The translations under genes were made by a program, and so were the position numbers. From IMG/VR virus record IMGVR_UViG_3300037423_001503: 64,000 nucleotides of DNA; one strand, 5' to 3'. The stretch's first letter is position 1, and the number at the start of each line of letters is the position of its first letter. The notes beneath the pieces are model-generated. The model was not told the DNA's origin, made no database searches, and worked only from the letters and a program-made list of their open reading frames with translations. The DNA comes from a virus. Below are positions 1 through 64,000 of the stretch, piece by piece.

Positions 1-175
1 GCAGGAACGGGTACGCGTCTACACGGTCCTTACGGACGCCGTAGGCGCCTCTGACGTCCTGCGCTCGCTAGCCGAGTACGCGGCACAGGCGATGGCGCAG
101 GACGCGGTTCTGATCACGGGACCCGTCGAAGTGCCCGCGGTGTTCGTCGCCGCCCCGCTACGCGTCGCCGCCTAG
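1..175 (+). CDS. Partial ORF (C-terminus only); weak resemblance to small phage SAM-lyase/DUF3574-like proteins
   Basis: Open frame from base 2 to TAG at 173-175: ...ERVRVYTVL...AMAQDAVLIT... Confidence 0.5.
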   Translation, partial: QERVRVYTVLTDAVGASDVLRSLAEYAAQAMAQDAVLITGPVEVPAVFVAAPLRVAA

Positions 176-203
176 TCCAACCCATACGTAGAAAGGCTCA
201 GCA

Positions 204-500
204 ATGGCGAAGATTTCGGCTCACGGTTCGGTCAAGCTCGCGCAGGCGTCGCGCGCATGGACCGACAGCGATGGGTGGGACCATAAGGTGAGGGTCGCTC
301 TCCGCTCCGATGGCGCGATCCTGTACGCGCATGACTTACGCTCGCCGGAGCGTCGCGCCTCCTATGGCGCACGCGGCTGGAATCGTGGCGGCTACAAACG
401 CGTTGCGCGACTCAGCGACGAGCAGCGCGCTACGCCGGTAACGGCGTTGAGCGTCTTTGAGCGCTACGCGGCGGCGCGGTTCGGCGCGACCCTCGACTAG
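204..500 (+). CDS. Hypothetical protein
   Basis: AGAAAGG RBS, ATG start. Confidence 0.8.
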   Translation: MAKISAHGSVKLAQASRAWTDSDGWDHKVRVALRSDGAILYAHDLRSPERRASYGARGWNRGGYKRVARLSDEQRATPVTALSVFERYAAARFGATLD

Positions 501-501
501 C

Positions 502-546
502 GGCTAGGTGTAGGGGTCGGACGCCCACCGACCCCTAGACGTAGTC
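502..546 (+). other. Intergenic stem-loop (possible processing or regulatory hairpin)
   Basis: TAGGGGTCGG/CCGACCCCTA 10-bp stem, extended by GGCTA/TAGTC. Confidence 0.6.
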
Positions 547-571
547 CTAGCACAACCATAAGGACATCATC

Positions 572-1216
572 ATGGAGACAAAGACCTACAAGTGGAACCG
601 CTCTGAGAGCGCGCGCAAAGCAGCGATGCGGCGACGCATCTTGGAGGCATTCGGCGACGCGTCCGCCGACGACCTAGCCGCGGGGGTCGAATGGTACGAC
701 CGCGCGAACCGCGCAGCCGCATCGATCGCTGAAGGTTCCTCACTGAGCGCCGATACCGTCGCAGGGGTCATCGCTGCTCTGTCCCCGCGTCAGACATGGG
801 CCGTGAATCTCGCGCAGGCGTCCGCGCTTGTAGACGCCGTCATCCGTGGCGATTCCGAACCGCCCGCCGTGCACACCAGGACGATGCGCGCGCAGGCATG
901 GCGCATCGCGCAGGGAGAGCGCCCGTTGGACGTCCTCAATGGCCCTAAGGTGCGCGCCTTCTACGCCAACATTACGGGGAACCTCTCAGCGGTCACCGTC
1001 GATACGTGGGCCGCGAGGGTCGCGGAGGGGGATTGGCGTCCGAATCCGATGGCGCATCTCCGCGCGCATGCCCCCTACGCGGCTACCGATGCCCCGCAGG
1101 GACGCCGTTACGCGTTGATCGCAGACGCCTACCGGGAGGCAGCGGCGCTGCTCGGTCACGCGCCGCGCGACGTACAGGCAGCGGTATGGGTGCACGTTCG
1201 GCAGTCCGCGGACTGA
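572..1216 (+). CDS. DUF7178-like phage protein with HhH-GPD glycosylase-like motifs
   Basis: Motifs WY..A, IAALSP...W..N, GPKVRAF, VTVDTWAAR, QAAVW. Confidence 0.65.
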   Translation: METKTYKWNRSESARKAAMRRRILEAFGDASADDLAAGVEWYDRANRAAASIAEGSSLSADTVAGVIAALSPRQTWAVNLAQASALVDAVIRGDSEPPAVHTRTMRAQAWRIAQGERPLDVLNGPKVRAFYANITGNLSAVTVDTWAARVAEGDWRPNPMAHLRAHAPYAATDAPQGRRYALIADAYREAAALLGHAPRDVQAAVWVHVRQSAD

Positions 1217-1242
1217 TCAACCCCAACAACGTAAGGATCATC

Positions 1243-1590
1243 ATGTATGACTTGAACGACGTGATGCAGTTCGATCACGTGATCGAGGTGCGCGAGGACG
1301 GGTCGATCGTTGACCGCGACGACCTGTCCGCTCCGGAGTGCTACGCCGACGGCGTAGGCATCGACTACGCGGGAGCGCGCGGATGGGAGGCGCTGAACGG
1401 CTATAGCGGTCAGTCCGGCTACGCCGGACCCATAATGCACCCGTCGGAGTACATCGGCGGACGTCTCGCCGACGACATCATCGCCACGCCGGGCGTCTAC
1501 GTCGCCGTTGTCGTCAACGACCTGGACGCGCTCGCCGACGACGGGGACGGCGAACCCGCAGGGTGGGCAGTCCTCCGCTACGACGCCTAG
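1243..1590 (+). CDS. Hypothetical protein
   Basis: AAGGA RBS, ATG at 1243. Confidence 0.8.
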   Translation: MYDLNDVMQFDHVIEVREDGSIVDRDDLSAPECYADGVGIDYAGARGWEALNGYSGQSGYAGPIMHPSEYIGGRLADDIIATPGVYVAVVVNDLDALADDGDGEPAGWAVLRYDA

Positions 1591-1601
1591 GGGAGCTATC
1601 C

Positions 1602-1736
1602 ATGTCTCAGTCTCACGGCGGTTCGCGTTCGCGCGGCGAGGAATTCGCTGAGTTGGTCTCAGTGATTCTCATCATCGGCGGGATCGCGTTGTGCGTGATC
1701 TTGCCGCTCGTCGAAGTCATCAAGTCCATCATCTAG
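1602..1736 (+). CDS. Small single-TM membrane protein (44 aa)
   Basis: GGGAGCTATCC-ATG; hydrophobic stretch LVSVILIIGGIALCVILPLV. Confidence 0.7.
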   Translation: MSQSHGGSRSRGEEFAELVSVILIIGGIALCVILPLVEVIKSII

Positions 1737-1754
1737 CTCAGGGAGCTATCCAAG

Positions 1755-1994
1755 ATGTTCAACAAGAGCCTCTTCAACCCCAACATCCCCTATCACGGTC
1801 CCGGCGTGTTCGCACTGCCGCTGAACCGGCGTGTCGCCTACGCGGACGAACGGATCGCCCACATCGTCGGCAACGTCGCCAATCGCGAGCGTCTCGGACC
1901 CGTTGTGGTCGTGGACGGCGAGACCTACACCTTCGACGCCTACGCGGAGCTACTCGCCGCCGCCTACCCGGGGCGGAACACCATCAACAACTAG
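1755..1994 (+). CDS. Hypothetical protein
   Basis: Motif-linked RBS, biased codons. Confidence 0.8.
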   Translation: MFNKSLFNPNIPYHGPGVFALPLNRRVAYADERIAHIVGNVANRERLGPVVVVDGETYTFDAYAELLAAAYPGRNTINN

Positions 1995-2085
1995 CGCGTA
2001 GCCGCGCGGGCATCGGGCCAACCGGTGCCCCTGCGAGTGCGAGCTATCCAAGCCGTGCACGACTAGTCCTACAACTACAGGAGCC
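1994..2085 (+). promoter_or_regulatory. Conserved stem-loop element copy 1, followed by GAGCTATCC and GTCCTACAAC-RBS
   Basis: CGCG-TAGC-CGCG-C-GGGCATCGG-gccaa-CCGGTGCCC-C-TGCG-AG-TGCG. Confidence 0.7.
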
Positions 2086-2088
2086 AAC

Positions 2089-2490
2089 ATGCCCACCCGT
2101 TCCGCTGACCGCGAACGTTTCCTCGCCGACATCATCACCACCGCCGTTGAGGGCGGGATCGGCTACTGGTCTCAGGTGTCGTCCTATCGCTGGTGGTCTG
2201 ACCTGATCGGTGGCAGCGGCGGCGCGACGAAGACGTCCGATACCTCCGCCGACGTCCATCCGCTGCTCGACGATGAGTCCGGCTACCGCGACGAAGGTGT
2301 GCACGTTGGGATCGAAGAGGTTGCGCGAGCGCTGGCAGTGCTCCGCAGCGACGCCGTCATCGCTGTCCATCCGACGACACGCGGGCGCATCCTTGAGGCC
2401 GACCGTGCCAACGACGCCGGAGACCTGGATTCCAACGACGCCGACATTGTCGTTCAGGTCGCCGTTCTGGGCGACGTCATCTACGGATAG
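2089..2490 (+). CDS. Hypothetical protein (actinophage-type)
   Basis: CAGGAG RBS; C-terminus DADIVVQVAVLGDVIYG. Confidence 0.85.
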   Translation: MPTRSADRERFLADIITTAVEGGIGYWSQVSSYRWWSDLIGGSGGATKTSDTSADVHPLLDDESGYRDEGVHVGIEEVARALAVLRSDAVIAVHPTTRGRILEADRANDAGDLDSNDADIVVQVAVLGDVIYG

Positions 2491-2522
2491 GGAGCTATCC
2501 AAGTTCTACAACTAGGAGCAAC

Positions 2523-2870
2523 ATGATGCGCTACGCCATCATCTACAACATCACCGCACACACTGCCGAGCGCTACCTGCCCGGCAACTACGCCGTCGTC
2601 TCGATCGGCGACGACGGCAGTGTTCTCATCGCGGGCGAGGACCGCGCGGGCTGGACCCTCGACGACTACGTCCTGCCCCGGCTCGCCTCCGGCCTGTATC
2701 ACGGTCGGGAGGTTCCGCCGCCTCCGCCGTGCTTCGTCCCGAACGCACCCGACGAAATCTGCGACGAGTGCGGCGAGGAACGGCGTGCGCTCATCCATAC
2801 GGACACCACGTTGGACGCGCTCGACGCCGCAGACGGCCTGTACCTGCACCCCTTCAAGTCCTCCAACTAG
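2523..2870 (+). CDS. Hypothetical protein
   Basis: TAGGAG RBS; CxxC. Confidence 0.8.
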   Translation: MMRYAIIYNITAHTAERYLPGNYAVVSIGDDGSVLIAGEDRAGWTLDDYVLPRLASGLYHGREVPPPPPCFVPNAPDEICDECGEERRALIHTDTTLDALDAADGLYLHPFKSSN

Positions 2871-2881
2871 GAGCTATCCCC

Positions 2882-3067
2882 GTGGTCATCCGCATTGTCG
2901 ACAACGCAGACCCGATCGCCGCCGACACCGATGGGCTGCCGATCGACGAGGTGCTCTCGATGGTCGAGAACACCCACGGTGAGGTCATCATCCATGTCCG
3001 CGACGTCGTCGGTCACGTCCACGCGCTGCGCGCCGACCCGGCGCAGCAAGTCCAGGTCTACCACTAG
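2882..3067 (+). CDS. Hypothetical protein
   Basis: TAGGAGCTATCCCC-GTG. Confidence 0.7.
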   Translation: MVIRIVDNADPIAADTDGLPIDEVLSMVENTHGEVIIHVRDVVGHVHALRADPAQQVQVYH

Positions 3068-3076
3068 GAGCTATCC

Positions 3077-3190
3077 ATGCTCGGTCAGTTCTTCATCATC
3101 AAGTGCCCGCGCTGTTCGTCCGAGGCTTGCGTCCGTCGCGGACGCACCGGCGTCTGCGGGCGCGGCCATCACGTCCGCGTCAACCGCTAA
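3077..3190 (+). CDS. Small Cys/His (Zn-ribbon-like) protein, 37 aa
   Basis: TAGGAGCTATCC-ATG; CPRC...CGRGH. Confidence 0.6.
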   Translation: MLGQFFIIKCPRCSSEACVRRGRTGVCGRGHHVRVNR

Positions 3191-3201
3191 CCAAGGACTA
3201 C

Positions 3202-3405
3202 ATGATGCGTCAGCTTTTCCTTGACCCCTACAACGTCGGGGAGCTTCAGCGCTGGCTGGGCTCGTACGCGCCCGACGAGCGGCTCGCGCAGGATCACGAC
3301 AAGGAACTGGTCATCACGGTTCAGGATGACGGTTCACTGCTCCTCGACGGCCGCGACGGGTTCACCGCGGAGGTCACGACGGCGGGAACGTTCATCGCTC
3401 ACTAA
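3202..3405 (+). CDS. Hypothetical protein
   Basis: AAGGA RBS. Confidence 0.75.
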   Translation: MMRQLFLDPYNVGELQRWLGSYAPDERLAQDHDKELVITVQDDGSLLLDGRDGFTAEVTTAGTFIAH

Positions 3406-3417
3406 GGGAGGTTGTTG

Positions 3418-3573
3418 ATGGACTTGCATGACTTGTACTCCATGTCGCTGCGTTGGCACGCCATGGGCGTGGTCGTGGACGCCGCCATCTCGTGCGGTGT
3501 TGGCGACGCCTTCGCCCTCGCCCAATGGGGCGGCTACCTGCCGCTCGACTCGCTCGACGGGGACCGCGCGTAG
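3418..3573 (+). CDS. Hypothetical protein
   Basis: GGGAGG RBS. Confidence 0.6.
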   Translation: MDLHDLYSMSLRWHAMGVVVDAAISCGVGDAFALAQWGGYLPLDSLDGDRA

Positions 3574-3652
3574 CCGCGTCGGCCGGGGTTCGCTCCGGCC
3601 GCTGCGAGTGCGAGCTATCCCACGCACTTCATGTCCTACAACTACCGGAGGT
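3566..3652 (+). promoter_or_regulatory. Conserved stem-loop element copy 2, followed by GAGCTATCC and GTCCTACAAC-RBS
   Basis: CGCG-TAGC-CGCG-TC-GGCCGGGG-ttcg-CTCCGGCC-GC-TGCG-AG-TGCG. Confidence 0.7.
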
Positions 3653-3657
3653 TCTTG

Positions 3658-3825
3658 ATGTCCAAGTCGCAGTCGTTCTCGTCCCTGTCGGCGGCGATGG
3701 GGTACCTGAAGGCGCAGGCTCGCGCGGAGGCGAACGCTGCCGACGTACGGCGCGCCGCGAACCTGCGGCGGTCCGCGTCGATCGCCCGCAAGGCGCCCGG
3801 TACGGGGCCGCGCGTCGCCGCCTAA
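3658..3825 (+). CDS. Small basic Ala/Arg-rich protein
   Basis: GGAGG RBS, ATG at 3658. Confidence 0.7.
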   Translation: MSKSQSFSSLSAAMGYLKAQARAEANAADVRRAANLRRSASIARKAPGTGPRVAA

Positions 3826-3837
3826 CGCCATCGCGAA

Positions 3838-3965
3838 GTAGCCGGTTCGAAGCAGGACCCCGGCGACTAGCCGTCGCGGGCATCGGGTGAGACAATCCGG
3901 TGCCCGGACGAGTAGCCACCGAACCACTGCCGGAGCTATCCAAGTCCTACAACAACCAGGAGCAA
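3838..3965 (+). promoter_or_regulatory. Conserved stem-loop element copy 3 (extended), followed by GAGCTATCC and GTCCTACAAC-RBS
   Basis: GGTTCG...TAGC-CGTC-GC-GGGCATCGGG-loop-TCCGGTGCCC-G-GACG-AG...CGAACC. Confidence 0.7.
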
Positions 3966-3972
3966 CGACACC

Positions 3973-4170
3973 ATGTCGGACACGTATCAGTCTCAGGCCG
4001 CGCGCGACGCCCAGTGCGCCAACTACGGCGGTCCCGCGTACTGCGCGTACCTCGACCGGCATGCGCTCGAACTGCGCGACTACTACATGCGCCACGGCGA
4101 CGAGCTGCTCGCCGCCGCCATGCTGACCCGGTCGCTGAGCGAGGCGCTCGCGGGCAACAACGGCGAATAA
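3973..4170 (+). CDS. Hypothetical protein
   Basis: CAGGAG RBS. Confidence 0.8.
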   Translation: MSDTYQSQAARDAQCANYGGPAYCAYLDRHALELRDYYMRHGDELLAAAMLTRSLSEALAGNNGE

Positions 4171-4196
4171 CAAGACCTACAGCTAGGAGCAACCAC

Positions 4197-4577
4197 ATGT
4201 CCTTGATGGTTAGTATCACCGACGAGCGCGGAGTCGTGCAGGTGTTCGAGCACGACGCCTACCTCGCCGACCATCCGAACGCCGACCTCGTCACGTGCGG
4301 TGCGTGTGGTCACACGTGGGATGACGCCATCGCGACCGCATGGACGCCCGCACCGTCCGGCCGGTGCCCGTTCGAGTACGACCACGCGCACGACGAGCCG
4401 CGCGGTGTGCGCGACTCCTACCTGACCTCGGCGCTGCGTGAGCAGCTTCAGCGCGGCCCCCAGCCCGACGAGGGCTTCTTTCGCTTCAAGGTCACCGGCG
4501 AGGGCGAGACCCAGTGGCTGAACGTGTCGCCTGCTCAGCTTGCGTCGATCATCAACACCCTCAACAACGACAACTAG
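4197..4577 (+). CDS. Hypothetical protein with CxxC...CP motif
   Basis: TAGGAG RBS; TCGACGHTWDD...TPAPSGRCPFEY. Confidence 0.8.
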   Translation: MSLMVSITDERGVVQVFEHDAYLADHPNADLVTCGACGHTWDDAIATAWTPAPSGRCPFEYDHAHDEPRGVRDSYLTSALREQLQRGPQPDEGFFRFKVTGEGETQWLNVSPAQLASIINTLNNDN

Positions 4578-4589
4578 GAGCTATCCAAG

Positions 4590-4880
4590 ATGTCCATCAA
4601 CTCTGACGGCGAGCGCACCGTCCTCACTGACGACGCCTACAAAGAGGCGTTCGGTTGTGGCCGCGCCGCGGCCCGCGAGCACCTCAACAACCTCGAAGGC
4701 GCCTCGCGCAGCGAGGCCCACTACGACGACGTGCGCGAGTCGGTCCACCCGCGGTCGTTCTCAGAGGCGTTGGACGCTCTTGAGGACTTCGCCGCCCTGC
4801 CGATCAGCGAAGCCGTCGATGATGGCATCAACGAGGCGTGGAACGAATTCATCCACGACGTCGCCAACGACTACATCTAG
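4590..4880 (+). CDS. Acidic hypothetical protein
   Basis: Motif-linked RBS. Confidence 0.8.
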   Translation: MSINSDGERTVLTDDAYKEAFGCGRAAAREHLNNLEGASRSEAHYDDVRESVHPRSFSEALDALEDFAALPISEAVDDGINEAWNEFIHDVANDYI

Positions 4881-4889
4881 GACCCCAAC

Positions 4890-5180
4890 ATGCCCAACAC
4901 GGACACCTACAACGGCTGGGCCAACCGCCCGACCTGGAACGTCAACGTCTGGCTTTCCAACGATGAGAGCCTCTACTGGACCGCCCTCGACGTCGTGCGT
5001 GGCTACAAGGAACACACCACCAATTGGTCCGCGAAGGGTGCGGGCCAAGCGTTGCGCGAACTTGTCTTCGCGAACCGCGACGACCGGGGCGGGTTCGGGG
5101 ACCTGAAGCGGACCGAGCTATCCAAGGTCGACTGGACCGCGCTTGGCGCGGCCTGGCTCGAAGACATCATCCACGGATAA
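4890..5180 (+). CDS. DUF7249-like phage protein
   Basis: YNGWANRPTWNVNVWLSNDE signature. Confidence 0.7.
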   Translation: MPNTDTYNGWANRPTWNVNVWLSNDESLYWTALDVVRGYKEHTTNWSAKGAGQALRELVFANRDDRGGFGDLKRTELSKVDWTALGAAWLEDIIHG

Positions 5181-5183
5181 ACC

Positions 5184-5315
5184 ATGAGCATCATCGATCT
5201 CATCGCGCTGACCCAGGCCTCTCTACTGGAGAGCGTCTTCGACTTCTACTACGACAACCCAGCGAGCCAGCCAGAGGGCTGGCACCGCGCTATCCGCGCC
5301 CACGTCAAGGCATAG
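5184..5315 (+). CDS. Hypothetical protein, 43 aa
   Basis: Fills the gap between flanking genes. Confidence 0.5.
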   Translation: MSIIDLIALTQASLLESVFDFYYDNPASQPEGWHRAIRAHVKA

Positions 5316-5324
5316 GACGACAAC

Positions 5325-5525
5325 ATGACACGCAAGGACTACGAGTCGATCGCCCTGGTGCTGCGCTCCGAACGAGAGCGCAGCTTTGGCGATCAGACGC
5401 GCGACGCCGCCGCGATCGACGTACTCGACAACATCACCTACGCCTTGGCGGTCGAATTCAAGGCCGACAACCCCCGGTTCGATCGGGACCGGTTCCTCAT
5501 CGCGTCCGGCGCAGACCGCCGCTAG
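5325..5525 (+). CDS. Conserved small phage protein
   Basis: MTRKDY...DNPRFDRDRF signature. Confidence 0.8.
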   Translation: MTRKDYESIALVLRSERERSFGDQTRDAAAIDVLDNITYALAVEFKADNPRFDRDRFLIASGADRR

Positions 5526-5557
5526 CGAGCTATCCAAGTTCTACATCTAGGAGCAAC

Positions 5558-5803
5558 ATGAAGGCCTTTGTCGTCTACATCGACAACGACGAAATCTCAG
5601 CCGCCGACCTGCGCGTGGCGACCATCCTGGGCGCTGACTCCGTCACGGACACCGAGCCCGACGTGTTCGTCGAGCGGATCGCCTATGACGGATACGGGCG
5701 CGACGTCCGGACCGGCGACAGCGCGGGCGACGCCTTGCTCGCACGGCGCTACATGGCCCGGCCCCTCAATCACGGCTACGCCGACACCAACGAACCCTTC
5801 TAG
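5558..5803 (+). CDS. Hypothetical protein
   Basis: TAGGAG RBS. Confidence 0.8.
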   Translation: MKAFVVYIDNDEISAADLRVATILGADSVTDTEPDVFVERIAYDGYGRDVRTGDSAGDALLARRYMARPLNHGYADTNEPF

Positions 5804-5809
5804 GAGTAC

Positions 5810-6343
5810 ATGATGAACAACGACATCCGCACCGCCGAGGTCGAGGTCTCCGAGGCCCCTGGCGGTCGCGGCGGCTATCACATCGTCCGCTCGCACGGCA
5901 TCGCAGGTACGTGGTGGGCGTGCTCGCGCAGTGGCGACGAGGCCATCTCGATGGCTGTCTACGCGTCGCTGTTCGGGGAGTGCCCGCGCTCGCCGTGGGA
6001 GCCGCCGATGGCACCCAGCGAGGTCGACGGCATGGGGTCGCCGATTGCGGTCTCATGGCGCAGCGAGTCCGACGCGCGAGAGGCCTTTGAGCGCATGGAG
6101 CGCGCGTGGTCGGCGGCCCTGCGGGGGACGCTGGTCGAGCTTCAGTCCTACGCTGAGGAGGATGACTCAGTCGTTCTCACCGACGAGGACTTCGAAGTCC
6201 TCAATCGGGGCGGCCACATCAGTCTCCCCGACGGGCGCGTCGTCATCGACGGTCTCGATTGCTGCGCGCATGTCCTGACGCCGGGCACCTACTGGGGCGC
6301 GGACGGCAACTGCTACGAGGTCCCCACCAAGGTCACCAACTAG
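5810..6343 (+). CDS. Hypothetical protein
   Basis: TAGGAG RBS. Confidence 0.8.
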   Translation: MMNNDIRTAEVEVSEAPGGRGGYHIVRSHGIAGTWWACSRSGDEAISMAVYASLFGECPRSPWEPPMAPSEVDGMGSPIAVSWRSESDAREAFERMERAWSAALRGTLVELQSYAEEDDSVVLTDEDFEVLNRGGHISLPDGRVVIDGLDCCAHVLTPGTYWGADGNCYEVPTKVTN

Positions 6344-6460
6344 ATGTTCTCGCGCCTCATCATCTGGCTTCTCGACCGCTACGTCGTCGGCGACTACGAG
6401 GCCAAGCACTCCGAGTACGAGACGATCCACGATCGACTCGAATCCGACCACACCAACTAG
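6344..6460 (+). CDS. Hypothetical protein, 38 aa
   Basis: TAG-ATG junction. Confidence 0.55.
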   Translation: MFSRLIIWLLDRYVVGDYEAKHSEYETIHDRLESDHTN

Positions 6461-6473
6461 GAGCAACAACCCC

Positions 6474-6761
6474 ATGGACTCGATCAAGTTCCAGGCCATT
6501 TCAACCGAGGTCAGTCGCGCCCTCGCAGCCGATGTGGTGGCGGTGTTCGACCTGCCCAACGAGGACGGCCTCAACCCGGGCGCGATCGTGGCGTGGTCGT
6601 CGCGGGAGCGTCCGACGCACGGAACGCACCTCGCCGTGGTGCCGCCCGACGCGCGCGCCTACGTCATCAACGGCGTCTACGACTTCGCGGAGCCCATCGA
6701 TGCGGTCAGCGACGCCTACCATCGCTGGCTGCGTCGCGTGAGCCCGGACGCCGCCGGATGA
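6474..6761 (+). CDS. Hypothetical protein
   Basis: TAGGAG RBS. Confidence 0.8.
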   Translation: MDSIKFQAISTEVSRALAADVVAVFDLPNEDGLNPGAIVAWSSRERPTHGTHLAVVPPDARAYVINGVYDFAEPIDAVSDAYHRWLRRVSPDAAG

Positions 6762-6769
6762 GCTATCCA

Positions 6770-6964
6770 ATGCGACGACTGCCCAGCGATGAGCTACTCG
6801 AAGAGGCCCGGCGGCTCGACCGCGAGCACGGCGGGCGTTTCGATCGCGAGCGAGGCGAACTGATCAGCAAGGCCTACAGCTTGAAGGCCGAGGCTCATCG
6901 GCTCGGCCGCTCCGGCGCGTTCGACGACCTGAACGCTGTCGGCTTCTTCCACGTTCGGCCCTAA
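6770..6964 (+). CDS. Hypothetical protein
   Basis: GAGCTATCC-A-ATG. Confidence 0.7.
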   Translation: MRRLPSDELLEEARRLDREHGGRFDRERGELISKAYSLKAEAHRLGRSGAFDDLNAVGFFHVRP

Positions 6965-6990
6965 CTACTTCAACAACTAGGAGAACACAA

Positions 6991-7284
6991 GTGAACACCA
7001 ACAACGGCGGCAAGGACAGGACGTATTTCGCACGCGATCCCTACGGATCGGAGCGCACAGCCTTCGACCCGTCGCGCTCACGTTTCGCCATCTACGTTGT
7101 GGGTCACGAGCCCAACGAAGAGGACGGCTGGCGCTACAAGCTCAGCGTCATCGACTACAAGTACAACGACAGCGACGCCTACCCCATCGATGCCATCGCA
7201 GGCGGCAACTCATGGTCCGAGGCGTTCGCACGGGCGGCCGAGATGGTCGAGCACGCGCTCGCCGCCGACCACTGCATCTTCTAG
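6991..7284 (+). CDS. Hypothetical protein
   Basis: TAGGAG RBS, GTG start. Confidence 0.8.
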   Translation: MNTNNGGKDRTYFARDPYGSERTAFDPSRSRFAIYVVGHEPNEEDGWRYKLSVIDYKYNDSDAYPIDAIAGGNSWSEAFARAAEMVEHALAADHCIF

Positions 7285-7298
7285 GACAAGAGAGCACC

Positions 7299-7496
7299 AT
7301 GCCCAGCATCATTTACTTCACCGACGAGGTGCCCGGTCTCGGCGACCACGTCGTGGTCAGGGAGAGTCCCGCCGACGTGGCGCACCTGCTTCGTGTCGCC
7401 GCCCGCAATGACCGGCCGTCGATCCGCGTCACCATCGGCGGCGAGCCCGCCCACCTGCCGGTCCGCCTCGTCGGACCGGTTCTCACCGTTCAGTAA
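7299..7496 (+). CDS. Hypothetical protein
   Basis: ORF in operon. Confidence 0.7.
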   Translation: MPSIIYFTDEVPGLGDHVVVRESPADVAHLLRVAARNDRPSIRVTIGGEPAHLPVRLVGPVLTVQ

Positions 7497-7512
7497 GAAA
7501 GGAACACCAACC

Positions 7513-7641
7513 ATGGCCCGCAAGACCGGCGCTCTCCGCGCCAACCACATCAACTCGGCCGACGCTCGCGACGCCCAGCGTCAGCGACGCCGCTCTCAGC
7601 GAGAGCGCGACCGCGTCAGTCCGCGACGCCGGAACGCCTGA
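7513..7641 (+). CDS. Small Arg-rich protein
   Basis: GAAAGGA RBS. Confidence 0.65.
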   Translation: MARKTGALRANHINSADARDAQRQRRRSQRERDRVSPRRRNA

Positions 7642-8024
7642 TGCCCGAGTACATCAACATCGCGCCGACCGGCCTCTACAACGCCGCCCTGCGTCGGCAG
7701 GGCATCCGCCTCAAGGCCGTGGAGCGCGACGGCCAGGTCGGCCTTGAGTCCACCGAGGACGGCGAGACCGTCGCGGAGCAGATCCAGGACCTGGTCAACC
7801 GGGTTGTGCTGCTCGACCAGGCGGTCGGCTTCGTCATCGCCTCGAACACTGCTCGGCTCGCAGAGGCGGCGCGCGACCTCCGCAGCGCCTTCGCTGGCGG
7901 CGGCCTGACCCTCGATGACGCATGGGGCGGGGACGACGATCTCGACGACATGATCGCCGTCATCGAGGGCGCGACCAAGAACATCAACAACATCATCCGC
8001 GAGGAGGGGCGCGTCGGACACTGA
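7641..8024 (+). CDS. Hypothetical protein
   Basis: TGATG coupling. Confidence 0.8.
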   Translation: MPEYINIAPTGLYNAALRRQGIRLKAVERDGQVGLESTEDGETVAEQIQDLVNRVVLLDQAVGFVIASNTARLAEAARDLRSAFAGGGLTLDDAWGGDDDLDDMIAVIEGATKNINNIIREEGRVGH

Positions 8025-8041
8025 CCGGCGAGCTATCCAAG

Positions 8042-8386
8042 ATGAAGGTCTACTCAAACACACTGACCATCAACGACCTCAACGTGGCGGCACACGAGGT
8101 TCGTGACGCTACCGGCGACGCCCTCTACGTGGGCGATGCCATCACGATTCCGCGCGCGCGGGTCCGACGGAACGGGTTCAACGTGCGGCTGACGAACTTC
8201 GACAGCCGTCGCGCCCGCAACACCGGCACCCACGGCGGCGCGAGAGGTGACGATCCGGCCGCGTCGTGGGATGATTACGGCCGATGGATCGCCCGCCTCT
8301 TCGTGCGGGACCCATCGGCACGGATCGCGCACTACGACGGGGCCGCCGATTTCCACGCCAAGACCAACAACAAGTACAACGTTTAG
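8042..8386 (+). CDS. Hypothetical protein
   Basis: Motif-linked start; AASWDDYGRWIARLF. Confidence 0.8.
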   Translation: MKVYSNTLTINDLNVAAHEVRDATGDALYVGDAITIPRARVRRNGFNVRLTNFDSRRARNTGTHGGARGDDPAASWDDYGRWIARLFVRDPSARIAHYDGAADFHAKTNNKYNV

Positions 8387-8395
8387 GGCACCAAC

Positions 8396-8656
8396 ATGCC
8401 GACCACGCAACAACTACAACATGCGCGCGACGACCTGCGGCGGCTAGCGAGAGTCATCAACCACGCGGCCGACGAGTTGCACTTCGCTTCGTTGTCGTCA
8501 CTGACCATCGACCGCAACCCCAACGACGACAACTTGCGAGACGATCAGCGCCGCTCAATCGACCTCCACGTCGCGACCGCGCGCGGCGTCATCGAGATTC
8601 AGCCGCTCCTGTACGCGGAGACGCTATTCACGCTTCTATCCAAGCACGGACTCTAG
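8396..8656 (+). CDS. Hypothetical protein
   Basis: ORF in operon. Confidence 0.7.
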   Translation: MPTTQQLQHARDDLRRLARVINHAADELHFASLSSLTIDRNPNDDNLRDDQRRSIDLHVATARGVIEIQPLLYAETLFTLLSKHGL

Positions 8657-8666
8657 GACCCCCAAC

Positions 8667-9140
8667 ATGCCCATCGACGCAGAGACCCTCATCGATCGCG
8701 AAGCTCACCGGTCGATCTCGTTGTGGCCGGACAGCCTGCACTGGCTGAGTGAACCCGACCCCGCTGACGTGATCCGCGCCTGCCGCAAGGCCGCCGCCGA
8801 CCACGACGGGCGCGATGTCTACGCCGAGCCTCTCGCCGACGTCGCCTACATCGTCACCGACGACTACAACGGCGTCACCGAGTCCCATGACCGCATCGAG
8901 TGCGTCAAGCAGCGCCTCGCCGCCCTCCGGGGCCGCCGCGAGTTCGTGGGGTTACTGCCCTACTACCCGTCCTGCAAGGGGTGGATCACATGCCGTGTCG
9001 TTGGTTGCCAGCCGCCTGATCCCGTCTACGGAAAGGACGAGAAGTATGCGCTCACCGTCCGCTATGCCAGCGATGGTGCGCTCGCCTGCTACGGCATCCC
9101 TGTCGACCAGACCCAGCCGCCTCGCTGCTACTGGGACTGA
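8667..9140 (+). CDS. Hypothetical protein
   Basis: TAGGA RBS. Confidence 0.75.
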   Translation: MPIDAETLIDREAHRSISLWPDSLHWLSEPDPADVIRACRKAAADHDGRDVYAEPLADVAYIVTDDYNGVTESHDRIECVKQRLAALRGRREFVGLLPYYPSCKGWITCRVVGCQPPDPVYGKDEKYALTVRYASDGALACYGIPVDQTQPPRCYWD

Positions 9141-9143
9141 AAC

Positions 9144-9410
9144 ATGCCAAACAACTCCATCATCTACGTCAGCGACGCCGACGGCTGGCGCGTCATCCGA
9201 CTCAACCCGCTCGACTTTCAGGTCGAGCGGCATTACGAAGACACCGATCACGTGGACTCGGCCCGGCTCAGCCTCGCCGGAACAGGACGCAACCATGTGC
9301 GGCGCCTCGACATTGTCGCGGGAACGCTTCACGATCAGTACCAAATCCCTGCCGCCGTGTACGAGGCAGTGTGGCACTCGATCACGCACGGCCTCGGCAT
9401 CAAGCTCTAG
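9144..9410 (+). CDS. Hypothetical protein
   Basis: ORF in operon. Confidence 0.75.
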   Translation: MPNNSIIYVSDADGWRVIRLNPLDFQVERHYEDTDHVDSARLSLAGTGRNHVRRLDIVAGTLHDQYQIPAAVYEAVWHSITHGLGIKL

Positions 9411-9419
9411 GAGATCAAC

Positions 9420-9953
9420 ATGTATCGCATGCAACGCCGCTACATCAGCAACCCCAACTACGAGCACGCGCTGGCCGTCTTCGCGGACGGCCTGCTCCGC
9501 AACAACGACTACGACCGTCAGCTATGCGGGGCGGTCCTCCACGGCGGCTCCGATCGGTTCGGCTCGGACGTCTTCGACATCGTCGACCCCAACGCGGTGC
9601 CGGACCAGTTCGTGCTCGGGCCGGTCTTCGTCGGCCTGGGCTCCGACACCGACTGCGACGGCACCACCTATCACGCCGTCAAGATCGTCGCAGACAACCT
9701 GCGCGACGCGCTGATCCAGGCGGACGAGTACCCGCACGTCTACAAGGTCATCACGCTTCGCGAGGCTGACGATGACGACATCTGGGAGGACGGCCGGAAG
9801 CCAGGCTGGGACGAGCGCGCCTACTTCCTCCAGGAGGGCTACGCCTCGTTGGGCGCGGATTGGAACCCGTGGGTCTACGACGACTCGTTGGGCACCGTGC
9901 TCGACCACACCAACGACGATCCCGTCATCCGCGACGACGATCTCGTCTACTGA
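9420..9953 (+). CDS. Acidic hypothetical protein
   Basis: TAGGAG RBS. Confidence 0.8.
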   Translation: MYRMQRRYISNPNYEHALAVFADGLLRNNDYDRQLCGAVLHGGSDRFGSDVFDIVDPNAVPDQFVLGPVFVGLGSDTDCDGTTYHAVKIVADNLRDALIQADEYPHVYKVITLREADDDDIWEDGRKPGWDERAYFLQEGYASLGADWNPWVYDDSLGTVLDHTNDDPVIRDDDLVY

Positions 9954-9966
9954 GAGGAGCTATCCA

Positions 9967-10173
9967 ATGGACAACAGGTACATCATCTTCATGGTCAGCA
10001 CGCGACTGACCAACGACCGCAGCGACATCGCGCTCGTCAAAGCGATTGACCGCGAGGAGGCCAAGCGCCTTGCGTTCCCCTATCTGGGGCAGCACGCCGA
10101 CAACTATGAGGTGACGCCGCTGACGCGCCCCAACGACCTCGTCACCGTCGACATCCCCAACAAGATCAACTAG
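9967..10173 (+). CDS. Hypothetical protein
   Basis: GAGGAGCTATCC-A-ATG. Confidence 0.75.
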   Translation: MDNRYIIFMVSTRLTNDRSDIALVKAIDREEAKRLAFPYLGQHADNYEVTPLTRPNDLVTVDIPNKIN

Positions 10174-10182
10174 GACATCAAC

Positions 10183-10545
10183 ATGTACAACGCATTCGTC
10201 ATCTACGACGACCGAGTCGAAGAGGTCGAGCTTCCCGAGCGCGGTACCTTGGAGGCGCTTCAGGGCATCGTCGGCGGTCACATCGAGGCCGTGCCGGTCC
10301 CGCCGTTCCTGAACGGCGCGCCGCGCGCTACCTGCTATGTCAACGAAGACGGCAAGTACGCCTGCGCGCCCAACATGGCCGCCACGGACTTCATGGTGCC
10401 CGGCATGGGGCTCTTCATGGGGGACTACATCGCCGGTCCGCTCGTCATCGTCGGCTTCGATCCCGAGACCGGCGAGCACACACCGACGCTGCCCGGCGAC
10501 GTCGTGCGCCGCATCAACGTCATCAACAAGGAGGCGTTCGGATGA
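10183..10545 (+). CDS. DUF3846-domain protein
   Basis: LEALQGIVGGHIEAV...VNEDGK...N..AT...IAGPLVIVG. Confidence 0.8.
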   Translation: MYNAFVIYDDRVEEVELPERGTLEALQGIVGGHIEAVPVPPFLNGAPRATCYVNEDGKYACAPNMAATDFMVPGMGLFMGDYIAGPLVIVGFDPETGEHTPTLPGDVVRRINVINKEAFG

Positions 10546-10829
10546 GCCTCAGTGGGGGCGTCGAGCGGCGAATCACGCTGCTCGACGTGTTGTTCAAGCG
10601 TCACCTGTCCGAGCAGGAGGTGAAGCTGCTGCCGGGATGGTCGCTGCGCGTGACCGTCGGTCCGATCGAGATGTGTCTCGATGACCTCGGTTGGCACAAG
10701 TGGCGCTGGGACATTGGTCCCGGATTCGCGCTTTGGGCGTGTGGCTTCGTCTTCGAAATCGCGCCTTCTGGGGAGACGTTCGAGCGCATCTATGTCGGCG
10801 ACGCGGAAGCTTTGGATCCGAGACGATGA
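10542..10829 (+). CDS. Hypothetical protein
   Basis: GGAGG RBS, ATGA overlap. Confidence 0.7.
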   Translation: MSLSGGVERRITLLDVLFKRHLSEQEVKLLPGWSLRVTVGPIEMCLDDLGWHKWRWDIGPGFALWACGFVFEIAPSGETFERIYVGDAEALDPRR

Positions 10830-11122
10830 AGACCTACAACTACAGACCTGTCGTCCTCATCTACATCTCAGGCGACGCCTACGGCGGTGAGCCCCATGCA
10901 TGGCCCGGCACCGGCGACCCCATCGTTGTCGTCTATGACGGCGGCCGGTACGACAAGTACAACTCCAACCCAGGCGACAACCCGCTCGACGACTACGCGC
11001 ATGCGCTCCGGCTGCTGCGAGGTCGCGCCGCTGGGCGGATGTTGCGTTCTTGGTGCGAGGGCGACGCAGAGTTCCTGAGCGAACGCTACGAAGAAGAGGA
11101 CTACAGCTATGAACCGTCTTGA
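10826..11122 (+). CDS. Hypothetical protein
   Basis: ATGA overlap. Confidence 0.7.
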   Translation: MKTYNYRPVVLIYISGDAYGGEPHAWPGTGDPIVVVYDGGRYDKYNSNPGDNPLDDYAHALRLLRGRAAGRMLRSWCEGDAEFLSERYEEEDYSYEPS

Positions 11123-11267
11123 CCTACTGGCGTTGACGTTCGTCGCGCCGTCGCACCCGTGCGTCGGCCGGATCGTCGTCAGCGACATGAACAACGTTTC
11201 GTTCATCCTGGCCGTCGCGGCCGGGCACTACCACGACACCGAAGGAGAGACCCAGAATGGCCGTTGA
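11109..11267 (+). CDS. Hypothetical protein
   Basis: GAGGA RBS; bridges neighbouring genes. Confidence 0.5.
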   Translation: MNRLDLLALTFVAPSHPCVGRIVVSDMNNVSFILAVAAGHYHDTEGETQNGR

Positions 11268-11517
11268 GTACGAAGACGATAAGAAGATCCTCCTCGTCGA
11301 GGACACCAAGACGCAACTCATCGATGCGCTGGCCGACCTGATGCTGATCCATGGCGGCGACGGCTCGAAGGTACACGACGAGATTGAGCGTGCCTGGTCG
11401 TCAGCCCATGGTCACTACGAGGCCGAGAAGGACGGCGACTCCGAGGGGTACCAGATCAGGGTTGCCGCCCAGGACGGCAGCCGCTCGGTTCCACTGCGCG
11501 AGTGGGTGACGCGATGA
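11257..11517 (+). CDS. Hypothetical protein
   Basis: AAGGAG RBS. Confidence 0.75.
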   Translation: MAVEYEDDKKILLVEDTKTQLIDALADLMLIHGGDGSKVHDEIERAWSSAHGHYEAEKDGDSEGYQIRVAAQDGSRSVPLREWVTR

Positions 11518-11873
11518 CCGGCCGACAGATCGGTACCGTCGAAATCCTGCGCTCCAGGGTCTACAACATCGACCCCAACGACGACCTCTCGCCTGAGGTC
11601 GTGGTCGAGCCTCAGGTGTGTCCGGTCTACGAGGACGGCGACGTCGTCTACTGGACCATGGAGGGCAACCTCAACGAGCGCCTGCCTCCGCAGATCGAGA
11701 CGCTGTGGCCGGGAACGTTCGCCATCAAGGCCGCTGGCGACTCCCCCACCGGCGCCCGTGTAGGGTTTGAGTCGCAGCGGTTCGGACCCGCGGCGTTCCT
11801 GGACCTAATGGCGCATCCGGTGGCGCGCGACGGACATTCCGAGCAGCGCCTGCGCTTCAACATCAACAACTGA
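11514..11873 (+). CDS. Hypothetical protein
   Basis: ATGA overlap. Confidence 0.75.
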   Translation: MTGRQIGTVEILRSRVYNIDPNDDLSPEVVVEPQVCPVYEDGDVVYWTMEGNLNERLPPQIETLWPGTFAIKAAGDSPTGARVGFESQRFGPAAFLDLMAHPVARDGHSEQRLRFNINN

Positions 11874-11885
11874 AAGGGCATCAAG

Positions 11886-12083
11886 ATGAGCAGACGAGTG
11901 CGCATCGAGGTCACCGAGTTCTACAACATCGAGATCGGTGACGAAAACGACGGCACCGACGCTGTCCTGGAACTCGACGAGATGGACTCCGACGACCGCG
12001 CCGCGCTCTATCAGGAGCGCACGATCAAGGTCTTCGACGACAGCACTGGCGAAGAGTTGCCGGTCGATCGGACGGTCGTCTGA
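11886..12083 (+). CDS. Small acidic protein
   Basis: AAAGGG RBS. Confidence 0.75.
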   Translation: MSRRVRIEVTEFYNIEIGDENDGTDAVLELDEMDSDDRAALYQERTIKVFDDSTGEELPVDRTVV

Positions 12084-12277
12084 TGGCGACCAAGTACGAT
12101 GCCTACGTAGAGGCCATCAACCGCGCCGACGAGGCCATGCAGGAAGCGCTGCGTGTCCTGCCGCCCGACGCAAGCGAGCTATCCGTGCTGGTCACGAACG
12201 GAACGTTCCGTGACGTCCGCGCGACGCTCACGATGGCCTACGGGCTTCAGAGTGAGGCCCAGGATGGGGCTCGCTGA
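12083..12277 (+). CDS. Hypothetical protein
   Basis: TGATG coupling. Confidence 0.7.
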   Translation: MATKYDAYVEAINRADEAMQEALRVLPPDASELSVLVTNGTFRDVRATLTMAYGLQSEAQDGAR

Positions 12278-12452
12278 CATCGCCGCCCTCCTGGCGGCGT
12301 ACGAGAACGAGGAACTCAACTACGACGAGGAGGTCGCGTTGTTCCAGCAGTTGCTCGACACAGGTGTGATCACGCACCTCCAGGGCGCCTATCACAGGCG
12401 CATGAATCAGTTGATCGAGGACGGTGAGGTCAGTGTCGCAGGACAGACCTAA
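12264..12452 (+). CDS. DUF7417-like small phage protein
   Basis: YE.EL....VALFQQLLDTG...LQGAY.R. Confidence 0.65.
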   Translation: MGLADIAALLAAYENEELNYDEEVALFQQLLDTGVITHLQGAYHRRMNQLIEDGEVSVAGQT

Positions 12453-12762
12453 GGCCGTCGCGTGGATCGAGACGCCGATCGACAACATCAAGTACACCAT
12501 CAGGGGGATCGACCGCAATGACGGCGCTCCTCTAGGCGGGGTCTACGTCGAGCGCGAGACCGACGGCGGCGTCGACCAGGCGCAGGTCGAGGTAACCCAG
12601 TGGGGACAGACGCTGCGCTTGGACTTCATCCAAGGCTGGCTCAGCGAGAGCATCATCGACGCTGACGACGAACACGACCGGCGATGGAGCCAGCGGCCGG
12701 TTGGTCTGTGGGCGCTGATCTGGCGGACCTGGATGGAATCGCTCATCACACGAAAGGACTAA
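12433..12762 (+). CDS. Hypothetical protein
   Basis: GTGAGG RBS, GTG start. Confidence 0.65.
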   Translation: MSQDRPKAVAWIETPIDNIKYTIRGIDRNDGAPLGGVYVERETDGGVDQAQVEVTQWGQTLRLDFIQGWLSESIIDADDEHDRRWSQRPVGLWALIWRTWMESLITRKD

Positions 12763-12765
12763 CCA

Positions 12766-13125
12766 ATGATCAACGAGATAATCGAGGTCGAGCGGCTGAG
12801 TCGCTCTGTCCCCTACCGCGGCAACTACCGGGGAGGCATCCTCACGGTGGTCGACCGCGCTCAGTTCCGCCGAACGCCGGACGAGCGCAACTGGGCGGTC
12901 GACTCGCCTGAGTACGAGCAATGGATGAACATGCGCAAGCTGAGGGTGCTCGAACTCTGCCGCGCCGTCTTTGGCGGCTTCGTTCCTGACGAAGAGCGCG
13001 GGGACGACATGGATGGGTTCTACGCGACGCGCCTGTCCGAGTTCGGGCTGCTCTCGATTCGCCGCACCGAACGCGGCGTCGAGGAGCGGTGGCGCTACGA
13101 AACACTCGAACCCTACACGGACTGA
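12766..13125 (+). CDS. Hypothetical protein
   Basis: AAAGGA RBS. Confidence 0.75.
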   Translation: MINEIIEVERLSRSVPYRGNYRGGILTVVDRAQFRRTPDERNWAVDSPEYEQWMNMRKLRVLELCRAVFGGFVPDEERGDDMDGFYATRLSEFGLLSIRRTERGVEERWRYETLEPYTD

Positions 13126-13310
13126 TGCTCGTCATCGTTGGCGTCGTCTGTTCCTTCGTAGCGTTCCTCTCCGGCTTCGCCGCCGCGGCGCTATTCGAGT
13201 CATCGACGAAGTGTGAGGACCGCGCAGGCAGCGCACTGCTGGCCCTTGCGGGCGTGATGGCCGCCGCGACTACGGCGGGGTGGATCTACGCGGCGTCGCT
13301 GTGCTTCTGA
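13125..13310 (+). CDS. Small two-TM membrane protein
   Basis: TGATG coupling; two hydrophobic segments. Confidence 0.65.
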   Translation: MLVIVGVVCSFVAFLSGFAAAALFESSTKCEDRAGSALLALAGVMAAATTAGWIYAASLCF

Positions 13311-13314
13311 TCGC

Positions 13315-13343
13315 TTGACGTAAACCAACGAAAGGAATAAGGT
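13315..13343 (+). promoter_or_regulatory. Sigma70/SigA-type promoter (likely leaderless)
   Basis: TTGACG-N17-TAAGGT-N7-ATG. Confidence 0.6.
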
Positions 13344-13350
13344 GCTCACC

Positions 13351-13674
13351 ATGTCATCCGTGTCTTGGACCCTCATCTCAGAACTCCCTGACGGCCATCG
13401 CGTGTTCGAGTTCAACCGAACCGGCCGATACGCGATCGTCGACCGCTCGGGCTATTCGCCCGATCAATCCGACGACGGCCGGCTGTGGCTCAACTTCAAC
13501 GAACCGATCCTGCTGGGCGGCCACGAAACGGTCGTGCCGGTCAAGAACAGTGGCGGCTCACCCTATGGTGTGTTCGTCGATCCGCCGACCGCGATCGCCC
13601 TAAGCGAGCGCTTCGATTGGGCGCTCAACGTGCGCGGTATCCCGTTCAAGGTGGTGCGTGACAATGAGCGATAA
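13351..13674 (+). CDS. Hypothetical protein
   Basis: ATG 7 nt after the -10 box. Confidence 0.75.
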   Translation: MSSVSWTLISELPDGHRVFEFNRTGRYAIVDRSGYSPDQSDDGRLWLNFNEPILLGGHETVVPVKNSGGSPYGVFVDPPTAIALSERFDWALNVRGIPFKVVRDNER

Positions 13675-13837
13675 TCACGCCATCAATCAGGTCGCCCTGG
13701 CGCTGCGCGCGGCGTGTCGCGCGCATCCTGATCAGCGGGTGATGCAGGTGTTGGTCAACGCGTGCGGCGTCGATCCGTTCTACCTCGAAGATGACGAAGC
13801 GCGAGCGAGACTGCACGCCTATGCCAAACGATCCTAG
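13664..13837 (+). CDS. Small conserved phage protein (PDQR..Q...DPFY.EDD type)
   Basis: HPDQRVMQVLVN...DPFYLEDD. Confidence 0.65.
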   Translation: MSDNHAINQVALALRAACRAHPDQRVMQVLVNACGVDPFYLEDDEARARLHAYAKRS

Positions 13838-13847
13838 GGAGCTATCC

Positions 13848-14264
13848 ATGCTGATGGAGTTCGAGCTTCGTCTGTCCGGCTACTACGGGGACTCGCCCGC
13901 AGAGGGCGGCGGCTTCGAAGGCTACCGCGAGATCAGTTCGGCGCGGTTCGCGGTGCTTCGCTACGACCACGGCAACACTGATGCCTCGGTCTCGGCCGAG
14001 GCCTGGCACACGGAGGTTGAGGCCGTCCGAGCGATCGACGAGTTCATCGCCGACTGGGTCACGGCCGAGCGCTTCGAGTGCTACACCGTCGTGGAGACCG
14101 AGCGGCAGCGATCGTTCTTCCGCTATGAGCTTCTACGCGCGCTCGACGAGGCTGTGCGCGCAGGCCTTGACGCCAAAGATGTGCCGTACGCGTACTCGAT
14201 GACCGATGAGACGGCATTCGTGTACAACCTGCGCCTCTACAACAACACCAACCTGGAGACCTAG
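13848..14264 (+). CDS. Hypothetical protein
   Basis: TAGGGAGCTATCC-ATG. Confidence 0.8.
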   Translation: MLMEFELRLSGYYGDSPAEGGGFEGYREISSARFAVLRYDHGNTDASVSAEAWHTEVEAVRAIDEFIADWVTAERFECYTVVETERQRSFFRYELLRALDEAVRAGLDAKDVPYAYSMTDETAFVYNLRLYNNTNLET

Positions 14265-14441
14265 ATGCCAACCAACGATCTCACCGCGCTGCGGGAGTGT
14301 GTTCGCGGCGCGCTCAACAAGTACAAGCAGGCGCTGAAGGACGCGTCCGTAACGACCACCGACGACGCCGTGCACCTCAACCTCGAAATCTCGATCGCCC
14401 AGGTGAGCGCCGCCAAGCGCGTGCTCCATATGGACGACTGA
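14265..14441 (+). CDS. Hypothetical protein
   Basis: GGAG RBS, TAG-ATG junction. Confidence 0.65.
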   Translation: MPTNDLTALRECVRGALNKYKQALKDASVTTTDDAVHLNLEISIAQVSAAKRVLHMDD

Positions 14442-14451
14442 AAGGAACACC

Positions 14452-14976
14452 ATGACCAACGACACCATCAACGAGGCCATCAACATCCTCAACAAGATGG
14501 CCATCATCGTACGCAACGACATGCTCACACGGGGCCAGTACGTGTCCACCACGATTGATCTCGAACTGCGCGACAAGGGCGCAATCTGCGGCGGCCACAA
14601 GGCCTGCGCCGTAGGGTCGCTGTATCTCGCAGGCGGCATCAAGCCACACGAGGTCTATCCCGGCAAGAGCTACAACTACTTTGTGCTCCAGGGCGTCGAT
14701 CGTCATGAGCGCGCAGAGTTCCTCGCTGAACGCCCCGCGCTGCGCGCGGCGTACGACGCACTCAACGAGGCCGCCAAGCGTTTCATCGATCGCCACAATC
14801 TCGATCTCTTCGACGGGGAACGGTTCGAGATCGGCGGCCTAACTCAGACGAACGGCTGGATGGAATTGCTGTTCGAGGCCGCCGACATCGATGGTCACGT
14901 ACTCGACGCACAGGTCGAGCTTCCCAAGATCATCAACAACGCGAAGCGTGCGCTTCGCCGATCCATCAGCAAGTAG
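14452..14976 (+). CDS. Hypothetical protein
   Basis: AAAGGA RBS; C...ACAVGSL. Confidence 0.8.
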   Translation: MTNDTINEAINILNKMAIIVRNDMLTRGQYVSTTIDLELRDKGAICGGHKACAVGSLYLAGGIKPHEVYPGKSYNYFVLQGVDRHERAEFLAERPALRAAYDALNEAAKRFIDRHNLDLFDGERFEIGGLTQTNGWMELLFEAADIDGHVLDAQVELPKIINNAKRALRRSISK

Positions 14977-14988
14977 AAAGGAACCCCA

Positions 14989-15309
14989 ATGTCCCAGAAG
15001 ATCAAGAACAACAAGTCGCACCGTCCCGGCCAGCCCAACCCCTACGTGGAGCGCAGCCTCGACATCCTGACCCGCCTGTGCGCGGCCAACACCCCGCAGA
15101 CGCGCGCCGCGCTCGGGCTGTCGCAGTTCCGCGCCGAGGGCATGCTGGAGAACAAGCTCATCAAGCGCGTCGCGGTGCGCTACACGGGCACCGCGGGTCG
15201 GCCGGCGTACCTGTACGAGCCGACGGCGAAGGCCCGCCGGGCGGTTGAGGACCGGCTGCGCTCGGGCCGCATCGTGCGCCGTGGCCGCAGGCTGGTGGTG
15301 GCGAAGTGA
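14989..15309 (+). CDS. Basic winged-HTH-like DNA-binding protein
   Basis: LIKRV...GRPAYLYEPT wing motif; very high GC3. Confidence 0.6.
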   Translation: MSQKIKNNKSHRPGQPNPYVERSLDILTRLCAANTPQTRAALGLSQFRAEGMLENKLIKRVAVRYTGTAGRPAYLYEPTAKARRAVEDRLRSGRIVRRGRRLVVAK

Positions 15310-15476
15310 ACGTCGACTCGGAGTCCGCTCGTCGAATCAGGGCGATCGTCGAGTCCCTGCACGAGATCGCCTATACGTACGAGGAGTGCGGAATGGCGAA
15401 CGAGTGTGATGAGATCAACGCCGCCGCCGATCAGGTCAGGCGCCTGCAAAGCCTGCCCGACACCGACGACGACTGA
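15306..15476 (+). CDS. Hypothetical protein
   Basis: GTGA overlap. Confidence 0.6.
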   Translation: MNVDSESARRIRAIVESLHEIAYTYEECGMANECDEINAAADQVRRLQSLPDTDDD

Positions 15477-15489
15477 GGGGAGCTATCCA

Positions 15490-15852
15490 ATGAAGGTCTA
15501 CAACTACAAGGATGGTGTTCGGCGCGCCGTTGTGCGCGTCGAGCACCACATCGATTTCAACTGGCTCGTCTGGACCGCAGCCAACCTCATCGATGGCGTC
15601 GTCGACGCTGGCGACGAGGATGTGGTCGAGCAGGTCGAGGAGGCCGCCGCGGAGTTGACACGCCGTGATGTCGAGCGACGGCTTCGGAGTAACCTCGCCC
15701 TGGACGGCGAGGGATGGATCGACTTCCAGGACGAGCGAATCAGCCTCGCTGCCGAGACCTGGGACGGCCACTTCGACTACAACGAGGAGATCGTGCCACT
15801 ATTGGTGGCGCGCCTCAAGACCCTGTTCCCCGAGTTCAAGGAGCCCACATGA
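15490..15852 (+). CDS. Acidic hypothetical protein
   Basis: GGGGAGCTATCC-A-ATG. Confidence 0.8.
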   Translation: MKVYNYKDGVRRAVVRVEHHIDFNWLVWTAANLIDGVVDAGDEDVVEQVEEAAAELTRRDVERRLRSNLALDGEGWIDFQDERISLAAETWDGHFDYNEEIVPLLVARLKTLFPEFKEPT

Positions 15853-16217
15853 GGCATTTGCTGTTGTTGATGCTCTTGCTGGCCGGGATGTGCCCGGAGT
15901 CAGCACGCGCCGACCATCGCGTCGATCCTCGCGCGCCGGGCGCGGCGGCGGCGGTGGATCGCTACGCGCACCAGTTGGCGATCGATGAGACCTCGAACGG
16001 CGTCATCGTCACATACACCGGCGTTCGGCGGTACCCGCATTCGCACTTCGCGCTGAGCTTCGCACAGACGCGGAAGAACCAGGTCAACGACGTCGTAGTG
16101 CCGGTGGTGGCACACCAGTGCCCAGGTCCATACTACGTTGTCCATCTTATCGGTGAGCGCGTTGACTGCATTTGGCGCTTCACCGACGTGATTCCTGCGG
16201 GAACGGAGTGGCCATGA
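15849..16217 (+). CDS. Putative secreted protein
   Basis: Signal peptide MRHLLLLMLLLAG..ARA. Confidence 0.7.
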   Translation: MRHLLLLMLLLAGMCPESARADHRVDPRAPGAAAAVDRYAHQLAIDETSNGVIVTYTGVRRYPHSHFALSFAQTRKNQVNDVVVPVVAHQCPGPYYVVHLIGERVDCIWRFTDVIPAGTEWP

Positions 16218-16564
16218 GGCGTTCACTGTTGTGCTTGTTGTTGCTGGTCGGTGCGCTTTTCTGCTTCGGGATGGCGTATGCGATCTACGAGCGCGGCCAG
16301 CGCACCGTGGTCTCTGTCAGCACCGGCGAGCGCGTCACTAGGATCCCGCAGCTTCACAGTGCCGCGTACTGCGACTTCATGTTCAACCCGCGTATGCCTC
16401 CTCAGGTCCACGGCACGATCCGGGCGGGCGTCGGTACGATTCGCACGTTCGCTCAGCAGGTGCTGTGTTTCGAAACGGCCAAGGAGCAGGCGCTGGTGCG
16501 GCCCCAAATGACGCGGATGTGCCGTCAGGAGCACTTGGTGTGCTGGCAGAAAAGGATCCGATGA
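16214..16564 (+). CDS. N-terminally anchored membrane protein
   Basis: MRRSLLCLLLLVGALFCFGMAY. Confidence 0.65.
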   Translation: MRRSLLCLLLLVGALFCFGMAYAIYERGQRTVVSVSTGERVTRIPQLHSAAYCDFMFNPRMPPQVHGTIRAGVGTIRTFAQQVLCFETAKEQALVRPQMTRMCRQEHLVCWQKRIR

Positions 16565-16818
16565 CAGACACGAAGCGGTTCGTCGTAGTGCCTAACCACA
16601 TCTGCGGACCGGCCGTGATCAGACACGGCAACCTCGTCGATACGTGCCCGACGGTTGAATCGGCGCAACGGATCGCCGACGTCCTGAACGCGCTCATCGT
16701 GGATGCCGACGCGTTGACATTCTCATACGCGATTCCTGAGTTGAACAAGCTCAGGGACCAGGAGAAGGATCGCGTCATTCGCTTCATGGGTAAGTACATC
16801 GGAGCGCACTGCCGATAA
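16561..16818 (+). CDS. Hypothetical protein
   Basis: AAAGGA RBS, ATGA overlap. Confidence 0.7.
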   Translation: MTDTKRFVVVPNHICGPAVIRHGNLVDTCPTVESAQRIADVLNALIVDADALTFSYAIPELNKLRDQEKDRVIRFMGKYIGAHCR

Positions 16819-16821
16819 TCG

Positions 16822-16856
16822 CGGCCCGGTCCTCGCCGACCGGGTCGTTTTTATTT
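16822..16856 (+). terminator. Intrinsic terminator
   Basis: GCGGCCCGGTC-loop-GACCGGGTCGT followed by TTTTATTT. Confidence 0.8.
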
Positions 16857-16866
16857 ACAGTAATTT

Positions 16867-16912
16867 TGTCAAGTACTATAACTTGACATCTCTGCGGAGG
16901 GTTTGCTAGGTT
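16867..16912 (+). promoter_or_regulatory. SigA-type promoter with an inverted-repeat operator over the -35 box
   Basis: TTGACA(16883)-N18-TAGGTT(16907); TGTCAAG-N8-CTTGACA palindrome. Confidence 0.7.
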
Positions 16913-16918
16913 CGTGGA

Positions 16919-17020
16919 GAACACGCGGCCGGTCCTTTGGCCCGCTCGGCCGCCGTGGACACCAGCGGCCCGGAGGTTCCGCATAAGGGGATAGGCATGC
17001 GGGGCCTCCGGGTAGTAATT
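16919..17020 (+). ncRNA. Candidate small RNA or structured leader (two hairpins)
   Basis: 16-bp stem 16969-16984/16997-17012 with loop AAGGGGATAGGC, directly downstream of the promoter. Confidence 0.4.
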
Positions 17021-17175
17021 CCAGCCATGCGCCGTGTCATCTTGCTTCTAGCCTTGCGCCCAATGGGCGCCCCTACGTGGGGTCTCGGGGAACGCCACGC
17101 CCACTACGAGACCGCCGAGCGCGCCTACAGGGCGCGCAGGACCCGCCTGCATGCGGGCCGACCTCTGCACCCACG

Positions 17176-17502
17176 ATGATCACCCTCAGCGAGCTATCCA
17201 GCGCCGCGCGCGCCAACGACCACCTCGCCGCCGCGGGCGTGCCGCTGGACGAGATCCTCATTGACTTGAATCTTGAGCCAAGCTCATTGATCCGCGCTGC
17301 TGAGCAAAGGGCGCTGCGGGTCGCGCTGCTCCACGACGGCTGGTCAGAGCTTGAGATCGACGCCCTTGGCGGGCTGATCCAGCCCCGGACGGTGCGCGTC
17401 GAGGAAGCGACGAACTTCTGGATGCCCACGTTCACCGCGTTGGTCATCGACGGCGCGGCCATGATTCGCCGGGCCGAGCGCGAGTTCTCCTCTCGCGCCT
17501 AA
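17176..17502 (+). CDS. Hypothetical protein
   Basis: ATG at 17176, coding-like composition. Confidence 0.7.
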   Translation: MITLSELSSAARANDHLAAAGVPLDEILIDLNLEPSSLIRAAEQRALRVALLHDGWSELEIDALGGLIQPRTVRVEEATNFWMPTFTALVIDGAAMIRRAEREFSSRA

Positions 17503-17635
17503 ACCTCCCTATTTGCGGCCCTCGCTGCTCCTTAGTTGGCGCGTTCGCGCTCCACTAGCAGCGTCTCCTAGGCCACAAGAATCCCTCTCTGTGCAGGAAC
17601 TTTCTACCCGAATGGGTAGTTCGGGGACGAAGCGT

Positions 17636-17663
17636 TTGACATCCCCAGTTTTGGGGGTATATT
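17636..17663 (+). promoter_or_regulatory. SigA-type promoter for the DGQHR gene
   Basis: TTGACA-N16-TATATT; CCCCA/TGGGG inverted repeat in the spacer. Confidence 0.6.
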
Positions 17664-17876
17664 TGTCCATGTCAGAACGACCCCCGACGGAAGCCAAGAC
17701 GGCGGAATCGAGGGACATCAGGACCAATCGGACCTAAGTCTCAACCGCGAGCAGTCCGCCCGATCCACAGGGGCACACCAAGAGGTGTCGTTCGGGCGAA
17801 CTGCTCGTGTTTCGCTAGGGGGCGAACCGGGCAGGAAACCTATCATCTATCTACACCAGAAGGAGGTTTCCCCCTT

Positions 17877-19193
17877 ATGTCCACTCAGACCAACACCGAG
17901 ACGCGTCGCGGACAGGTCACGCTCGTCGCCATGGAGAGCGCGAACATCGACACGACGTGCTACCGGGGATCGGCACCGCTGAGCGCGCTGTCGGCGATCT
18001 CGCAGGCCGACGTGTTCGACCAGGTCAAGAACCCGGGCGGCCTTCAGCGCGACCTGTCGCCCAAGCACGCCGCCGACGCCTACAACTACGCGAGCCGCGA
18101 GCCGAACCCGGAGTTCCCGCGCGCGTTCCCCGAGGTGATGCTCAACGTGCGCGACGAGGACGTCGTGTCCGTCGAGACCATCAACACGGGACGCCAGCGC
18201 CAGGTCAAGGTCATCAAGTTCGACTTCGACCTCAGCGCCATCGACGACGCCGTGAAGGCCGGGAAGATCGCCGTCTCCCGCATGGACGGCAACCACCGTC
18301 TGTGGTTCGGTGACGGCGACGACAAGAACCGGCAGTCCGTCGACACGCTCGTGCCGTTCCAGATCCACGTCGGGCTGACGCCGGAGCAGGAGGCCAACCT
18401 CTTCACCGACGTCAACGCCAACCAGAAGGGCCTCAACTCCAGCCACCTCCACGTCCTGCGCTCGCGCCTGACGCCGGAGGAGCAGGAGCTTCGCGACCAC
18501 CCCGAGCGCGTGTTCGCGATGCGGCTCGCCGACGACGTGGAGTCGCCGTGGCACGAACTCGTCCACATGGGCGGCTCGAAGGCGGGCTCGCGGCAGGCCG
18601 GGCAGGACCGTCCGGTGGCGTTCGTGACGCTGGAGGCGGGGGTCAAGCGGACGCTCAACAAGTCCGTCTACATCCACGACCTGCCGAACCCGAACGCGCA
18701 GTACGTGCTGATCCGCAACTTCTGGAACGCCGTCAAGGCGGTGTTCGAGGAGGAGTGGACCAACCACAAGGACTACCTGCTGCTGCGCAACCTGGGCGTC
18801 CTGGCGTTCTCGATCTTCGGCGGCACGGTCATCGATCGCTCGATGGCGCGCGGCGAGGTCACGGTCGAGGCGATGCAGGCCTACATCGAGCAGGCCAAGG
18901 ACGTCTTCGACTGGGCGAAGTCCGCGACCGGTGAGCGCTCGCTGGCCGGCATGTCGGGCAACCGGGCGGCGCTGATCGTGTCCGGCGAACTCGCCAAGGA
19001 TCTCGTCGACCCGGGCGAGTCGGCGGTCATGAAGTCGATCCAGGAGCGGCTGCTCGCCGACGCGGGCTCGATCCCAGACGAGGTCCCCTCGGAGTGGGAG
19101 CGGCGCCCGGAGGTCTCGGAACTGGTCGCCGCCGGGGTTCGGCCCAGCGTGGGTGACCTTGAGGGCGACGGTCAGTCGCCTGACACCGAGTAG
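17877..19193 (+). CDS. DGQHR-domain (DndB/DpdB-like, ParB/Srx-fold) protein
   Basis: GLQR.L...H...Y, FP.VMLN, MDGNHRL (a DGQHR variant), EANLFTDVN..QK; AAGGAGG RBS. Confidence 0.8.
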   Translation: MSTQTNTETRRGQVTLVAMESANIDTTCYRGSAPLSALSAISQADVFDQVKNPGGLQRDLSPKHAADAYNYASREPNPEFPRAFPEVMLNVRDEDVVSVETINTGRQRQVKVIKFDFDLSAIDDAVKAGKIAVSRMDGNHRLWFGDGDDKNRQSVDTLVPFQIHVGLTPEQEANLFTDVNANQKGLNSSHLHVLRSRLTPEEQELRDHPERVFAMRLADDVESPWHELVHMGGSKAGSRQAGQDRPVAFVTLEAGVKRTLNKSVYIHDLPNPNAQYVLIRNFWNAVKAVFEEEWTNHKDYLLLRNLGVLAFSIFGGTVIDRSMARGEVTVEAMQAYIEQAKDVFDWAKSATGERSLAGMSGNRAALIVSGELAKDLVDPGESAVMKSIQERLLADAGSIPDEVPSEWERRPEVSELVAAGVRPSVGDLEGDGQSPDTE

Positions 19194-19235
19194 CCCGGCG
19201 CTGTCAGCGTAGGCGAAAACACGCAAATAGCGAGG

Positions 19236-19263
19236 AAGGGCGGCTTGCGGGCCGCCCTTTCTG
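19236..19263 (+). terminator. Intrinsic terminator
   Basis: AAGGGCGGC-TTGCGG-GCCGCCCTT followed by TCT. Confidence 0.75.
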
Positions 19264-19308
19264 TCAGTAAGGTCTCCGGTGTAACCAGATCCCACGGAAA
19301 GGGACCCG

Positions 19309-19476
19309 TTGTTCACCAAGACCCATGATGCGCTGCTGCCGGGCCTGTCGGCATTGGACCAGCGCTCCATCATGATGGCCGCGTTCCTGGCCCACGAGGG
19401 CCGCCTCGACGAGGCAGAGGCGACGCGATGGGCCGCAAAGTACGACCTCGGTCGTCAGGAGGCCGACCCGAGGTAG
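19309..19476 (+). CDS. Hypothetical protein
   Basis: GGAAAGGGA RBS, TTG start. Confidence 0.55.
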   Translation: MFTKTHDALLPGLSALDQRSIMMAAFLAHEGRLDEAEATRWAAKYDLGRQEADPR

Positions 19477-19716
19477 CCCGATAGCGGGCAGGGGAGATCA
19501 CCGCTATGTGTCCGCTCAGTGCGGTTGAGCGGACACTAGCGCTCAGAGGTAAGGGGGCCTCAGTGCCGCCCACATGTGTGGCTTACTGGCTGGCAGGTAC
19601 GTTCATGATGGAGTCCAGTGAGGGCTTCGACGACGAGCATGTGCGCGCTCTGCTCGCTGCGGGAGCGCGCGACCTAGAGGTGCGCGTCGAAGACGGCTGG
19701 CAGCCAATTGAAGCCC

Positions 19717-19745
19717 TTGACATCGCGCGCGCTGTGCAATAGAGT
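19717..19745 (+). promoter_or_regulatory. SigA-type promoter
   Basis: TTGACA-N17-TAGAGT. Confidence 0.7.
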
Positions 19746-19791
19746 CGTCATCGTTCCAGTCGTTCCCCACTCCAAAGGAGGTCCGGACAAT

Positions 19792-20004
19792 ATGTCGCAT
19801 ATCGCAAACCACAGGTACGTCGTGCAGGGTCGTCGCGACTCCGACGGCCGCGTGTGGCCAATCCATGCCACCGACGAGCTTTCCGACGCCCAGCGCGTTC
19901 TCGCTGTCGGACGCGACATCGACGGCCAGCACTGGTCGGGCGCTCGCATCTTCGACCGGCGCGACGCCATCATGCCGCAGCACGGCTGGGGGTCGCTGGC
20001 ATGA
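19792..20004 (+). CDS. Hypothetical protein
   Basis: AAAGGAGG RBS. Confidence 0.75.
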   Translation: MSHIANHRYVVQGRRDSDGRVWPIHATDELSDAQRVLAVGRDIDGQHWSGARIFDRRDAIMPQHGWGSLA

Positions 20005-20645
20005 GCCCCTCGTTCCCCAACCACTCTCACTTCGAAGACCCCGGCGCGAAAGACGCGAAGCCGGCTTCGAAGTCCCAGACCCGCGCGATCTTCTTCGCCT
20101 CCGGGCTCGACGCGCGGCCACTTGGCCTGACCTACGCGGAGGCCTCGGACTTCCTCGATCGCCTCAAGGCCTCAGAGGCCGCCGAGGCCGCGATCACCGA
20201 GCTTCAGGAGCGTGGCGCTACCGGCTCTCCCAAGGTCCCGAAGGCGGTCCGCGATGCCCGCCACGCGGCGCTGTTCGAGCGCGCCTGGGCTGCTGGCGTA
20301 GCTGCCGCTCAGGCCCACACACCGGTTCCGATGACAGTGGTCGAATACGCCAACCCACTTGCCGACATCCTGGGCGGCGATCCCGGCGAGGTGGTGCGTC
20401 AGTACGAGCCCGTCGCCGACGGTGCCTGCGGCTTCGCCTGGGTCACCATCCATCCTGGCAACTCTTCGTTCGCCCGATGGCTGACCGCCAACAACCGCGC
20501 GCGCCCGCACTACCGGGGCGGCGTTCAGGTCTGGATCAGCGACTACAACCAGTCCTACGAGCGCAAGTCCGAACACGCACGCGCGATGGCGGCGGCGTTG
20601 CGCGAAGAGGGCGTGCAGGCCTACTCCGGCGGGCGGCTCGACTGA
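20001..20645 (+). CDS. Conserved phage protein of unknown function
   Basis: GACGFAWV...QSYERK..HA.AMA..L...GV.AY..GRLD signature. Confidence 0.8.
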   Translation: MSPSFPNHSHFEDPGAKDAKPASKSQTRAIFFASGLDARPLGLTYAEASDFLDRLKASEAAEAAITELQERGATGSPKVPKAVRDARHAALFERAWAAGVAAAQAHTPVPMTVVEYANPLADILGGDPGEVVRQYEPVADGACGFAWVTIHPGNSSFARWLTANNRARPHYRGGVQVWISDYNQSYERKSEHARAMAAALREEGVQAYSGGRLD

Positions 20646-20911
20646 TGCCTCCCATGCTATACAACAAGTCAACCGGCACCTACATCCCGACCGCTGAGTT
20701 CGAACTGTACCTGGATGGCGAACTCATCAAGACCGCCGTAGCGACGTGTCGCCGCGACGCTGGCGAAATCTTCGACCTGGAGGTCGAGGACTACAACACG
20801 CTCCGCGTCGACCCGAGTCGCTACGAGGTCAAGGTCCGTGAGCACAGGTGCTGGCCCGGAGCGATGGCCTACATCTGCTGCTTCTGCCAAGCCAAGATCG
20901 AGAACGACTGA
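20645..20911 (+). CDS. Hypothetical protein
   Basis: TGATG coupling. Confidence 0.7.
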   Translation: MPPMLYNKSTGTYIPTAEFELYLDGELIKTAVATCRRDAGEIFDLEVEDYNTLRVDPSRYEVKVREHRCWPGAMAYICCFCQAKIEND

Positions 20912-21183
20912 TGAGCGTCTACCGCGACACGTTGGCCGCCCTCGTCGCGTTGCCCTCAAACGGCCACGGCATTCGAGCCGTCGATGTGGCCTATCTGGTC
21001 GGTCACCGCAGCGACGAGGCCGCCGTCTTCAGGTATCTCAAGACCCTTGAGATCAATGGCTATGCGCTGCGGACGAGGCACTACGAGACGCTTTGGGAGC
21101 CGGATCTAAATGAGCCCGCCGACTGGTCCTTCGAGCCTACCGTGGCCGGCCGCTACGCGATCCTAGCCGGGAAGGATCTCTGA
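20911..21183 (+). CDS. Winged-HTH-like protein
   Basis: AVDVAYLVG...VFRYLKTLEINGY...PTVAGR. Confidence 0.55.
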   Translation: MSVYRDTLAALVALPSNGHGIRAVDVAYLVGHRSDEAAVFRYLKTLEINGYALRTRHYETLWEPDLNEPADWSFEPTVAGRYAILAGKDL

Positions 21184-21390
21184 GTGTTCATCATCCGTCT
21201 CAATCTCGGCAACGCAGCCATGCGGACCCCGGGCGACGTCGCCAACGCGCTGCGACGCACCGCCGACAGTCTCGACCGCATGGACCGCTACACGATGGGC
21301 CGACAGACCGACGGCCTCATCAAGGACATCAACGGCAACACCGTCGGTAGCTGGGGCGTTCGCGCCTGGCCCGACGAGGAGGACATGTAG
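21184..21390 (+). CDS. Conserved small phage protein
   Basis: NAAM...I.DINGNTVG signature. Confidence 0.75.
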   Translation: MFIIRLNLGNAAMRTPGDVANALRRTADSLDRMDRYTMGRQTDGLIKDINGNTVGSWGVRAWPDEEDM

Positions 21391-21690
21391 ATGCCGCTCA
21401 CACTGGCTGACCCGCCGCCGATCGAGGAACTCGATCACATCATCGTCACTGCCAACCGTTCCGTCGCCTACAGCGGCTACGACCCCAACAAGGCCTGGAT
21501 TCTGTTGACCTACATCAACGGAACCGGCTGGGCCATGTGGGGCTCAGAGCCCAACGAGCAGGTGGCGCGGAAGACGGCCTTCGAGCGCACCCGCAGGACC
21601 GGTTACCGGTACGCGGTGATCGCGTACTCGGAGATCGTGGCACGCGATCGTGCGCTGAGGACTCAGGCGAAGCAGAGGAGCGCGAGATGA
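21391..21690 (+). CDS. Hypothetical protein
   Basis: GGAGG RBS. Confidence 0.7.
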   Translation: MPLTLADPPPIEELDHIIVTANRSVAYSGYDPNKAWILLTYINGTGWAMWGSEPNEQVARKTAFERTRRTGYRYAVIAYSEIVARDRALRTQAKQRSAR

Positions 21691-21923
21691 GGTACAAGAC
21701 GCGCCTGCTTTGGGAGGAGGACGTCTCCTCGGTCCACACGTTCGAGATTCATGACGACTTCGCAACCGACGAACTCGCCGCTGAGGTTGCACACATGATC
21801 TGCATGTACGAGGAGGCCAACAAGGTCGACTATGTGCGGCGCGATGTCGCCTCGGGCAGCGTGTATCCCATCAGTGGCGCGCTTCGCGTGACCTACAACG
21901 GTTCGATCCTGGGAGAACTCTGA
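21687..21923 (+). CDS. Hypothetical protein
   Basis: GAGGAG RBS, ATGA overlap. Confidence 0.7.
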   Translation: MRYKTRLLWEEDVSSVHTFEIHDDFATDELAAEVAHMICMYEEANKVDYVRRDVASGSVYPISGALRVTYNGSILGEL

Positions 21924-22162
21924 TGCGCTACATAGCCAAGCTGTACTTCGATGACGGCTCGGATACCGACGTCGAGGTCGACATCGACACCAACGAGACC
22001 GACAACCCGCGCATGCTGGCCCAGTACGCGGCCGAGGCGTACGCGGAGACCATCAAGGCGACTGTCGATCGCGTCTGGCGAGACGAGGCGCACCTCTTCG
22101 TCTCCGGCGGCATGTGGTATGAGCGCGGGGTCAACGGCTACGACGAGAGAGGATCGGTCTGA
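21923..22162 (+). CDS. Hypothetical protein
   Basis: TGATG coupling. Confidence 0.75.
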   Translation: MRYIAKLYFDDGSDTDVEVDIDTNETDNPRMLAQYAAEAYAETIKATVDRVWRDEAHLFVSGGMWYERGVNGYDERGSV

Positions 22163-22446
22163 TGGACACCGCGATCAGGGCGTTGCGTCAGATGGGGCGC
22201 CTGGAGATTCACTCCATCGGTCGACCGTCGCCCTACCTGGCCGGTCGATCCGGCACAGGAGTCAAGGTCCACGCTGTGGCCCCCGGGTCGGTTGTCCGTG
22301 ACCCGGAGACGTTCGAGCGCGTCGGCACCTCGCTGTGCAGCGAACGCGTCACGGCGTCGGCGCTCGAACACTTCGACCCGCAGGCCCGCGACGCGTGTCA
22401 GCGCTGCTCAGACAGTGTGCGCCGGCTTCGCGGTCCGGCAGCGTAA
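22162..22446 (+). CDS. Hypothetical protein (His/Cys Zn-binding-like)
   Basis: VHA...SLC...CQRC. Confidence 0.7.
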   Translation: MDTAIRALRQMGRLEIHSIGRPSPYLAGRSGTGVKVHAVAPGSVVRDPETFERVGTSLCSERVTASALEHFDPQARDACQRCSDSVRRLRGPAA

Positions 22447-22469
22447 TCACTCAGAGAAAGGAACCAATC

Positions 22470-22670
22470 ATGAGCTTCAAAGTAGAGGTGATCGCAGACA
22501 ACTCCGGTAAGTGGTACAGCAACTCCGTCCGCTTCGCCACCGCGCCGGAGGCAGAGGCTGCGGGTCACGACTTGGCCGGACGCTGGACGCTCGTCCAGGA
22601 GTGGCGTGTCGCCGAGTCCGACGAGCCCGTCAACTACATTTGGCGGGCCGGCCAGGCGGTGCCGGTCTGA
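22470..22670 (+). CDS. Conserved small phage protein
   Basis: SFKVEVIAD.SGKW..N..RFAT..EA...DL..RW. Confidence 0.8.
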   Translation: MSFKVEVIADNSGKWYSNSVRFATAPEAEAAGHDLAGRWTLVQEWRVAESDEPVNYIWRAGQAVPV

Positions 22671-22891
22671 TGTTCTACGCAAAGACACTCAGAGGCCGCG
22701 CCTGGGCTGACTCGGTTCCGGCACGTACCAAGACGTCAGCGCCTGTCGGTGGCGCGCCCGCACGCGTCTTGATCGGCATCGAGGACGACGGCAGCATCGT
22801 TACGGCGGTGATGGATGTCGCGGAGGCCGTGGATCTCTATCGCGGGCTCGGCGTCGCGATCCGTGACGCAGGTGGCGAGGTGCCGGTCTGA
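22670..22891 (+). CDS. Hypothetical protein
   Basis: TGATG coupling. Confidence 0.7.
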   Translation: MFYAKTLRGRAWADSVPARTKTSAPVGGAPARVLIGIEDDGSIVTAVMDVAEAVDLYRGLGVAIRDAGGEVPV

Positions 22892-23157
22892 TGAGGGAGG
22901 TTCGATACGAGACCGCACAGAGTGATCGATCGGTGACGATCAAACGCATCAAGGTCGGCGAGGTCAATCCGTTCTCCAAGACCGGTGCTTGCTACGCCGA
23001 CATCGTTGATGAGCTTATGCTCGAAGAAGACCCCAGCGGCTCGTTCACCATCTACATGGATCACTCAGCCGGCGATCCCGACAGCAATCGGTGGAGCGAG
23101 ATAACCATTCGACGTGAGGACGCACTCACGATCTTCGAGTGGCTCGGGTCAAAGTAA
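22891..23157 (+). CDS. Hypothetical protein
   Basis: TGATG coupling. Confidence 0.7.
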   Translation: MREVRYETAQSDRSVTIKRIKVGEVNPFSKTGACYADIVDELMLEEDPSGSFTIYMDHSAGDPDSNRWSEITIRREDALTIFEWLGSK

Positions 23158-23170
23158 AAGGAGCACCATC

Positions 23171-23497
23171 GTGACCGTTCACCACTTCACGTTCCAGCGC
23201 AAGGCCCATGGCGACGACGTCATCGAGATCGGCAAGGTGCTCGATCGCCTCGCCCAAGAAGGCAAAGAGGTCGTGACAGTGTCGCACTCCGTGCGCACTA
23301 TCACCTCCTTCGATCATACCTATACGTATGTGGACGTCGTCGTTGTTACGCGCGAGTCCGGTAGCACGTATGAGCGCGGCCTCATCAACCGCATGGAGGA
23401 CTGGCTCGGCGTCCACGAGGGCTATATCGACGAACATGAGGACGAATATCGCGCGCTTCAGCGAGAGGTGCGCGCCTACCTGAGAGGAGAACAATGA
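23171..23497 (+). CDS. Hypothetical protein
   Basis: AAGGAG RBS, GTG start. Confidence 0.75.
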   Translation: MTVHHFTFQRKAHGDDVIEIGKVLDRLAQEGKEVVTVSHSVRTITSFDHTYTYVDVVVVTRESGSTYERGLINRMEDWLGVHEGYIDEHEDEYRALQREVRAYLRGEQ

Positions 23498-23805
23498 GCC
23501 CGGCCATCACACCCGACGAGGCCTTCTCGAAGGCCGCCGAAGGCCAACACATACCCAACGAAGTCTTCGAAGTCTTCAACGAATTGATCGTCAAGAACCT
23601 CCGAGATGGTAAGGCGCGTATCCAGCAGGATGAGGCGGTCACGATGATTGAGGCGCGTATGACCGTGCAGCGGCAAGACATCTACGGCAACCGGTGGCTC
23701 GACGTAGAGGACGCCTACCGCGCCCAGGGCTGGGCCGTCGATTACGACAAGCCCGCCTACAACGAGACACACTCAGCAACCTTCACCTTCAGGAGATCCA
23801 CGTGA
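23494..23805 (+). CDS. Conserved phage protein
   Basis: WLDVE..YR..GW.V.YDKPAYNE. Confidence 0.8.
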   Translation: MSPAITPDEAFSKAAEGQHIPNEVFEVFNELIVKNLRDGKARIQQDEAVTMIEARMTVQRQDIYGNRWLDVEDAYRAQGWAVDYDKPAYNETHSATFTFRRST

Positions 23806-24029
23806 CCGACATCCTCGCTGAGCGCGAGCTATCCCTGCGGCGGCATCTGAAGACCATCAATCCGACCTGGGCCGCCTACTACGTCGGTGTCGCCGAGGAG
23901 GCCATCGCCGCCGCCGAGGCCGGCGAGGACGAATTCAAGATTGCCCTGCCGGGCGGTCGGTCGGTCACAGCCGAGAACGTGATCTCCGCGTTCTCGCTCA
24001 GCGGTTTCGTCGGAGGCGATGATGACTAG
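23802..24029 (+). CDS. Hypothetical protein
   Basis: AGGAG RBS, GTGA overlap. Confidence 0.7.
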   Translation: MTDILAERELSLRRHLKTINPTWAAYYVGVAEEAIAAAEAGEDEFKIALPGGRSVTAENVISAFSLSGFVGGDDD

Positions 24030-24213
24030 CACGGTCTACGTCGGCGACCGCGTCTGGGCTGAATACCTAGACATCGGTATGTCACACCGTGAGATCCACG
24101 CAGGCTACGCGACCGTCACGGCGGTTCATCCGACGCCGCGCGTGCTCCCCGACGGGGCGAGCCACGACCTGTCGGTGCCGTGGATCGGTATCAAGCACAA
24201 GGTCGATGGATGA
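24019..24213 (+). CDS. Hypothetical protein
   Basis: GGAGG RBS. Confidence 0.65.
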   Translation: MMTSTVYVGDRVWAEYLDIGMSHREIHAGYATVTAVHPTPRVLPDGASHDLSVPWIGIKHKVDG

Positions 24214-24467
24214 CCGGCGTACGAAAGCACTGGATCGCATGGGCACCGATCGGTGTCAGCGATTGGGAATCGCCGGCCCTGATCTTCGACTACGAAGGTG
24301 CGGCCGATCGATATCGCGCACTTGGCTGGACCGTTGAGGGGCCATTCGAGCCCGCGCGGAAGGCCGTCCAACTCAGCGACATCGTCGGCTACATCGCCAC
24401 GCTGAACGACTTCTACAACTGGAACCGGTGGATCATCGACCGCCTTGAGGAGCGCTTCGGTGAGTAA
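24210..24467 (+). CDS. Hypothetical protein
   Basis: ATGA overlap. Confidence 0.7.
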   Translation: MTGVRKHWIAWAPIGVSDWESPALIFDYEGAADRYRALGWTVEGPFEPARKAVQLSDIVGYIATLNDFYNWNRWIIDRLEERFGE

Positions 24468-24702
24468 CGGGGAAGCTATCCAGATCATCGACGAGATGAT
24501 CGCCGAAGTCCTGGAACGCAAGCGGCGTTTCTCGAAGCCGATCCTCGGTGGCGCTCGGCAAGTGCCGTTCGACGGTGAGGTGCTCGGACTGTTCATTCGA
24601 TACGGAGTCCTCGAAGATGCACGTGCTCGCCTGACCGGCCAGGAACTCGACCACCAGGCTTCAATCGAGCGCTTCCACTCAGGAGCAGCGATCAATGCGT
24701 GA
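24460..24702 (+). CDS. Hypothetical protein
   Basis: GAGGAG RBS. Confidence 0.65.
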   Translation: MSNGEAIQIIDEMIAEVLERKRRFSKPILGGARQVPFDGEVLGLFIRYGVLEDARARLTGQELDHQASIERFHSGAAINA

Positions 24703-24994
24703 TCTGCTGCGGTTCCCGCTTGATCTCTATGTGTGCCCTGAGTGCCAGACGGTCGATCAGGACCAATACTTCACAGGCGGGCACGACTTCGCCGCCAACC
24801 CCAGGTGTCACCGCAACCAGCGGGTCCCGGTCCGTGTCATCGCCTTCGATACCGCTGTGTGGGTGCTGACGACAGCACTCGTCGGCGCTGGCATACCGCG
24901 GCAGCGTGCAGAGGTCACAGCGATCGAGCTACTCAACGACGCTGAGCGCATCGCCGACGTCACAGCCCAACCATATACAGAGGAGGAGCTATGA
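24695..24994 (+). CDS. Hypothetical protein with CxxC
   Basis: AGGAG RBS; CPEC. Confidence 0.7.
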   Translation: MRDLLRFPLDLYVCPECQTVDQDQYFTGGHDFAANPRCHRNQRVPVRVIAFDTAVWVLTTALVGAGIPRQRAEVTAIELLNDAERIADVTAQPYTEEEL

Positions 24995-25515
24995 AGGTCT
25001 ACGCCGCCTATGTCTACAACGATGCAAGCCCGCCGCGCTTCGTGGGCATGTACTCAACCTACGCAAAGGCCTTGCTTGCGTCGAGCCCGCGCATCGACGA
25101 CATGGTCAAGGAGTTCGAGATCGAGCCCGACGATCGCTCATTCCCAGCGATCTCTGGGACCATCACGGCGTGCGAGAACTGCAACGTCGTCCTCGCCCGC
25201 GACGGCGAAGTTGTCGCACAGCGACCCAGCACCGTATGCTCGCATCTCAACGCCGGGACCTACGTCAATCTCAACTCTGTCGTCGATGCTGTCATGGACG
25301 CGCAGGCAGAGTTGCAGACGCCGTTGGGGTTCTACCGCATGTATGACCCTAAGTACGAGCACGCGCTACCAATCGAGTACGACGATCACATCGAGGATCG
25401 CCTAGCGAAGACGCTCGCTCGTCTGCACGCGCTGCTCGCCGCCCTCGGGACGCCGATGTATCGGCCGGCGCAGCACGATGAGGTCGAGGCGATCGACCTA
25501 AAGGCAACGCCGTGA
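24991..25515 (+). CDS. Hypothetical protein
   Basis: GAGGAGGAG RBS. Confidence 0.75.
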   Translation: MKVYAAYVYNDASPPRFVGMYSTYAKALLASSPRIDDMVKEFEIEPDDRSFPAISGTITACENCNVVLARDGEVVAQRPSTVCSHLNAGTYVNLNSVVDAVMDAQAELQTPLGFYRMYDPKYEHALPIEYDDHIEDRLAKTLARLHALLAALGTPMYRPAQHDEVEAIDLKATP

Positions 25516-25720
25516 AGGTCTACGTGGCCTTCCACAGAGGTGAGTTCTTTTCGGCCACGACGTGCCGCCGGGACCGAGTTCGTTCGTCGGTGTCTACGTG
25601 ACGCGCGAGGAGGCGCTACGACGATGCTGGCCTGAAGGCGACTCGCGCTTCGTCGAGGAGCGCGAGCTTGAGCCTGCTCACGAGGAAGAGCAGTCGTTAC
25701 CGCAATGGAACTTCCCTTGA
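25512..25720 (+). pseudogene. Frameshifted paralog of the N-terminus of 24991..25515
   Basis: VKVYVAF then, after a shift at TTCTTTTC, FVGVYVTREEAL...EERELEP; compare MKVYAAY...FVGMYSTYAKAL...EFEIEP. Confidence 0.55.
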
Positions 25721-25745
25721 CATCAAGCCGCGACTAGGCTAGGTT
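25717..25745 (+). promoter_or_regulatory. SigA-type promoter (leaderless)
   Basis: TTGACA-N17-TAGGTT-N6-ATG. Confidence 0.75.
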
Positions 25746-25751
25746 CATGGC

Positions 25752-25964
25752 ATGACGCCGGAGCGCGCCTTCCATCTGTTCGGAGACGTGCTCTCGAACC
25801 GTGACATCAGGATCTTCTCGCGCAGTGATCTCGCCCACGGACGTGTGTGGTTCGTCCACGCTACCGTCGGCGATGAGACGCGCGAGGTGTTCCAGACCAA
25901 CGATCCCCGCCTGGCGGCGCGCTGGCGCGAAACCTACACACGACTGGAAAGGAACGCTCAGTGA
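25752..25964 (+). CDS. Hypothetical protein
   Basis: Leaderless ATG. Confidence 0.7.
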   Translation: MTPERAFHLFGDVLSNRDIRIFSRSDLAHGRVWFVHATVGDETREVFQTNDPRLAARWRETYTRLERNAQ

Positions 25965-26305
25965 AGAAGAGAATCTTCAAATACTCGCTTGAGGTCGAGC
26001 CGCGCCAGATGCTTCATCTTCCGGCAGGCGCAGAGCTTCTCTCGGTGATCGCCGACGCCCTCGGACCGAAGCTGTACGCGCTCGTGGACCCAGAGGCGTC
26101 GGCCGAGCCGCGCATCCTACGCACAGTCGTTGCCGGCGAGGTCGTCGAAGGGGATGCGCTCGGCGCCTACATCGGAACCTACGTGGTCGGTGAGGGGCGC
26201 TTCATCGGCCATCTGTTCGAGCAGGCAGTCGGTGTCGGCGACGAACGCGATCGACGTTGGGACGCCGATATGGCTGACCTGCGGCGGGAGTTGGTGGCCT
26301 CGTGA
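25961..26305 (+). CDS. DUF7352-like protein
   Basis: IFKY.L...LPAGAELLSV...LYALVDP...YIGT...HLFE. Confidence 0.75.
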   Translation: MKKRIFKYSLEVEPRQMLHLPAGAELLSVIADALGPKLYALVDPEASAEPRILRTVVAGEVVEGDALGAYIGTYVVGEGRFIGHLFEQAVGVGDERDRRWDADMADLRRELVAS

Positions 26306-26856
26306 GCGGGCTCCCACTCCGGCAACGAAACGCAGGCCGGGTCTGGGACCTGACCGGCGTCCACGGATCACCGACGCGGATGCGTCTCGCCAATGGCCAT
26401 GGTCCGCAGTTGCCGCGGGCAGAGGAGCGGATCACCGTGGTCGAGGTTGGCTCTTGGCGGGCCGTCTGGGTGGCGCTGCGCGCCGTCGTTTCGGGCCAGG
26501 ACAGCCAGGCCGGAGGGCGAGCGATGAAGGTGTTGGCAGGCCGCTTGAGCGACGCGGATCGCAGGATCATCTTCGAATCGAACGAGTCGGGGCGGCCCGT
26601 CCTGATCGCGACGCTCGACGCCACGGTGACCTACGACCAGCGGCGCCCGACGCCGTACGACGTAGCCCCGATGCAGGCAGTCGGCGTGGCGAAGACCTGG
26701 GATCACGGCTACGTCGAGCTTGGCGGCTGGTCGTTCACGACGCGCATCCCATGGACGTCGATCGTTGCCGTGTGGTGGCGGGATGAGGCGCCCAGCGCAC
26801 CGGACGTCGCCGCCCGGATCGCCGAGTTCCAATCGGACACGTTGGCCGAAAAGTGA
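26302..26856 (+). CDS. Hypothetical protein (true start may be 26523)
   Basis: GTGA overlap; internal GGAGGG-ATG. Confidence 0.55.
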   Translation: MSGLPLRQRNAGRVWDLTGVHGSPTRMRLANGHGPQLPRAEERITVVEVGSWRAVWVALRAVVSGQDSQAGGRAMKVLAGRLSDADRRIIFESNESGRPVLIATLDATVTYDQRRPTPYDVAPMQAVGVAKTWDHGYVELGGWSFTTRIPWTSIVAVWWRDEAPSAPDVAARIAEFQSDTLAEK

Positions 26857-26863
26857 GCGCTAC

Positions 26864-27025
26864 ATGATCTGGGTAGCCGTCACGGCGCTGGCGTGCCACA
26901 ACGCCTATCTGCTTAGGAAAATTCACCAATCAAATCTACGGATCGACACAACCTGGGACGCGTGGCGATCCGACATCCCGTTGCTCAGGCGGCGCGTTGC
27001 GCGGCTGATTCGCAAGGAGGGCTAA
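26864..27025 (+). CDS. Small membrane-associated protein
   Basis: Hydrophobic N-terminus. Confidence 0.5.
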   Translation: MIWVAVTALACHNAYLLRKIHQSNLRIDTTWDAWRSDIPLLRRRVARLIRKEG

Positions 27026-27029
27026 ACCT

Positions 27030-27293
27030 GTGCATGACAGACGCTGGAATTCCACCACAGTCACTGTGACGCTCTACTGGGACGGCTTCACCGACCACGA
27101 CATTGAGGTACTCGAAGATCTCGACTTCGCGGTCCTCAAGGAGGGCAAGTATTTGGTTCTAGAGCGCACCGTGAACGGAAACTGCGACGCAGTCGCCAAC
27201 GCCGGCATGGTCCTGCGCGACGTCGAAGACGCGCTCGTAGATCTCTATCTCAGCGTCTTTGATGTGTCGGTCGTGTCGAGAAAGGGCGCGTGA
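27030..27293 (+). CDS. Hypothetical protein
   Basis: AAGGAGG RBS. Confidence 0.7.
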   Translation: MHDRRWNSTTVTVTLYWDGFTDHDIEVLEDLDFAVLKEGKYLVLERTVNGNCDAVANAGMVLRDVEDALVDLYLSVFDVSVVSRKGA

Positions 27294-27378
27294 TGGTCTT
27301 CGTTGCGTTGGTTTTGGTAGTGCTCTTTGTTGCCCTCTTCTGCGGACTGCTTGTCGCGATGATCGATCGGATGTCGTG

Positions 27379-28059
27379 ATGCTTCCCGACGACCTCATCG
27401 AGCGCCTTCGATCCGGCGATGACCCGCTCCACATGGCGAAGAAGCTGCTTCGCGCGGGGCATGATCTCGGGCAGCACACCAAGAGCGTCGCCAACTGCCA
27501 CGTCATCGGTCTCGACTCGATCGTGCTCTTCGATTTCGGCGAACACGGCATGATCCGCTACTACGACTACTCGATGCTCGACGGGTCGCTCAGCAGCCTC
27601 TACAACGAGGACGGTGGCTTCACGATCGGTGTGCACAACCACCGCTACGAGATCGCCAAGATCCCCCTCATCGGTAGCTACGCCAACGTCGTAACTGCGA
27701 TCGACGAGACCGATGGACGCGGCCGGATGCTGCTACACGAGTACGAGTTCTCGTCCGGCATCGGAGGCGAGCTAGGGGTCACGTATCGCGACGCACGCCT
27801 GATGCGGCCCTTCGATGTCGAGGTCATGATGCCCGGCTCGTCGGTAATCATGCAGCCCGAGGATCTCCACACCGTTGTCGTGCCGCGCCGTCAGCGCGCC
27901 GCTTGGATGGTGATCGAGGGCTCGCGACGCGATGACATCACGCCGCTGCTGTACTCGCCGACCCGGGACCTTGTCCTCAACTCAGATCATCTCTACCAAC
28001 CCATTGCCGGGCGCGCCAAGTCGGCGATCGGCAAGCTCATTGAGGAGCTATCCGAGTGA
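27379..28059 (+). CDS. Cupin-fold-like protein
   Basis: VHNHRY...MQPEDLHTV metal-binding pattern. Confidence 0.6.
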   Translation: MLPDDLIERLRSGDDPLHMAKKLLRAGHDLGQHTKSVANCHVIGLDSIVLFDFGEHGMIRYYDYSMLDGSLSSLYNEDGGFTIGVHNHRYEIAKIPLIGSYANVVTAIDETDGRGRMLLHEYEFSSGIGGELGVTYRDARLMRPFDVEVMMPGSSVIMQPEDLHTVVVPRRQRAAWMVIEGSRRDDITPLLYSPTRDLVLNSDHLYQPIAGRAKSAIGKLIEELSE

Positions 28060-28433
28060 CGCTCAGCGAGCACGTCTACACATTACGGCGCATCGTCTAT
28101 CTGCTCATCCTGCTGCTGCCAACACCGCCGTCAATCATTTGGGGCAATTGGGGTAACGGTGATCTTCTCGTGATGGTAGCGTTGGTTTGCGGGATTATCG
28201 CGTTAGCGCTCTCAGGCCCACTGATCATGGAGACCTGTGATTTCTACGACCACGACCGCGCTCGCGCCATCGCCTCGCGTGGTCGTCGCTACAGTCGCGG
28301 GCGCGTCGTTGCTATCCCTGATCAAGACACCGTCAGGGTTGAACTCATCGAGCCCGATGCGGGGGACAGGACGCGCCTGGTTGTGGCCGCTGTATCTGAA
28401 ACCAGGACACTATACGCCCAACCACAACTATAG
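28056..28433 (+). CDS. Two-TM membrane protein (may continue by frameshift to 28572)
   Basis: Two hydrophobic helices; an alternative frame stays open to 28572. Confidence 0.55.
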   Translation: MTLSEHVYTLRRIVYLLILLLPTPPSIIWGNWGNGDLLVMVALVCGIIALALSGPLIMETCDFYDHDRARAIASRGRRYSRGRVVAIPDQDTVRVELIEPDAGDRTRLVVAAVSETRTLYAQPQL

Positions 28434-28568
28434 GATCTTCCGCACCGACGTCGAAGGTCAGGACGACGCTGCACTTGAGTACGCGACGGAGCTTCGTCAA
28501 CAACTGCTGGCGCGTAACGCGCGGCCGGCACCCGAAGCACGAGCGCTAGCAAAGACCATCAACCGCGG

Positions 28569-28597
28569 TTGACAGCAACCGACGAATCTGGGACAAT
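28569..28597 (+). promoter_or_regulatory. SigA-type promoter (leaderless)
   Basis: TTGACA-N17-GACAAT (TGn extended)-N7-ATG. Confidence 0.65.
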
Positions 28598-28604
28598 ACA
28601 CCGA

Positions 28605-28979
28605 ATGACTACAACGAAGACTCCCGTCGATCTCTGGGTCGAAGCCCTTGAGAGCGGCGAGTTCCAGCAAACCACCGGCGTCCTCACCAATAAGGACGAC
28701 AAGGACTGCTGTCTCGGCGTGGCCTGCAAGGTCTACCAGCGCGAAGTTGGCGGCCTCACGCTCTCCAACGACGAATACGGATCAGTGCTCTACGATGGCC
28801 AAATCGGCACACTCCCAGCGGCTGTTCGTGACTGGCTCGGACTCGCGTCCGAGGATGGCGAATACGATGATGCCGGCTACTCACAGACCCTGGCCGGCGA
28901 CAACGACGACCGAGGCCACGATCTCCTTGAGATCGCCGCAACCGTCCGCAGCCGTCCGAAGGGGCTCTTCCGTGACTGA
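28605..28979 (+). CDS. Conserved phage protein
   Basis: WVEALESGEFQQ..G.L...CCLGVAC signature. Confidence 0.8.
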   Translation: MTTTKTPVDLWVEALESGEFQQTTGVLTNKDDKDCCLGVACKVYQREVGGLTLSNDEYGSVLYDGQIGTLPAAVRDWLGLASEDGEYDDAGYSQTLAGDNDDRGHDLLEIAATVRSRPKGLFRD

Positions 28980-29577
28980 AGCGCTGCTGGACCTGACGGA
29001 GTTCAACTTCGTTCCGTGGCCGAAGATCGCGCGCCTGAATCGCGAGACCATCATCACGGAGAAGATCGATGGCACGAACGCGGCAATCCAGATTCTCGAT
29101 GATGGCCGCGTTGGTGCGCAATCACGGAAGCGCCTCATCACTCCTGAGTCGGACAACTTCGGCTTCGCCCGCTGGGTGATGGAGCACGCAGACGAGCTTC
29201 GTGACGGCCTCGGTCCGGGCGTGCATTTCGGTGAGTGGTGGGGCTCAGGTATCCAGCGCGGATACGGACTCCAGAGCGGTGAGAAGCGCTTCTCGCTCTT
29301 CAACACCTCGCGGTGGAGCGCCGACAACACACCCAATTGCGTCTCGGTCGTCCCGGTGTTGAAGACGCTCGATCGCCTCGACGCCGTTGCTGTCGATGAT
29401 GTCGTTCAGTTCCTGCGCGTCAACGGATCGGTCGCAGCGCCGGGATTCATGAACCCAGAGGGGGTTGTGGCCTTCCACGTCCCGGGCCGCACGTTCTACA
29501 AGGTGCTACTAGAGAACGACAACATCCCCAAGGGAGCGGACTCGAACACCGACTACTCGACCGAGGTGCCGCAGTGA
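28972..29577 (+). CDS. RNA ligase (Rnl2-like nucleotidyltransferase domain)
   Basis: Motif I ITEKIDGTNA, QSR, FGEWWG.GIQ, PEGVV, final K. Confidence 0.85.
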   Translation: MTEALLDLTEFNFVPWPKIARLNRETIITEKIDGTNAAIQILDDGRVGAQSRKRLITPESDNFGFARWVMEHADELRDGLGPGVHFGEWWGSGIQRGYGLQSGEKRFSLFNTSRWSADNTPNCVSVVPVLKTLDRLDAVAVDDVVQFLRVNGSVAAPGFMNPEGVVAFHVPGRTFYKVLLENDNIPKGADSNTDYSTEVPQ

Positions 29578-29650
29578 GTGACGGTGCGGCGGCGGCAGGG
29601 TTCGTTGTCATCTTCGCGATCATTGCTACCTTGCTGGCGGTGACGAACCT

Positions 29651-29914
29651 GTGAGCGACAACTCCGACCCTGAGGTCATCCACGCTGCGAAGATCGCCCG
29701 CGCGTGGGTGCGGAGCGAGAACGCACGACGCGAAGTCAACGAGGCCGACGCCGCGCTAGCTGAGTTGTCCACCTGGCTGGACAGAAAGAAGTTCCTCGCG
29801 TACACGGACGGACGGCCCCTGGTCGTGAATCTCGGCGGCGGTCGCTACGTGGCTGTCTCGATCCCCAACGACACCAACAACTTCAAGTTCGAGGAGGTAG
29901 CCGTCGTTGCCTGA
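29651..29914 (+). CDS. Hypothetical protein
   Basis: ORF in operon. Confidence 0.7.
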   Translation: MSDNSDPEVIHAAKIARAWVRSENARREVNEADAALAELSTWLDRKKFLAYTDGRPLVVNLGGGRYVAVSIPNDTNNFKFEEVAVVA

Positions 29915-30203
29915 CGTGTCCGTGGAGGTCATCATCCCCCACGCTGGCCAGGCGCTTGGGGTTGTCTACGACGCCAAGGCCGGCGTGCGGCTTTTGCTTC
30001 AACGCGGCGGCGGCTATTGGCAGGCCGTGGCCGGGCTCAAGAACGCCAGCGACGACATCATGTCGATTCCGGGCGGATTCTCGCTCGACCCGGCGATCGA
30101 GCGGCGTCTCGACGACGCCTTGAACGCCGTTCACGATGAGGTCGAGGTGCGCGGTGCCGGCATCGCGTTGTCGACGACGCGGATGGAGATCGTGACGGCG
30201 TGA
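29907..30203 (+). CDS. Hypothetical protein
   Basis: GGAGG RBS, TTG start. Confidence 0.7.
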   Translation: MPDVSVEVIIPHAGQALGVVYDAKAGVRLLLQRGGGYWQAVAGLKNASDDIMSIPGGFSLDPAIERRLDDALNAVHDEVEVRGAGIALSTTRMEIVTA

Positions 30204-30445
30204 GCGCGCGCGCACAACGCTCGCCGGCTTACGAGGCGCGCGTAGCTGAAATGCCCGCCGAGGAGGCGCGCGAAGAGGTTCTGCGCCTTTACGATAAGCT
30301 GCTGCGCTATCGAACGCGGGCCGAGCGCGCCGAGGACCGCTACCTGCGACTCGCGCCGCACGTACACGCGATGGCCTACGCGATCGGCATCACTGACGTT
30401 CCTCAGCGAGACGATGCCATTCAGATCTACCCAGGATCCTACTAA
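30200..30445 (+). CDS. Hypothetical protein
   Basis: GTGA overlap. Confidence 0.7.
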   Translation: MSARAQRSPAYEARVAEMPAEEAREEVLRLYDKLLRYRTRAERAEDRYLRLAPHVHAMAYAIGITDVPQRDDAIQIYPGSY

Positions 30446-30454
30446 GGAGAATAG

Positions 30455-30853
30455 TTGAGCGACACCGTGACCCTTTTCTGCGAGGAGGGCCAACACAGTT
30501 GGGAGCGCGAACGCAGACGCGGAAAGGCACCCAAGAACTGTCCTGATCACAAGCCGAGCCGCGCGAAGCTTTCGCCGGAGGAGGCGCAGCGCCGTCGCCA
30601 GGAAGGCCGCGCGCGCGCGAAGGCAGAGCGTGACGTCGCAGGCATCGAACGAGTACTCGTGTTCTCCGAGTACCTGAAGCGTGACGCCGAACTCTTCGCC
30701 GCCTTCGAGGGCGGCTTCATCGAACGCCACGAATACATCCGGCGTCGCGGCCCAATGCCGATCATGCCGAGCAGCCCGGACTACGCCGCCGCCCGCGAGG
30801 CCGGCGTCTATCGCGGAGCAGGAGCAGAGGACAATGAACTCATCGCAGCGTAG
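30455..30853 (+). CDS. Hypothetical protein with C..H/CP.H motif
   Basis: AAGGAG RBS, TTG start. Confidence 0.75.
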   Translation: MSDTVTLFCEEGQHSWERERRRGKAPKNCPDHKPSRAKLSPEEAQRRRQEGRARAKAERDVAGIERVLVFSEYLKRDAELFAAFEGGFIERHEYIRRRGPMPIMPSSPDYAAAREAGVYRGAGAEDNELIAA

Positions 30854-31046
30854 CCTAAAGATCAGGCGGCCAACGCGGAGGTTCGACATCCTGCCCTCGA
30901 TGTACGGATTCGAGGTCATCGACAAGGACGGCCGGACGGTCGCCGAAACCGAAACCCGCGAGGCCGCCGAGATCCTATGCTTGGACCTCGACTCGGCTGC
31001 GTTCGTGGGGCGTGAGGCGCTCGCCGATACGATCGCCCGGCTCTAG
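30834..31046 (+). CDS. Hypothetical protein
   Basis: GAGGA RBS. Confidence 0.7.
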   Translation: MNSSQRSLKIRRPTRRFDILPSMYGFEVIDKDGRTVAETETREAAEILCLDLDSAAFVGREALADTIARL

Positions 31047-31390
31047 CGATACCCCCTAGGGGTACCCCAAGCAACTGAGCCAAATCTGAGCGATTCAAGT
31101 GGGTCGCTTCCTCGAAACCCAAGGCGTAGAGCCAAGAATTCGAGGGCGGGGGTATCGAAATCGTCGGATTTGTTTTTCAAGTGGTCCGAAGGTGCCTAAA
31201 AAATTTGGCTCTAGAATGCGGCGATTGGCCACTTGAGTCCTGGGGACCCTATAGAGGGGTCCCAGGACGTGGTGAGAGCCGGGCAGCGCGACGCTGTAAT
31301 TCGATTTCACGGCCCGACGCCACATACCCACTCGCGACGCTTCGGATCAATTTAGACGGCCCGTGCGTGGCCGTAGACGACGAGTAAAGG
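31047..31390. other. Non-coding, lower-GC region dense in inverted repeats
   Basis: CGATACCCCC/GGGGGTATCG, TAGAGCCAA/TTGGCTCTA, TCAAGTGG/CCACTTGA, GTCCTGGGGACCCT/AGGGGTCCCAGGAC. Confidence 0.6.
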
Positions 31391-31395
31391 ACTAC

Positions 31396-31704
31396 ATGCA
31401 GACCCCGACGTACACGATCCCCCGCGGCGGCGTCGTCGCCATGATCTCCGAGGCCGCACACACGGCCGGCGTTACCGACAAGCAGTACGGCCGCCTGCTA
31501 GAGGTGGCGCAGGCCGGCGAGCGCTTCATGGTCGGCAACTTCCACGACGTCTGCGACTGCCCGTGGCAGCAAGCGTTCGGCCGTGCGAGGGGCGGCGGAG
31601 ACTTCGCCACTGCGTTCGATGGTCTCGCCGACTCCTACATCGTGAGCCGTCTCGGCAGGCCGAGACAGGCGTTTGCGGTCCTCAAGGTGGCCGCCGATGC
31701 CTAA
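31396..31704 (+). CDS. Hypothetical protein
   Basis: AAAGGA RBS. Confidence 0.75.
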   Translation: MQTPTYTIPRGGVVAMISEAAHTAGVTDKQYGRLLEVAQAGERFMVGNFHDVCDCPWQQAFGRARGGGDFATAFDGLADSYIVSRLGRPRQAFAVLKVAADA

Positions 31705-32434
31705 GATCCTCGCAACCGCAGATCTACACGGCTCTCTCCCTGAGATCGACGACTGCGACGTTCTCATCATCGCGGGCGACGTCTGTCCCGATCACCCGAT
31801 CGGCAAGAAGGAGCGCTACAACCTCCACGACAATGGCTCGGACTTCCAGCTTGAGTGGCTGGACACGACGTTCCGCAACTGGCTGGTTGGGCTCGTCGAC
31901 CGCGGCATTCGCGTTATCGGCATCGCCGGCAACCATGACTTTGTCTTCGAGCGTATGTCGGCTGCGGTGGATGCGCTGTATCTACCGTGGACGTACCTGA
32001 AGGATTCCGGTACCGGCATCGGCGACCTCTCCGTCTGGGGCACGCCGTGGGTTCCGGGTCTACCGCGATGGGCGTTCCACGGCACCGAGAGCGCGTTGGA
32101 GGTACGCGCCGACTCGATCCCGCCCGACGTGGACATCCTGATCTCACACGGACCGCCCTATGGGTTATTGGACTTCGTCGCTCCGCAGTTCGGCTCTCTC
32201 AATGTTGGCGATCGGACCTTGCGCGATCGGCTTGAGCGTGGTAGCCTGCGGCCCCGCGTCATGGTCTGCGGACACATCCACGAGCAGTACGGCGTCCACG
32301 TCGTTCGGCATCCATCCTATGAGTTCACGACGACGATCATGAACGTATCCCACAACACTGAGAACTACGAGCCCATCAACGCCCCGATGGAGATCGTCGA
32401 GTTCTCATACCTCGAACAGGAGAAAGCAGCTTGA
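31697..32434 (+). CDS. Calcineurin-like metallophosphoesterase (MPPED/Icc-type)
   Basis: DLHG, AGD, GNHD, SHGPP, GHIHE motifs. Confidence 0.9.
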   Translation: MPKILATADLHGSLPEIDDCDVLIIAGDVCPDHPIGKKERYNLHDNGSDFQLEWLDTTFRNWLVGLVDRGIRVIGIAGNHDFVFERMSAAVDALYLPWTYLKDSGTGIGDLSVWGTPWVPGLPRWAFHGTESALEVRADSIPPDVDILISHGPPYGLLDFVAPQFGSLNVGDRTLRDRLERGSLRPRVMVCGHIHEQYGVHVVRHPSYEFTTTIMNVSHNTENYEPINAPMEIVEFSYLEQEKAA

Positions 32435-32874
32435 CCGTCATCAAATGGTCCCCACCGATCTTCCCTAGTAACAACACGCTCACCGTCAAGCCGGCACCGA
32501 ACGATGAGTGCCTCTTCGATCTCAGGGCGTCCGGACACGCCTACTCGAACCTCACCGCATCCGCAGCGGCCGAGATCATCGAGGCGCTCAACGAGGTCTT
32601 CCCTGAGATCAGCGACCCCAACTACTACGTGACCCTGTACTGGCGTGACAGCCACAGGGCGGGCGTCAAGGCCGGCCAACAGGACGACATGTGCCTCGGA
32701 CCCGACTATGCGTCGCATGAAGAAGCCGCGCTTGCGCGGCTGAAGCGACTCGCCTTCGTCGAGGATGGACACTTCACACGTCTCGAAGTCAAGCATCGAG
32801 GACTCGTGAAGGTGTTCAATAACGTCTCGCGCCGGCCCGACTATGTCTACGCGGTCGAGGAGGTAGCAGCATGA
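32431..32874 (+). CDS. Hypothetical protein
   Basis: TTGA overlap. Confidence 0.7.
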   Translation: MTVIKWSPPIFPSNNTLTVKPAPNDECLFDLRASGHAYSNLTASAAAEIIEALNEVFPEISDPNYYVTLYWRDSHRAGVKAGQQDDMCLGPDYASHEEAALARLKRLAFVEDGHFTRLEVKHRGLVKVFNNVSRRPDYVYAVEEVAA

Positions 32875-33323
32875 GCAGCTACGACGACTGGGGTCGCAGC
32901 CCCAGCCGAGACACACGGCGCGGCCTCGGCTACCTGCTCGCATGGGCTGTCGGCATCACTCTCATCGTGGGTGTGATCTCGGTCGGCGTGTGGGCGTTCG
33001 GCGTCAAGACCTCTGACATCAAGGGCCGCGGTGACGCCACCAAGATCCACAACTCGGCCACTAACCGCATCTTCGCGCAGCAGCACTTCGAGGACATGTA
33101 CGCCGAGATCAACGATCGCGACGTGCCGAACCTGAAGTCCGCTCGGGCGGCGCTGAAGCAGGCCCCTCACGATCAGGCGCGTCAGATAAACGTGACCGGC
33201 GTCCAGCAGATCTGCAACCAGGACGTCGCCGACTACAACGCCGCCGCGCGCAAGTTCCTTGAGCGCGACTTCAAGGCAGCCGATCTGCCGGCCCGCATCG
33301 ATCCCATCACCACCTGCGAGTAA
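32871..33323 (+). CDS. Membrane-anchored extracytoplasmic protein
   Basis: TM segment; C...VADYNA..RK. Confidence 0.75.
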   Translation: MSSYDDWGRSPSRDTRRGLGYLLAWAVGITLIVGVISVGVWAFGVKTSDIKGRGDATKIHNSATNRIFAQQHFEDMYAEINDRDVPNLKSARAALKQAPHDQARQINVTGVQQICNQDVADYNAAARKFLERDFKAADLPARIDPITTCE

Positions 33324-33335
33324 CGAAAGGACAAT

Positions 33336-33902
33336 ATGTCTAAGATCCGCAACATCCTGAAGTACGCGACCGTCGCAGCGGTCGCCGTGCTCGTCGGCTG
33401 CGGCTTCGCCGCTGTCGCCGAGAAGCCCGGCTACCAGCAGCGCGACGAGGCGGTCTCCGACCGCATCGCCCAGGCGACCGAGTCCGCCATCCCCTACCCG
33501 GAGGCGCAGATGAAGGACTCGCTGGAGCGCCACCAGCTTCGTGACCGCCTCCTGCGCTTCAACAAGCCCGACAAGATCGGATACTTGTACGTCTTCGAGA
33601 TGGGCTCGCGTGAGCCGGTCGGCTACTACGTCGTCAAGGGCAAGATCTCGTCCGTTCAGTCTCAGATGACAAACCCGACGCAGACCTGGAACCACAATTG
33701 CTCGTCCGGTCAGGGCGCGTGCGCCTATCTGGGAGCAGCAGAGTCGATCGGTGACGACGGATCCTTCGGTCCCAACGAAGGCGGCGACCGAGGCGTCTTC
33801 TTCTTCGACTCCAAGGGCGCGCTGCACGAGACGGTCCAGGACTGGCACTACTCGGACGCCCCGATCGAGGTCTGGAAGGACGCCCCCAACCTGGGCTCGT
33901 GA
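33336..33902 (+). CDS. Secreted/lipoprotein-like conserved phage protein
   Basis: Signal segment; SLER..L, GYY.VKGK.SS, DGSFG.NE...FFF. Confidence 0.8.
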   Translation: MSKIRNILKYATVAAVAVLVGCGFAAVAEKPGYQQRDEAVSDRIAQATESAIPYPEAQMKDSLERHQLRDRLLRFNKPDKIGYLYVFEMGSREPVGYYVVKGKISSVQSQMTNPTQTWNHNCSSGQGACAYLGAAESIGDDGSFGPNEGGDRGVFFFDSKGALHETVQDWHYSDAPIEVWKDAPNLGS

Positions 33903-34156
33903 TGACGGAGTACAACGTCTACATCATCAACTACGCGCACGACAAGGAGTCGTTCACGCGTGTCAGACGCGTCTCCGGATCGCCATTTGAGGCCGCCCGT
34001 GACCGCTGTGACATGCTGACCTCGAACGCGAGCGGATTGAGTCATGCTGATCGATTTCCCGTGTTGGTGACATGGACCTCGGACGGCACGCCGCACGCTG
34101 AGTTGTTCGAACTCAATCGAGTCACCGAGCCCCGCTGGGAAGTCTCGTTGCCGTGA
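33902..34156 (+). CDS. Hypothetical protein
   Basis: TGATG coupling. Confidence 0.7.
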   Translation: MTEYNVYIINYAHDKESFTRVRRVSGSPFEAARDRCDMLTSNASGLSHADRFPVLVTWTSDGTPHAELFELNRVTEPRWEVSLP

Positions 34157-34551
34157 ACCACAACGACCCCTCCGCCGCCGAAGTCATGGCGGCGGAGGAA
34201 CTTCTAGAGCGTTTTTATGGGGAACCAGTTCGTCCTATCGGCGAGGTCTGTAATGTGCTCTTCGAATGGGGCCGGGTGTGCGCCGAGAACCACCAGATCC
34301 TCACTGACTACGAACTCAACTCTCAGGAGTACAGAACCGGCAGGGTCTACGCCGACCACTGGCTGCATCTGGCGTGCCACGCCGCGAAGTCCAACTTCTT
34401 GGCGCGCCGGCTCTACGGACGGGAACAACTACGAACAGTGAGATGCCCTCAGCATGCAGGAAGATGGAGCGGCCTCGATGACGGAACCTGTGAACACGGA
34501 TGTGGAAACACAGGCTGGCTACCAACAGACGGAGCACGTCCTTGCGTATGA
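34153..34551 (+). CDS. Hypothetical protein with Cys/His cluster
   Basis: CPQH.G.WSG...CEHGC..TGWLP. Confidence 0.7.
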   Translation: MNHNDPSAAEVMAAEELLERFYGEPVRPIGEVCNVLFEWGRVCAENHQILTDYELNSQEYRTGRVYADHWLHLACHAAKSNFLARRLYGREQLRTVRCPQHAGRWSGLDDGTCEHGCGNTGWLPTDGARPCV

Positions 34552-34711
34552 GATCTTCGAGCGCTCCGGTCGGGCTGGTCTCGCCGTGTGGATCGCGTCG
34601 GCGGAGGACCCCCTGGAGCGCTCTCGGCGCAAGCACGCGGCCTTCATCTACATGTACGGATACCGAGGCGACGAATTGCGGCGGCTGTTCGCGAGACGTT
34701 TTGAGCAGTGA
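34478..34711 (+). CDS. Hypothetical protein
   Basis: GGAG RBS. Confidence 0.5.
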   Translation: MTEPVNTDVETQAGYQQTEHVLAYEIFERSGRAGLAVWIASAEDPLERSRRKHAAFIYMYGYRGDELRRLFARRFEQ

Positions 34712-34854
34712 CGTCGACTACGGCATCTGCGCCGACAATCGTGAAGTGGCTCCCACCGGCGGTCTACCCGTCCACTTGGACACGCTAACCGAGTGCTTTC
34801 ACTCATCAGTAACGTGGTTTGACAAGAACGGCGTCCAGGTCTACGGAGAACACC

Positions 34855-35079
34855 ATGTCTAATGTTGTGACCACATACGATGACAACCAGATCGAGATCG
34901 ACATTACGGCCGACGAGTGGGCGTTCGTGAACCTAGCCCGCAATCGTGACGGGTCGGTCATCATTCATGTCGACGACGGCGTGTCGGCAGACGAGGCCAG
35001 CGACGCTGAGGTCGTCGTTGACGCAAACTCTGCGCGTGCGATCGAGCGCTGGCTCAAGCAGAGCAGAAAGCAAGCATGA
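34855..35079 (+). CDS. Hypothetical protein
   Basis: GGAG RBS. Confidence 0.7.
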   Translation: MSNVVTTYDDNQIEIDITADEWAFVNLARNRDGSVIIHVDDGVSADEASDAEVVVDANSARAIERWLKQSRKQA

Positions 35080-35213
35080 CCTGCCGACGCTGCCGCGTCA
35101 CTTGGCGTGCGCTCTGGCCGTGGTGTAACGGCCGTTGCCCGCAGCCTCGTCCCGGCGGTCGATGCGGCGAGGAACTTGTTGACAGCCACGGTAAACCCGT
35201 GTAGGCTACCCAG

Positions 35214-35522
35214 ATGAGGCTCTGTCGAAACTGTGGTTACGAGTTCCGTCCCAGTGACTGCTTCGAGGCCGACGCCCACGACAGCCGTCTCGGACTCTGT
35301 ACGAACCAGAAGAAGTGCCGCCGCCGAGCCAGCACCGGTAAGTACAGCGGCAACCTAGAGCGACTGTTCCCTCCGACGATGGACGAGATGCTCGATTTCA
35401 TCGCCGATCGACTACGCGAAGACTGCGCAGTTGTACTCGATCACGCAGTCACCGACGAAGACCACCTCAAGACGATCTACGATCGCGCCAAGAGAGGCCG
35501 CCTTATGCGGTCCTGCTGGTGA
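35214..35522 (+). CDS. Zn-finger-like protein
   Basis: CRNC...C....C. Confidence 0.65.
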   Translation: MRLCRNCGYEFRPSDCFEADAHDSRLGLCTNQKKCRRRASTGKYSGNLERLFPPTMDEMLDFIADRLREDCAVVLDHAVTDEDHLKTIYDRAKRGRLMRSCW

Positions 35523-35550
35523 AACCGTCCCACTACTAGGAGGCAACGTC

Positions 35551-35736
35551 TTGCCCGCACAGCCCGGCGACACCGTCGTCGACTTCAATGCCCTGCTCTC
35601 TCTGAAGGATCAACATACCATCACCAACGCCGCCACTGAGGCCTACGCGGGCAACCACGTCGCGGCCGAGCGCCATCGTTGCTACGCCGGCTACGACATC
35701 GGGCGACTTGATGATGAGCGCATGGAGGGCCGCTGA
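35551..35736 (+). CDS. Hypothetical protein
   Basis: AGGAGG RBS, TTG start. Confidence 0.55.
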   Translation: MPAQPGDTVVDFNALLSLKDQHTITNAATEAYAGNHVAAERHRCYAGYDIGRLDDERMEGR

Positions 35737-35890
35737 TGTTCGCTGCGATCGTTGAGCACGCCGCGCTCGGGACTGTCTTCGCCGGCACCGGCGCATGCCT
35801 GCGAGGCCAGTGTGACCACCTCCACCACAAGCTCCTGCTAGGCGCCGCCGCCGTGATCATCGAGGCCGTCGTCATGGTCTCGACGATCGG

Positions 35891-36148
35891 ATGATCAACG
35901 CGCTCAAGGGCTTCGGCTTCATTGCGGTCCTGGTCGCTGTCGTGATGCTGGTCGGCTATCTCGGATCGTTGCCGTCTCCGGCCTCAACGCCCCAGCCGCG
36001 CGAGCGTCTAAGTCAGGTTGGCGCGATTGAGGCTCTGCGGAAGATCTGCCGCCCGCATGGTGGACTTCGCTCGGTGTCCTCGTCGCCCGGCGAGGTGTCA
36101 GCCGAGTGCCGCTCCGGGTTGGTTGTCAAGCTGGGGGTTTCGCGATAG
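35891..36148 (+). CDS. Small membrane-anchored protein
   Basis: N-terminal TM segment. Confidence 0.65.
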   Translation: MINALKGFGFIAVLVAVVMLVGYLGSLPSPASTPQPRERLSQVGAIEALRKICRPHGGLRSVSSSPGEVSAECRSGLVVKLGVSR

Positions 36149-36157
36149 GATCGAGCG

Positions 36158-36385
36158 ATGGACGAGTTCGTCTTCGACGCTTGGAAATTTGAGAAAGTGT
36201 GGCTGCCGGCGTTGCTGTCGGAGGCGTTCTCGATCTCGCGCAACCAGGCACGAAAGATCATTGAGCAGCGCGGCCTGCGCATCGACGGCAAGGTGTGGGA
36301 GTTCATGGACTGCGGCGTCATCGACATCGATGGCCGCGTAGTCCAGATCGGTAAGAAGCGCTTCATCAGACCGAGGTACACATGA
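36158..36385 (+). CDS. Stand-alone S4 RNA-binding domain (TyrRS C-terminal type)
   Basis: LL...SRNQARKIIEQRGLRIDGK...VVQIGKKRF. Confidence 0.75.
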   Translation: MDEFVFDAWKFEKVWLPALLSEAFSISRNQARKIIEQRGLRIDGKVWEFMDCGVIDIDGRVVQIGKKRFIRPRYT

Positions 36386-36750
36386 ACCAGAACAACCTCA
36401 TTTGGCTGGTCTCCATCCTCATCGCTGGCGTCGCCTTGTCCTTCCGCTTCGGTCCAGACAAACCCAAGGACGTGGTCCACACCAAGACCGTTACGGTGAC
36501 GACTGTCCGTCAGTCGCCGCCTGAGCCCTCGCTGAGGGACTGTGTTGGCTGTATGACCGCGTTGGAGTTTGACACCATCCACGCCGGTATGACGTGGGAC
36601 GCACTGGATGCCCAGTTCGGCGATCCGACCGGCAACATCCTGAACGACCACAAGGAGTTCTACCCGGCCGTTGGCGGCGGTACCTATTGGGTGTTCTTGG
36701 ACAAGAACGATCACGTAACCGGTAAGGAGTTCAAGGGTGCTGACTCCTGA
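36382..36750 (+). CDS. Membrane-anchored SmpA/BLIP/DUF3862-like protein
   Basis: TM segment plus EFDTIHAGMTW..L...FGDP. Confidence 0.6.
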   Translation: MNQNNLIWLVSILIAGVALSFRFGPDKPKDVVHTKTVTVTTVRQSPPEPSLRDCVGCMTALEFDTIHAGMTWDALDAQFGDPTGNILNDHKEFYPAVGGGTYWVFLDKNDHVTGKEFKGADS

Positions 36751-36811
36751 ACCAAGGATCGAAGACTTCATCGAGTTTGACATCGACGATCTCATCGACT
36801 AGGCTCGCAGT

Positions 36812-37024
36812 GTGCCGAACTACTACCGAACCCGTGACGAGGCCCGCAGAGAAGCGGCGCGCCGTAACGCCCGTGCAGCGGCCGATATGCTGCTGAGGTT
36901 CGCTCCGGTCCCGAATCCGGGCGAGACCGCAGTCGATCTCGCTCATCGCGCCAGAGGCGAGAACTGGAAGCTCATTGCGCTCCGTCCGACGCGGCAGCTT
37001 CCCAGAGGCTTGCGGCCGTCGTGA
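36812..37024 (+). CDS. Hypothetical protein
   Basis: ORF in operon. Confidence 0.55.
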   Translation: MPNYYRTRDEARREAARRNARAAADMLLRFAPVPNPGETAVDLAHRARGENWKLIALRPTRQLPRGLRPS

Positions 37025-37172
37025 GGACCATCAGGTTAGGGCCGCTCGTCCTAGGAGCAGCCGCCGAGCCACGTAACTGGCAGTGCTTCAACTGCGGCCG
37101 GCGGTGGACGTTTTCAGAACTCACAGAGCGCGGCCTCAGCCCCTGCTGTGTCTACATCGCCAAGAGGAACCC

Positions 37173-37823
37173 ATGAAGGCCAACGAGGTCGACAACTACA
37201 TCAACTCATCGACACCGGTCTCGGTGTGGATCAAGCCGACCGCGTGGAGCACGACGAAGCGCGAGATCAAGGCCATCCCCTTGGCGCGTGACGGCCGACG
37301 CGTCCATGTGCGGCTCGTTGAACAGGAGATCCCCAACGATCTCCACAGCGGCAAGACCGCAACGCTCATAGAGCGTGAGGAGTGGGTGTCGACGAACGCC
37401 GTCTGGTCTGATTGGGCGTCGGTGGAGGAGAACCGCGCACGCAAGGCCGTAGAACGCGAGGAAGAGCGTCAGCGCTGGCTTGTCGAGTACGCGGCCGAGA
37501 AGGCAGCCAAGCGCGCCCGCGTGGAGGAGTGGTCACGTCCGCTCCGCGGCATCGAGGTCACCAAGGATGTCGACACTCCGAACTGGCCGAGCCGCCGCTG
37601 GGATGACTTCACCTGTGATCTCGCCGAGTTGCTCGTCGACTGCTTCGAGGACTCCAAGACCATCACTGTCCGCGAGCCGCTGCTGGAGAAGATCGCCAAC
37701 GTGGTCGGTGCGTTTCGTGATGAGATTGAGGAACTCAACGATCGAGCGCTTGATCTCCAGCAGGCCGCCAATCGCGCCGCGATCGATGCGCAGTTCTGGG
37801 CCGACGAGGCGTGCGGAGAGTGA
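37173..37823 (+). CDS. Hypothetical coiled-coil protein
   Basis: GAGGA RBS. Confidence 0.75.
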   Translation: MKANEVDNYINSSTPVSVWIKPTAWSTTKREIKAIPLARDGRRVHVRLVEQEIPNDLHSGKTATLIEREEWVSTNAVWSDWASVEENRARKAVEREEERQRWLVEYAAEKAAKRARVEEWSRPLRGIEVTKDVDTPNWPSRRWDDFTCDLAELLVDCFEDSKTITVREPLLEKIANVVGAFRDEIEELNDRALDLQQAANRAAIDAQFWADEACGE

Positions 37824-38047
37824 GACTCGACCACGTCGCGCAGGCTTTGGAGCGCGCGTTCTCGATCTATGACGAGTACATCGAGCGCGGCTCGTCGCGC
37901 TCCAGCGCAGCAACCCTAACAGCCCAGCGGATCAACGTCGACCGCTACAAGCTGGTCGCGTTGTTGAACGATCGTGACGCAGGCATCATTGGAGGTTCAG
38001 GTAGTCAGATCACACGGTGCGTTGTTGACGCTCGCGCCGCTGCTTGA
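37820..38047 (+). CDS. Hypothetical protein
   Basis: GTGA overlap. Confidence 0.6.
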   Translation: MRLDHVAQALERAFSIYDEYIERGSSRSSAATLTAQRINVDRYKLVALLNDRDAGIIGGSGSQITRCVVDARAAA

Positions 38048-38053
38048 TACGCT
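38025..38053 (+). promoter_or_regulatory. SigA-type promoter (leaderless)
   Basis: TTGACG-N17-TACGCT-N6-GTG. Confidence 0.6.
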
Positions 38054-38059
38054 CAACGT

Positions 38060-38242
38060 GTGAAGCGACCGCCGCGCCGCAATCGTGAGCTTGATGACTA
38101 TCGGAGTCCCTCCGAGGTCACGCTGCGCGCGCTTCAACATCCAGGGGCTGGCCGGCATCGTCGTTCTCGTGAGGATGAGAATCGACGCCGTGGCCGCCTC
38201 AGCGGCGCTGAGAGACGCCGCATCATGTCCGACCTAGACTGA
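38060..38242 (+). CDS. Small Arg-rich protein
   Basis: Leaderless GTG. Confidence 0.6.
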   Translation: MKRPPRRNRELDDYRSPSEVTLRALQHPGAGRHRRSREDENRRRGRLSGAERRRIMSDLD

Positions 38243-38255
38243 AAGGATCGCCTAG

Positions 38256-38495
38256 ATGGCGAACGTAATCGTGATCACGGCCAGTGATGGCGACGTGAGA
38301 ATCGAGAAGATGCCGGAATCCACACTGCTGTCGCGCCTCGAAGAGCAGCACTACGGGGCGTATCCTATCTTCCTCGATGAGGTCAACGCAGCCTCCGACC
38401 CCAACTACTGGTCGGAGGGATCGGTTCTCGTCATCAAGGGTGACATCGCGAAGCCGCGCGCGATTCAGCACGTGACGAGGTACTCGCTCTCGTGA
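38256..38495 (+). CDS. Hypothetical protein
   Basis: AAAGGA RBS. Confidence 0.75.
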   Translation: MANVIVITASDGDVRIEKMPESTLLSRLEEQHYGAYPIFLDEVNAASDPNYWSEGSVLVIKGDIAKPRAIQHVTRYSLS

Positions 38496-38728
38496 GCGAC
38501 GCACCTAAGGGTCTGCGTTTTGAGGTATTCGGCGAGTACTACGACGCGCCGCCGAAGAACGCCCGTAACATTGGCTTCGGCTTCCGTTGGCGTCTCGTCG
38601 GCGCTGACGGCGAGGTCGCTGTCTCGCCTGAGCACTTCACGACCGTCGAGGAGGCACGTTCTCATATCGCAGCCAACCGAGGCCGCCTGAAGGCTGCTTC
38701 GCGCTCGAAGGTCTACGACGTTGCCTGA
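38492..38728 (+). CDS. YegP/DUF1508-like protein
   Basis: FRWRLVGADGEVAVSPEHFTT..EA...I. Confidence 0.6.
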   Translation: MSDAPKGLRFEVFGEYYDAPPKNARNIGFGFRWRLVGADGEVAVSPEHFTTVEEARSHIAANRGRLKAASRSKVYDVA

Positions 38729-39179
38729 GTTCAAGGGAACCCTCGGCGACGCCATCGCGATTGCCGCAGAAGTTCATCGCGATCAACTCGATAAGGCCGA
38801 TGAGGTATACATCCTACACCCACTCGAAGTGATGCGCGCCGTCGCACCAGACCGCGACGCCATGATCGTAGCGGTCATGCACGACGTGCTCGAAGACTGC
38901 GCTGCGGCGAAGCTCCTCGGCGTGCGCTACATCATCACGCGTCTGTTTCCTCCGCACATCTTGGAGGCACTTGAGGCGCTGACGAAGCAGCCTGGCGAAA
39001 CCTACGAAGAGGCGATCGAACGCGCAGCAGCCAACTACCTGGCCCGCAAGGTCAAGATCTCCGACCTAACCCACAATCTCGACCCGCGCCGCATTCCGGC
39101 GTATCAGATCGTGGACAAGGACTTCGTACGGTGGGATAAATATCGCCGTGCTTTGATCCGATTGGAGCGCGAGCACTGA
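38721..39179 (+). CDS. HD-domain hydrolase (RelA/SpoT-HD, Mesh1/SAH-like)
   Basis: A..H..Q.DK....YI.HP..V, HDVLED, VK..DL.HN. Confidence 0.85.
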   Translation: MPEFKGTLGDAIAIAAEVHRDQLDKADEVYILHPLEVMRAVAPDRDAMIVAVMHDVLEDCAAAKLLGVRYIITRLFPPHILEALEALTKQPGETYEEAIERAAANYLARKVKISDLTHNLDPRRIPAYQIVDKDFVRWDKYRRALIRLEREH

Positions 39180-39370
39180 TGGACTTCTCGGACATGGAGA
39201 AGATGAAGCATTCCAGGAACCCCAACACGTGCGCGTTGTGGTTGGCGTTGACGGCCCTGGAGGAGATTGCCGACGAGCTTCCCGGCCGCGAGCCGGGTAG
39301 TCACGCACGTAAGACGGTCGATCAGATCACCCGTTACCTCGATCAACACCGACAGGCCTTCGAGGCCTAA
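39179..39370 (+). CDS. Hypothetical protein
   Basis: TGATG coupling. Confidence 0.65.
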   Translation: MDFSDMEKMKHSRNPNTCALWLALTALEEIADELPGREPGSHARKTVDQITRYLDQHRQAFEA

Positions 39371-39384
39371 GAAAGGACTTAGTT

Positions 39385-39996
39385 ATGGGTTCTGCTCTTA
39401 TCGTCGTTGACGCACAGTACGACTTCCTTCCTGGAGGCGCGCTTGGTGTCGAGGGCGGCTTCGACATCATCGAGCCGATCATCGAGTTCGGTCACAGCGA
39501 ACTCGTCGACCTTGTCGTCTTCACCAAGGACTGGCACAGCCCCAACCACATCGGTCATCGACGCGCCGCAGGAGGAGCAGAGCCTACCTTCACTGATGGT
39601 GATTGGCCCGTGCACTGCGTGGCTGGACTACAGGGATCTCTGATCGCCGACGAGCTACTCCTAGCGTTCAACGACGCGCCGATCTTCTACAAGGGCACCG
39701 ACGACGACGTAGAGGAGTACTCGGCCTTCGCCGGCCGGCTCGATCAAGGGGGCGTCAAGCTCGACCGCTACCTCAGCAGCGAAGGCATCAACAATCTCTA
39801 CGTTGCTGGGCTCGCGTTCGATTTCTGCGTCGGTGAGACCGCCTTTGATGCCTTCGGCCTCGGCTACGAGACGACGGTGCTGGCTGACGCGACCCGTGCC
39901 GTGTCATTCGTCGGTGGGATCGAGACGGCGGCCAAGATGGGCCGCTACCAAGGTAACGGTCTGGAGGTCGACACAGTTGACCGTCTTTTGGCTTGA
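39385..39996 (+). CDS. pncA: Nicotinamidase/pyrazinamidase (isochorismatase family)
   Basis: VDAQYDF..GGALGV, DWH, WPVHCV, KG....EEYSAF, GLAFDFCV (Asp-Lys-Cys triad). Confidence 0.9.
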   Translation: MGSALIVVDAQYDFLPGGALGVEGGFDIIEPIIEFGHSELVDLVVFTKDWHSPNHIGHRRAAGGAEPTFTDGDWPVHCVAGLQGSLIADELLLAFNDAPIFYKGTDDDVEEYSAFAGRLDQGGVKLDRYLSSEGINNLYVAGLAFDFCVGETAFDAFGLGYETTVLADATRAVSFVGGIETAAKMGRYQGNGLEVDTVDRLLA

Positions 39997-40020
39997 CATC
40001 TAGGCAGTCTTCGCTAGACT
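39993..40020 (+). promoter_or_regulatory. SigA-type promoter
   Basis: TTGACA-N16-TAGACT. Confidence 0.6.
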
Positions 40021-40167
40021 TCTAGATGGTTGACAGCCCGCGACGAACGGCCGCGACCTCCAGGTAAGGAGCGAGGGGAGCGCGACATGGGACCAATTGA
40101 GCAGCACATCCCTAGCGCGGAGAAAAACACAACCTGCTCGCCGTCGTCGTTGTAGAAAGGAACCCCA

Positions 40168-40353
40168 GTGATCGACACATCCAAGCTGACCAACCGCGAG
40201 CGGATCTGCCTGATCGACAAGTTGGCCGCTGAGATCGAATGGACGCTACCGCCGGGCGGCATCTTCACGACTCGTACGATCTCTGATGAGAAGGTCTCTC
40301 AGGCCATGTTCAACATTCGCCATAGCGCAGGCGAGGCGCTGAGCCGCATCTGA
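40168..40353 (+). CDS. Hypothetical protein
   Basis: GAAAGGA RBS. Confidence 0.7.
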   Translation: MIDTSKLTNRERICLIDKLAAEIEWTLPPGGIFTTRTISDEKVSQAMFNIRHSAGEALSRI

Positions 40354-40538
40354 TGGCTGCCCAAGAGCACCCAGCGGCACGCGCCGCCCGTCTTGAGGAG
40401 GCCCTGCGCTCGATCAGAGACATCCAAGAGGCGCTACCTACGTGGGTGCGGGTCAAGGAACTCAACAACTCCAACTCTGCTATCGCACGAATCGTCAATC
40501 GGGCTTTGCTCGACACGAGCGGCGGCTCCGATGCGTAG
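40353..40538 (+). CDS. Hypothetical protein
   Basis: TGATG coupling. Confidence 0.65.
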   Translation: MAAQEHPAARAARLEEALRSIRDIQEALPTWVRVKELNNSNSAIARIVNRALLDTSGGSDA

Positions 40539-40767
40539 ATGGCTCGCCGGCTGCCTCGCGGCGCTGTTCCTGCGTCCTGCATCGACGGTTCCGCTTGACG
40601 TGATCGAGCACGGCGACGAAGACGTTGACGAGATGTGGCGTCGTGCGCTAATTCGTGGGCGCCTCCAGCCGGAGGCCTCACCGGTGGATCCGGAGGCCAA
40701 TCGCGAGGCCTTGATCGCCGTCGCGCCGGAAGAGTTCTGGCGTGATATTGAGCGCTCAGTACGGTGA
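40531..40767 (+). CDS. Hypothetical protein
   Basis: Overlapping start. Confidence 0.6.
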   Translation: MRRWLAGCLAALFLRPASTVPLDVIEHGDEDVDEMWRRALIRGRLQPEASPVDPEANREALIAVAPEEFWRDIERSVR

Positions 40768-40848
40768 CCGAGCTACGAAAGTATACGACTTTGCCCTCCG
40801 TTGAGGGGTAAAGTCCACCAATTTACATCACCACGCGGAAAGGAATCC

Positions 40849-41133
40849 ATGTCGTTGACCGACAAGGCAGCCCGTGAGCTTGCCACACAGGTTGTGAAGG
40901 ACAACAGGAGCGCCCGGGTCAAGTTCGGCCGCACCAACGGGGAGGCGCGCCTGCATGTCATCGTCCCGGCCTCGGAGGCCCCGGAGGGTGAGCCCACACT
41001 GGCCTCATTCACTCTGCGCAGCGCCGCCGATTGGTCTGCGTGTCCGTTGAATCAGCGCTTTACGCGCAACAAGGACTTCGCCGAGCAGCAGCCCACCGAG
41101 GCCTTGATGGCCGCGAACGGACGTAAGCGCTAA
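40849..41133 (+). CDS. Hypothetical protein
   Basis: GGAAAGGA RBS. Confidence 0.75.
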   Translation: MSLTDKAARELATQVVKDNRSARVKFGRTNGEARLHVIVPASEAPEGEPTLASFTLRSAADWSACPLNQRFTRNKDFAEQQPTEALMAANGRKR

Positions 41134-41351
41134 TGGCCGAGGCCTGCGTCGCGCTCGAACTTGATCATGATGAGGCCGTCGCGGTTGCGTCAGTGCTTGG
41201 CCGCGTCGGCTACGACGCGCTTGTCGAGGAGGCCGGCGAAACCGAGGCTGCCATCTATGCCGCCTACACGGCCTTGCGCGCTGTGACGCCAGATCCTCAG
41301 CGTTCGCTGACGCGACGTAACATCCCCCGGCTGACTAACGCGTTCGACTGA
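41133..41351 (+). CDS. Hypothetical protein
   Basis: TAATG coupling. Confidence 0.7.
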   Translation: MAEACVALELDHDEAVAVASVLGRVGYDALVEEAGETEAAIYAAYTALRAVTPDPQRSLTRRNIPRLTNAFD

Positions 41352-41448
41352 TGCGCCACAGAATCATCCAGATCATTGCTGTTCTGATCATGGTGGCGGC
41401 CTTCCTCATCGTCGCCGGAACCGGCGTCTACACCGCAATCCACTAAGT

Positions 41449-41634
41449 ATGACTGAGTACGTCGAGTACTCGTCAGCGGACGTAAACCTCACCGCCGCCC
41501 TGAGCGTAGCCCTACACGGCGATCCGCGAGACGAACAACGTCTGCGCCGTCCGTCGGTGCGCCTTTGGCGGTGCTGGTTCTGTAAGAGCAACAGAGACGG
41601 CCACGTGCGATGTGGCTGTCTACCCGATTGCTAG
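41449..41634 (+). CDS. Small Cys-rich (Zn-ribbon-like) protein
   Basis: CWFC...CGC. Confidence 0.55.
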   Translation: MTEYVEYSSADVNLTAALSVALHGDPRDEQRLRRPSVRLWRCWFCKSNRDGHVRCGCLPDC

Positions 41635-41726
41635 CTTACTAGCGCTGCAAGTGCTTCAAGAGCGCACACGACGGCCAAGTAGATGGCTAGCGGCCGATGG
41701 CTCTTGAGGTAGCTCTTCTTGATCAT
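41631..41726 (-). CDS. Small single-TM protein, 31 aa (minus strand)
   Basis: MIKKSYLKSHRPLAIYLAVVCALEALAALVS; ATGA-coupled to the upstream minus-strand gene. Confidence 0.45.
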   Translation of the reverse strand: MIKKSYLKSHRPLAIYLAVVCALEALAALVS

Positions 41727-41893
41727 TCGTCGTCCCCATCGCCGGGCGGCTTCAAGAAAACCGGCAACCCCATCATTGCCCCGAACAGAAGAATCAGTGT
41801 CGGTCGTTCCTGGCCCGAGAATGTCTCGTGCATGAATCCCGTCATTCCGCCCAGGAACAGCATCACGTCTCGCAGCACTGGCCATCTGTTCAT
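41723..41893 (-). CDS. Small two-TM (holin-like) protein, 56 aa (minus strand)
   Basis: MNRWPVLRDVMLFLGGMTGFMHETFSGQERPTLILLFGAMMGLPVFLKPPGDGDDE. Confidence 0.6.
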   Translation of the reverse strand: MNRWPVLRDVMLFLGGMTGFMHETFSGQERPTLILLFGAMMGLPVFLKPPGDGDDE

Positions 41894-42004
41894 GTCTCAT
41901 AGGTCGCGTATTCGGCGGGTCGGTCGAGGTCCGTCACAAGGCCTAAATAGTATCAGCGAGGTCGGCACCAAGACCTTCGGTCCAGTAATTAGGAAAGGAA
42001 TCCA

Positions 42005-42358
42005 ATGGCAGCAAGTTCGTCGACGCGTCCGTCCACGATCACGTACACCTATCACGACCCTTCGCGCACCTTCGACGGTACGCCTTACGAGGCCGCCGGT
42101 CTGGCGATCGACCAGGCCAGTGCGGTCGCAAAGCTCTTCCAACGAGCGCTTCGCGACACAGCAATCCAGGTCCGCAACGCGCATCTACAGCGCGATCTCG
42201 ACCTTGGTGACGCGCCTAACGCAGAGGCTTGGGAGACATCAGCACAGAAGCGGCTCTTGGACTCGTTCTCCTCTCAGACCTCTGAGATCCAAGCGCGGAT
42301 GAAGCTTCTCCGCCGCGCCGCCGCCTACGACCCAAAGAATCCGCCGAAGGAGTTGTGA
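42005..42358 (+). CDS. Hypothetical protein
   Basis: GGAAAGGA RBS. Confidence 0.75.
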   Translation: MAASSSTRPSTITYTYHDPSRTFDGTPYEAAGLAIDQASAVAKLFQRALRDTAIQVRNAHLQRDLDLGDAPNAEAWETSAQKRLLDSFSSQTSEIQARMKLLRRAAAYDPKNPPKEL

Positions 42359-42534
42359 TGGAACACCGCGATACCGTAAAGACCGAGATCTACAACGCCA
42401 GCAGAGAGATCTACGACGGTAACGATTCGGCCGGCGCGGGCTACGGGCTCGTAGCGCTCGCCTACGCCGTCTATGGTGGAGCGCGAGTGATTGCCGACGC
42501 CCTGAGGGAGCGCCATGGGGTGGCTGAGCGATAA
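42358..42534 (+). CDS. Hypothetical protein
   Basis: AAGGAG RBS, TGATG coupling. Confidence 0.6.
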   Translation: MEHRDTVKTEIYNASREIYDGNDSAGAGYGLVALAYAVYGGARVIADALRERHGVAER

Positions 42535-42808
42535 CGCACCGCGGCTTGCGCGAGCGCACGATGAGTTCTCTCGACTCTACGATGCCGAATATCGAGAGCG
42601 ACTACAACTCATCGACTCCATTCAGCGACTTGAAGCGCTGGTCGCGCATCGTGACCTAGAGCTTCTTCGCGCTGGAGCGCGACGCCATAAGTCGCCTAAG
42701 GACGCTGCCCGCCATCTCTCTCGTAGACAGGCAAAGCTCGACAGCGCTTCTAGCGCGCTGAAGCGGCACAACAAGCGCTTGAAGGAACTCGACGCTTGGA
42801 GACGCTGA
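42515..42808 (+). CDS. Coiled-coil protein
   Basis: GAGGGAG RBS. Confidence 0.65.
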   Translation: MGWLSDNAPRLARAHDEFSRLYDAEYRERLQLIDSIQRLEALVAHRDLELLRAGARRHKSPKDAARHLSRRQAKLDSASSALKRHNKRLKELDAWRR

Positions 42809-42999
42809 ACTACGCCGGCATCCCAATCGTGACGAGCCGCCTTGTCGAGCCAGGCAAGATGATGCTCTTCAACGGGCGTGTCGTCATGCGCCCAGTTGAC
42901 TGGCTGTACGTTCTGCATCCGTACTCGCCTGTGTGGTGCGCACGCACGCTTGGGCATCGCGAGATGGATCGCGATCGTCGCCTCCGACGTCGGGGTTGA
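42796..42999 (+). CDS. Hypothetical protein
   Basis: AAGGA RBS, TTG start. Confidence 0.6.
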   Translation: METLNYAGIPIVTSRLVEPGKMMLFNGRVVMRPVDWLYVLHPYSPVWCARTLGHREMDRDRRLRRRG

Positions 43000-43125
43000 C
43001 TATCTGCTAGTCTTGTGGTAGGCCGCTGACCGAGGCAAAGGTCGGGTTGGGGGACATTGACCCTTCGGGCGTCCCGTGTAGGTACGGCGGCCAATCACAT
43101 CCGAACTACCAGGGAGACAAACCCT

Positions 43126-43461
43126 TTGACACCTGTACTATCGGAGTTGACCCGCGGTCAGCGCTCCGTACTCCGCGCCTTCTACGAATTCGGTCCCATG
43201 GACGACACGGCGCTCACAGTGTATGTACATCACGTCGCCGAGCAGTCGATGTCGAGTTCTGGCATCCGCACTCGCCGAGCAGAACTAACGCGCACAACGC
43301 CGCCGCTGCTTCAGGCTGTTGATACGAAGCGCCTCAAGAGCGGCCGTCGGGCGGCGATTCATGCGCTGACTCCGACCGGCCAGATTCTTGCGTCGCAGTC
43401 ATTGTCCGGCGACAGCATCGGCCCGGCACCGGTTCGTCATCTGCGCCTCGTAGTTGCATGA
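43126..43461 (+). CDS. Winged-HTH protein
   Basis: GPMDD..L...SSSGIRTRRAEL...SGRRA..HALT..G. Confidence 0.65.
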   Translation: MTPVLSELTRGQRSVLRAFYEFGPMDDTALTVYVHHVAEQSMSSSGIRTRRAELTRTTPPLLQAVDTKRLKSGRRAAIHALTPTGQILASQSLSGDSIGPAPVRHLRLVVA

Positions 43462-43655
43462 TGAATCTGCTCATCTACCCGGCCGACGAAGCGCCGGAAG
43501 CTCCTATTGAGATCATGAACGTTGACCGCGTCTCATTGATCGACAACCAGTCGCATGGCGCTGGATCTACGTTCGGGATCAACAACAGCCTCACGGGGCG
43601 ACTTGTGTGGATCTCGTCGCCGAACGTCGCCGCTGTCGTTGTAGACGTCGTCTAG
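43458..43655 (+). CDS. Hypothetical protein
   Basis: ATGA overlap. Confidence 0.6.
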   Translation: MMNLLIYPADEAPEAPIEIMNVDRVSLIDNQSHGAGSTFGINNSLTGRLVWISSPNVAAVVVDVV

Positions 43656-43656
43656 G

Positions 43657-44127
43657 TTGTCTGCCAACAACGGTGAACTCGTTCGCGAGTTCCACCGCTA
43701 TTTCGGACTGCCTGTGCGCGATGAGTTCACGGAGATCTCGTCCGACGAGATCGACTTCCGATTGAATCTGCTCACCGAGGAGTACCTCGAAGTGATGGAG
43801 GCCTTTGGTCGACCAGTGACAGTCGAGCGCGCGCCGTACGACACTGATCCAGACTTCGTTGAGGGTTACAAGGAACTCTCCGATCTCGAATACGTCCTGC
43901 ACGGCTTCGATATGCACCTCGGTCAAAAGCTCGACGAGGTCTTCGCTGAAACGCATCGCTCTAACATGAGCAAGCTCTGGAAGTGCGAGTGTGGTGTCGA
44001 GGACAGCACTTGTCAGCAGTGTAACGGAACAGGCGAGTATGTCAAGCGACGTGAGGACGGGAAGGTACTAAAGCCTCCGACGTATTCACGCGCTCATATC
44101 GCACCAATCCTCTCCAAGGAATCTTAG
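43657..44127 (+). CDS. MazG-like/PRA-PH-like NTP pyrophosphohydrolase with a Zn-finger insert
   Basis: VREFH, EE..E, KEL.DL.YV.G, HRSNMSK, CEC..CQQC, REDGKVLKP. Confidence 0.85.
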   Translation: MSANNGELVREFHRYFGLPVRDEFTEISSDEIDFRLNLLTEEYLEVMEAFGRPVTVERAPYDTDPDFVEGYKELSDLEYVLHGFDMHLGQKLDEVFAETHRSNMSKLWKCECGVEDSTCQQCNGTGEYVKRREDGKVLKPPTYSRAHIAPILSKES

Positions 44128-44574
44128 ATGGGACGAATCAAGAAGATCTTCATGCAGGGCGGCGACAACGAGGGCGAGGAGCGTGAACTCGACCTGGACG
44201 AGTTCTACACCTCTGCCTGGAACGCGGTACCTGAAGACCTCAAGGCCGAAGGCATCGCTGTCTTGCGCCGAGAGATCAAGGACCCAACGTTCTTTCACTC
44301 GATCAGCGAGGGCGTCCGCAAGTACGGCCTCCATGAATGGGACCGACACCCTCCGTTCTCTGTACCGGTCGACGTCGGTAACGGCGAGACCATCACGTAC
44401 CCGTGGCACATGAGCGGCGGTATGGGTATCCGCAATCTGCTCCGCCAGGGCGGCGTCACCGACGACCGGCTGCCCGACAACGCAACCGACTCCTACTACG
44501 GCGAGGGCACGAACGTCAAGAACCTCGACGACTACTACATCCAGTGGCTTGAGGCCGCCGTGGGGGCTCGATGA
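44128..44574 (+). CDS. Hypothetical protein
   Basis: AAGGA RBS; HMSGGMGIRNLLR...LDDYY. Confidence 0.75.
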   Translation: MGRIKKIFMQGGDNEGEERELDLDEFYTSAWNAVPEDLKAEGIAVLRREIKDPTFFHSISEGVRKYGLHEWDRHPPFSVPVDVGNGETITYPWHMSGGMGIRNLLRQGGVTDDRLPDNATDSYYGEGTNVKNLDDYYIQWLEAAVGAR

Positions 44575-45203
44575 GGAGAGAGGAAGCAGAGCGCCTGAAG
44601 GATCAACTCCTACGCGACATGCGCCGCCCAAGTGGCACACTACGCGTCGGCTTCCACGCCGGCCCCGGCACCGGCAAGTCGACTACATCTGCGCTCGTCT
44701 TCGGCGCGCTCAAGCAGCGCGGGCGCAACGTCGAGATGTCACACGAGTACGCGAAGGACTTGACGTGGGAGCAGCGCTCAGCAGCGCTCTCCTATCAGCC
44801 CTACATTGTGGCGAAGCAGATGTGGCGAGAGCGCCGACTAGATGGCCAGGTTGAGGCGATCCTCACCGACACCTCGACGCTGTACTCGTTCATCTACGGC
44901 ACAGAAGAGAACGGCGTTACGCCTGCGTTCAAGTCCTGGGTGCTAAGCGAGTACTTCAATGTGCCGCGGCTGGACTTCTTCCTGCTTCGCGACCACGAGC
45001 GCCCCTACAACGAGAAGGGGCGCAACCAGACTCGCGAAGAGGCCGAGGCTTTGGATAAGCCGTTGCGCGACGTGCTCATCGACAACGGCGTCGTCCACGA
45101 TCTAGTTGCCGTCGATGCGAAGGGCAACTCGCATATCGACTACATCGTCGGGCGCATCGAGACAGCGCTGGCGCTTCAACAGGAACCGACAGCGCATGCC
45201 TAA
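44571..45203 (+). CDS. P-loop NMP-kinase-like (NadR/AAA_28-type) ATPase
   Basis: GPGTGKST, EYAKD, TD, GRNQTREEA. Confidence 0.8.
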   Translation: MRREEAERLKDQLLRDMRRPSGTLRVGFHAGPGTGKSTTSALVFGALKQRGRNVEMSHEYAKDLTWEQRSAALSYQPYIVAKQMWRERRLDGQVEAILTDTSTLYSFIYGTEENGVTPAFKSWVLSEYFNVPRLDFFLLRDHERPYNEKGRNQTREEAEALDKPLRDVLIDNGVVHDLVAVDAKGNSHIDYIVGRIETALALQQEPTAHA

Positions 45204-47166
45204 GCTCTCGCACGGCGAGGACCAACTAGAACTCTCCCTGACCGGCGCAGAGGATTTCCAGGCCGCGCTGGCCGCGGTCAAGGCCATCCCGGGCCGCCGC
45301 TTTGACGGCGACCGCAAGCTGTGGTGCTTCCCTGAGGATCCGGCGATTGCTGAGCGCCTCATGGTGACGGTGAAGCCAGAGCTTTCGCCTGACCTCTTGG
45401 GCTGGATCAAGGCGTCCAAGAAGAACAGCCAGAAGGAACTCGTCACCCCACTGCCCGACGATGCCGATCTCATCGTCCCCTGGGCGAAGCAGCGCGTGCA
45501 CTGGCAGCCCGAGTTCGTCGGCCCGAAGTCCGATCCTGTCGAGTTCAAGGGTCTCTACGCCTTCCAGCGCGCCTTCGCCGACTTCGCGGCCGGTAAGACC
45601 GGCAACGACGCCGCGCTCCTGTTGGCTGACGACATGGGGCTAGGCAAGTGCGGCCAGTCATCGTCGGCGATCGTCGAGTGGATGATGCGCAGCGCTGGAC
45701 TCTACGACATGCTCGCCAACAACCCCAACGGCGTTCCCGTCGAAGGCCTCTCATGCGCGGCGGATATGTTGAAGTGGGCCGCGGTCGAGGACGGACCGAA
45801 GCTCATCATCTCGCCGGCCTCGGTGAAGGGAACCTGGGGCCGCGAGCTTCGCATGTGGCTCGGTCAGGCTGAGCCCATTTTCGTCATCGACGGCGCGGCG
45901 ACGCCAAAGCGCCGCAACGCGCAGCTTCTCGACGCCATCAACAACTCCGGTTGGGCGGTCATCAACTGGGAACAGCTTCGAGTCAAGCGTGAGATCCGTA
46001 AGGTCCGCACTCGCATGATGCACGCCATCACGGGCGAGTTCTTGGGCTGGAAGGAAAAGGACAAGGAGGTCACGGTTCTCCGTGAGCCGCTGTTTGAGGA
46101 GACTCCTTGGGTAGCGGCCGTCGCCGACGAGGCGCACCGGGCGAAGAACCGTAAGGCGCTTACAACGCAGGGACTGTGGCGTGTCAGCGCTGGCTTCAAG
46201 ATGGCCTTGACGGGAACTCCGCTGATGAATTCGCCGGACGAGTTGTGGTCGATCCTGCGCTGGCTGTATCCGGAGGAGTACACCTCGTACTGGCGATTCT
46301 TCGATCAGTACGTTGACTTCTACGAGGGCCAGTACGGGAAGATCATCACTGGCGTCAAGAACGCCGACGCGTTGCGGTTCGAGCTTTCGACTCGCTTGGT
46401 CCGCCGCACCAAGGATGAGGTGCTGGATCAGCTTCCCGAGAAGACGCGTGAGTTCGTTCCGATCACGCTCAATAAGAAGCAGCGCAAGCTCTACGACGAG
46501 GCCGAGAAGCAGCTTTGGTTTGAGGTCGAGCAGGCAATCAAGGACGGTGATCGATCTGCGCTGAAGTTCGCTAAGGAGGTCTCAGCGAACCCGGCCGCCG
46601 TCTATACGGTTCCGAATGGTGCGGCGCGTATCGTGCGGCTGCGCCAGATTGCTTCCACGCCGGCCCTGTTGGGCGGCGAGGATGACTCGGCCAAGCTCGA
46701 CGCTGCTGTCGAGACCATCACCGACAACATCGGCTCGCAGTTCGTGGTATTCTCAGAGTTCGTCGATACCTGCCACATCCTTGTCGAGCGTCTACGTCGG
46801 CTGGGTGTCTCAGCAGAGGCCTTTACTGGTCAGTCTGATTCCGAGGATCGAACTCGGATGGAGAACGACTTCCAGGCGGGCGAGATCGACGTCCTCGTCG
46901 GAACGATCGGCGCGATGAAGGAGGGCATTACCCTCACCGCGGCCAGCAACATGATCTTCCTTGAGCGTCATTGGACGCCGGCTGTGAACGAACAGTGCGA
47001 GGATCGTTGCCACCGTAACGGCCAGAAGAATGCCGTGACGATCCTGATCTTCGAGGCCGAGGACACGGTCGATGCTCAGAAGATCTCACCAACAAACGCA
47101 ATCAAGTCGCTCATCGTTTCCTCGGTCATCGCCAAGGACGACGTCGCAGAGCGGAGGAGGAAGTAA
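45196..47166 (+). CDS. SNF2-family helicase with N-terminal HARP-like domain
   Basis: VKAIPGRRFD...W; ADDMGLGK, DEAH, LTGTP..N, QCEDRCHRNGQ. Confidence 0.9.
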   Translation: MPKLSHGEDQLELSLTGAEDFQAALAAVKAIPGRRFDGDRKLWCFPEDPAIAERLMVTVKPELSPDLLGWIKASKKNSQKELVTPLPDDADLIVPWAKQRVHWQPEFVGPKSDPVEFKGLYAFQRAFADFAAGKTGNDAALLLADDMGLGKCGQSSSAIVEWMMRSAGLYDMLANNPNGVPVEGLSCAADMLKWAAVEDGPKLIISPASVKGTWGRELRMWLGQAEPIFVIDGAATPKRRNAQLLDAINNSGWAVINWEQLRVKREIRKVRTRMMHAITGEFLGWKEKDKEVTVLREPLFEETPWVAAVADEAHRAKNRKALTTQGLWRVSAGFKMALTGTPLMNSPDELWSILRWLYPEEYTSYWRFFDQYVDFYEGQYGKIITGVKNADALRFELSTRLVRRTKDEVLDQLPEKTREFVPITLNKKQRKLYDEAEKQLWFEVEQAIKDGDRSALKFAKEVSANPAAVYTVPNGAARIVRLRQIASTPALLGGEDDSAKLDAAVETITDNIGSQFVVFSEFVDTCHILVERLRRLGVSAEAFTGQSDSEDRTRMENDFQAGEIDVLVGTIGAMKEGITLTAASNMIFLERHWTPAVNEQCEDRCHRNGQKNAVTILIFEAEDTVDAQKISPTNAIKSLIVSSVIAKDDVAERRRK

Positions 47167-47405
47167 TGTCGTTCTTTGACGACGAAGATCACGACGAGGG
47201 CCTTGACGAGCCAGCGCCGGGAACTGGCGCAGCGTGGGCGGCTGCACTCTTCATGATGACGAACCTTGCGCTAAGCCTATTGGGTGGGCTCGTCTTCTCA
47301 GTGACCGTAAACGCACTACCGACGGGACTTGACCATGTGTCGTTCCGCCAGGCCACCGCGGCGGCGATTTTCCTGCGGATGGCCGCAATCGTCGTTCGGG
47401 CATAG
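47166..47405 (+). CDS. Small membrane protein
   Basis: Two hydrophobic segments. Confidence 0.65.
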   Translation: MSFFDDEDHDEGLDEPAPGTGAAWAAALFMMTNLALSLLGGLVFSVTVNALPTGLDHVSFRQATAAAIFLRMAAIVVRA

Positions 47406-47413
47406 GAGTATGG

Positions 47414-47833
47414 ATGTCTGACCTATCAGCACTAGAGAGCAAGTTTCGCCGACTCGCAGAGCTTCGCGAGCAGCGCGACATCGATAAGAAGACCGCCGAG
47501 AACTCCGAGTCCGAGTATCGAACCTACGAGGCTGAGTTGTTTGAGGCGATCGAAGAGTCTGCCCTCAGGGGGACGGTTGAATTCGATTTCGGCGGCGACC
47601 TCGGAAAGATTCGCTTCCAGCCGCGCCGCACAATCTACGGACGAGTCATCGATAAGGCAGCGGCGTTGGAGGCCTTCGAGGCCGACGCCATCGCCGAGGA
47701 GATGACGTCACCGAAGATCGAAGCCAGACGGCTCAACGAATACGTTCGTGATCGCATCGAGAACGGCCAGAATCTGCCTGACGGTGTCGACTACTACGAA
47801 CGCCGATTCTTCACAATCTCGCGAAAGGGATAA
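47414..47833 (+). CDS. Conserved replication-module protein (Gp157/Gam-like coiled coil)
   Basis: Coiled N-terminus; C-terminal G..LPDGV; located upstream of the SSB-like gene. Confidence 0.55.
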   Translation: MSDLSALESKFRRLAELREQRDIDKKTAENSESEYRTYEAELFEAIEESALRGTVEFDFGGDLGKIRFQPRRTIYGRVIDKAAALEAFEADAIAEEMTSPKIEARRLNEYVRDRIENGQNLPDGVDYYERRFFTISRKG

Positions 47834-47890
47834 GTACCACTTCACAGGCATATGACGCGCACATCGTCAGCATTTGACAGCCCTTTCTGA

Positions 47891-47903
47891 TACACTTCAT
47901 CTA
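47891..47903 (+). promoter_or_regulatory. Extended -10 element TACACTTCATCTA (also at 59706)
   Basis: Identical 13-mer in two intergenic gaps. Confidence 0.5.
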
Positions 47904-47932
47904 CTAACCCAACGAGGAGTTTTTACAACCGC

Positions 47933-48724
47933 ATGGCAACAAAGTCGCAGGAACTAGAGGTAATCGAGGAGTCCGCGGAGCTAGACGTGATCTCCGATGA
48001 TGAAGCGGCACTCATCGCGGCCAACCAGGCCGACGTCGATGCCTCTGAGTTCGTCATCCCGATCGTCAAGCTCGCGCAGCCGCTGACCGACGAGGTCACC
48101 TCTGGTAACGCCAAGGCCGGCGAGTTCATCCTCGGCCTTACCGGTGAGTCGTTCGCAGCGCCGGTCGAGTTCGTCGTCGCCGGCAAGGGCAAGGGCCGGT
48201 TCAAGCCGGGCCGAGACGGTGAGCGCACGCTCGTCGCCTACGACACCCCAACCGTGCCTTGGAAGGATGACCCCTTCTACGGACAGCCGTTCACTGAGCA
48301 CCCCGACGCCGAGGAGAAGTTCAAGGCTCGCGTCGACGCCGGTGAGATCGAGTGGGGTCACGGCCCGACGATCCAGACGACGTTCAACTACACCGGCTAC
48401 ATCGTCGGCTCTGACGTACCTGTGCGTCTCAGCCTCCGCCGCACCTCTGCTCCGGCAGCGCGTAAGTGGAACACGCTCCTCGACGCGGTCCTCCGTGGCC
48501 GTTACTGGGATCAGGTCTTCACGGTCGGCTCTGAGCAGCAGAAGAACAACAAGGGCGCGTACTACGTCGTGACGGTTCAGCCGTCGCGCAAGACCTCGCC
48601 CGAGGAGAAGAAGGCCGCCATTCAGTTGGCGACCGCGCTGCGCAACCAGTCCGTCACCACGGTTGGCGAGACCGACGACGCACCTACGTCCGCGCCGGAC
48701 GCTAACGGCGGCATCGAGCTTTAG
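47933..48724 (+). CDS. Putative single-stranded DNA-binding/annealing protein
   Basis: IP.VKLAQ......G.AK.GEF; aromatic beta-strands; acidic tail; position in the replication module. Confidence 0.65.
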   Translation: MATKSQELEVIEESAELDVISDDEAALIAANQADVDASEFVIPIVKLAQPLTDEVTSGNAKAGEFILGLTGESFAAPVEFVVAGKGKGRFKPGRDGERTLVAYDTPTVPWKDDPFYGQPFTEHPDAEEKFKARVDAGEIEWGHGPTIQTTFNYTGYIVGSDVPVRLSLRRTSAPAARKWNTLLDAVLRGRYWDQVFTVGSEQQKNNKGAYYVVTVQPSRKTSPEEKKAAIQLATALRNQSVTTVGETDDAPTSAPDANGGIEL

Positions 48725-48752
48725 CTCGAACACAGCACCCCACGCTGTCCTC

Positions 48753-48793
48753 CCGCGACCCGGACCGAGCCAAGCGCTCGGCCGGGATCGCGG
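48753..48793 (+). terminator. Long imperfect hairpin after the SSB-like gene
   Basis: CCGCGACCCGGACCGAGC/GCTCGGCCGGGATCGCGG. Confidence 0.55.
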
Positions 48794-48831
48794 CAAGTCT
48801 TTGAAGTACCTCCAAGAGAGGAGGATCATTG

Positions 48832-49797
48832 ATGCCTGAAGCCAATCCATTCGTCGGCCGGTTCATGAAGCTCTTCGACGGCCTCGACGACGCCTACGGC
48901 ACAGGCCGCGGCCAGTGGGTTCGCGAACAGCCTAAGCGGGCGCAGTTCTCAGAACATCTCGCCGGCCGCGGACCAGGCCTAGGAATCGGTCCGCTGCGTC
49001 GCGACGGCACGGTTGTCTTCGCCGCCGTCGATCTCGACGAGCCCGACTTCGACACCGCCCAGGCCATCGCAGCGCTGCTTCCAGGAACGCAGTTCATCGA
49101 ACGTAGCCGTTCCGGCAATGCGCACATCTTCACGTTCTTCTCGGCACCGATCGAGGGCTGGATCGCAAGAGGGTTGATGCGCGAGGCCTGCGCCGCGCTC
49201 AAGAAGAAGTTTGTTGAGGTGTTTCCGAAGCAGGATCGCCTCCGCGACGACATGCTTGGCAACTACCTCAACTTGCCCTATTACGGTAACGACCGGCCGG
49301 TAGTTGGTGTCTCAGTCGGCACTGGCGGTCATCTCGATCTTGACCATCCGTTGACGCTAGACGAGTTCATTGAACGCGCAGAGGGGACACTCAACGACCC
49401 TCAGGATTGGGTCAAGCGCGCTCGTTGGCTGGGCGTTCCATCACCTGAGGAGCGCGCCTCTGAGGGGCGCGAGTTCGGCACCTCACAGACGCTCCACATG
49501 TGCTGTGAGTATGTGATCGCCAACCGCGACGAGAACCCCATCGTCGATGGCCATCGAGCGGTTGTCTACTTCGCGCTGGCTAAGCAACTCGCTAACTGTG
49601 AGTTGTACTCAGAGGACGAGGCTGTTGACCTGTTGGTGTTGATCAACGATTCGTCACCTGATCCGGTCTCAGAATCTGAGCTTCGACACATGTATCGCAA
49701 CGCCGTGCGGGGCCAATATACGTCGACCGGCTGCGATGATCCTCTCTTCCAGCCTTACGCACATCCAGAATGCCCCATCTCAAATGGAGGAAAGTAA
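48832..49797 (+). CDS. Archaeo-eukaryotic primase (AEP) with a Cys-rich C-terminal domain
   Basis: DLD, ERSRSGNAH, EVFPKQ, GNYLNLPY; C-terminal C...GC...CP. Confidence 0.8.
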   Translation: MPEANPFVGRFMKLFDGLDDAYGTGRGQWVREQPKRAQFSEHLAGRGPGLGIGPLRRDGTVVFAAVDLDEPDFDTAQAIAALLPGTQFIERSRSGNAHIFTFFSAPIEGWIARGLMREACAALKKKFVEVFPKQDRLRDDMLGNYLNLPYYGNDRPVVGVSVGTGGHLDLDHPLTLDEFIERAEGTLNDPQDWVKRARWLGVPSPEERASEGREFGTSQTLHMCCEYVIANRDENPIVDGHRAVVYFALAKQLANCELYSEDEAVDLLVLINDSSPDPVSESELRHMYRNAVRGQYTSTGCDDPLFQPYAHPECPISNGGK

Positions 49798-50367
49798 ATG
49801 GGCTGCTCAGCCACAGCAAAGCTTCTCTTCGGTGTGCCGCTCGACCACGAGCAGCACCCGTTCGCTCGTTATAACGATGACTACGAGACGGTCGACAATC
49901 TAGGTAATCCTCTCACTGAGGAGGAGTACGATGCGCTCACCGACGATACCGATCTAGGTGAGTACCTGGCGACGCTCGCCGGCCACAAGAATCCGTGGAA
50001 GACATACCCGCCGTACCTGGAGCGCGACGAATACGGCCCGTACGATGAGTTCAAGACGTGGCTTGCGACGACTCCTGAGGGCAAGGAGCTTGACCGACTA
50101 ACCGATGCGTGGCGCGACCTAAGGCACCAGCTTGAGAACGCAGCGCCTGTTGAGATCGTCTACGCAGGCGACCTTCAGTACGGCAGCGCGCAGTATGTGA
50201 TTGCGCTGAAGGGTTATGAGAACAGCGTCGATTGGGGCGCTGAGAAGATCGACCTACCTGAGCGGCCGTCACAGGAAGAGATCGACACAGCGGTCGAGTT
50301 CTGTCGCGCAAACGCGCTGCCTGACTTCTTGGACGCCGGCTGGGTTCTGGCCGCACAGTACGGCTGA
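49798..50367 (+). CDS. Hypothetical protein
   Basis: GGAGG RBS. Confidence 0.75.
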   Translation: MGCSATAKLLFGVPLDHEQHPFARYNDDYETVDNLGNPLTEEEYDALTDDTDLGEYLATLAGHKNPWKTYPPYLERDEYGPYDEFKTWLATTPEGKELDRLTDAWRDLRHQLENAAPVEIVYAGDLQYGSAQYVIALKGYENSVDWGAEKIDLPERPSQEEIDTAVEFCRANALPDFLDAGWVLAAQYG

Positions 50368-50720
50368 TGGACTTCAACCCCAACAACCTCAACGCGCCTG
50401 AGGCTCCGATCTGGGCGACCTATGTTCCTGAGCGGCGGCCGAAGTTCAAGAGCCACACACAGAGAAGCCACGCGCTGGGCGCGTTTCAGTACCGGCGCAA
50501 CGTCATCCTCTACAAGTTCATCGACTCTGAGTGGGTCGAGGTCTACCGCATCGAAAATGGCCATGACGATGTCATGTCCTGCGACCGATGTGGAGGACAA
50601 CCAGAGTACGGGTACTGGCGCTCTGTGTGGGAACGCGGAGAAGACGGAAAGATCAAGGAACCACTTAGACGGCTAGCGCTTTGCAGTTGGGACTGCCAGC
50701 GCGCCGAGGAAGGTAAGTAG
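50367..50720 (+). CDS. Hypothetical protein with Zn finger
   Basis: CDRC...CSWDC. Confidence 0.7.
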   Translation: MDFNPNNLNAPEAPIWATYVPERRPKFKSHTQRSHALGAFQYRRNVILYKFIDSEWVEVYRIENGHDDVMSCDRCGGQPEYGYWRSVWERGEDGKIKEPLRRLALCSWDCQRAEEGK

Positions 50721-51904
50721 TGACGGACGTAAGGCTGACCGAGTTCGCACAGCTTCTCGCCACAGCCGACGAAGACGCCCGCGACGCGCTGATCTCGCGC
50801 GTCAAGTTGATGGCTATGCAGGCGGCGGCCCCAGAGGCATTCGAGCCGCCGATCACGCCGCTCGGCGAATATCTTGAGCGCGACATCCCGGTTCCGCCAA
50901 TTCTGGTTGAGCCGTGTCTGCTCGTCCGCGGCGGCATCATGTGCACCGTCGGTCGTGCCGGCAAGGGCAAGACGCAGGTCAACTTGAACCGCATCCTCAA
51001 GTGGGCTGCCGGGATGCCGTTGTTCCCCGACGTGAAGACCCCAAATGGGGTTCCGGTGCTCGCCCCGACGCAGCCGCTGAAGACCCTGATCATTGAGAAT
51101 GAGGGCGCTGCGGGCATGTTCCACAAGCAGATCAAGACCATGATGTACGCGGACGGCTACCTGACGCCGCCGCAGCGCGAGTTGGTGAAGGAGAACGTCC
51201 TCATCTGGGGCGACGGCGGCTACTCGGGGCTGAAGCTCGACGACCCCAACGCCCTCAACAGCGTCCGCGCCGGCTGCGAGAAGTGGGAACCGGACGTCGT
51301 CTTCATCGAGCCCTTCCGAGGGCTTTGGTCTGGTGATGAGAACTCATCAACCGACATGGCCACCGTGGCCGACGCCTTGTCTGGGATCGCGGCCGACTTC
51401 AACTGCGGCGTCATCCTGACGCACCACGAGAAGAAGGGTGGCGCAGGAAACGACGACGACAAGATGTCTGCGGCGCGAGGGTCGACGGTGCTCGAAGGTG
51501 TCGTCGCGACGATGGAGAACTTCGAGATCGCCAAGGGCGGCGATTACCGTGAGGTCTCCTACTCGAAGATCCGCTACAGCGGCGGCGAGAAGATCCTCCC
51601 AATCCGCATGGAGTGGCAGCACAAGGACTGGTGGTACCGGCACGTTCCGCTCGACGCAATCGAGCAGGCCGTTCTCGATGTCCTCGCCGAAAACGAGGAC
51701 CCGATGACGATCGGTGAGCTTGTCGCCGAGACCGATGAGAAGGAGCACAAGATCCGTAACATCATGAAGGCGTTGGTAGACCAAGGCAAGGTCAAGGCCA
51801 TGCCGAGCATCCAGCTAGGCGGCAACGGAACGACGGGCAAGCGGTATCGACTCGCAGTGCCGACCGGCGACGACACCGGCGCTGGCGCAGGAATGAGTTT
51901 CTGA
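50720..51904 (+). CDS. RepA/AAA_25-type replicative helicase with C-terminal wHTH
   Basis: GRAGKGKT, ENE, VVFIEP, THHEKK, ARGS. Confidence 0.85.
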   Translation: MTDVRLTEFAQLLATADEDARDALISRVKLMAMQAAAPEAFEPPITPLGEYLERDIPVPPILVEPCLLVRGGIMCTVGRAGKGKTQVNLNRILKWAAGMPLFPDVKTPNGVPVLAPTQPLKTLIIENEGAAGMFHKQIKTMMYADGYLTPPQRELVKENVLIWGDGGYSGLKLDDPNALNSVRAGCEKWEPDVVFIEPFRGLWSGDENSSTDMATVADALSGIAADFNCGVILTHHEKKGGAGNDDDKMSAARGSTVLEGVVATMENFEIAKGGDYREVSYSKIRYSGGEKILPIRMEWQHKDWWYRHVPLDAIEQAVLDVLAENEDPMTIGELVAETDEKEHKIRNIMKALVDQGKVKAMPSIQLGGNGTTGKRYRLAVPTGDDTGAGAGMSF

Positions 51905-52089
51905 TGTTTGAGGCACGTGATGTGTACGAGCTTCAGCGCGATCTCGACCGCGAGATCATGGGCCACACGACGCTTCCGAGTTGGGACGAGTTGTCCTGGT
52001 CGGAGCAGGATGCGTGGCAGGTCAAGGCCGACGAGGTCAATGATAAGAACATGGAGGTCTCTCTGTGGGCAGCACTGACGGACGAGTAG
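51904..52089 (+). CDS. Hypothetical protein
   Basis: TGATG coupling. Confidence 0.65.
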   Translation: MFEARDVYELQRDLDREIMGHTTLPSWDELSWSEQDAWQVKADEVNDKNMEVSLWAALTDE

Positions 52090-52535
52090 GCGGAGCGGAC
52101 ACGGCGGCTGAGTACTTCTACTTGGCCGGTCCGATGACCAACATCCCGGCGTTCAACTTCCCTGAGTTTCACCGCGTCGCAGGGATCCTACGCGCTCAGG
52201 GATACAACTTGGTCAACCCGGCCGAGCTTGACGAGGAGATCGAGCGCAAGGAGGCAGAGGCGTCACCCGACGGTAAGCACCGAGGCCTCAAGCACGTCAA
52301 GACCTGGGCTGATTGTCTACGCCGCGATATTGAGATCGTTGCCGACAACAACTGCGTTGGAGTGATCGTCATGGACGGCTGGGAGAACTCTCAGGGAGCG
52401 CAGTTCGAGACCTACGTGGCCTACAAGCTGCGTATGCCGATCTATCGCTTCCTGGAAACAGCGCGGGACGAGTTCACGCTCGTTGAGATTCAACGCGGTC
52501 CGTCGCTAGCAGCGGCTGGTGTCGTCGATGGCTGA
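52065..52535 (+). CDS. DUF4406 / nucleoside 2-deoxyribosyltransferase-like protein
   Basis: YLAGPMT....N...F, NPAE, GWENSQGAQFE. Confidence 0.85.
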   Translation: MGSTDGRVGGADTAAEYFYLAGPMTNIPAFNFPEFHRVAGILRAQGYNLVNPAELDEEIERKEAEASPDGKHRGLKHVKTWADCLRRDIEIVADNNCVGVIVMDGWENSQGAQFETYVAYKLRMPIYRFLETARDEFTLVEIQRGPSLAAAGVVDG

Positions 52536-52953
52536 AATCATCGTCGTCCACGCCGACGACTACACGGACTATTTGGATGCGTCGACTGATGAGGCATGGG
52601 CGCGCAATGCGTACGGGCTACTGAAGGAGCGCTTCCAGAGCGGCTACTTCTACCACGACCCAGGCGATGAGCCTATCTACGACGGCATGTCGGTGGCTGA
52701 GATTGGAGAGATCACCGACCCTGAGATCAAGAAGATAGCGACGACTAAGTACAACCGCTGGGTCAGGGCCAAGCGTGAATGGCAGGACGAGAAGGCAACC
52801 TATGACGCAGTCGCCGAAGAGGTCGCGAACGGACCGACATGGCGTGAGTACAAGTCAGGCCGTCGCGAGCCCACGGCGTGGGGACTTCTCGACGCCCGAT
52901 CAGACTACGAGTACGAGAGGGTCGAGTTGATGACAGTGAGGAACTATGACTGA
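52528..52953 (+). CDS. Hypothetical protein
   Basis: RSDYEYE signature. Confidence 0.7.
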   Translation: MAEIIVVHADDYTDYLDASTDEAWARNAYGLLKERFQSGYFYHDPGDEPIYDGMSVAEIGEITDPEIKKIATTKYNRWVRAKREWQDEKATYDAVAEEVANGPTWREYKSGRREPTAWGLLDARSDYEYERVELMTVRNYD

Positions 52954-53248
52954 CCGACCGGAAGAGATCGTCTCTGTCTACGACGACGTCAGCGGCGACT
53001 GGGAGGGACTGTACTTTGACGGCCGCCTCGTCTCACAGAACCACAGCATCGATGCGGGCGAGGTGCTCTCACTGATCGGCTATGACGTCACGTATGTGCC
53101 GGCCTCGGCCGATGAAACCGGAGGTCGATTTCCTGATAGACTTGAGGACGTCGTAACGACGAAGGAACTACACCGTCGCTCACTCCTCGCCGAAGCAGCA
53201 GAGCTTCGCGCCAAGGCTGACGCATTGGAGGCCTCGATTGAGCACTGA
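52946..53248 (+). CDS. Hypothetical protein
   Basis: GDWEGLY.DG.LV.QNH. Confidence 0.75.
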   Translation: MTDRPEEIVSVYDDVSGDWEGLYFDGRLVSQNHSIDAGEVLSLIGYDVTYVPASADETGGRFPDRLEDVVTTKELHRRSLLAEAAELRAKADALEASIEH

Positions 53249-53480
53249 GGTGAAGGACTTCCGTCTCTACCTGCACCGCAGCAAGGAGACCAACTACGAC
53301 GCCTGGCAGTACGACCTCGGCTGGTCAACCGAAGACCCAGGCTTCGAGAAATTCAAGTACTGCGGATACGAAGTCGAACTGATCACTCAGATCGACAGAG
53401 AGACCGGCCGCTGCTTCGCAATTGGGATCATGGACCGCGGCGAACTTGTCGATTTTGAACGAGGAGTAGAACTCACTTGA
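53238..53480 (+). CDS. Hypothetical protein
   Basis: GGAGG RBS, TTG start. Confidence 0.7.
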   Translation: MSTEVKDFRLYLHRSKETNYDAWQYDLGWSTEDPGFEKFKYCGYEVELITQIDRETGRCFAIGIMDRGELVDFERGVELT

Positions 53481-54211
53481 GGCTTATTGGACTACACGCA
53501 CGGCTTCACGCCGGCAAGGACACAGCGTTTGAGTTCATCGATAACTGGTCGCTGGTTCGCCGCCAGCTTGCGCAGCGTCGCGCCTTCGCTGACCCGCTGA
53601 AGATCTCTGGTATGCGCGCGCTCGGCTTCAAGTCCATCAAGCCCGATGATGCGGCCGAATCACATTGGGCTGTCCGGGTCGCCAACCAGATCAAGGAAAC
53701 CGGTCGAGTAACGGTTACCTGGGTCGACATCGACGGAGGCATGCGCAGCCAAACCATCACCGGCCGCGAACTGTGGCAGTTGTACGGCACAGAGGCGCAC
53801 CGAGCAGATGATCTCGGCTCAAGCTTCGGCGCGAACTTCTGGGTCGACAACTTGCTCCCGGCGGGAACCTCGTCGGAGCCTCTCACTCGCGCCGCTAACG
53901 GCGAGGCCACGAGCCTGACGCCACTGTGGTACAAGAACTTCGAAGACTGGCGCGGCAAGCGTCCTGACATCGCCGTCGTAACTGACGTCAGGTTCCCCAA
54001 CGAGGCCACGCGCATTCTCAAGCTGGGCGGCGAGGTGTGGAAGATCGACGCTGATCAGCGGCTTGGCCCCAACACTGACGGCCATGCTTCGGAGCAGCCG
54101 CTCGACGATGACTACATCAGTCGCGTCATCGACAACAACTCTGATCTCAACAACTTCGCCACAGGAATCGAAGCCGCGCTGGTTGGGACAACGCTCACGC
54201 CGGCCAAGTAA
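53477..54211 (+). CDS. Deoxynucleoside monophosphate kinase (T4 gp1/T5 Dnk-like)
   Basis: GKDT, AFADPLK, Q.YGTE, VTDVRFPNE, H.SE, IDNN. Confidence 0.9.
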   Translation: MRLIGLHARLHAGKDTAFEFIDNWSLVRRQLAQRRAFADPLKISGMRALGFKSIKPDDAAESHWAVRVANQIKETGRVTVTWVDIDGGMRSQTITGRELWQLYGTEAHRADDLGSSFGANFWVDNLLPAGTSSEPLTRAANGEATSLTPLWYKNFEDWRGKRPDIAVVTDVRFPNEATRILKLGGEVWKIDADQRLGPNTDGHASEQPLDDDYISRVIDNNSDLNNFATGIEAALVGTTLTPAK

Positions 54212-54214
54212 CGA

Positions 54215-54856
54215 ATGCTCACCATCGATGACATCAGGGACGATCGTCGGCGGTCAGGCTTTCGCGGTGTAACCGTCGACCACGGCGGTCATTCGCGGCA
54301 GGCGAAGCCTTACCGCGCCTCCAAGGGCGTCAAGGGCAGCGGCCCTAACTACGACTATTGGCGCGGGCCGCGACGCGAAACAGCCGAAGAAGCTGCGCGC
54401 GACTACTGCGATTACGTCAACGATGACTCAACAACCCCAACAACCCGACTAAACTCGGCCGGCCATTCAGCGCCGCAACGTCAGCGACTACCTCGCGATC
54501 CCGAGGTTGAGGCCGCTCTTGGGGTTCTGAGGGACGCTAGGGCTCAGCGCCAGGGCAAGCAGGGCTACGTGTACTGCATTGGCGAGACTCAGGGCGTCGC
54601 TTGGGGAGTGAAGGTCGGATATTCGGTGAACCCTGAGAAGCGCGTCACTGAACTACAAACCGGCAACCCTCGCATTCTCTCAGTGATCGGAAAGATCAAG
54701 GGAACGCCCGATGACGAGAAGCGCATTCACTCAAAGTACATGAAGTACAACTTGATCGGCGAGTGGTTCGTGCCGACGCGCGAGCTACTTAGTGAGTTTG
54801 GTCTCACATCCCTAGGAACGGTCGGCCATTCACGACTCGAAGAGGCGGCAGCGTGA
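54215..54856 (+). CDS. AP2-like domain fused to a T5orf172/GIY-YIG-type endonuclease
   Basis: SGFRGV...TAEEAARDY; GYVY.I, VKVGYS..PEKR..ELQTGNP, GEWF. Confidence 0.75.
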   Translation: MLTIDDIRDDRRRSGFRGVTVDHGGHSRQAKPYRASKGVKGSGPNYDYWRGPRRETAEEAARDYCDYVNDDSTTPTTRLNSAGHSAPQRQRLPRDPEVEAALGVLRDARAQRQGKQGYVYCIGETQGVAWGVKVGYSVNPEKRVTELQTGNPRILSVIGKIKGTPDDEKRIHSKYMKYNLIGEWFVPTRELLSEFGLTSLGTVGHSRLEEAAA

Positions 54857-55044
54857 GCTACTCAGATGACTACAAGGACATGCAGCATGCGAAGTTTTTG
54901 GATCAGTGGGCTCCGGACGACAGATTGCCTGAGTTGACCGCCGAAAATCTGCGCTACAACATCGCCAGGGCCAATAAGGCCGAGTCTGAACTGCGAGAAA
55001 TTCGTATCGCAGTTTCAGATATCAAGCGTGTGCTCAATCTATGA
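54853..55044 (+). CDS. Hypothetical protein
   Basis: GTGA overlap. Confidence 0.65.
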   Translation: MSYSDDYKDMQHAKFLDQWAPDDRLPELTAENLRYNIARANKAESELREIRIAVSDIKRVLNL

Positions 55045-55226
55045 CTTACAAGATTTACGACATGGATGACTGGGAGGTCATCCGTGACGAAACCGGCAAG
55101 ACCCTGTGGTCGGGTCACCGGCCATACACGCGCGACATCTTCGAAGCGCTTGGACTCGACTATGAGATCGAGTTCGTCGAGGACGAGGAGCGCGCCATGG
55201 ACATCATCTATGAGGGCGCTGAGTGA
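55041..55226 (+). CDS. Hypothetical protein
   Basis: ATGA overlap. Confidence 0.65.
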   Translation: MTYKIYDMDDWEVIRDETGKTLWSGHRPYTRDIFEALGLDYEIEFVEDEERAMDIIYEGAE

Positions 55227-55687
55227 GACGTAGGTCGAGGTTCTTCGTCGATAGCGATTTTGGTAACTGGCTCGCTGGTTTCATCGACGGCGAGGGATGC
55301 TTCTACATTACGCGAGACCGCAAGCGGTCACCTTATCGTGCTCGTTTCTCGATCGCCCTGCGCGCCGACGATAGGCCGATTCTCGAAGAGGTACGGGCAG
55401 TAACAGGAATTGGAACCATCCATGACTACACGGCGTCTAGCACGGGCAGTCGAACAACACGCTGGATGGTTCAGTCATACACGGATTGCGCAACATTGAA
55501 GTCGATCCTCGACCGTTATCCGCTGAGGGCAAAGAAGCGAAACGACTTTGATGTGTGGTCGCGCGCGTTGGTCACACAGGGCGACATCGCTACCGGGCGA
55601 CTGGCCAACAACGACGAAGTGAACTCACGAATGGCCGCGCTGAAGGAAGAGCTTGCGGTCGTAAGACGAAAGGGACTTGATGTCTGA
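55223..55687 (+). CDS. Free-standing LAGLIDADG homing endonuclease
   Basis: WLAGFIDGEGCF, GIG.I, YPLRAKKRNDF..W. Confidence 0.85.
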   Translation: MRRRSRFFVDSDFGNWLAGFIDGEGCFYITRDRKRSPYRARFSIALRADDRPILEEVRAVTGIGTIHDYTASSTGSRTTRWMVQSYTDCATLKSILDRYPLRAKKRNDFDVWSRALVTQGDIATGRLANNDEVNSRMAALKEELAVVRRKGLDV

Positions 55688-57551
55688 AGCAGACGTCATC
55701 ATCGATTTCGACGTGGAAACCACCGGCCTTCAGCCTTGGTCGCAGCGTCAGCATGCGTTCTTGTATCAGTTCTATGACGGCGAGAACCTTGAGGTTTTGC
55801 GCCCTGAGAACGACTCTGAGCGTATCCAATGGTGGTTTGACCGCGCCAAGAATTGCCGCGGCCTCCGTGCCTGGAACGGCAAGTTCGACAAGAGCTTCGC
55901 CTACGTCGGAGGCTTCGATCTGCCTGGTGACGGCAAGTGGATTGACGGCATGCTAACCGCGCACGCGATCAATGAGAACCGCTCCATCGCCCTAAAGAAC
56001 GTCGCCACTGAGGTTCTAGGCCCAGGCTCGGATGACCTTCAGAAGCAGGTCAAGGAATGGCTCACAGCGGAGCGACGACGCCGTAAGAGCGAAGCGCACA
56101 AGGCCGGCACTGAACTCATCGAGCCCACATATGCCGATGTGCCAGCAGAGCTAATGGAGACGTACGCCGCAGAGGACGTCATCCTGACTCGTAAGGTCGC
56201 TGACGCCTACGATCCCATTATCGCGAAGTCCAAGGACTTGACCGATATCGTCGCCTTCGAGCACGAAGTCTTTGATGCCTTGTGGGGGGTTGAGCGGCGC
56301 GGGTTCCCTGTCGACGACCACGGATACCACATGCTGCTGCACGAGGCGGCTGAGAACCTTGAGGCGCTTGAGGATCTCTGCGTCGCGCTCGCCGCCGAGG
56401 GCGGGGTCGAGGGGCTGAACCCGAACTCCACGGCGCAGATCATCAACGCCCTCAAGGGGCGCAAGGCCGACCTCACCTACATGGCGACAAAGAACGGAAA
56501 GCTCTCTGCTGACCGTGAGAATCTTGAGGCCGTAGATGATGAACTCGCCAAGGCGATCTTGGAATACCGGGCGGAGCGAAAGGTGCACGGCACGTACGTG
56601 CTTCCGTACATCGATCGCTCGTATGCGGCGTCGCTGCGCTCGTGGAAGGAGCCCTTCATCGCCCCTGACGGCGCGATCCACGCAAACTTCCGTCAGGTCG
56701 GAACAGTCACGGGCCGCATGTCGTGCTCTGATCCCAACCTCCAGAACCAGCCGCGAGACGACCTGCGCCTGCGTTACAACTTCCGCGCCGAGCCGGGCAA
56801 GAAGCTCGTAACCTGCGACCTCTCGAACGTCGAGATGCGCGTCTTCGCTGCCTACGCCGGTGAGGGTGCGCTGCTGCGGACGATCAAGGAAGGCGGCGAC
56901 ATTCACACGTTGACCGCCGAGATGATTGGTATCCGTGATCGTAAGCGAGCCGGCGGCGCAGTTGAGACCGCCCGTCAGCGAGGCAAGACGTTCAACTTCT
57001 CCGTCGTCTATGGCGGCGGAGTCAATACGATCATGAAGCAGCAGCGCGTCTCTAAGGACGAGGCGCGCCTCATGCTTCAGCGCTACAAGGACGCGTACCC
57101 TGAGGTGGTTCGGCTTCAGAACCGCATCGCCTATCGACTCGCAGACACCGGCTACATCAAGTCCGCGTGGGGTCGCCGGTTCCACGTTGACCCGCGAGAT
57201 TCCTACAAGGCCGTCAACTATCTCGTTCAGGGCACGTCGGCGGACCTGCTGAAGGCCGCGTTGATCAAGCTCCACAAGCAGGGCGTGCCGGTCGTTGGTT
57301 GCGTGCACGACGAGATCATCGCCCATGTTGATGAGTCCGACGCCGAGGAGTGCCGCCAGACCATCATCGAGGCGCTCACCGATCACCCGATGATCACCGA
57401 AAAGGTGCCGTTGGAGGCCGAGGGCGACATCGTCGATCGCTGGTCTGACGCTAAGCCGCTCGAAGAGCGCGACAAGGACGGCAAGAAGACCGGCCGTAAG
57501 TACTACTTCGATCCGAAGTGGACCGACGTGGAACGTAGGTACATCAAGTGA
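55680..57551 (+). CDS. polA: Family A DNA polymerase with 3'-5' exonuclease
   Basis: DVETTGL, N.KFD, YAAED; TGRMSCSDPNLQN, DLSNVEMR, RQRGKTFNF..VYG, QGTSAD, VHDE. Confidence 0.95.
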   Translation: MSEADVIIDFDVETTGLQPWSQRQHAFLYQFYDGENLEVLRPENDSERIQWWFDRAKNCRGLRAWNGKFDKSFAYVGGFDLPGDGKWIDGMLTAHAINENRSIALKNVATEVLGPGSDDLQKQVKEWLTAERRRRKSEAHKAGTELIEPTYADVPAELMETYAAEDVILTRKVADAYDPIIAKSKDLTDIVAFEHEVFDALWGVERRGFPVDDHGYHMLLHEAAENLEALEDLCVALAAEGGVEGLNPNSTAQIINALKGRKADLTYMATKNGKLSADRENLEAVDDELAKAILEYRAERKVHGTYVLPYIDRSYAASLRSWKEPFIAPDGAIHANFRQVGTVTGRMSCSDPNLQNQPRDDLRLRYNFRAEPGKKLVTCDLSNVEMRVFAAYAGEGALLRTIKEGGDIHTLTAEMIGIRDRKRAGGAVETARQRGKTFNFSVVYGGGVNTIMKQQRVSKDEARLMLQRYKDAYPEVVRLQNRIAYRLADTGYIKSAWGRRFHVDPRDSYKAVNYLVQGTSADLLKAALIKLHKQGVPVVGCVHDEIIAHVDESDAEECRQTIIEALTDHPMITEKVPLEAEGDIVDRWSDAKPLEERDKDGKKTGRKYYFDPKWTDVERRYIK

Positions 57552-57775
57552 CAGAGTTCAGTTACGACGACCGCGTAGATGCCGCCGCGGTCGCTCTGTT
57601 CGAGAACCTCGCCGATGAATACGACTGCTGGGACGAAGATCCCTTGGAGCGAGGACGTCGCTGGCGCGGCATGGCAGAGCGCGCACTCGAAGCAACCAGC
57701 GAAGATCGCGTCGGCTATTGGCTCGACAGATACGAGTCCGAGTACCGCACAGACTGGAGTTCAAGGCCTCTCTAG
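57548..57775 (+). CDS. Hypothetical protein
   Basis: GTGA overlap. Confidence 0.65.
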   Translation: MTEFSYDDRVDAAAVALFENLADEYDCWDEDPLERGRRWRGMAERALEATSEDRVGYWLDRYESEYRTDWSSRPL

Positions 57776-57777
57776 CG

Positions 57778-58167
57778 ATGCACACGTACTGCAACGGTAC
57801 CTACCACTACCACAGTGACGATGATGGCTTCGAACAGTGGCACGAACTCTGCCCCGGAGAGCCAACTTGTCAAAGCCCCAGAAGAAGTATCGAAGCTACG
57901 GCGGTGAGAATCCCTAACAAGATTTGGGTCGATATCAAGGCTGAGCGCGCCCGCCAGGACGCCAAGTTTGGTGTCCAGAGCCACGATAACGCAACCTGGA
58001 AGCTCATCCTCGACGAGGAGACAGGCGAGGTTGCGACTGAATGTCTCCAGGAGATCTTTGGCGACATCGCCAACGGTCACGGTAACTTGCGCGAAGAACT
58101 CATCCAGGTCGCCGCCGTGGCCGTCGCCTGGGTCGAACATCTAGATAGGAGCACAGATGCCGGTTGA
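57778..58167 (+). CDS. MazG-like nucleotide pyrophosphohydrolase
   Basis: ERARQD.KFG.Q, EETGEVA, REELIQVAAVAVAW.E. Confidence 0.8.
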   Translation: MHTYCNGTYHYHSDDDGFEQWHELCPGEPTCQSPRRSIEATAVRIPNKIWVDIKAERARQDAKFGVQSHDNATWKLILDEETGEVATECLQEIFGDIANGHGNLREELIQVAAVAVAWVEHLDRSTDAG

Positions 58168-58366
58168 CGGCCCGTTGGACTTGTTGTACACGATGCAGGG
58201 CGAGGCGTCGATCCGCGCCGAGCGTGCGAGCAGACACGCCAATGCGCTGCGCGCCGAGGCCGACGATTACGAACGTGAGGCCTTCCGTCACTCGTCGCAG
58301 GTCCAGTGGCTACAGCAGGCAATTGACGCCATGAACACAATGCCCGAGGACACAAATGAAGCTTGA
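58157..58366 (+). CDS. Hypothetical protein
   Basis: AGGAG RBS. Confidence 0.65.
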   Translation: MPVDGPLDLLYTMQGEASIRAERASRHANALRAEADDYEREAFRHSSQVQWLQQAIDAMNTMPEDTNEA

Positions 58367-58535
58367 AGTCAAGCACGAGGACAATGACCTGTCGATCAGC
58401 GGTGATCGCCGTACGTTGACAGCGCTGATGGAGATCATGCGTATCGCGATGTCGAACACGCGACGCGTGGCGTACGGTTCCATCGACGATGAAGTAGAGG
58501 GGCAGGTAGGATCTGTAAAGGTGAAGGTCCTGTGA
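58356..58535 (+). CDS. Hypothetical protein
   Basis: GAGGA RBS. Confidence 0.6.
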   Translation: MKLEVKHEDNDLSISGDRRTLTALMEIMRIAMSNTRRVAYGSIDDEVEGQVGSVKVKVL

Positions 58536-58690
58536 TACGCCTGGAGACACGCTTCACAGTGGCGCGTAAGTCAACCTACGAAGATGCGGCGGTGGAGGCC
58601 GAGAAGCGCCTGAAGGGCACGTTTGTGATCGACTTTGTCCGTGACGGCGTCGCTGGCGCTCCCGGCGTACCGACCTATGAGGCAGCCTGA
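58532..58690 (+). CDS. Hypothetical protein
   Basis: GTGA and TGATG coupling at both ends. Confidence 0.55.
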   Translation: MIRLETRFTVARKSTYEDAAVEAEKRLKGTFVIDFVRDGVAGAPGVPTYEAA

Positions 58691-58968
58691 TGGGACACAT
58701 GGAGTGGGATCACAACGGGCGCGCAAAGTGGCGGCAGCGGAGCACAGTTCCGTGTCCCGGGCCGCCCGGTCACGGAGGTTGCATCGGCCGGTATGAGGAC
58801 GACTACGGGTCAACGAAGTGGTGCCCGACTTGCACGTATGGTGACGGCCAGCAGGTCGTGATCACATGGACGCCGTGTCCTCGGTTCGACGCCCCGCGTC
58901 CGCCCAAGGGTTGGACTCCAGAGCGGTCAGCGGAAGAACAGATTGACGCAATCTACGGAGGCGTGTGA
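58690..58968 (+). CDS. Cys-rich hypothetical protein
   Basis: CPG...C...CPTC. Confidence 0.65.
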   Translation: MGHMEWDHNGRAKWRQRSTVPCPGPPGHGGCIGRYEDDYGSTKWCPTCTYGDGQQVVITWTPCPRFDAPRPPKGWTPERSAEEQIDAIYGGV

Positions 58969-59357
58969 TGGCTAAGAAGAAGGCTTACAAGGTTCCGTTC
59001 GACGACTACTCTGGCGATCAGCTTCACTATGCCGACAAGTGGACAAACCTTGTCCACTTTCCAAACGGCTGGGAGGCCTACAACGACGACTGCGACAATC
59101 CTGCAAACCGAGTCGAGGCCGGCGTAGAGTGGCGCGAGCCGTACGAGTTCGAGGACACGCTCAGGTACGTTACCTACCATCGCGGCCGTAGCGCCGCGTA
59201 TTTTGAGTTCGTGTCGCTCAATGACGGTCGGCGATACACGATGTTCTTGAAGCAATTCGATCAGGCGGTGAGTCGGATGGTCATGGGCCAGTTCACGGGC
59301 CGCTTCGGTTTTGTCAAGTACGGCCACAACTACGGAGTTGCACTGCTCGATGCCTGA
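58968..59357 (+). CDS. Conserved phage protein
   Basis: F.DTL.Y....RGRSAA.F...G.F.FVK.G.NYG. Confidence 0.8.
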   Translation: MAKKKAYKVPFDDYSGDQLHYADKWTNLVHFPNGWEAYNDDCDNPANRVEAGVEWREPYEFEDTLRYVTYHRGRSAAYFEFVSLNDGRRYTMFLKQFDQAVSRMVMGQFTGRFGFVKYGHNYGVALLDA

Positions 59358-59592
59358 CGCGAACGGAAACATCAAGGGCATCGCAGTACCTGCGTCGGCG
59401 AAGTGGCCCCCAGCGAGGCCGCCAAGGACGAAGTATGTGCCGCCCGACGAAGCTCCACGCAAGAAGAAGCGCCGACCCAGATCGGTGAAGGTCGTCGAGT
59501 GCTGCGATCTCTGCGGCAACACTGTCAGCGACTTCTGCGCGACCCCTCTACATGACCAGATCTACAACCGCCCTATTGGCAACACCGACTGA
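59350..59592 (+). CDS. Hypothetical protein
   Basis: GGAG RBS; CDLC. Confidence 0.6.
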   Translation: MPDANGNIKGIAVPASAKWPPARPPRTKYVPPDEAPRKKKRRPRSVKVVECCDLCGNTVSDFCATPLHDQIYNRPIGNTD

Positions 59593-59718
59593 TGCACGAT
59601 GACGACATCATCGCGATGATCCTATTGATCATCGTCGTGATTGGTTCTCTAGCACTCGCCTGCGCCGCGTCTGCGTAACCAACAACCCAAACATTCGAAA
59701 CAAGGTACACTTCATCTA

Positions 59719-60063
59719 ATGGGCTCTGAATCCTTTTTCCCTATCGGCACACGCCTCACCCACATCGAGACCAAGGAGGTCTTGATCGTCACCGGCGGCG
59801 GCGACCAGTTGGTTGTCTCTCCGGCTGAATTCGGCCCGCCGCGCGCTCTCGGAATCGTCGAGGCGCGGCAGGACTACACCGCAGAAATCCCTGAGGGCGG
59901 TGTCGTCGACACGCCTGAGCAGCAGCGCGCGAAGCTCACCCCTGAGCAGATCTTCGCCAAGGCCGCCGCTGAGGCAGCCGCCGCTGGCGTCGAACCTACC
60001 GGTCACCGCGGACGTAGGAAGTCGCAGGGTGACGCTGAGCCGCGTCGTCAGGGCGGCGAGTAA
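59719..60063 (+). CDS. Hypothetical protein
   Basis: ATG 7 nt after TACACT. Confidence 0.75.
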   Translation: MGSESFFPIGTRLTHIETKEVLIVTGGGDQLVVSPAEFGPPRALGIVEARQDYTAEIPEGGVVDTPEQQRAKLTPEQIFAKAAAEAAAAGVEPTGHRGRRKSQGDAEPRRQGGE

Positions 60064-60356
60064 TGGCTAAGCGCTCGCTGGAATCCAAGAAGCGCGCACG
60101 CCTCGTGCGAGCGATGTCAACCACACCGACTGGTCTCATTGATCTCGTCGACTACATCAGGTTGCGCACACGCTGCACCGCTGGTCGCGCCAAGGCCGCC
60201 ATCATGGCCGGCGCGCTGACCGTCGATGGTGAGCCGATCGGCTTCGTCGAGATCGACGACAAGATCCAGAAGGACAATAAGATCAAGGTGTTCACGCAGT
60301 ACGTGCGTGCAGATCTACGCGACCGGATTGTGGTGGTGAATCCTTCTGATTCGTAA
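60063..60356 (+). CDS. S4-like domain protein
   Basis: DLVDYI......TAGRAKAAIMAGALTVDGE. Confidence 0.5.
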   Translation: MAKRSLESKKRARLVRAMSTTPTGLIDLVDYIRLRTRCTAGRAKAAIMAGALTVDGEPIGFVEIDDKIQKDNKIKVFTQYVRADLRDRIVVVNPSDS

Positions 60357-60441
60357 CGTCGCCGCGCTCTGCACTGTAAGCACGAGGCTTCTGGATGAGG
60401 AGCCAAGGAGGACGATCGACTTCCTTGCTGGCGACGCCGCA

Positions 60442-60726
60442 ATGAGGATCGGACACCTAATCCGGGCGTGGCACGACGGAGGATGTGACGACCCAGCGCC
60501 TCAGCAGGCCGAGCGATCGTTTGTTGATCAAACCGGGTGGCTCACCGACGAGGAGCGCGCCAGGTACAACGAGCTTGGCGATCTAAGTCGCGCGAAGATC
60601 TTCAAGTTGTGTATCGAGTTTGACATGGATCGTCTTGCTGAACTCCCGCTCGCGCGGGCAGAGATGCGAGCGCGTACGCTGGCTGAGTCTAAGGCCTTGA
60701 CCTTCCTGGAAGGCGAGCTTCTGTGA
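60442..60726 (+). CDS. Hypothetical protein
   Basis: ORF in operon. Confidence 0.6.
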   Translation: MRIGHLIRAWHDGGCDDPAPQQAERSFVDQTGWLTDEERARYNELGDLSRAKIFKLCIEFDMDRLAELPLARAEMRARTLAESKALTFLEGELL

Positions 60727-61223
60727 GGTGGCTTTCCGTCGATCCCGGCGAGGACACAGGCTGGGCTCTTTGGGAGGACGGCGACCTCATCGACGCCGGC
60801 ACCGACAAGCTGTGGCAGTTCGGTGAGGCCGTCTACGCGGCTACCCACGAGGACTCCGAGAGCCTCGAACTCGTCGGTGATGACCTGGCGTTGAAGTTCA
60901 TCGGCGTCGAACGCATCGTCTGTGAGGACTGGCGCATCTACCCCTGGGAGGCCAAGAAGGGCACCCTGAACTGGGACCAGTGTCGCACAGCGCGGCTCAT
61001 TGGTGGCCTAACCTTGGTGGCGAAGATGAAGGGCATGGAGTTTGTCCTTCAGGGCGCGAAGATCAAGGAGCGCGCCGAGGCCGCCGGTGCTGAGGCGTTG
61101 TTCATGTCGCCGCTGGTGGAGAACCGCCACGCCAACGACGCCATCCGTCACGGCGTCTACTACTTGGCGATCGAGCGCGGCGCGCGGCCGGTCGAAATGG
61201 AGGGTGATGGTGCTAATGCGTAG
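60723..61223 (+). CDS. RuvC-like Holliday junction resolvase
   Basis: SVDPGEDTGWA, VCEDW, HANDAIRH. Confidence 0.8.
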   Translation: MRWLSVDPGEDTGWALWEDGDLIDAGTDKLWQFGEAVYAATHEDSESLELVGDDLALKFIGVERIVCEDWRIYPWEAKKGTLNWDQCRTARLIGGLTLVAKMKGMEFVLQGAKIKERAEAAGAEALFMSPLVENRHANDAIRHGVYYLAIERGARPVEMEGDGANA

Positions 61224-61395
61224 AGAGCACAGAAACCTCTACAGGCTGTGCCGCCCGCTGTCGTACGTCATGCCAGAGGCGGCGCTGCGCTGGCTGCATC
61301 GCCATTGGAAGCTGGCCTCGGACGACACCGATGACTGGAGTTTCTGGCTCGACGTCAGCTACGAACGCTACTGGAGAAGGAGTATCGAGCGGTGA
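61216..61395 (+). CDS. Hypothetical protein
   Basis: Overlapping ORF. Confidence 0.55.
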   Translation: MRREHRNLYRLCRPLSYVMPEAALRWLHRHWKLASDDTDDWSFWLDVSYERYWRRSIER

Positions 61396-61595
61396 CTGAG
61401 TTTAGGTTGTGCTGGTCAGCGAGCAGCAACATCACCTTCCGCGGCGAGACCGACTGGGAAGAGTGGGATAACGAGGACGAATCTCCAGAGATGTACTTCT
61501 ACTCTCTTGAGAGTCCTGGGCTTACCAACATGGCTGTCGGTCTCAGCGAAGTCTTGGAGGCCAGCGGTTTCGATTGGTGGGTAGAGACCAGATGA
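61392..61595 (+). CDS. Hypothetical protein
   Basis: AAGGAG RBS. Confidence 0.65.
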   Translation: MTEFRLCWSASSNITFRGETDWEEWDNEDESPEMYFYSLESPGLTNMAVGLSEVLEASGFDWWVETR

Positions 61596-61750
61596 TCTCC
61601 GGTAAGGTGCGCGGCGAATGCATTCACTTCGACTGCGCCACCGACGAAGAGATGACACTGACATGGATGGCATTCTTCACCGAGGAGGCCGCCAAGGACC
61701 TCGACTGCGATCGATGCGGACGACCGCTCAACGAAGTTCCCGATCCGTGA
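61592..61750 (+). CDS. Small Cys-containing protein
   Basis: ATGA overlap; CDRC. Confidence 0.55.
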
Positions 61751-61941
61751 CCGCAACGACAAGTAATTCACGCGTCAATCCAGAGCGTAACCGCTGCCCG
61801 AACTTCGAGGAGTGCGGTATGTCGTGTTCGCACGATCCGGAGTACATGGGTTGGCCGCAGACCGGGCTCCGATATCCTGAGCGCGCATGCAGCCGCGAGT
61901 GCGTTCGTGCGCTGCTGATGAAGCGGGCGCTGTCGGTATGA
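61747..61941 (+). CDS. Small Cys-rich protein
   Basis: GTGA overlap; CSREC. Confidence 0.5.
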
Positions 61942-62252
61942 TCTTCCAAGAGAACCTAGGATACGAGCGAGTGCCGCGCGACGATGAGTTCGTCGATGCG
62001 GCATTTCGTCTTTGTGGTGAGGAACCGCCGCGATCCTACTCGATCTATACTTTGATGCGCGTCATCCCTCGCGACGTCGCCCGTCAGGAACTCGCTGGTG
62101 ACATCATGCTAGCCAAGATGAAGTCGCTGGCCGCCGAGCTAGACAGCGCACAGCCGCCCGCAGATGGACTGATTACCTGTGACTGTGCTTGTCATAGGCC
62201 GCCGTATTACGACCGCACCGGCGGCTGCGTCCACTGCATTCTGATTGGTTAG
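61938..62252 (+). CDS. Hypothetical protein
   Basis: ATGA overlap; CDCACH..CVHC. Confidence 0.6.
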
Positions 62253-62325
62253 TCAACACGACTGACCAAATCGTGTTACACTTCCTTCACCCCATGCCGA
62301 TCGACCTCAACAAGGAGTCGTCGGT

Positions 62326-62616
62326 ATTTCACGCCGAAGGAAGGGAGCAGAACCAGAGCCTCGGGTTTTGACCGAGGACGTGCAGGTAATTCTCCGTCGA
62401 GTAGTTCGCCCAGATCAAGACGATGAGGGCGCGTCGGTTGCGACGATTGCGGAGAAGGCAGACACATCAACACGGACCGTCTATCGCGTCTTGGCCGGCA
62501 CAACCAAGACGCTGTCGTTGAGCCTGGCGGACCGACTGTGCATCGCCGCGGACGCGCATCTCTCCGAGTGCCGCCTCTCGTGGCCCGACGGTAGGGTCGA
62601 GCCCTACTTGTGGTAA
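62326..62616 (+). CDS. HTH (XRE-like) DNA-binding protein; probable ATT start (TTG at 62368 is the alternative)
   Basis: VATIAEKADTSTRTVYRVL.G...ADRLC; AAGGAG-N8-ATT. Confidence 0.7.
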   Translation: MSRRRKGAEPEPRVLTEDVQVILRRVVRPDQDDEGASVATIAEKADTSTRTVYRVLAGTTKTLSLSLADRLCIAADAHLSECRLSWPDGRVEPYLW

Positions 62617-62727
62617 TCGCGGTACCGACCTTTCCGAACCAACACGGACCTCGGTAACACCGCTCCATAGGTGAGATCTACGGCCCAATAGGGCCTTTTT
62701 GTCAATCTGGTCGGTAGATTACGGTCT

Positions 62728-63177
62728 ATGGCTCGCATCTCAAAGCTCGCTAACCCAGACTTCGCAAAGGCCGTCGCCGAGGCATACGTGAACGGTATGT
62801 CTCGTGAAGAGATGGCTGATGAGTTCGCCTGCCATAAGGACACCATCACGATCTGGACACGTGACCCGCGCGTTCAGGCACACGTCTCTCGTCTCGCGCA
62901 GGAGCGCGTCAATCGCATCACGCGCAAGATTGATAAGGAGATCGAAGGCCGTCTCCAGGACGCAGAGGAGATGGACACCGAGGTCTTGCTGAAGATCCGC
63001 AAGGAGTTCCTCGGCAACGTCATCAAGCCAATCGAGGGTGCCGGCGCTGACCGTGCCGAGACCGTATCTGAGACCATCAAGGCTGTCGAGGAATCGCCGG
63101 ACCTTGCCGATGCGCTACAGCAGCTACTCCTGGGCGGCGGGCACAACGCTACGCGCGAGCCCAACGCGGACGAGTAA
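62728..63177 (+). CDS. terS: Putative terminase small subunit (N-terminal HTH)
   Basis: HTH (GMSREEMA..F..H..TI..W); directly upstream of terL. Confidence 0.65.
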   Translation: MARISKLANPDFAKAVAEAYVNGMSREEMADEFACHKDTITIWTRDPRVQAHVSRLAQERVNRITRKIDKEIEGRLQDAEEMDTEVLLKIRKEFLGNVIKPIEGAGADRAETVSETIKAVEESPDLADALQQLLLGGGHNATREPNADE

Positions 63178-63304
63178 TGCACTTCAAGAAGTGCTCAAGA
63201 TGTGATGATCATTACACGTTGACTGTCGGTCGGCTTGTTCTGGCAACCCGAACCATCAATGAGCGGCGGGCGTTCCTCATCGGCTCTAGGATGTTGATGT
63301 TCTA

Positions 63305-64000
63305 GTGATCTCTGACGAGGGCCGTCAGAACATCATCGACGCGCACAAGGAGCGCACCACCGATTCACGGCGCGAGAATGACGCGCGCATGGATCGTCTG
63401 CTCGCGCTGGCGCAGGCAGATCCGCAGGCTTTCCAGAGCCTTGTCCAGAAGGTCATGGGCAAGATGCTGGTCCCTCACTCCGAAGGCCAGAAGGAAGTAC
63501 TCACCGCTGAAGAACGCTTCCTCGTCCTTTGTGCAGGTCGCCGGTGGGGAAAGTCGCAAATCGGGGCGGCGAAGGCGCTTCGCACGGCTCGCAAGCCGCG
63601 CCAAATCGTATGGTGGGTCGCGCCGACCTACAAGGTCGTCAAGCGTGGCTACGAGGCCGTAGTCAAGCAGTGCCCGGACGAGCTTCTCCAGAAGCCCGCG
63701 CCGCCATCGTCTGGCTTTGACGCCGGCCGTGCGATTCGCTTGAACTTCAAGAACGGAACCATCATGGAGTTCTACTCCGCCGAGCGCCCAGAGGGCATGC
63801 TGGGCGGTAGCTGCGACTTCATGATTCTCGACGAGGCCGCGACGATGCCTGAGCACGTCTGGACTCAGATCATTCGAGCAACCCTTGCAGACCGCAAGGG
63901 CAAGGCATTGTTCATCTCCACTCCACGCGGTAAGAACTGGTTCTACCGCATGTGGATGAACGGCCAGGATCCCCAACAGCCGGAGTATCGCTCGTGGCGG
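63305..64000 (+). CDS. terL: Terminase large subunit, ATPase domain (runs off the window)
   Basis: PH..Q, AGRRWGKS, WVAPT, ILDEAA, FISTPRGKNWF; not in the supplied ORF track because it is open-ended. Confidence 0.9.
   Translation, partial: MISDEGRQNIIDAHKERTTDSRRENDARMDRLLALAQADPQAFQSLVQKVMGKMLVPHSEGQKEVLTAEERFLVLCAGRRWGKSQIGAAKALRTARKPRQIVWWVAPTYKVVKRGYEAVVKQCPDELLQKPAPPSSGFDAGRAIRLNFKNGTIMEFYSAERPEGMLGGSCDFMILDEAATMPEHVWTQIIRATLADRKGKALFISTPRGKNWFYRMWMNGQDPQQPEYRSWR

Follow-up and report, generated by a model that had tools for sequence, protein, structure and literature searches.

In phage T4, the GGAG of early-gene Shine-Dalgarno (SD) sequences is the target of the RegB endoribonuclease and RegA acts at translational operators, and both proteins inactivate early mRNAs at or near ribosome-binding sites (RBSs), sometimes within genes. 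Stoperators are found on both genome arms, are degenerate and subcluster-specific, and occur in temperate phages whose repressor is known. In phage L5 and cluster A mycobacteriophages they are 13-bp asymmetric sites bound by the repressor gp71 (cited in PMC3203893). Cluster K mycobacteriophages carry start-associated sequences (SAS; 5'-GGGATAGGAGCCC) and extended SAS (ESAS) (Pope et al. 2011; PMC3203893). The SAS tolerates up to two deviations and lies nearly always 3–9 bp from a start, with 6 of 125 in ORFs, and in the ESAS a 17-bp inverted repeat lies upstream and includes a SigA-like promoter (PMC3203893). The function of the SAS was still called unknown in 2024–25 (PMC11373665, PMC12699233).

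The window, a 64-kb stretch of DNA, spans positions 32001–96000 of a 139,534-bp phage record (G000), and coordinates below refer to the window unless stated otherwise. Counting both strands, we found 20 exact copies of the word GAGCTATCC on the + strand and none on the − strand, and the full 139,534-bp record held no copy on either strand outside 1593–28053 (33.6–60.1 kb of 139.5 kb in genome coordinates). Fourteen of the 20 lie before 10 kb and none beyond 28,053, vs a mean of 0.38 copies and a maximum of 3 in dinucleotide shuffles. One-mismatch variants numbered 8 forward and 6 reverse, which is no more than background and makes the word in effect invariant in this genome. The initial annotation had reported 20 copies, all on the + strand, with 14 before 10 kb and none past 28.1 kb; this enrichment, polarity and confinement to the early block were recovered at exactly the same coordinates, and the confirmed observation is larger in extent than first noted. 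The copies and associated hairpins are given below, with reference to G001, the closest phage, and G011, a relative without the word.

1593..1601, + strand: motif copy, 0 nt to ATG 1602 (44-aa ORF)
1743..1751, + strand: motif copy, 3 nt to ATG 1755; G001 has an orthologous copy
2008..2030, + strand: 9-bp hairpin 5' of copy 2041; cassette GTAGCC-hairpin-GAGTGC-motif
2041..2049, + strand: motif copy, hairpin type, 39 nt to ATG 2089 with its own SD between
2492..2500, + strand: motif copy, 22 nt to ATG 2523; then relic AAG-TTC-TAC-AAC-TAG and SD
2871..2879, + strand: motif copy, 2 nt to GTG 2882
3068..3076, + strand: motif copy, 0 nt to ATG 3077 (37-aa Cys-rich ORF); G001 homology on the right flank only
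3580..3601, + strand: hairpin 5' of copy 3612
3612..3620, + strand: motif copy, hairpin type, 37 nt to ATG 3658
3878..3905, + strand: hairpin 5' of copy 3933
3933..3941, + strand: motif copy, 31 nt to ATG 3973
4578..4586, + strand: motif copy, 3 nt to ATG 4590 (0 nt in G001)
5115..5123, + strand: intragenic copy, frame 0, codon 76/96 of gene 4890–5180; same in G001
5527..5535, + strand: motif copy, 22 nt to ATG 5558; paralogue of the 2492 cassette
6760..6768, + strand: motif copy overlapping the TGA of 6474–6761, 1 nt to ATG 6770
8030..8038, + strand: motif copy, 3 nt to ATG 8042; the G011 orthologue has a hairpin cassette there
9957..9965, + strand: motif copy, 1 nt to ATG 9967
12176..12184, + strand: intragenic copy, frame 0, codon 32/64 of gene 12083–12277; same in G001
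13839..13847, + strand: motif copy, 0 nt to ATG 13848 (2 nt in G001)
15480..15488, + strand: motif copy, 1 nt to ATG 15490; G001 without a copy at the matching site
17191..17199, + strand: intragenic copy, frame 0, codon 6 of gene 17176–17502; same in G001, flanks diverged
23826..23834, + strand: intragenic copy, frame 0, codon 9 of gene 23802–24029; same in G001
28045..28053, + strand: intragenic copy, frame 0, codon 223/226 of gene 27379–28059; possible GTG 28056; same in G001

Fresh gene calls reproduced the earlier division into 15 junction and five intragenic copies. Ten of the 15 intergenic copies end 0–3 nt 5' of a start codon and provide the sole GAG or GGAG of its RBS, and the other five end 22–39 nt ahead of the start with a separate SD between. 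Each of the five intragenic copies reads in frame as GAG-CTA-TCC, as had been claimed, with the rare CTA making up 9% of Leu codons in this genome. Hairpins stand ahead of 3 of the 20 copies only (2041, 3612, 3933), and the copy at 4578..4586 forms the right edge of a cassette variant found in soil populations. The copy at 28045 is located three codons ahead of the stop and 2 nt 5' of the possible GTG start, and an in-frame GTG comes after the copy at 12176.

A search of related phages for polarised copies recovered nine further IMG/VR phages with the identical word in the same polarity, at 3–21 copies each (forward/reverse counts 21/0, 6/1, 16/0, 6/1, 12/0, 11/0, 12/0, 10/0 and 3/0). These relatives have replication and virion genes in common with G000, including those for the DNA polymerase, SNF2 helicase, terminase, capsid, portal and tape measure proteins. 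Their DNA polymerase identity to this phage ranges from 91% down to ~40%, and in every one of them the copies are found in a small-gene block ahead of the replication genes; in outgroups with 22–27% polymerase identity, GAGCTATCC is at background. The word stays constant in phages of 54–68% G+C. The nearest GenBank phages show at most 29% capsid identity, and the carriers are a new family of uncultured soil phages. Such family-wide invariance greatly strengthens the case for a dedicated recognition site, which, as initially claimed, would be the best reading of the word. Its core is AGCTATCC, with G, sometimes C, before it and usually A after it. Among the 93 copies of eight non-redundant genomes, 22 adjoin a start codon, 42 are intragenic and 18 have a separate canonical SD downstream of them; the association with starts described at the outset thus holds for half of the copies here and is not a defining feature in the family. 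Some sense-strand copies are placed 0–10 nt 5' of canonical SD sequences, and others follow the last + strand gene, just before converging minus-strand islands.

In-frame Glu-Leu-Ser is written GAG-CTA-TCC in 32 of 99 cases across the family, vs 1.2 expected, and in 5 of 18 in this genome, vs 0.23 expected under a codon-aware null, which was thereby rejected. None of the five intragenic copies differs between G000 and G001, two phages whose conserved E, L and S codons show synonymous difference rates of 0.21, 0.38 and 0.38, and pairwise comparison of G006, G013 and G014 found the copy kept in 8 of 9 cases (~0.17 expected). Intragenic copies are unchanged between orthologues though flanking synonymous sites have diverged, and one-mismatch variants in the family are at background, except for G-to-C at position 1. 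The synonymous-site and codon tests agree in indicating that the word is maintained by purifying selection on nucleotides, beyond RBS function, as the initial annotation had argued. An invariant one-strand word, present even in genes, would mark a putative regulator site and not a mere RBS.

Like the SAS, GAGCTATCC is a short asymmetric word present in 11–20 copies, in one orientation and in the non-structural arm only; many copies sit just 5' of starts with an SD-like core, some come after inverted repeats or hairpins, and they are linked to unrelated genes across relatives. However, the sequence differs (GAGCTATCC does not match GGGATAGGAGCCC within 2 deviations), the word is exact here, many copies are 5' of a separate SD, and the rule that virtually all lie near a start fails both here (10/20) and in the family (22/93). 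Three copies here follow hairpins, a search for promoter-like hexamer pairs found none, and these phages, with their distant capsids, are unrelated to cluster K. Since only about a quarter of the family copies adjoin a start and nearly half are intragenic and selected, the word is, judging from its placement, neither a plain RBS nor a plain SAS of the cluster K type. With stoperators it shares dispersed asymmetric sites in one orientation, in short intergenic spaces overlapping stop/start and in some genes, but the sites here are limited to the early block, exact and invariant across deep divergence, and no repressor or integrase was among the families listed by Pfam and PHROGs (217 predicted proteins, of which PHROGs covers the first 108; best 25 families per listing). 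The T4 RegB/RegA targets are comparable in that the tag occurs mainly at early-gene RBSs, occasionally in genes, and is rare in late genes (absent from them here), so that early mRNAs could be inactivated selectively. They differ in comprising only 4 nt plus context, and neither RegB nor RegA has a homologue among the families listed in the same annotation, though a non-homologous analogue may exist; the RNA-level action in this phage is one that we infer. Two analogies offered earlier fit weakly. Promoter-early stem-loop (PeSL) elements of T4-type phages are likewise repeats between small early genes, at mosaic boundaries, but here no promoter is present, hairpins accompany three copies only and copies also occur in genes. 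Chi/KOPS sequences have the same strict strand polarity, but the copies here are limited to a fifth of the genome and not spread over the replicon.

We tentatively favour reading GAGCTATCC as a strand-specific tag on early genes for shut-off or processing, with action at the RNA level. One sequence-specific factor, guided by the word, would act on early genes only and give timed shut-off or processing of their expression, with recognition on early transcripts as for the T4 RegB nuclease or RegA repressor. The half of the copies here that also serve as SD GAG plus spacer would represent cheap placement and not the primary function. We infer from the sequence data a trans-acting factor, a reading of RNA over DNA and a negative or processing effect. 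In favour of the RNA-level reading, this phage carries many genes for RNA handling and a weak match to RNase P RNA. Against it, the families listed include no known type of nuclease or RNA-binding protein that tracks the motif, and, to our knowledge, exact recognition of 8–9 single-stranded RNA bases is unusual for a protein. Predicted single-strandedness in RNA is no higher for the motif than for the same word placed at random nearby, no conserved structure was found around it, and a search for antisense RNA to the motif found none. G011 has the same early block and orthologues of motif-linked genes, without GAGCTATCC, and carries ten hairpin cassettes with a T-loop-like (tRNA-like) loop at early-gene junctions; this cassette plausibly acts in RNA. 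A more specific proposal, which we consider improbable, makes the word the target of a very specific RNA-level system on early polycistronic transcripts, whether an endoribonuclease dedicated to it or cutting directed by a guide. Such a system would punctuate or destroy those transcripts, and in the G011 lineage tRNA-like hairpins processable by RNase P-type enzymes would be functionally interchangeable with the tag. This would link the tag to the unusually many tRNA and RNA-processing genes of the family.

Every positional feature fits a polar DNA-binding site as well, and we favour the RNA-level reading over a stoperator-like roadblock, a serious but doubtful contender in which a phage-encoded protein would bind the 9-bp site as a monomer and, depending on its orientation, stop transcription elongation across the early block, as gp71 of phage L5 does at its stoperators. 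The word is compact and asymmetric (9–10 bp), is accompanied by no second element between −60 and +40, keeps a single orientation relative to transcription, occurs in short intergenic spaces and in genes, and ends + strand gene runs before converging genes, and RNA accessibility is without signal. Canonical host-type promoters and one strong terminator stand apart from it, and the motif is therefore no promoter in its own right. On the other hand, operator sets are normally degenerate and drifting, while all 93 copies of this word are exact, in phages with polymerases only ~40% identical; copies are not genome-wide as in cluster A phages; and a family-wide helix-turn-helix protein was found neither among the shared proteins nor, like a repressor or integrase, among the families listed. 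Exactness typical of enzyme recognition, strict single-strand polarity and constancy across the G+C range, which suits a conserved enzyme, would also agree with a polar DNA-metabolism signal, either Chi-like against a host exonuclease from the early end or a T5/phiKMV-type nick site. Copy density peaks at the start of the block and then declines, Pfam/PHROGs list several HNH endonuclease genes in this phage, and RBS and Glu-Leu-Ser placement could be the cheapest embedding of the word. We nonetheless hold this signal to be unlikely, as the copies span only about one fifth of the genome and known Chi sites are 5–8 nt and G-rich.

The start-adjoining copies, with their sole GAG/GGAG here and likewise in G001, G003 and G008, recall an extended RBS equivalent to the cluster K SAS that would boost or tune translation initiation via the ribosome itself, and a bipartite GGAG...AUCC is predicted to pair with the 16S rRNA tail GGAUCACCUCC at −10.1 kcal/mol. 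Yet 34% of all GGAG+N6 match that tail equally or better, which leaves no special fit; position 1 of GAG is the one tolerant position; and from G000 to G001 the motif-to-start spacing shifts among 0, 2, 3 and 27 nt. Given the few start-adjoining copies, those upstream of a separate SD and the intragenic selection, this function as the sole one is largely refuted and its probability is slight. Equally slight is that of a promoter or transcript-start mark, with leaderless or short-leader mRNAs beginning right after the word. Distances to the start codon form two groups in the family (0–5 and 20–26 nt), of 60 copies 34 are followed by A and one by T, and no canonical TTGACA-N17-TAnnnT promoter occurs in the initial 17 kb of the early block; but the word lacks a −35 partner and a suitably spaced −10-like TAnnnT, canonical promoters occur in between copies in G003 and G007, nearly half of the copies lie in genes far from the next start, and no phage RNA polymerase or sigma factor is among the families listed for this phage. 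Least credible is a functionless relic, a shared junction of shuffled cassettes copied by recombination. G000/G001 homology often begins or ends at a copy, C-terminal relic tails (AAG-NNC-TAC-AAC-TAG) follow copies 2492 and 5527 with a third after the TAA stop at 4168–4170, and the soil-population variant has a joint ending in the motif. The selection tests contradict it, however: copying fails to explain exact synonymous-site conservation in orthologues, the same word stands beside unrelated genes in the most distant relatives, and decayed copies are absent.

Among the readers proposed in the initial annotation, the DGQHR protein (438 aa, 17877) is a poor candidate, with a detectable relative only in G001, and the wHTH proteins at 14989 and 20911 are absent from the proteins common to at least four relatives, whereas the motif is family-wide. 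That the early segment is the first to be injected, as the initial annotation also proposed, is a conjecture: the linear 139,534-bp record has no terminal repeats, and an 86-nt 'terminal repeat' in G008 was rejected as a tandem 12-mer array. A single scan of a genome collection gave no host.

An exact count of the 9-mer GAGCTATCC returned 20 copies on the + strand of the window and none on the - strand, at all 20 of the + strand coordinates listed in the initial annotation, against a dinucleotide-shuffle expectation with a mean of 0.38 and a maximum of 3. The remainder of the 139,534-bp record outside the window contained no copy on either strand, and this full-record count bears out the earlier claim that the word is absent from the - strand and from sequence beyond the early region. 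One-mismatch variants occurred at chance level in this genome (eight forward, six reverse), indicating an exact word and not the commonest form of a degenerate set. With gene calls from a self-trained codon model, ten of the 20 copies end 0-3 nt ahead of a start codon, where the word provides the only GAG or GGAG; five sit 22-39 nt 5' of a start codon with a separate Shine-Dalgarno (SD) sequence in between, three of them preceded by a stable hairpin; and five are intragenic, every one reading GAG-CTA-TCC (Glu-Leu-Ser). This is the same split of 15 intergenic and five intragenic copies as had been described.

In the genome under study, a leftward block with about 25 tRNA genes is followed by a 2.5-kb non-coding gap. 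The rightward block opens about 1.4 kb before the window with dozens of small function-unknown genes and continues with the replication genes (SNF2 helicase, AEP primase, DnaB/RecA-like ATPase and family A DNA polymerase) and then the terminase, the virion genes lying on the opposite strand. The gap between the diverging blocks (genome 28.0-30.5 kb; 8020-10560 of L070, the stretch left of the window) contains many short direct repeats (GCGCGTCTCACG, AAAGAGCGAAC and CAATGACATTGACT) and could represent an origin or genome-end region. A tRNA-like T arm lies immediately 5' of the first rightward gene, where ARAGORN called a tRNA-Ala (L070 10447-10525). Canonical TTGACA-N16-18-TAnnnT promoters were observed only from window position 16883 on, just past a strong terminator; the first 17 kb of the early block, which covers all 15 intergenic and two intragenic copies, yielded none.

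Transcription signals in the window
16821-16848: strong intrinsic terminator closing the first 17 kb
16883-16912, 17636, 19717, 25717, 35179, 36777 and 39993: TTGACA-N16-18-TAGGNT promoters, recurring through the middle region

Relatives were found by a polymerase search, a two-copy pattern scan of IMG/VR (two copies 140-170 nt apart) and a polymerase-profile scan. Most matches from the single 16-mer and two-copy pattern scans were discarded as chance hits or tandem repeats, the latter scan also yielding new phage contigs.

Copies of the word in relatives (whole record, forward/reverse)
G001, from the polymerase search: 139.9 kb, polymerase 91% identical, 21 copies on a single strand
G003, from the polymerase search: 56.7-kb fragment, polymerase 75% identical, 6/1
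G006, G007 and G008, from the two-copy pattern scan: 16/0, 6/1 and 12/0
G012, G013, G014 and G016 (a fragment), from the polymerase-profile scan: 0/11, 12/0, 10/0 and 0/3

The motif-bearing phages have polymerase, helicase, terminase, capsid, portal and tape measure proteins in common with the genome under study, the polymerase identity of distant members to it being about 40-62%, and all members carry their copies in the small-gene block preceding the replication genes, on its coding strand. In outgroups with 22-27% polymerase identity the word was at background. Among GenBank phages there was no near-DNA match to the genome under study and no close relative of any family member, the best capsid and helicase matches being mycobacteriophages at 26-30% identity. 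What was called an 86-nt "direct terminal repeat" in G008 consists of tandem copies of the 12-mer GAGCCCTGCGGC and, after these, ACCGACCGAGGCCGC repeats, so this call may reflect no more than an assembly break within a tandem repeat. A literature search for the 9-mer matched only unrelated primers and tRNA sequences; by these matches the complement GGAUAGCUC equals nucleotides 5-13 of tRNA-Phe/tRNA-Lys3-type tRNAs, and GAGCUA complements the tRNA segment U8-C13, which is widely conserved. None of the phage tRNAs contains the 9-mer, and the likeness of its complement to tRNA positions 5-13 may be coincidence.

The integration of gene calls across the family yielded a placement tally of 93 copies.

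Placement of 93 copies in eight non-redundant genomes
22 of 93: ending 0-5 nt before a start codon
18 of 93: 6-60 nt upstream of a start codon, clustering at 20-26 nt and usually 0-10 nt before a canonical SD
42 of 93: intragenic, with frames distributed 32:6:4
11 of 93: elsewhere, including + strand copies directly after the last + strand gene and ahead of a minus-strand gene run

This placement indicates that the word is not defined by start codons and that it is oriented with the block, whichever way the local gene runs; between the genome under study and G001, its closest relative listed, the motif-to-start spacing changes from 0 to 27, 3 to 0 and 0 to 2 nt. The intragenic frame bias is highly non-random against equal thirds. 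The frame-0 excess is marginal (p = 0.04) against the approximately 62% expected from the tripeptides encoded per frame, a figure that is our own rough residue-frequency estimate rather than a tool output, Glu-Leu-Ser being by far the most tolerable tripeptide that the word can encode; since the excess is only marginal, we did not count it as evidence of a translational role.

Selection on the nucleotides themselves was pronounced. Across the eight non-redundant genomes, 32 of 99 in-frame Glu-Leu-Ser occurrences are spelled GAG-CTA-TCC, against 1.2 expected from genome codon usage, and in the genome under study alone the word accounts for five of 18, against 0.23 expected. Conserved codons compared between this genome and G001 differ synonymously at 21% of Glu, 38% of Leu and 38% of Ser positions, and all five intragenic copies are nevertheless identical, for which the chance is roughly 0.3^5, about 0.003. 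In the far more diverged G006, G013 and G014, eight of nine pairwise orthologous comparisons keep the word (about 0.17 expected), and the codons flanking the kept intragenic copies carry synonymous changes in each case. The rejection of the codon-aware null and the orthologue test together uphold the proposal that selection acts on the nucleotides beyond ribosome-binding function. In still more distant members the intragenic copies occupy different sites, indicating that individual copies are gained and lost but that the sequence of the word does not change. A sense-strand excess of one-mismatch variants was found only at position 1 (G to C, 16 vs. 6), the only tolerant site, which leaves AGCTATCC as the core. 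The flanks are little informative (the preceding base is rarely A; the next base is A in 34 of 60 and T in 1 of 60), and no second element, a -35 partner included, was found within -60 to +40 of the copies. Sequence comparison thus indicates a genuine recognition site, under selection and specific to one strand, that tags early genes in a new family of phages.

A relative lacking the motif, G011 (89.8 kb, polymerase 55% identical), has an equivalent early block that includes orthologues of window genes 4890, 8042 and 12083, and its one copy of the word lies within an unrelated 2071-codon gene. Each of ten early genes in G011 has in front of it a cassette of about 65 nt (minus strand of G011 80001-89773, about 5870-9340 of that stretch), consisting of an 11-bp hairpin, GCTGCGCTAGG-TTCGATC-CCTAGCGCAG, about 20 nt, and a strong SD, GAAAGGGTGAG, before the ATG. 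The 7-nt loop UUCGAUC and its closing pairs resemble a tRNA T arm; ARAGORN and Rfam called no tRNA in the cassettes, which look like tRNA-style operon punctuation and like an RNA-level element. Gene 8042 is preceded by the word in the genome under study and by the cassette in the G011 orthologue, suggesting that word and cassette may do one and the same job where early genes adjoin.

Among known systems, the word comes closest to the start-associated sequences (SAS) of cluster K mycobacteriophages and the stoperators of cluster A phages; it lacks a feature that defines SAS and one that defines stoperators and so belongs to neither, though it is of the same general kind. Tentatively, we favor the reading in which the word would be an RNA-level tag for early-gene shut-off or processing, by analogy with T4 RegB/RegA. 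The argument is indirect and comes from the RNA-like cassette of G011, from the many RNA-handling genes and from a weak RNase P RNA match. The genome is unusually rich in translation and RNA-repair genes, carrying, besides its approximately 25 tRNAs, a CCA-adding enzyme, RtcB, RNA ligase, RlaP, Thg1, the peptidyl-tRNA hydrolase PTH2 and an RF-1 domain protein, and the match to bacterial RNase P RNA class A (genome 22521-22824, L070 2521-2824, minus strand) is full-length at 28 bits, below the cut-off of 100, with E = 7e-7 locally. A stoperator-like DNA roadblock is a serious alternative that we consider somewhat unlikely, and a polar signal of DNA metabolism, Chi-like or a nick site, appears improbable. 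A pure enhancer of ribosome binding is very improbable: split pairing with the 16S rRNA 3' tail is predicted, yet 34% of GGAG+N6 sequences, about a third of random spacers, pair equally well or better. Just as improbable is a mark of transcript starts, against which stand the lack of a partner element, the ordinary promoters interspersed with motif copies in G003 and G007, and the finding of no phage RNA polymerase or sigma factor among the Pfam and PHROGs families listed for the 217 predicted proteins. Of the two largest function-unknown proteins, the 1874-aa one is the tape measure and the 902-aa one is tail-like. To a passive relic of gene junctions we give hardly any credence.

Several specific partners of the word were also rejected. 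A cis tRNA-like or acceptor-like stem showed no excess of upstream motif complements, the GTAGCC...motif closing stem being confined to three paralogous hairpin cassettes. For a trans antisense RNA, no non-coding stretch offered at least seven complementary bases even with G-U pairs, and none was conserved. The hairpin loop GGAUAG (window 16867-17020) has a homologous hairpin with a different loop in G001, though G001 keeps 21 copies. Real copies were no more accessible in RNA than in-silico insertions, and no conserved pairing partner was found in the RNA around them. A phyletic profile for the reader, the putative factor recognizing the word, revealed no discriminating protein; the best candidate, of 117 aa at window 42005, does not discriminate, as it has a homologue in the motif-less G011. 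In the G006/G013/G014 subclade, inverted repeats TGTGAC-N4-6-GTCACA occur within about 45 nt of several copies, on either side, and may be an operator for a dimeric regulator.

TGTGAC-N4-6-GTCACA repeats
G006: around 64250-64830
G013: around 6800 and 68270
G014: around 58600

To our knowledge, dispersed one-strand repeats are known from two groups of actinophages, with a mechanism established for stoperators only, and we know of no function settled for SAS since 2011. With the word, an uncultured phage family provides a third and independent case, and the assets of the word are that it stays letter-perfect at only about 40% polymerase identity, that intragenic selection is demonstrable, and that G011 provides a natural "knock-out" with hairpin cassettes. 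The family therefore offers a clean comparative system in which to identify the readers of such tags and to study how early genes are shut off or processed in large lytic phages, and in metagenomic contigs the word is a simple marker of the early region, its orientation and family membership.

Recombination at the repeated junctions seems to happen, as judged from mosaic boundaries at copies, relic gene tails and a cassette variant from soil, and in our view it results from the repeats and is not what they are for. The relic tails, AAG-NNC-TAC-AAC/AGC-TAG, lie at window 2501-2515, 5536-5550 and 4171-4187, behind either a copy of the word or a genuine stop codon; the ending Lys-x-Tyr-Asn-stop is shared by several intact early genes, and the tails suggest deletions through recombination between repeated junctions. 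In contigs from four soil/rhizosphere runs, the cassettes at 4173-4590, 9969-10182 and 10205-11241 are skipped or replaced, and where 4173 is joined to 4590 there is an insertion of 22 letters with the motif at its end, the arrangement also seen in G001.
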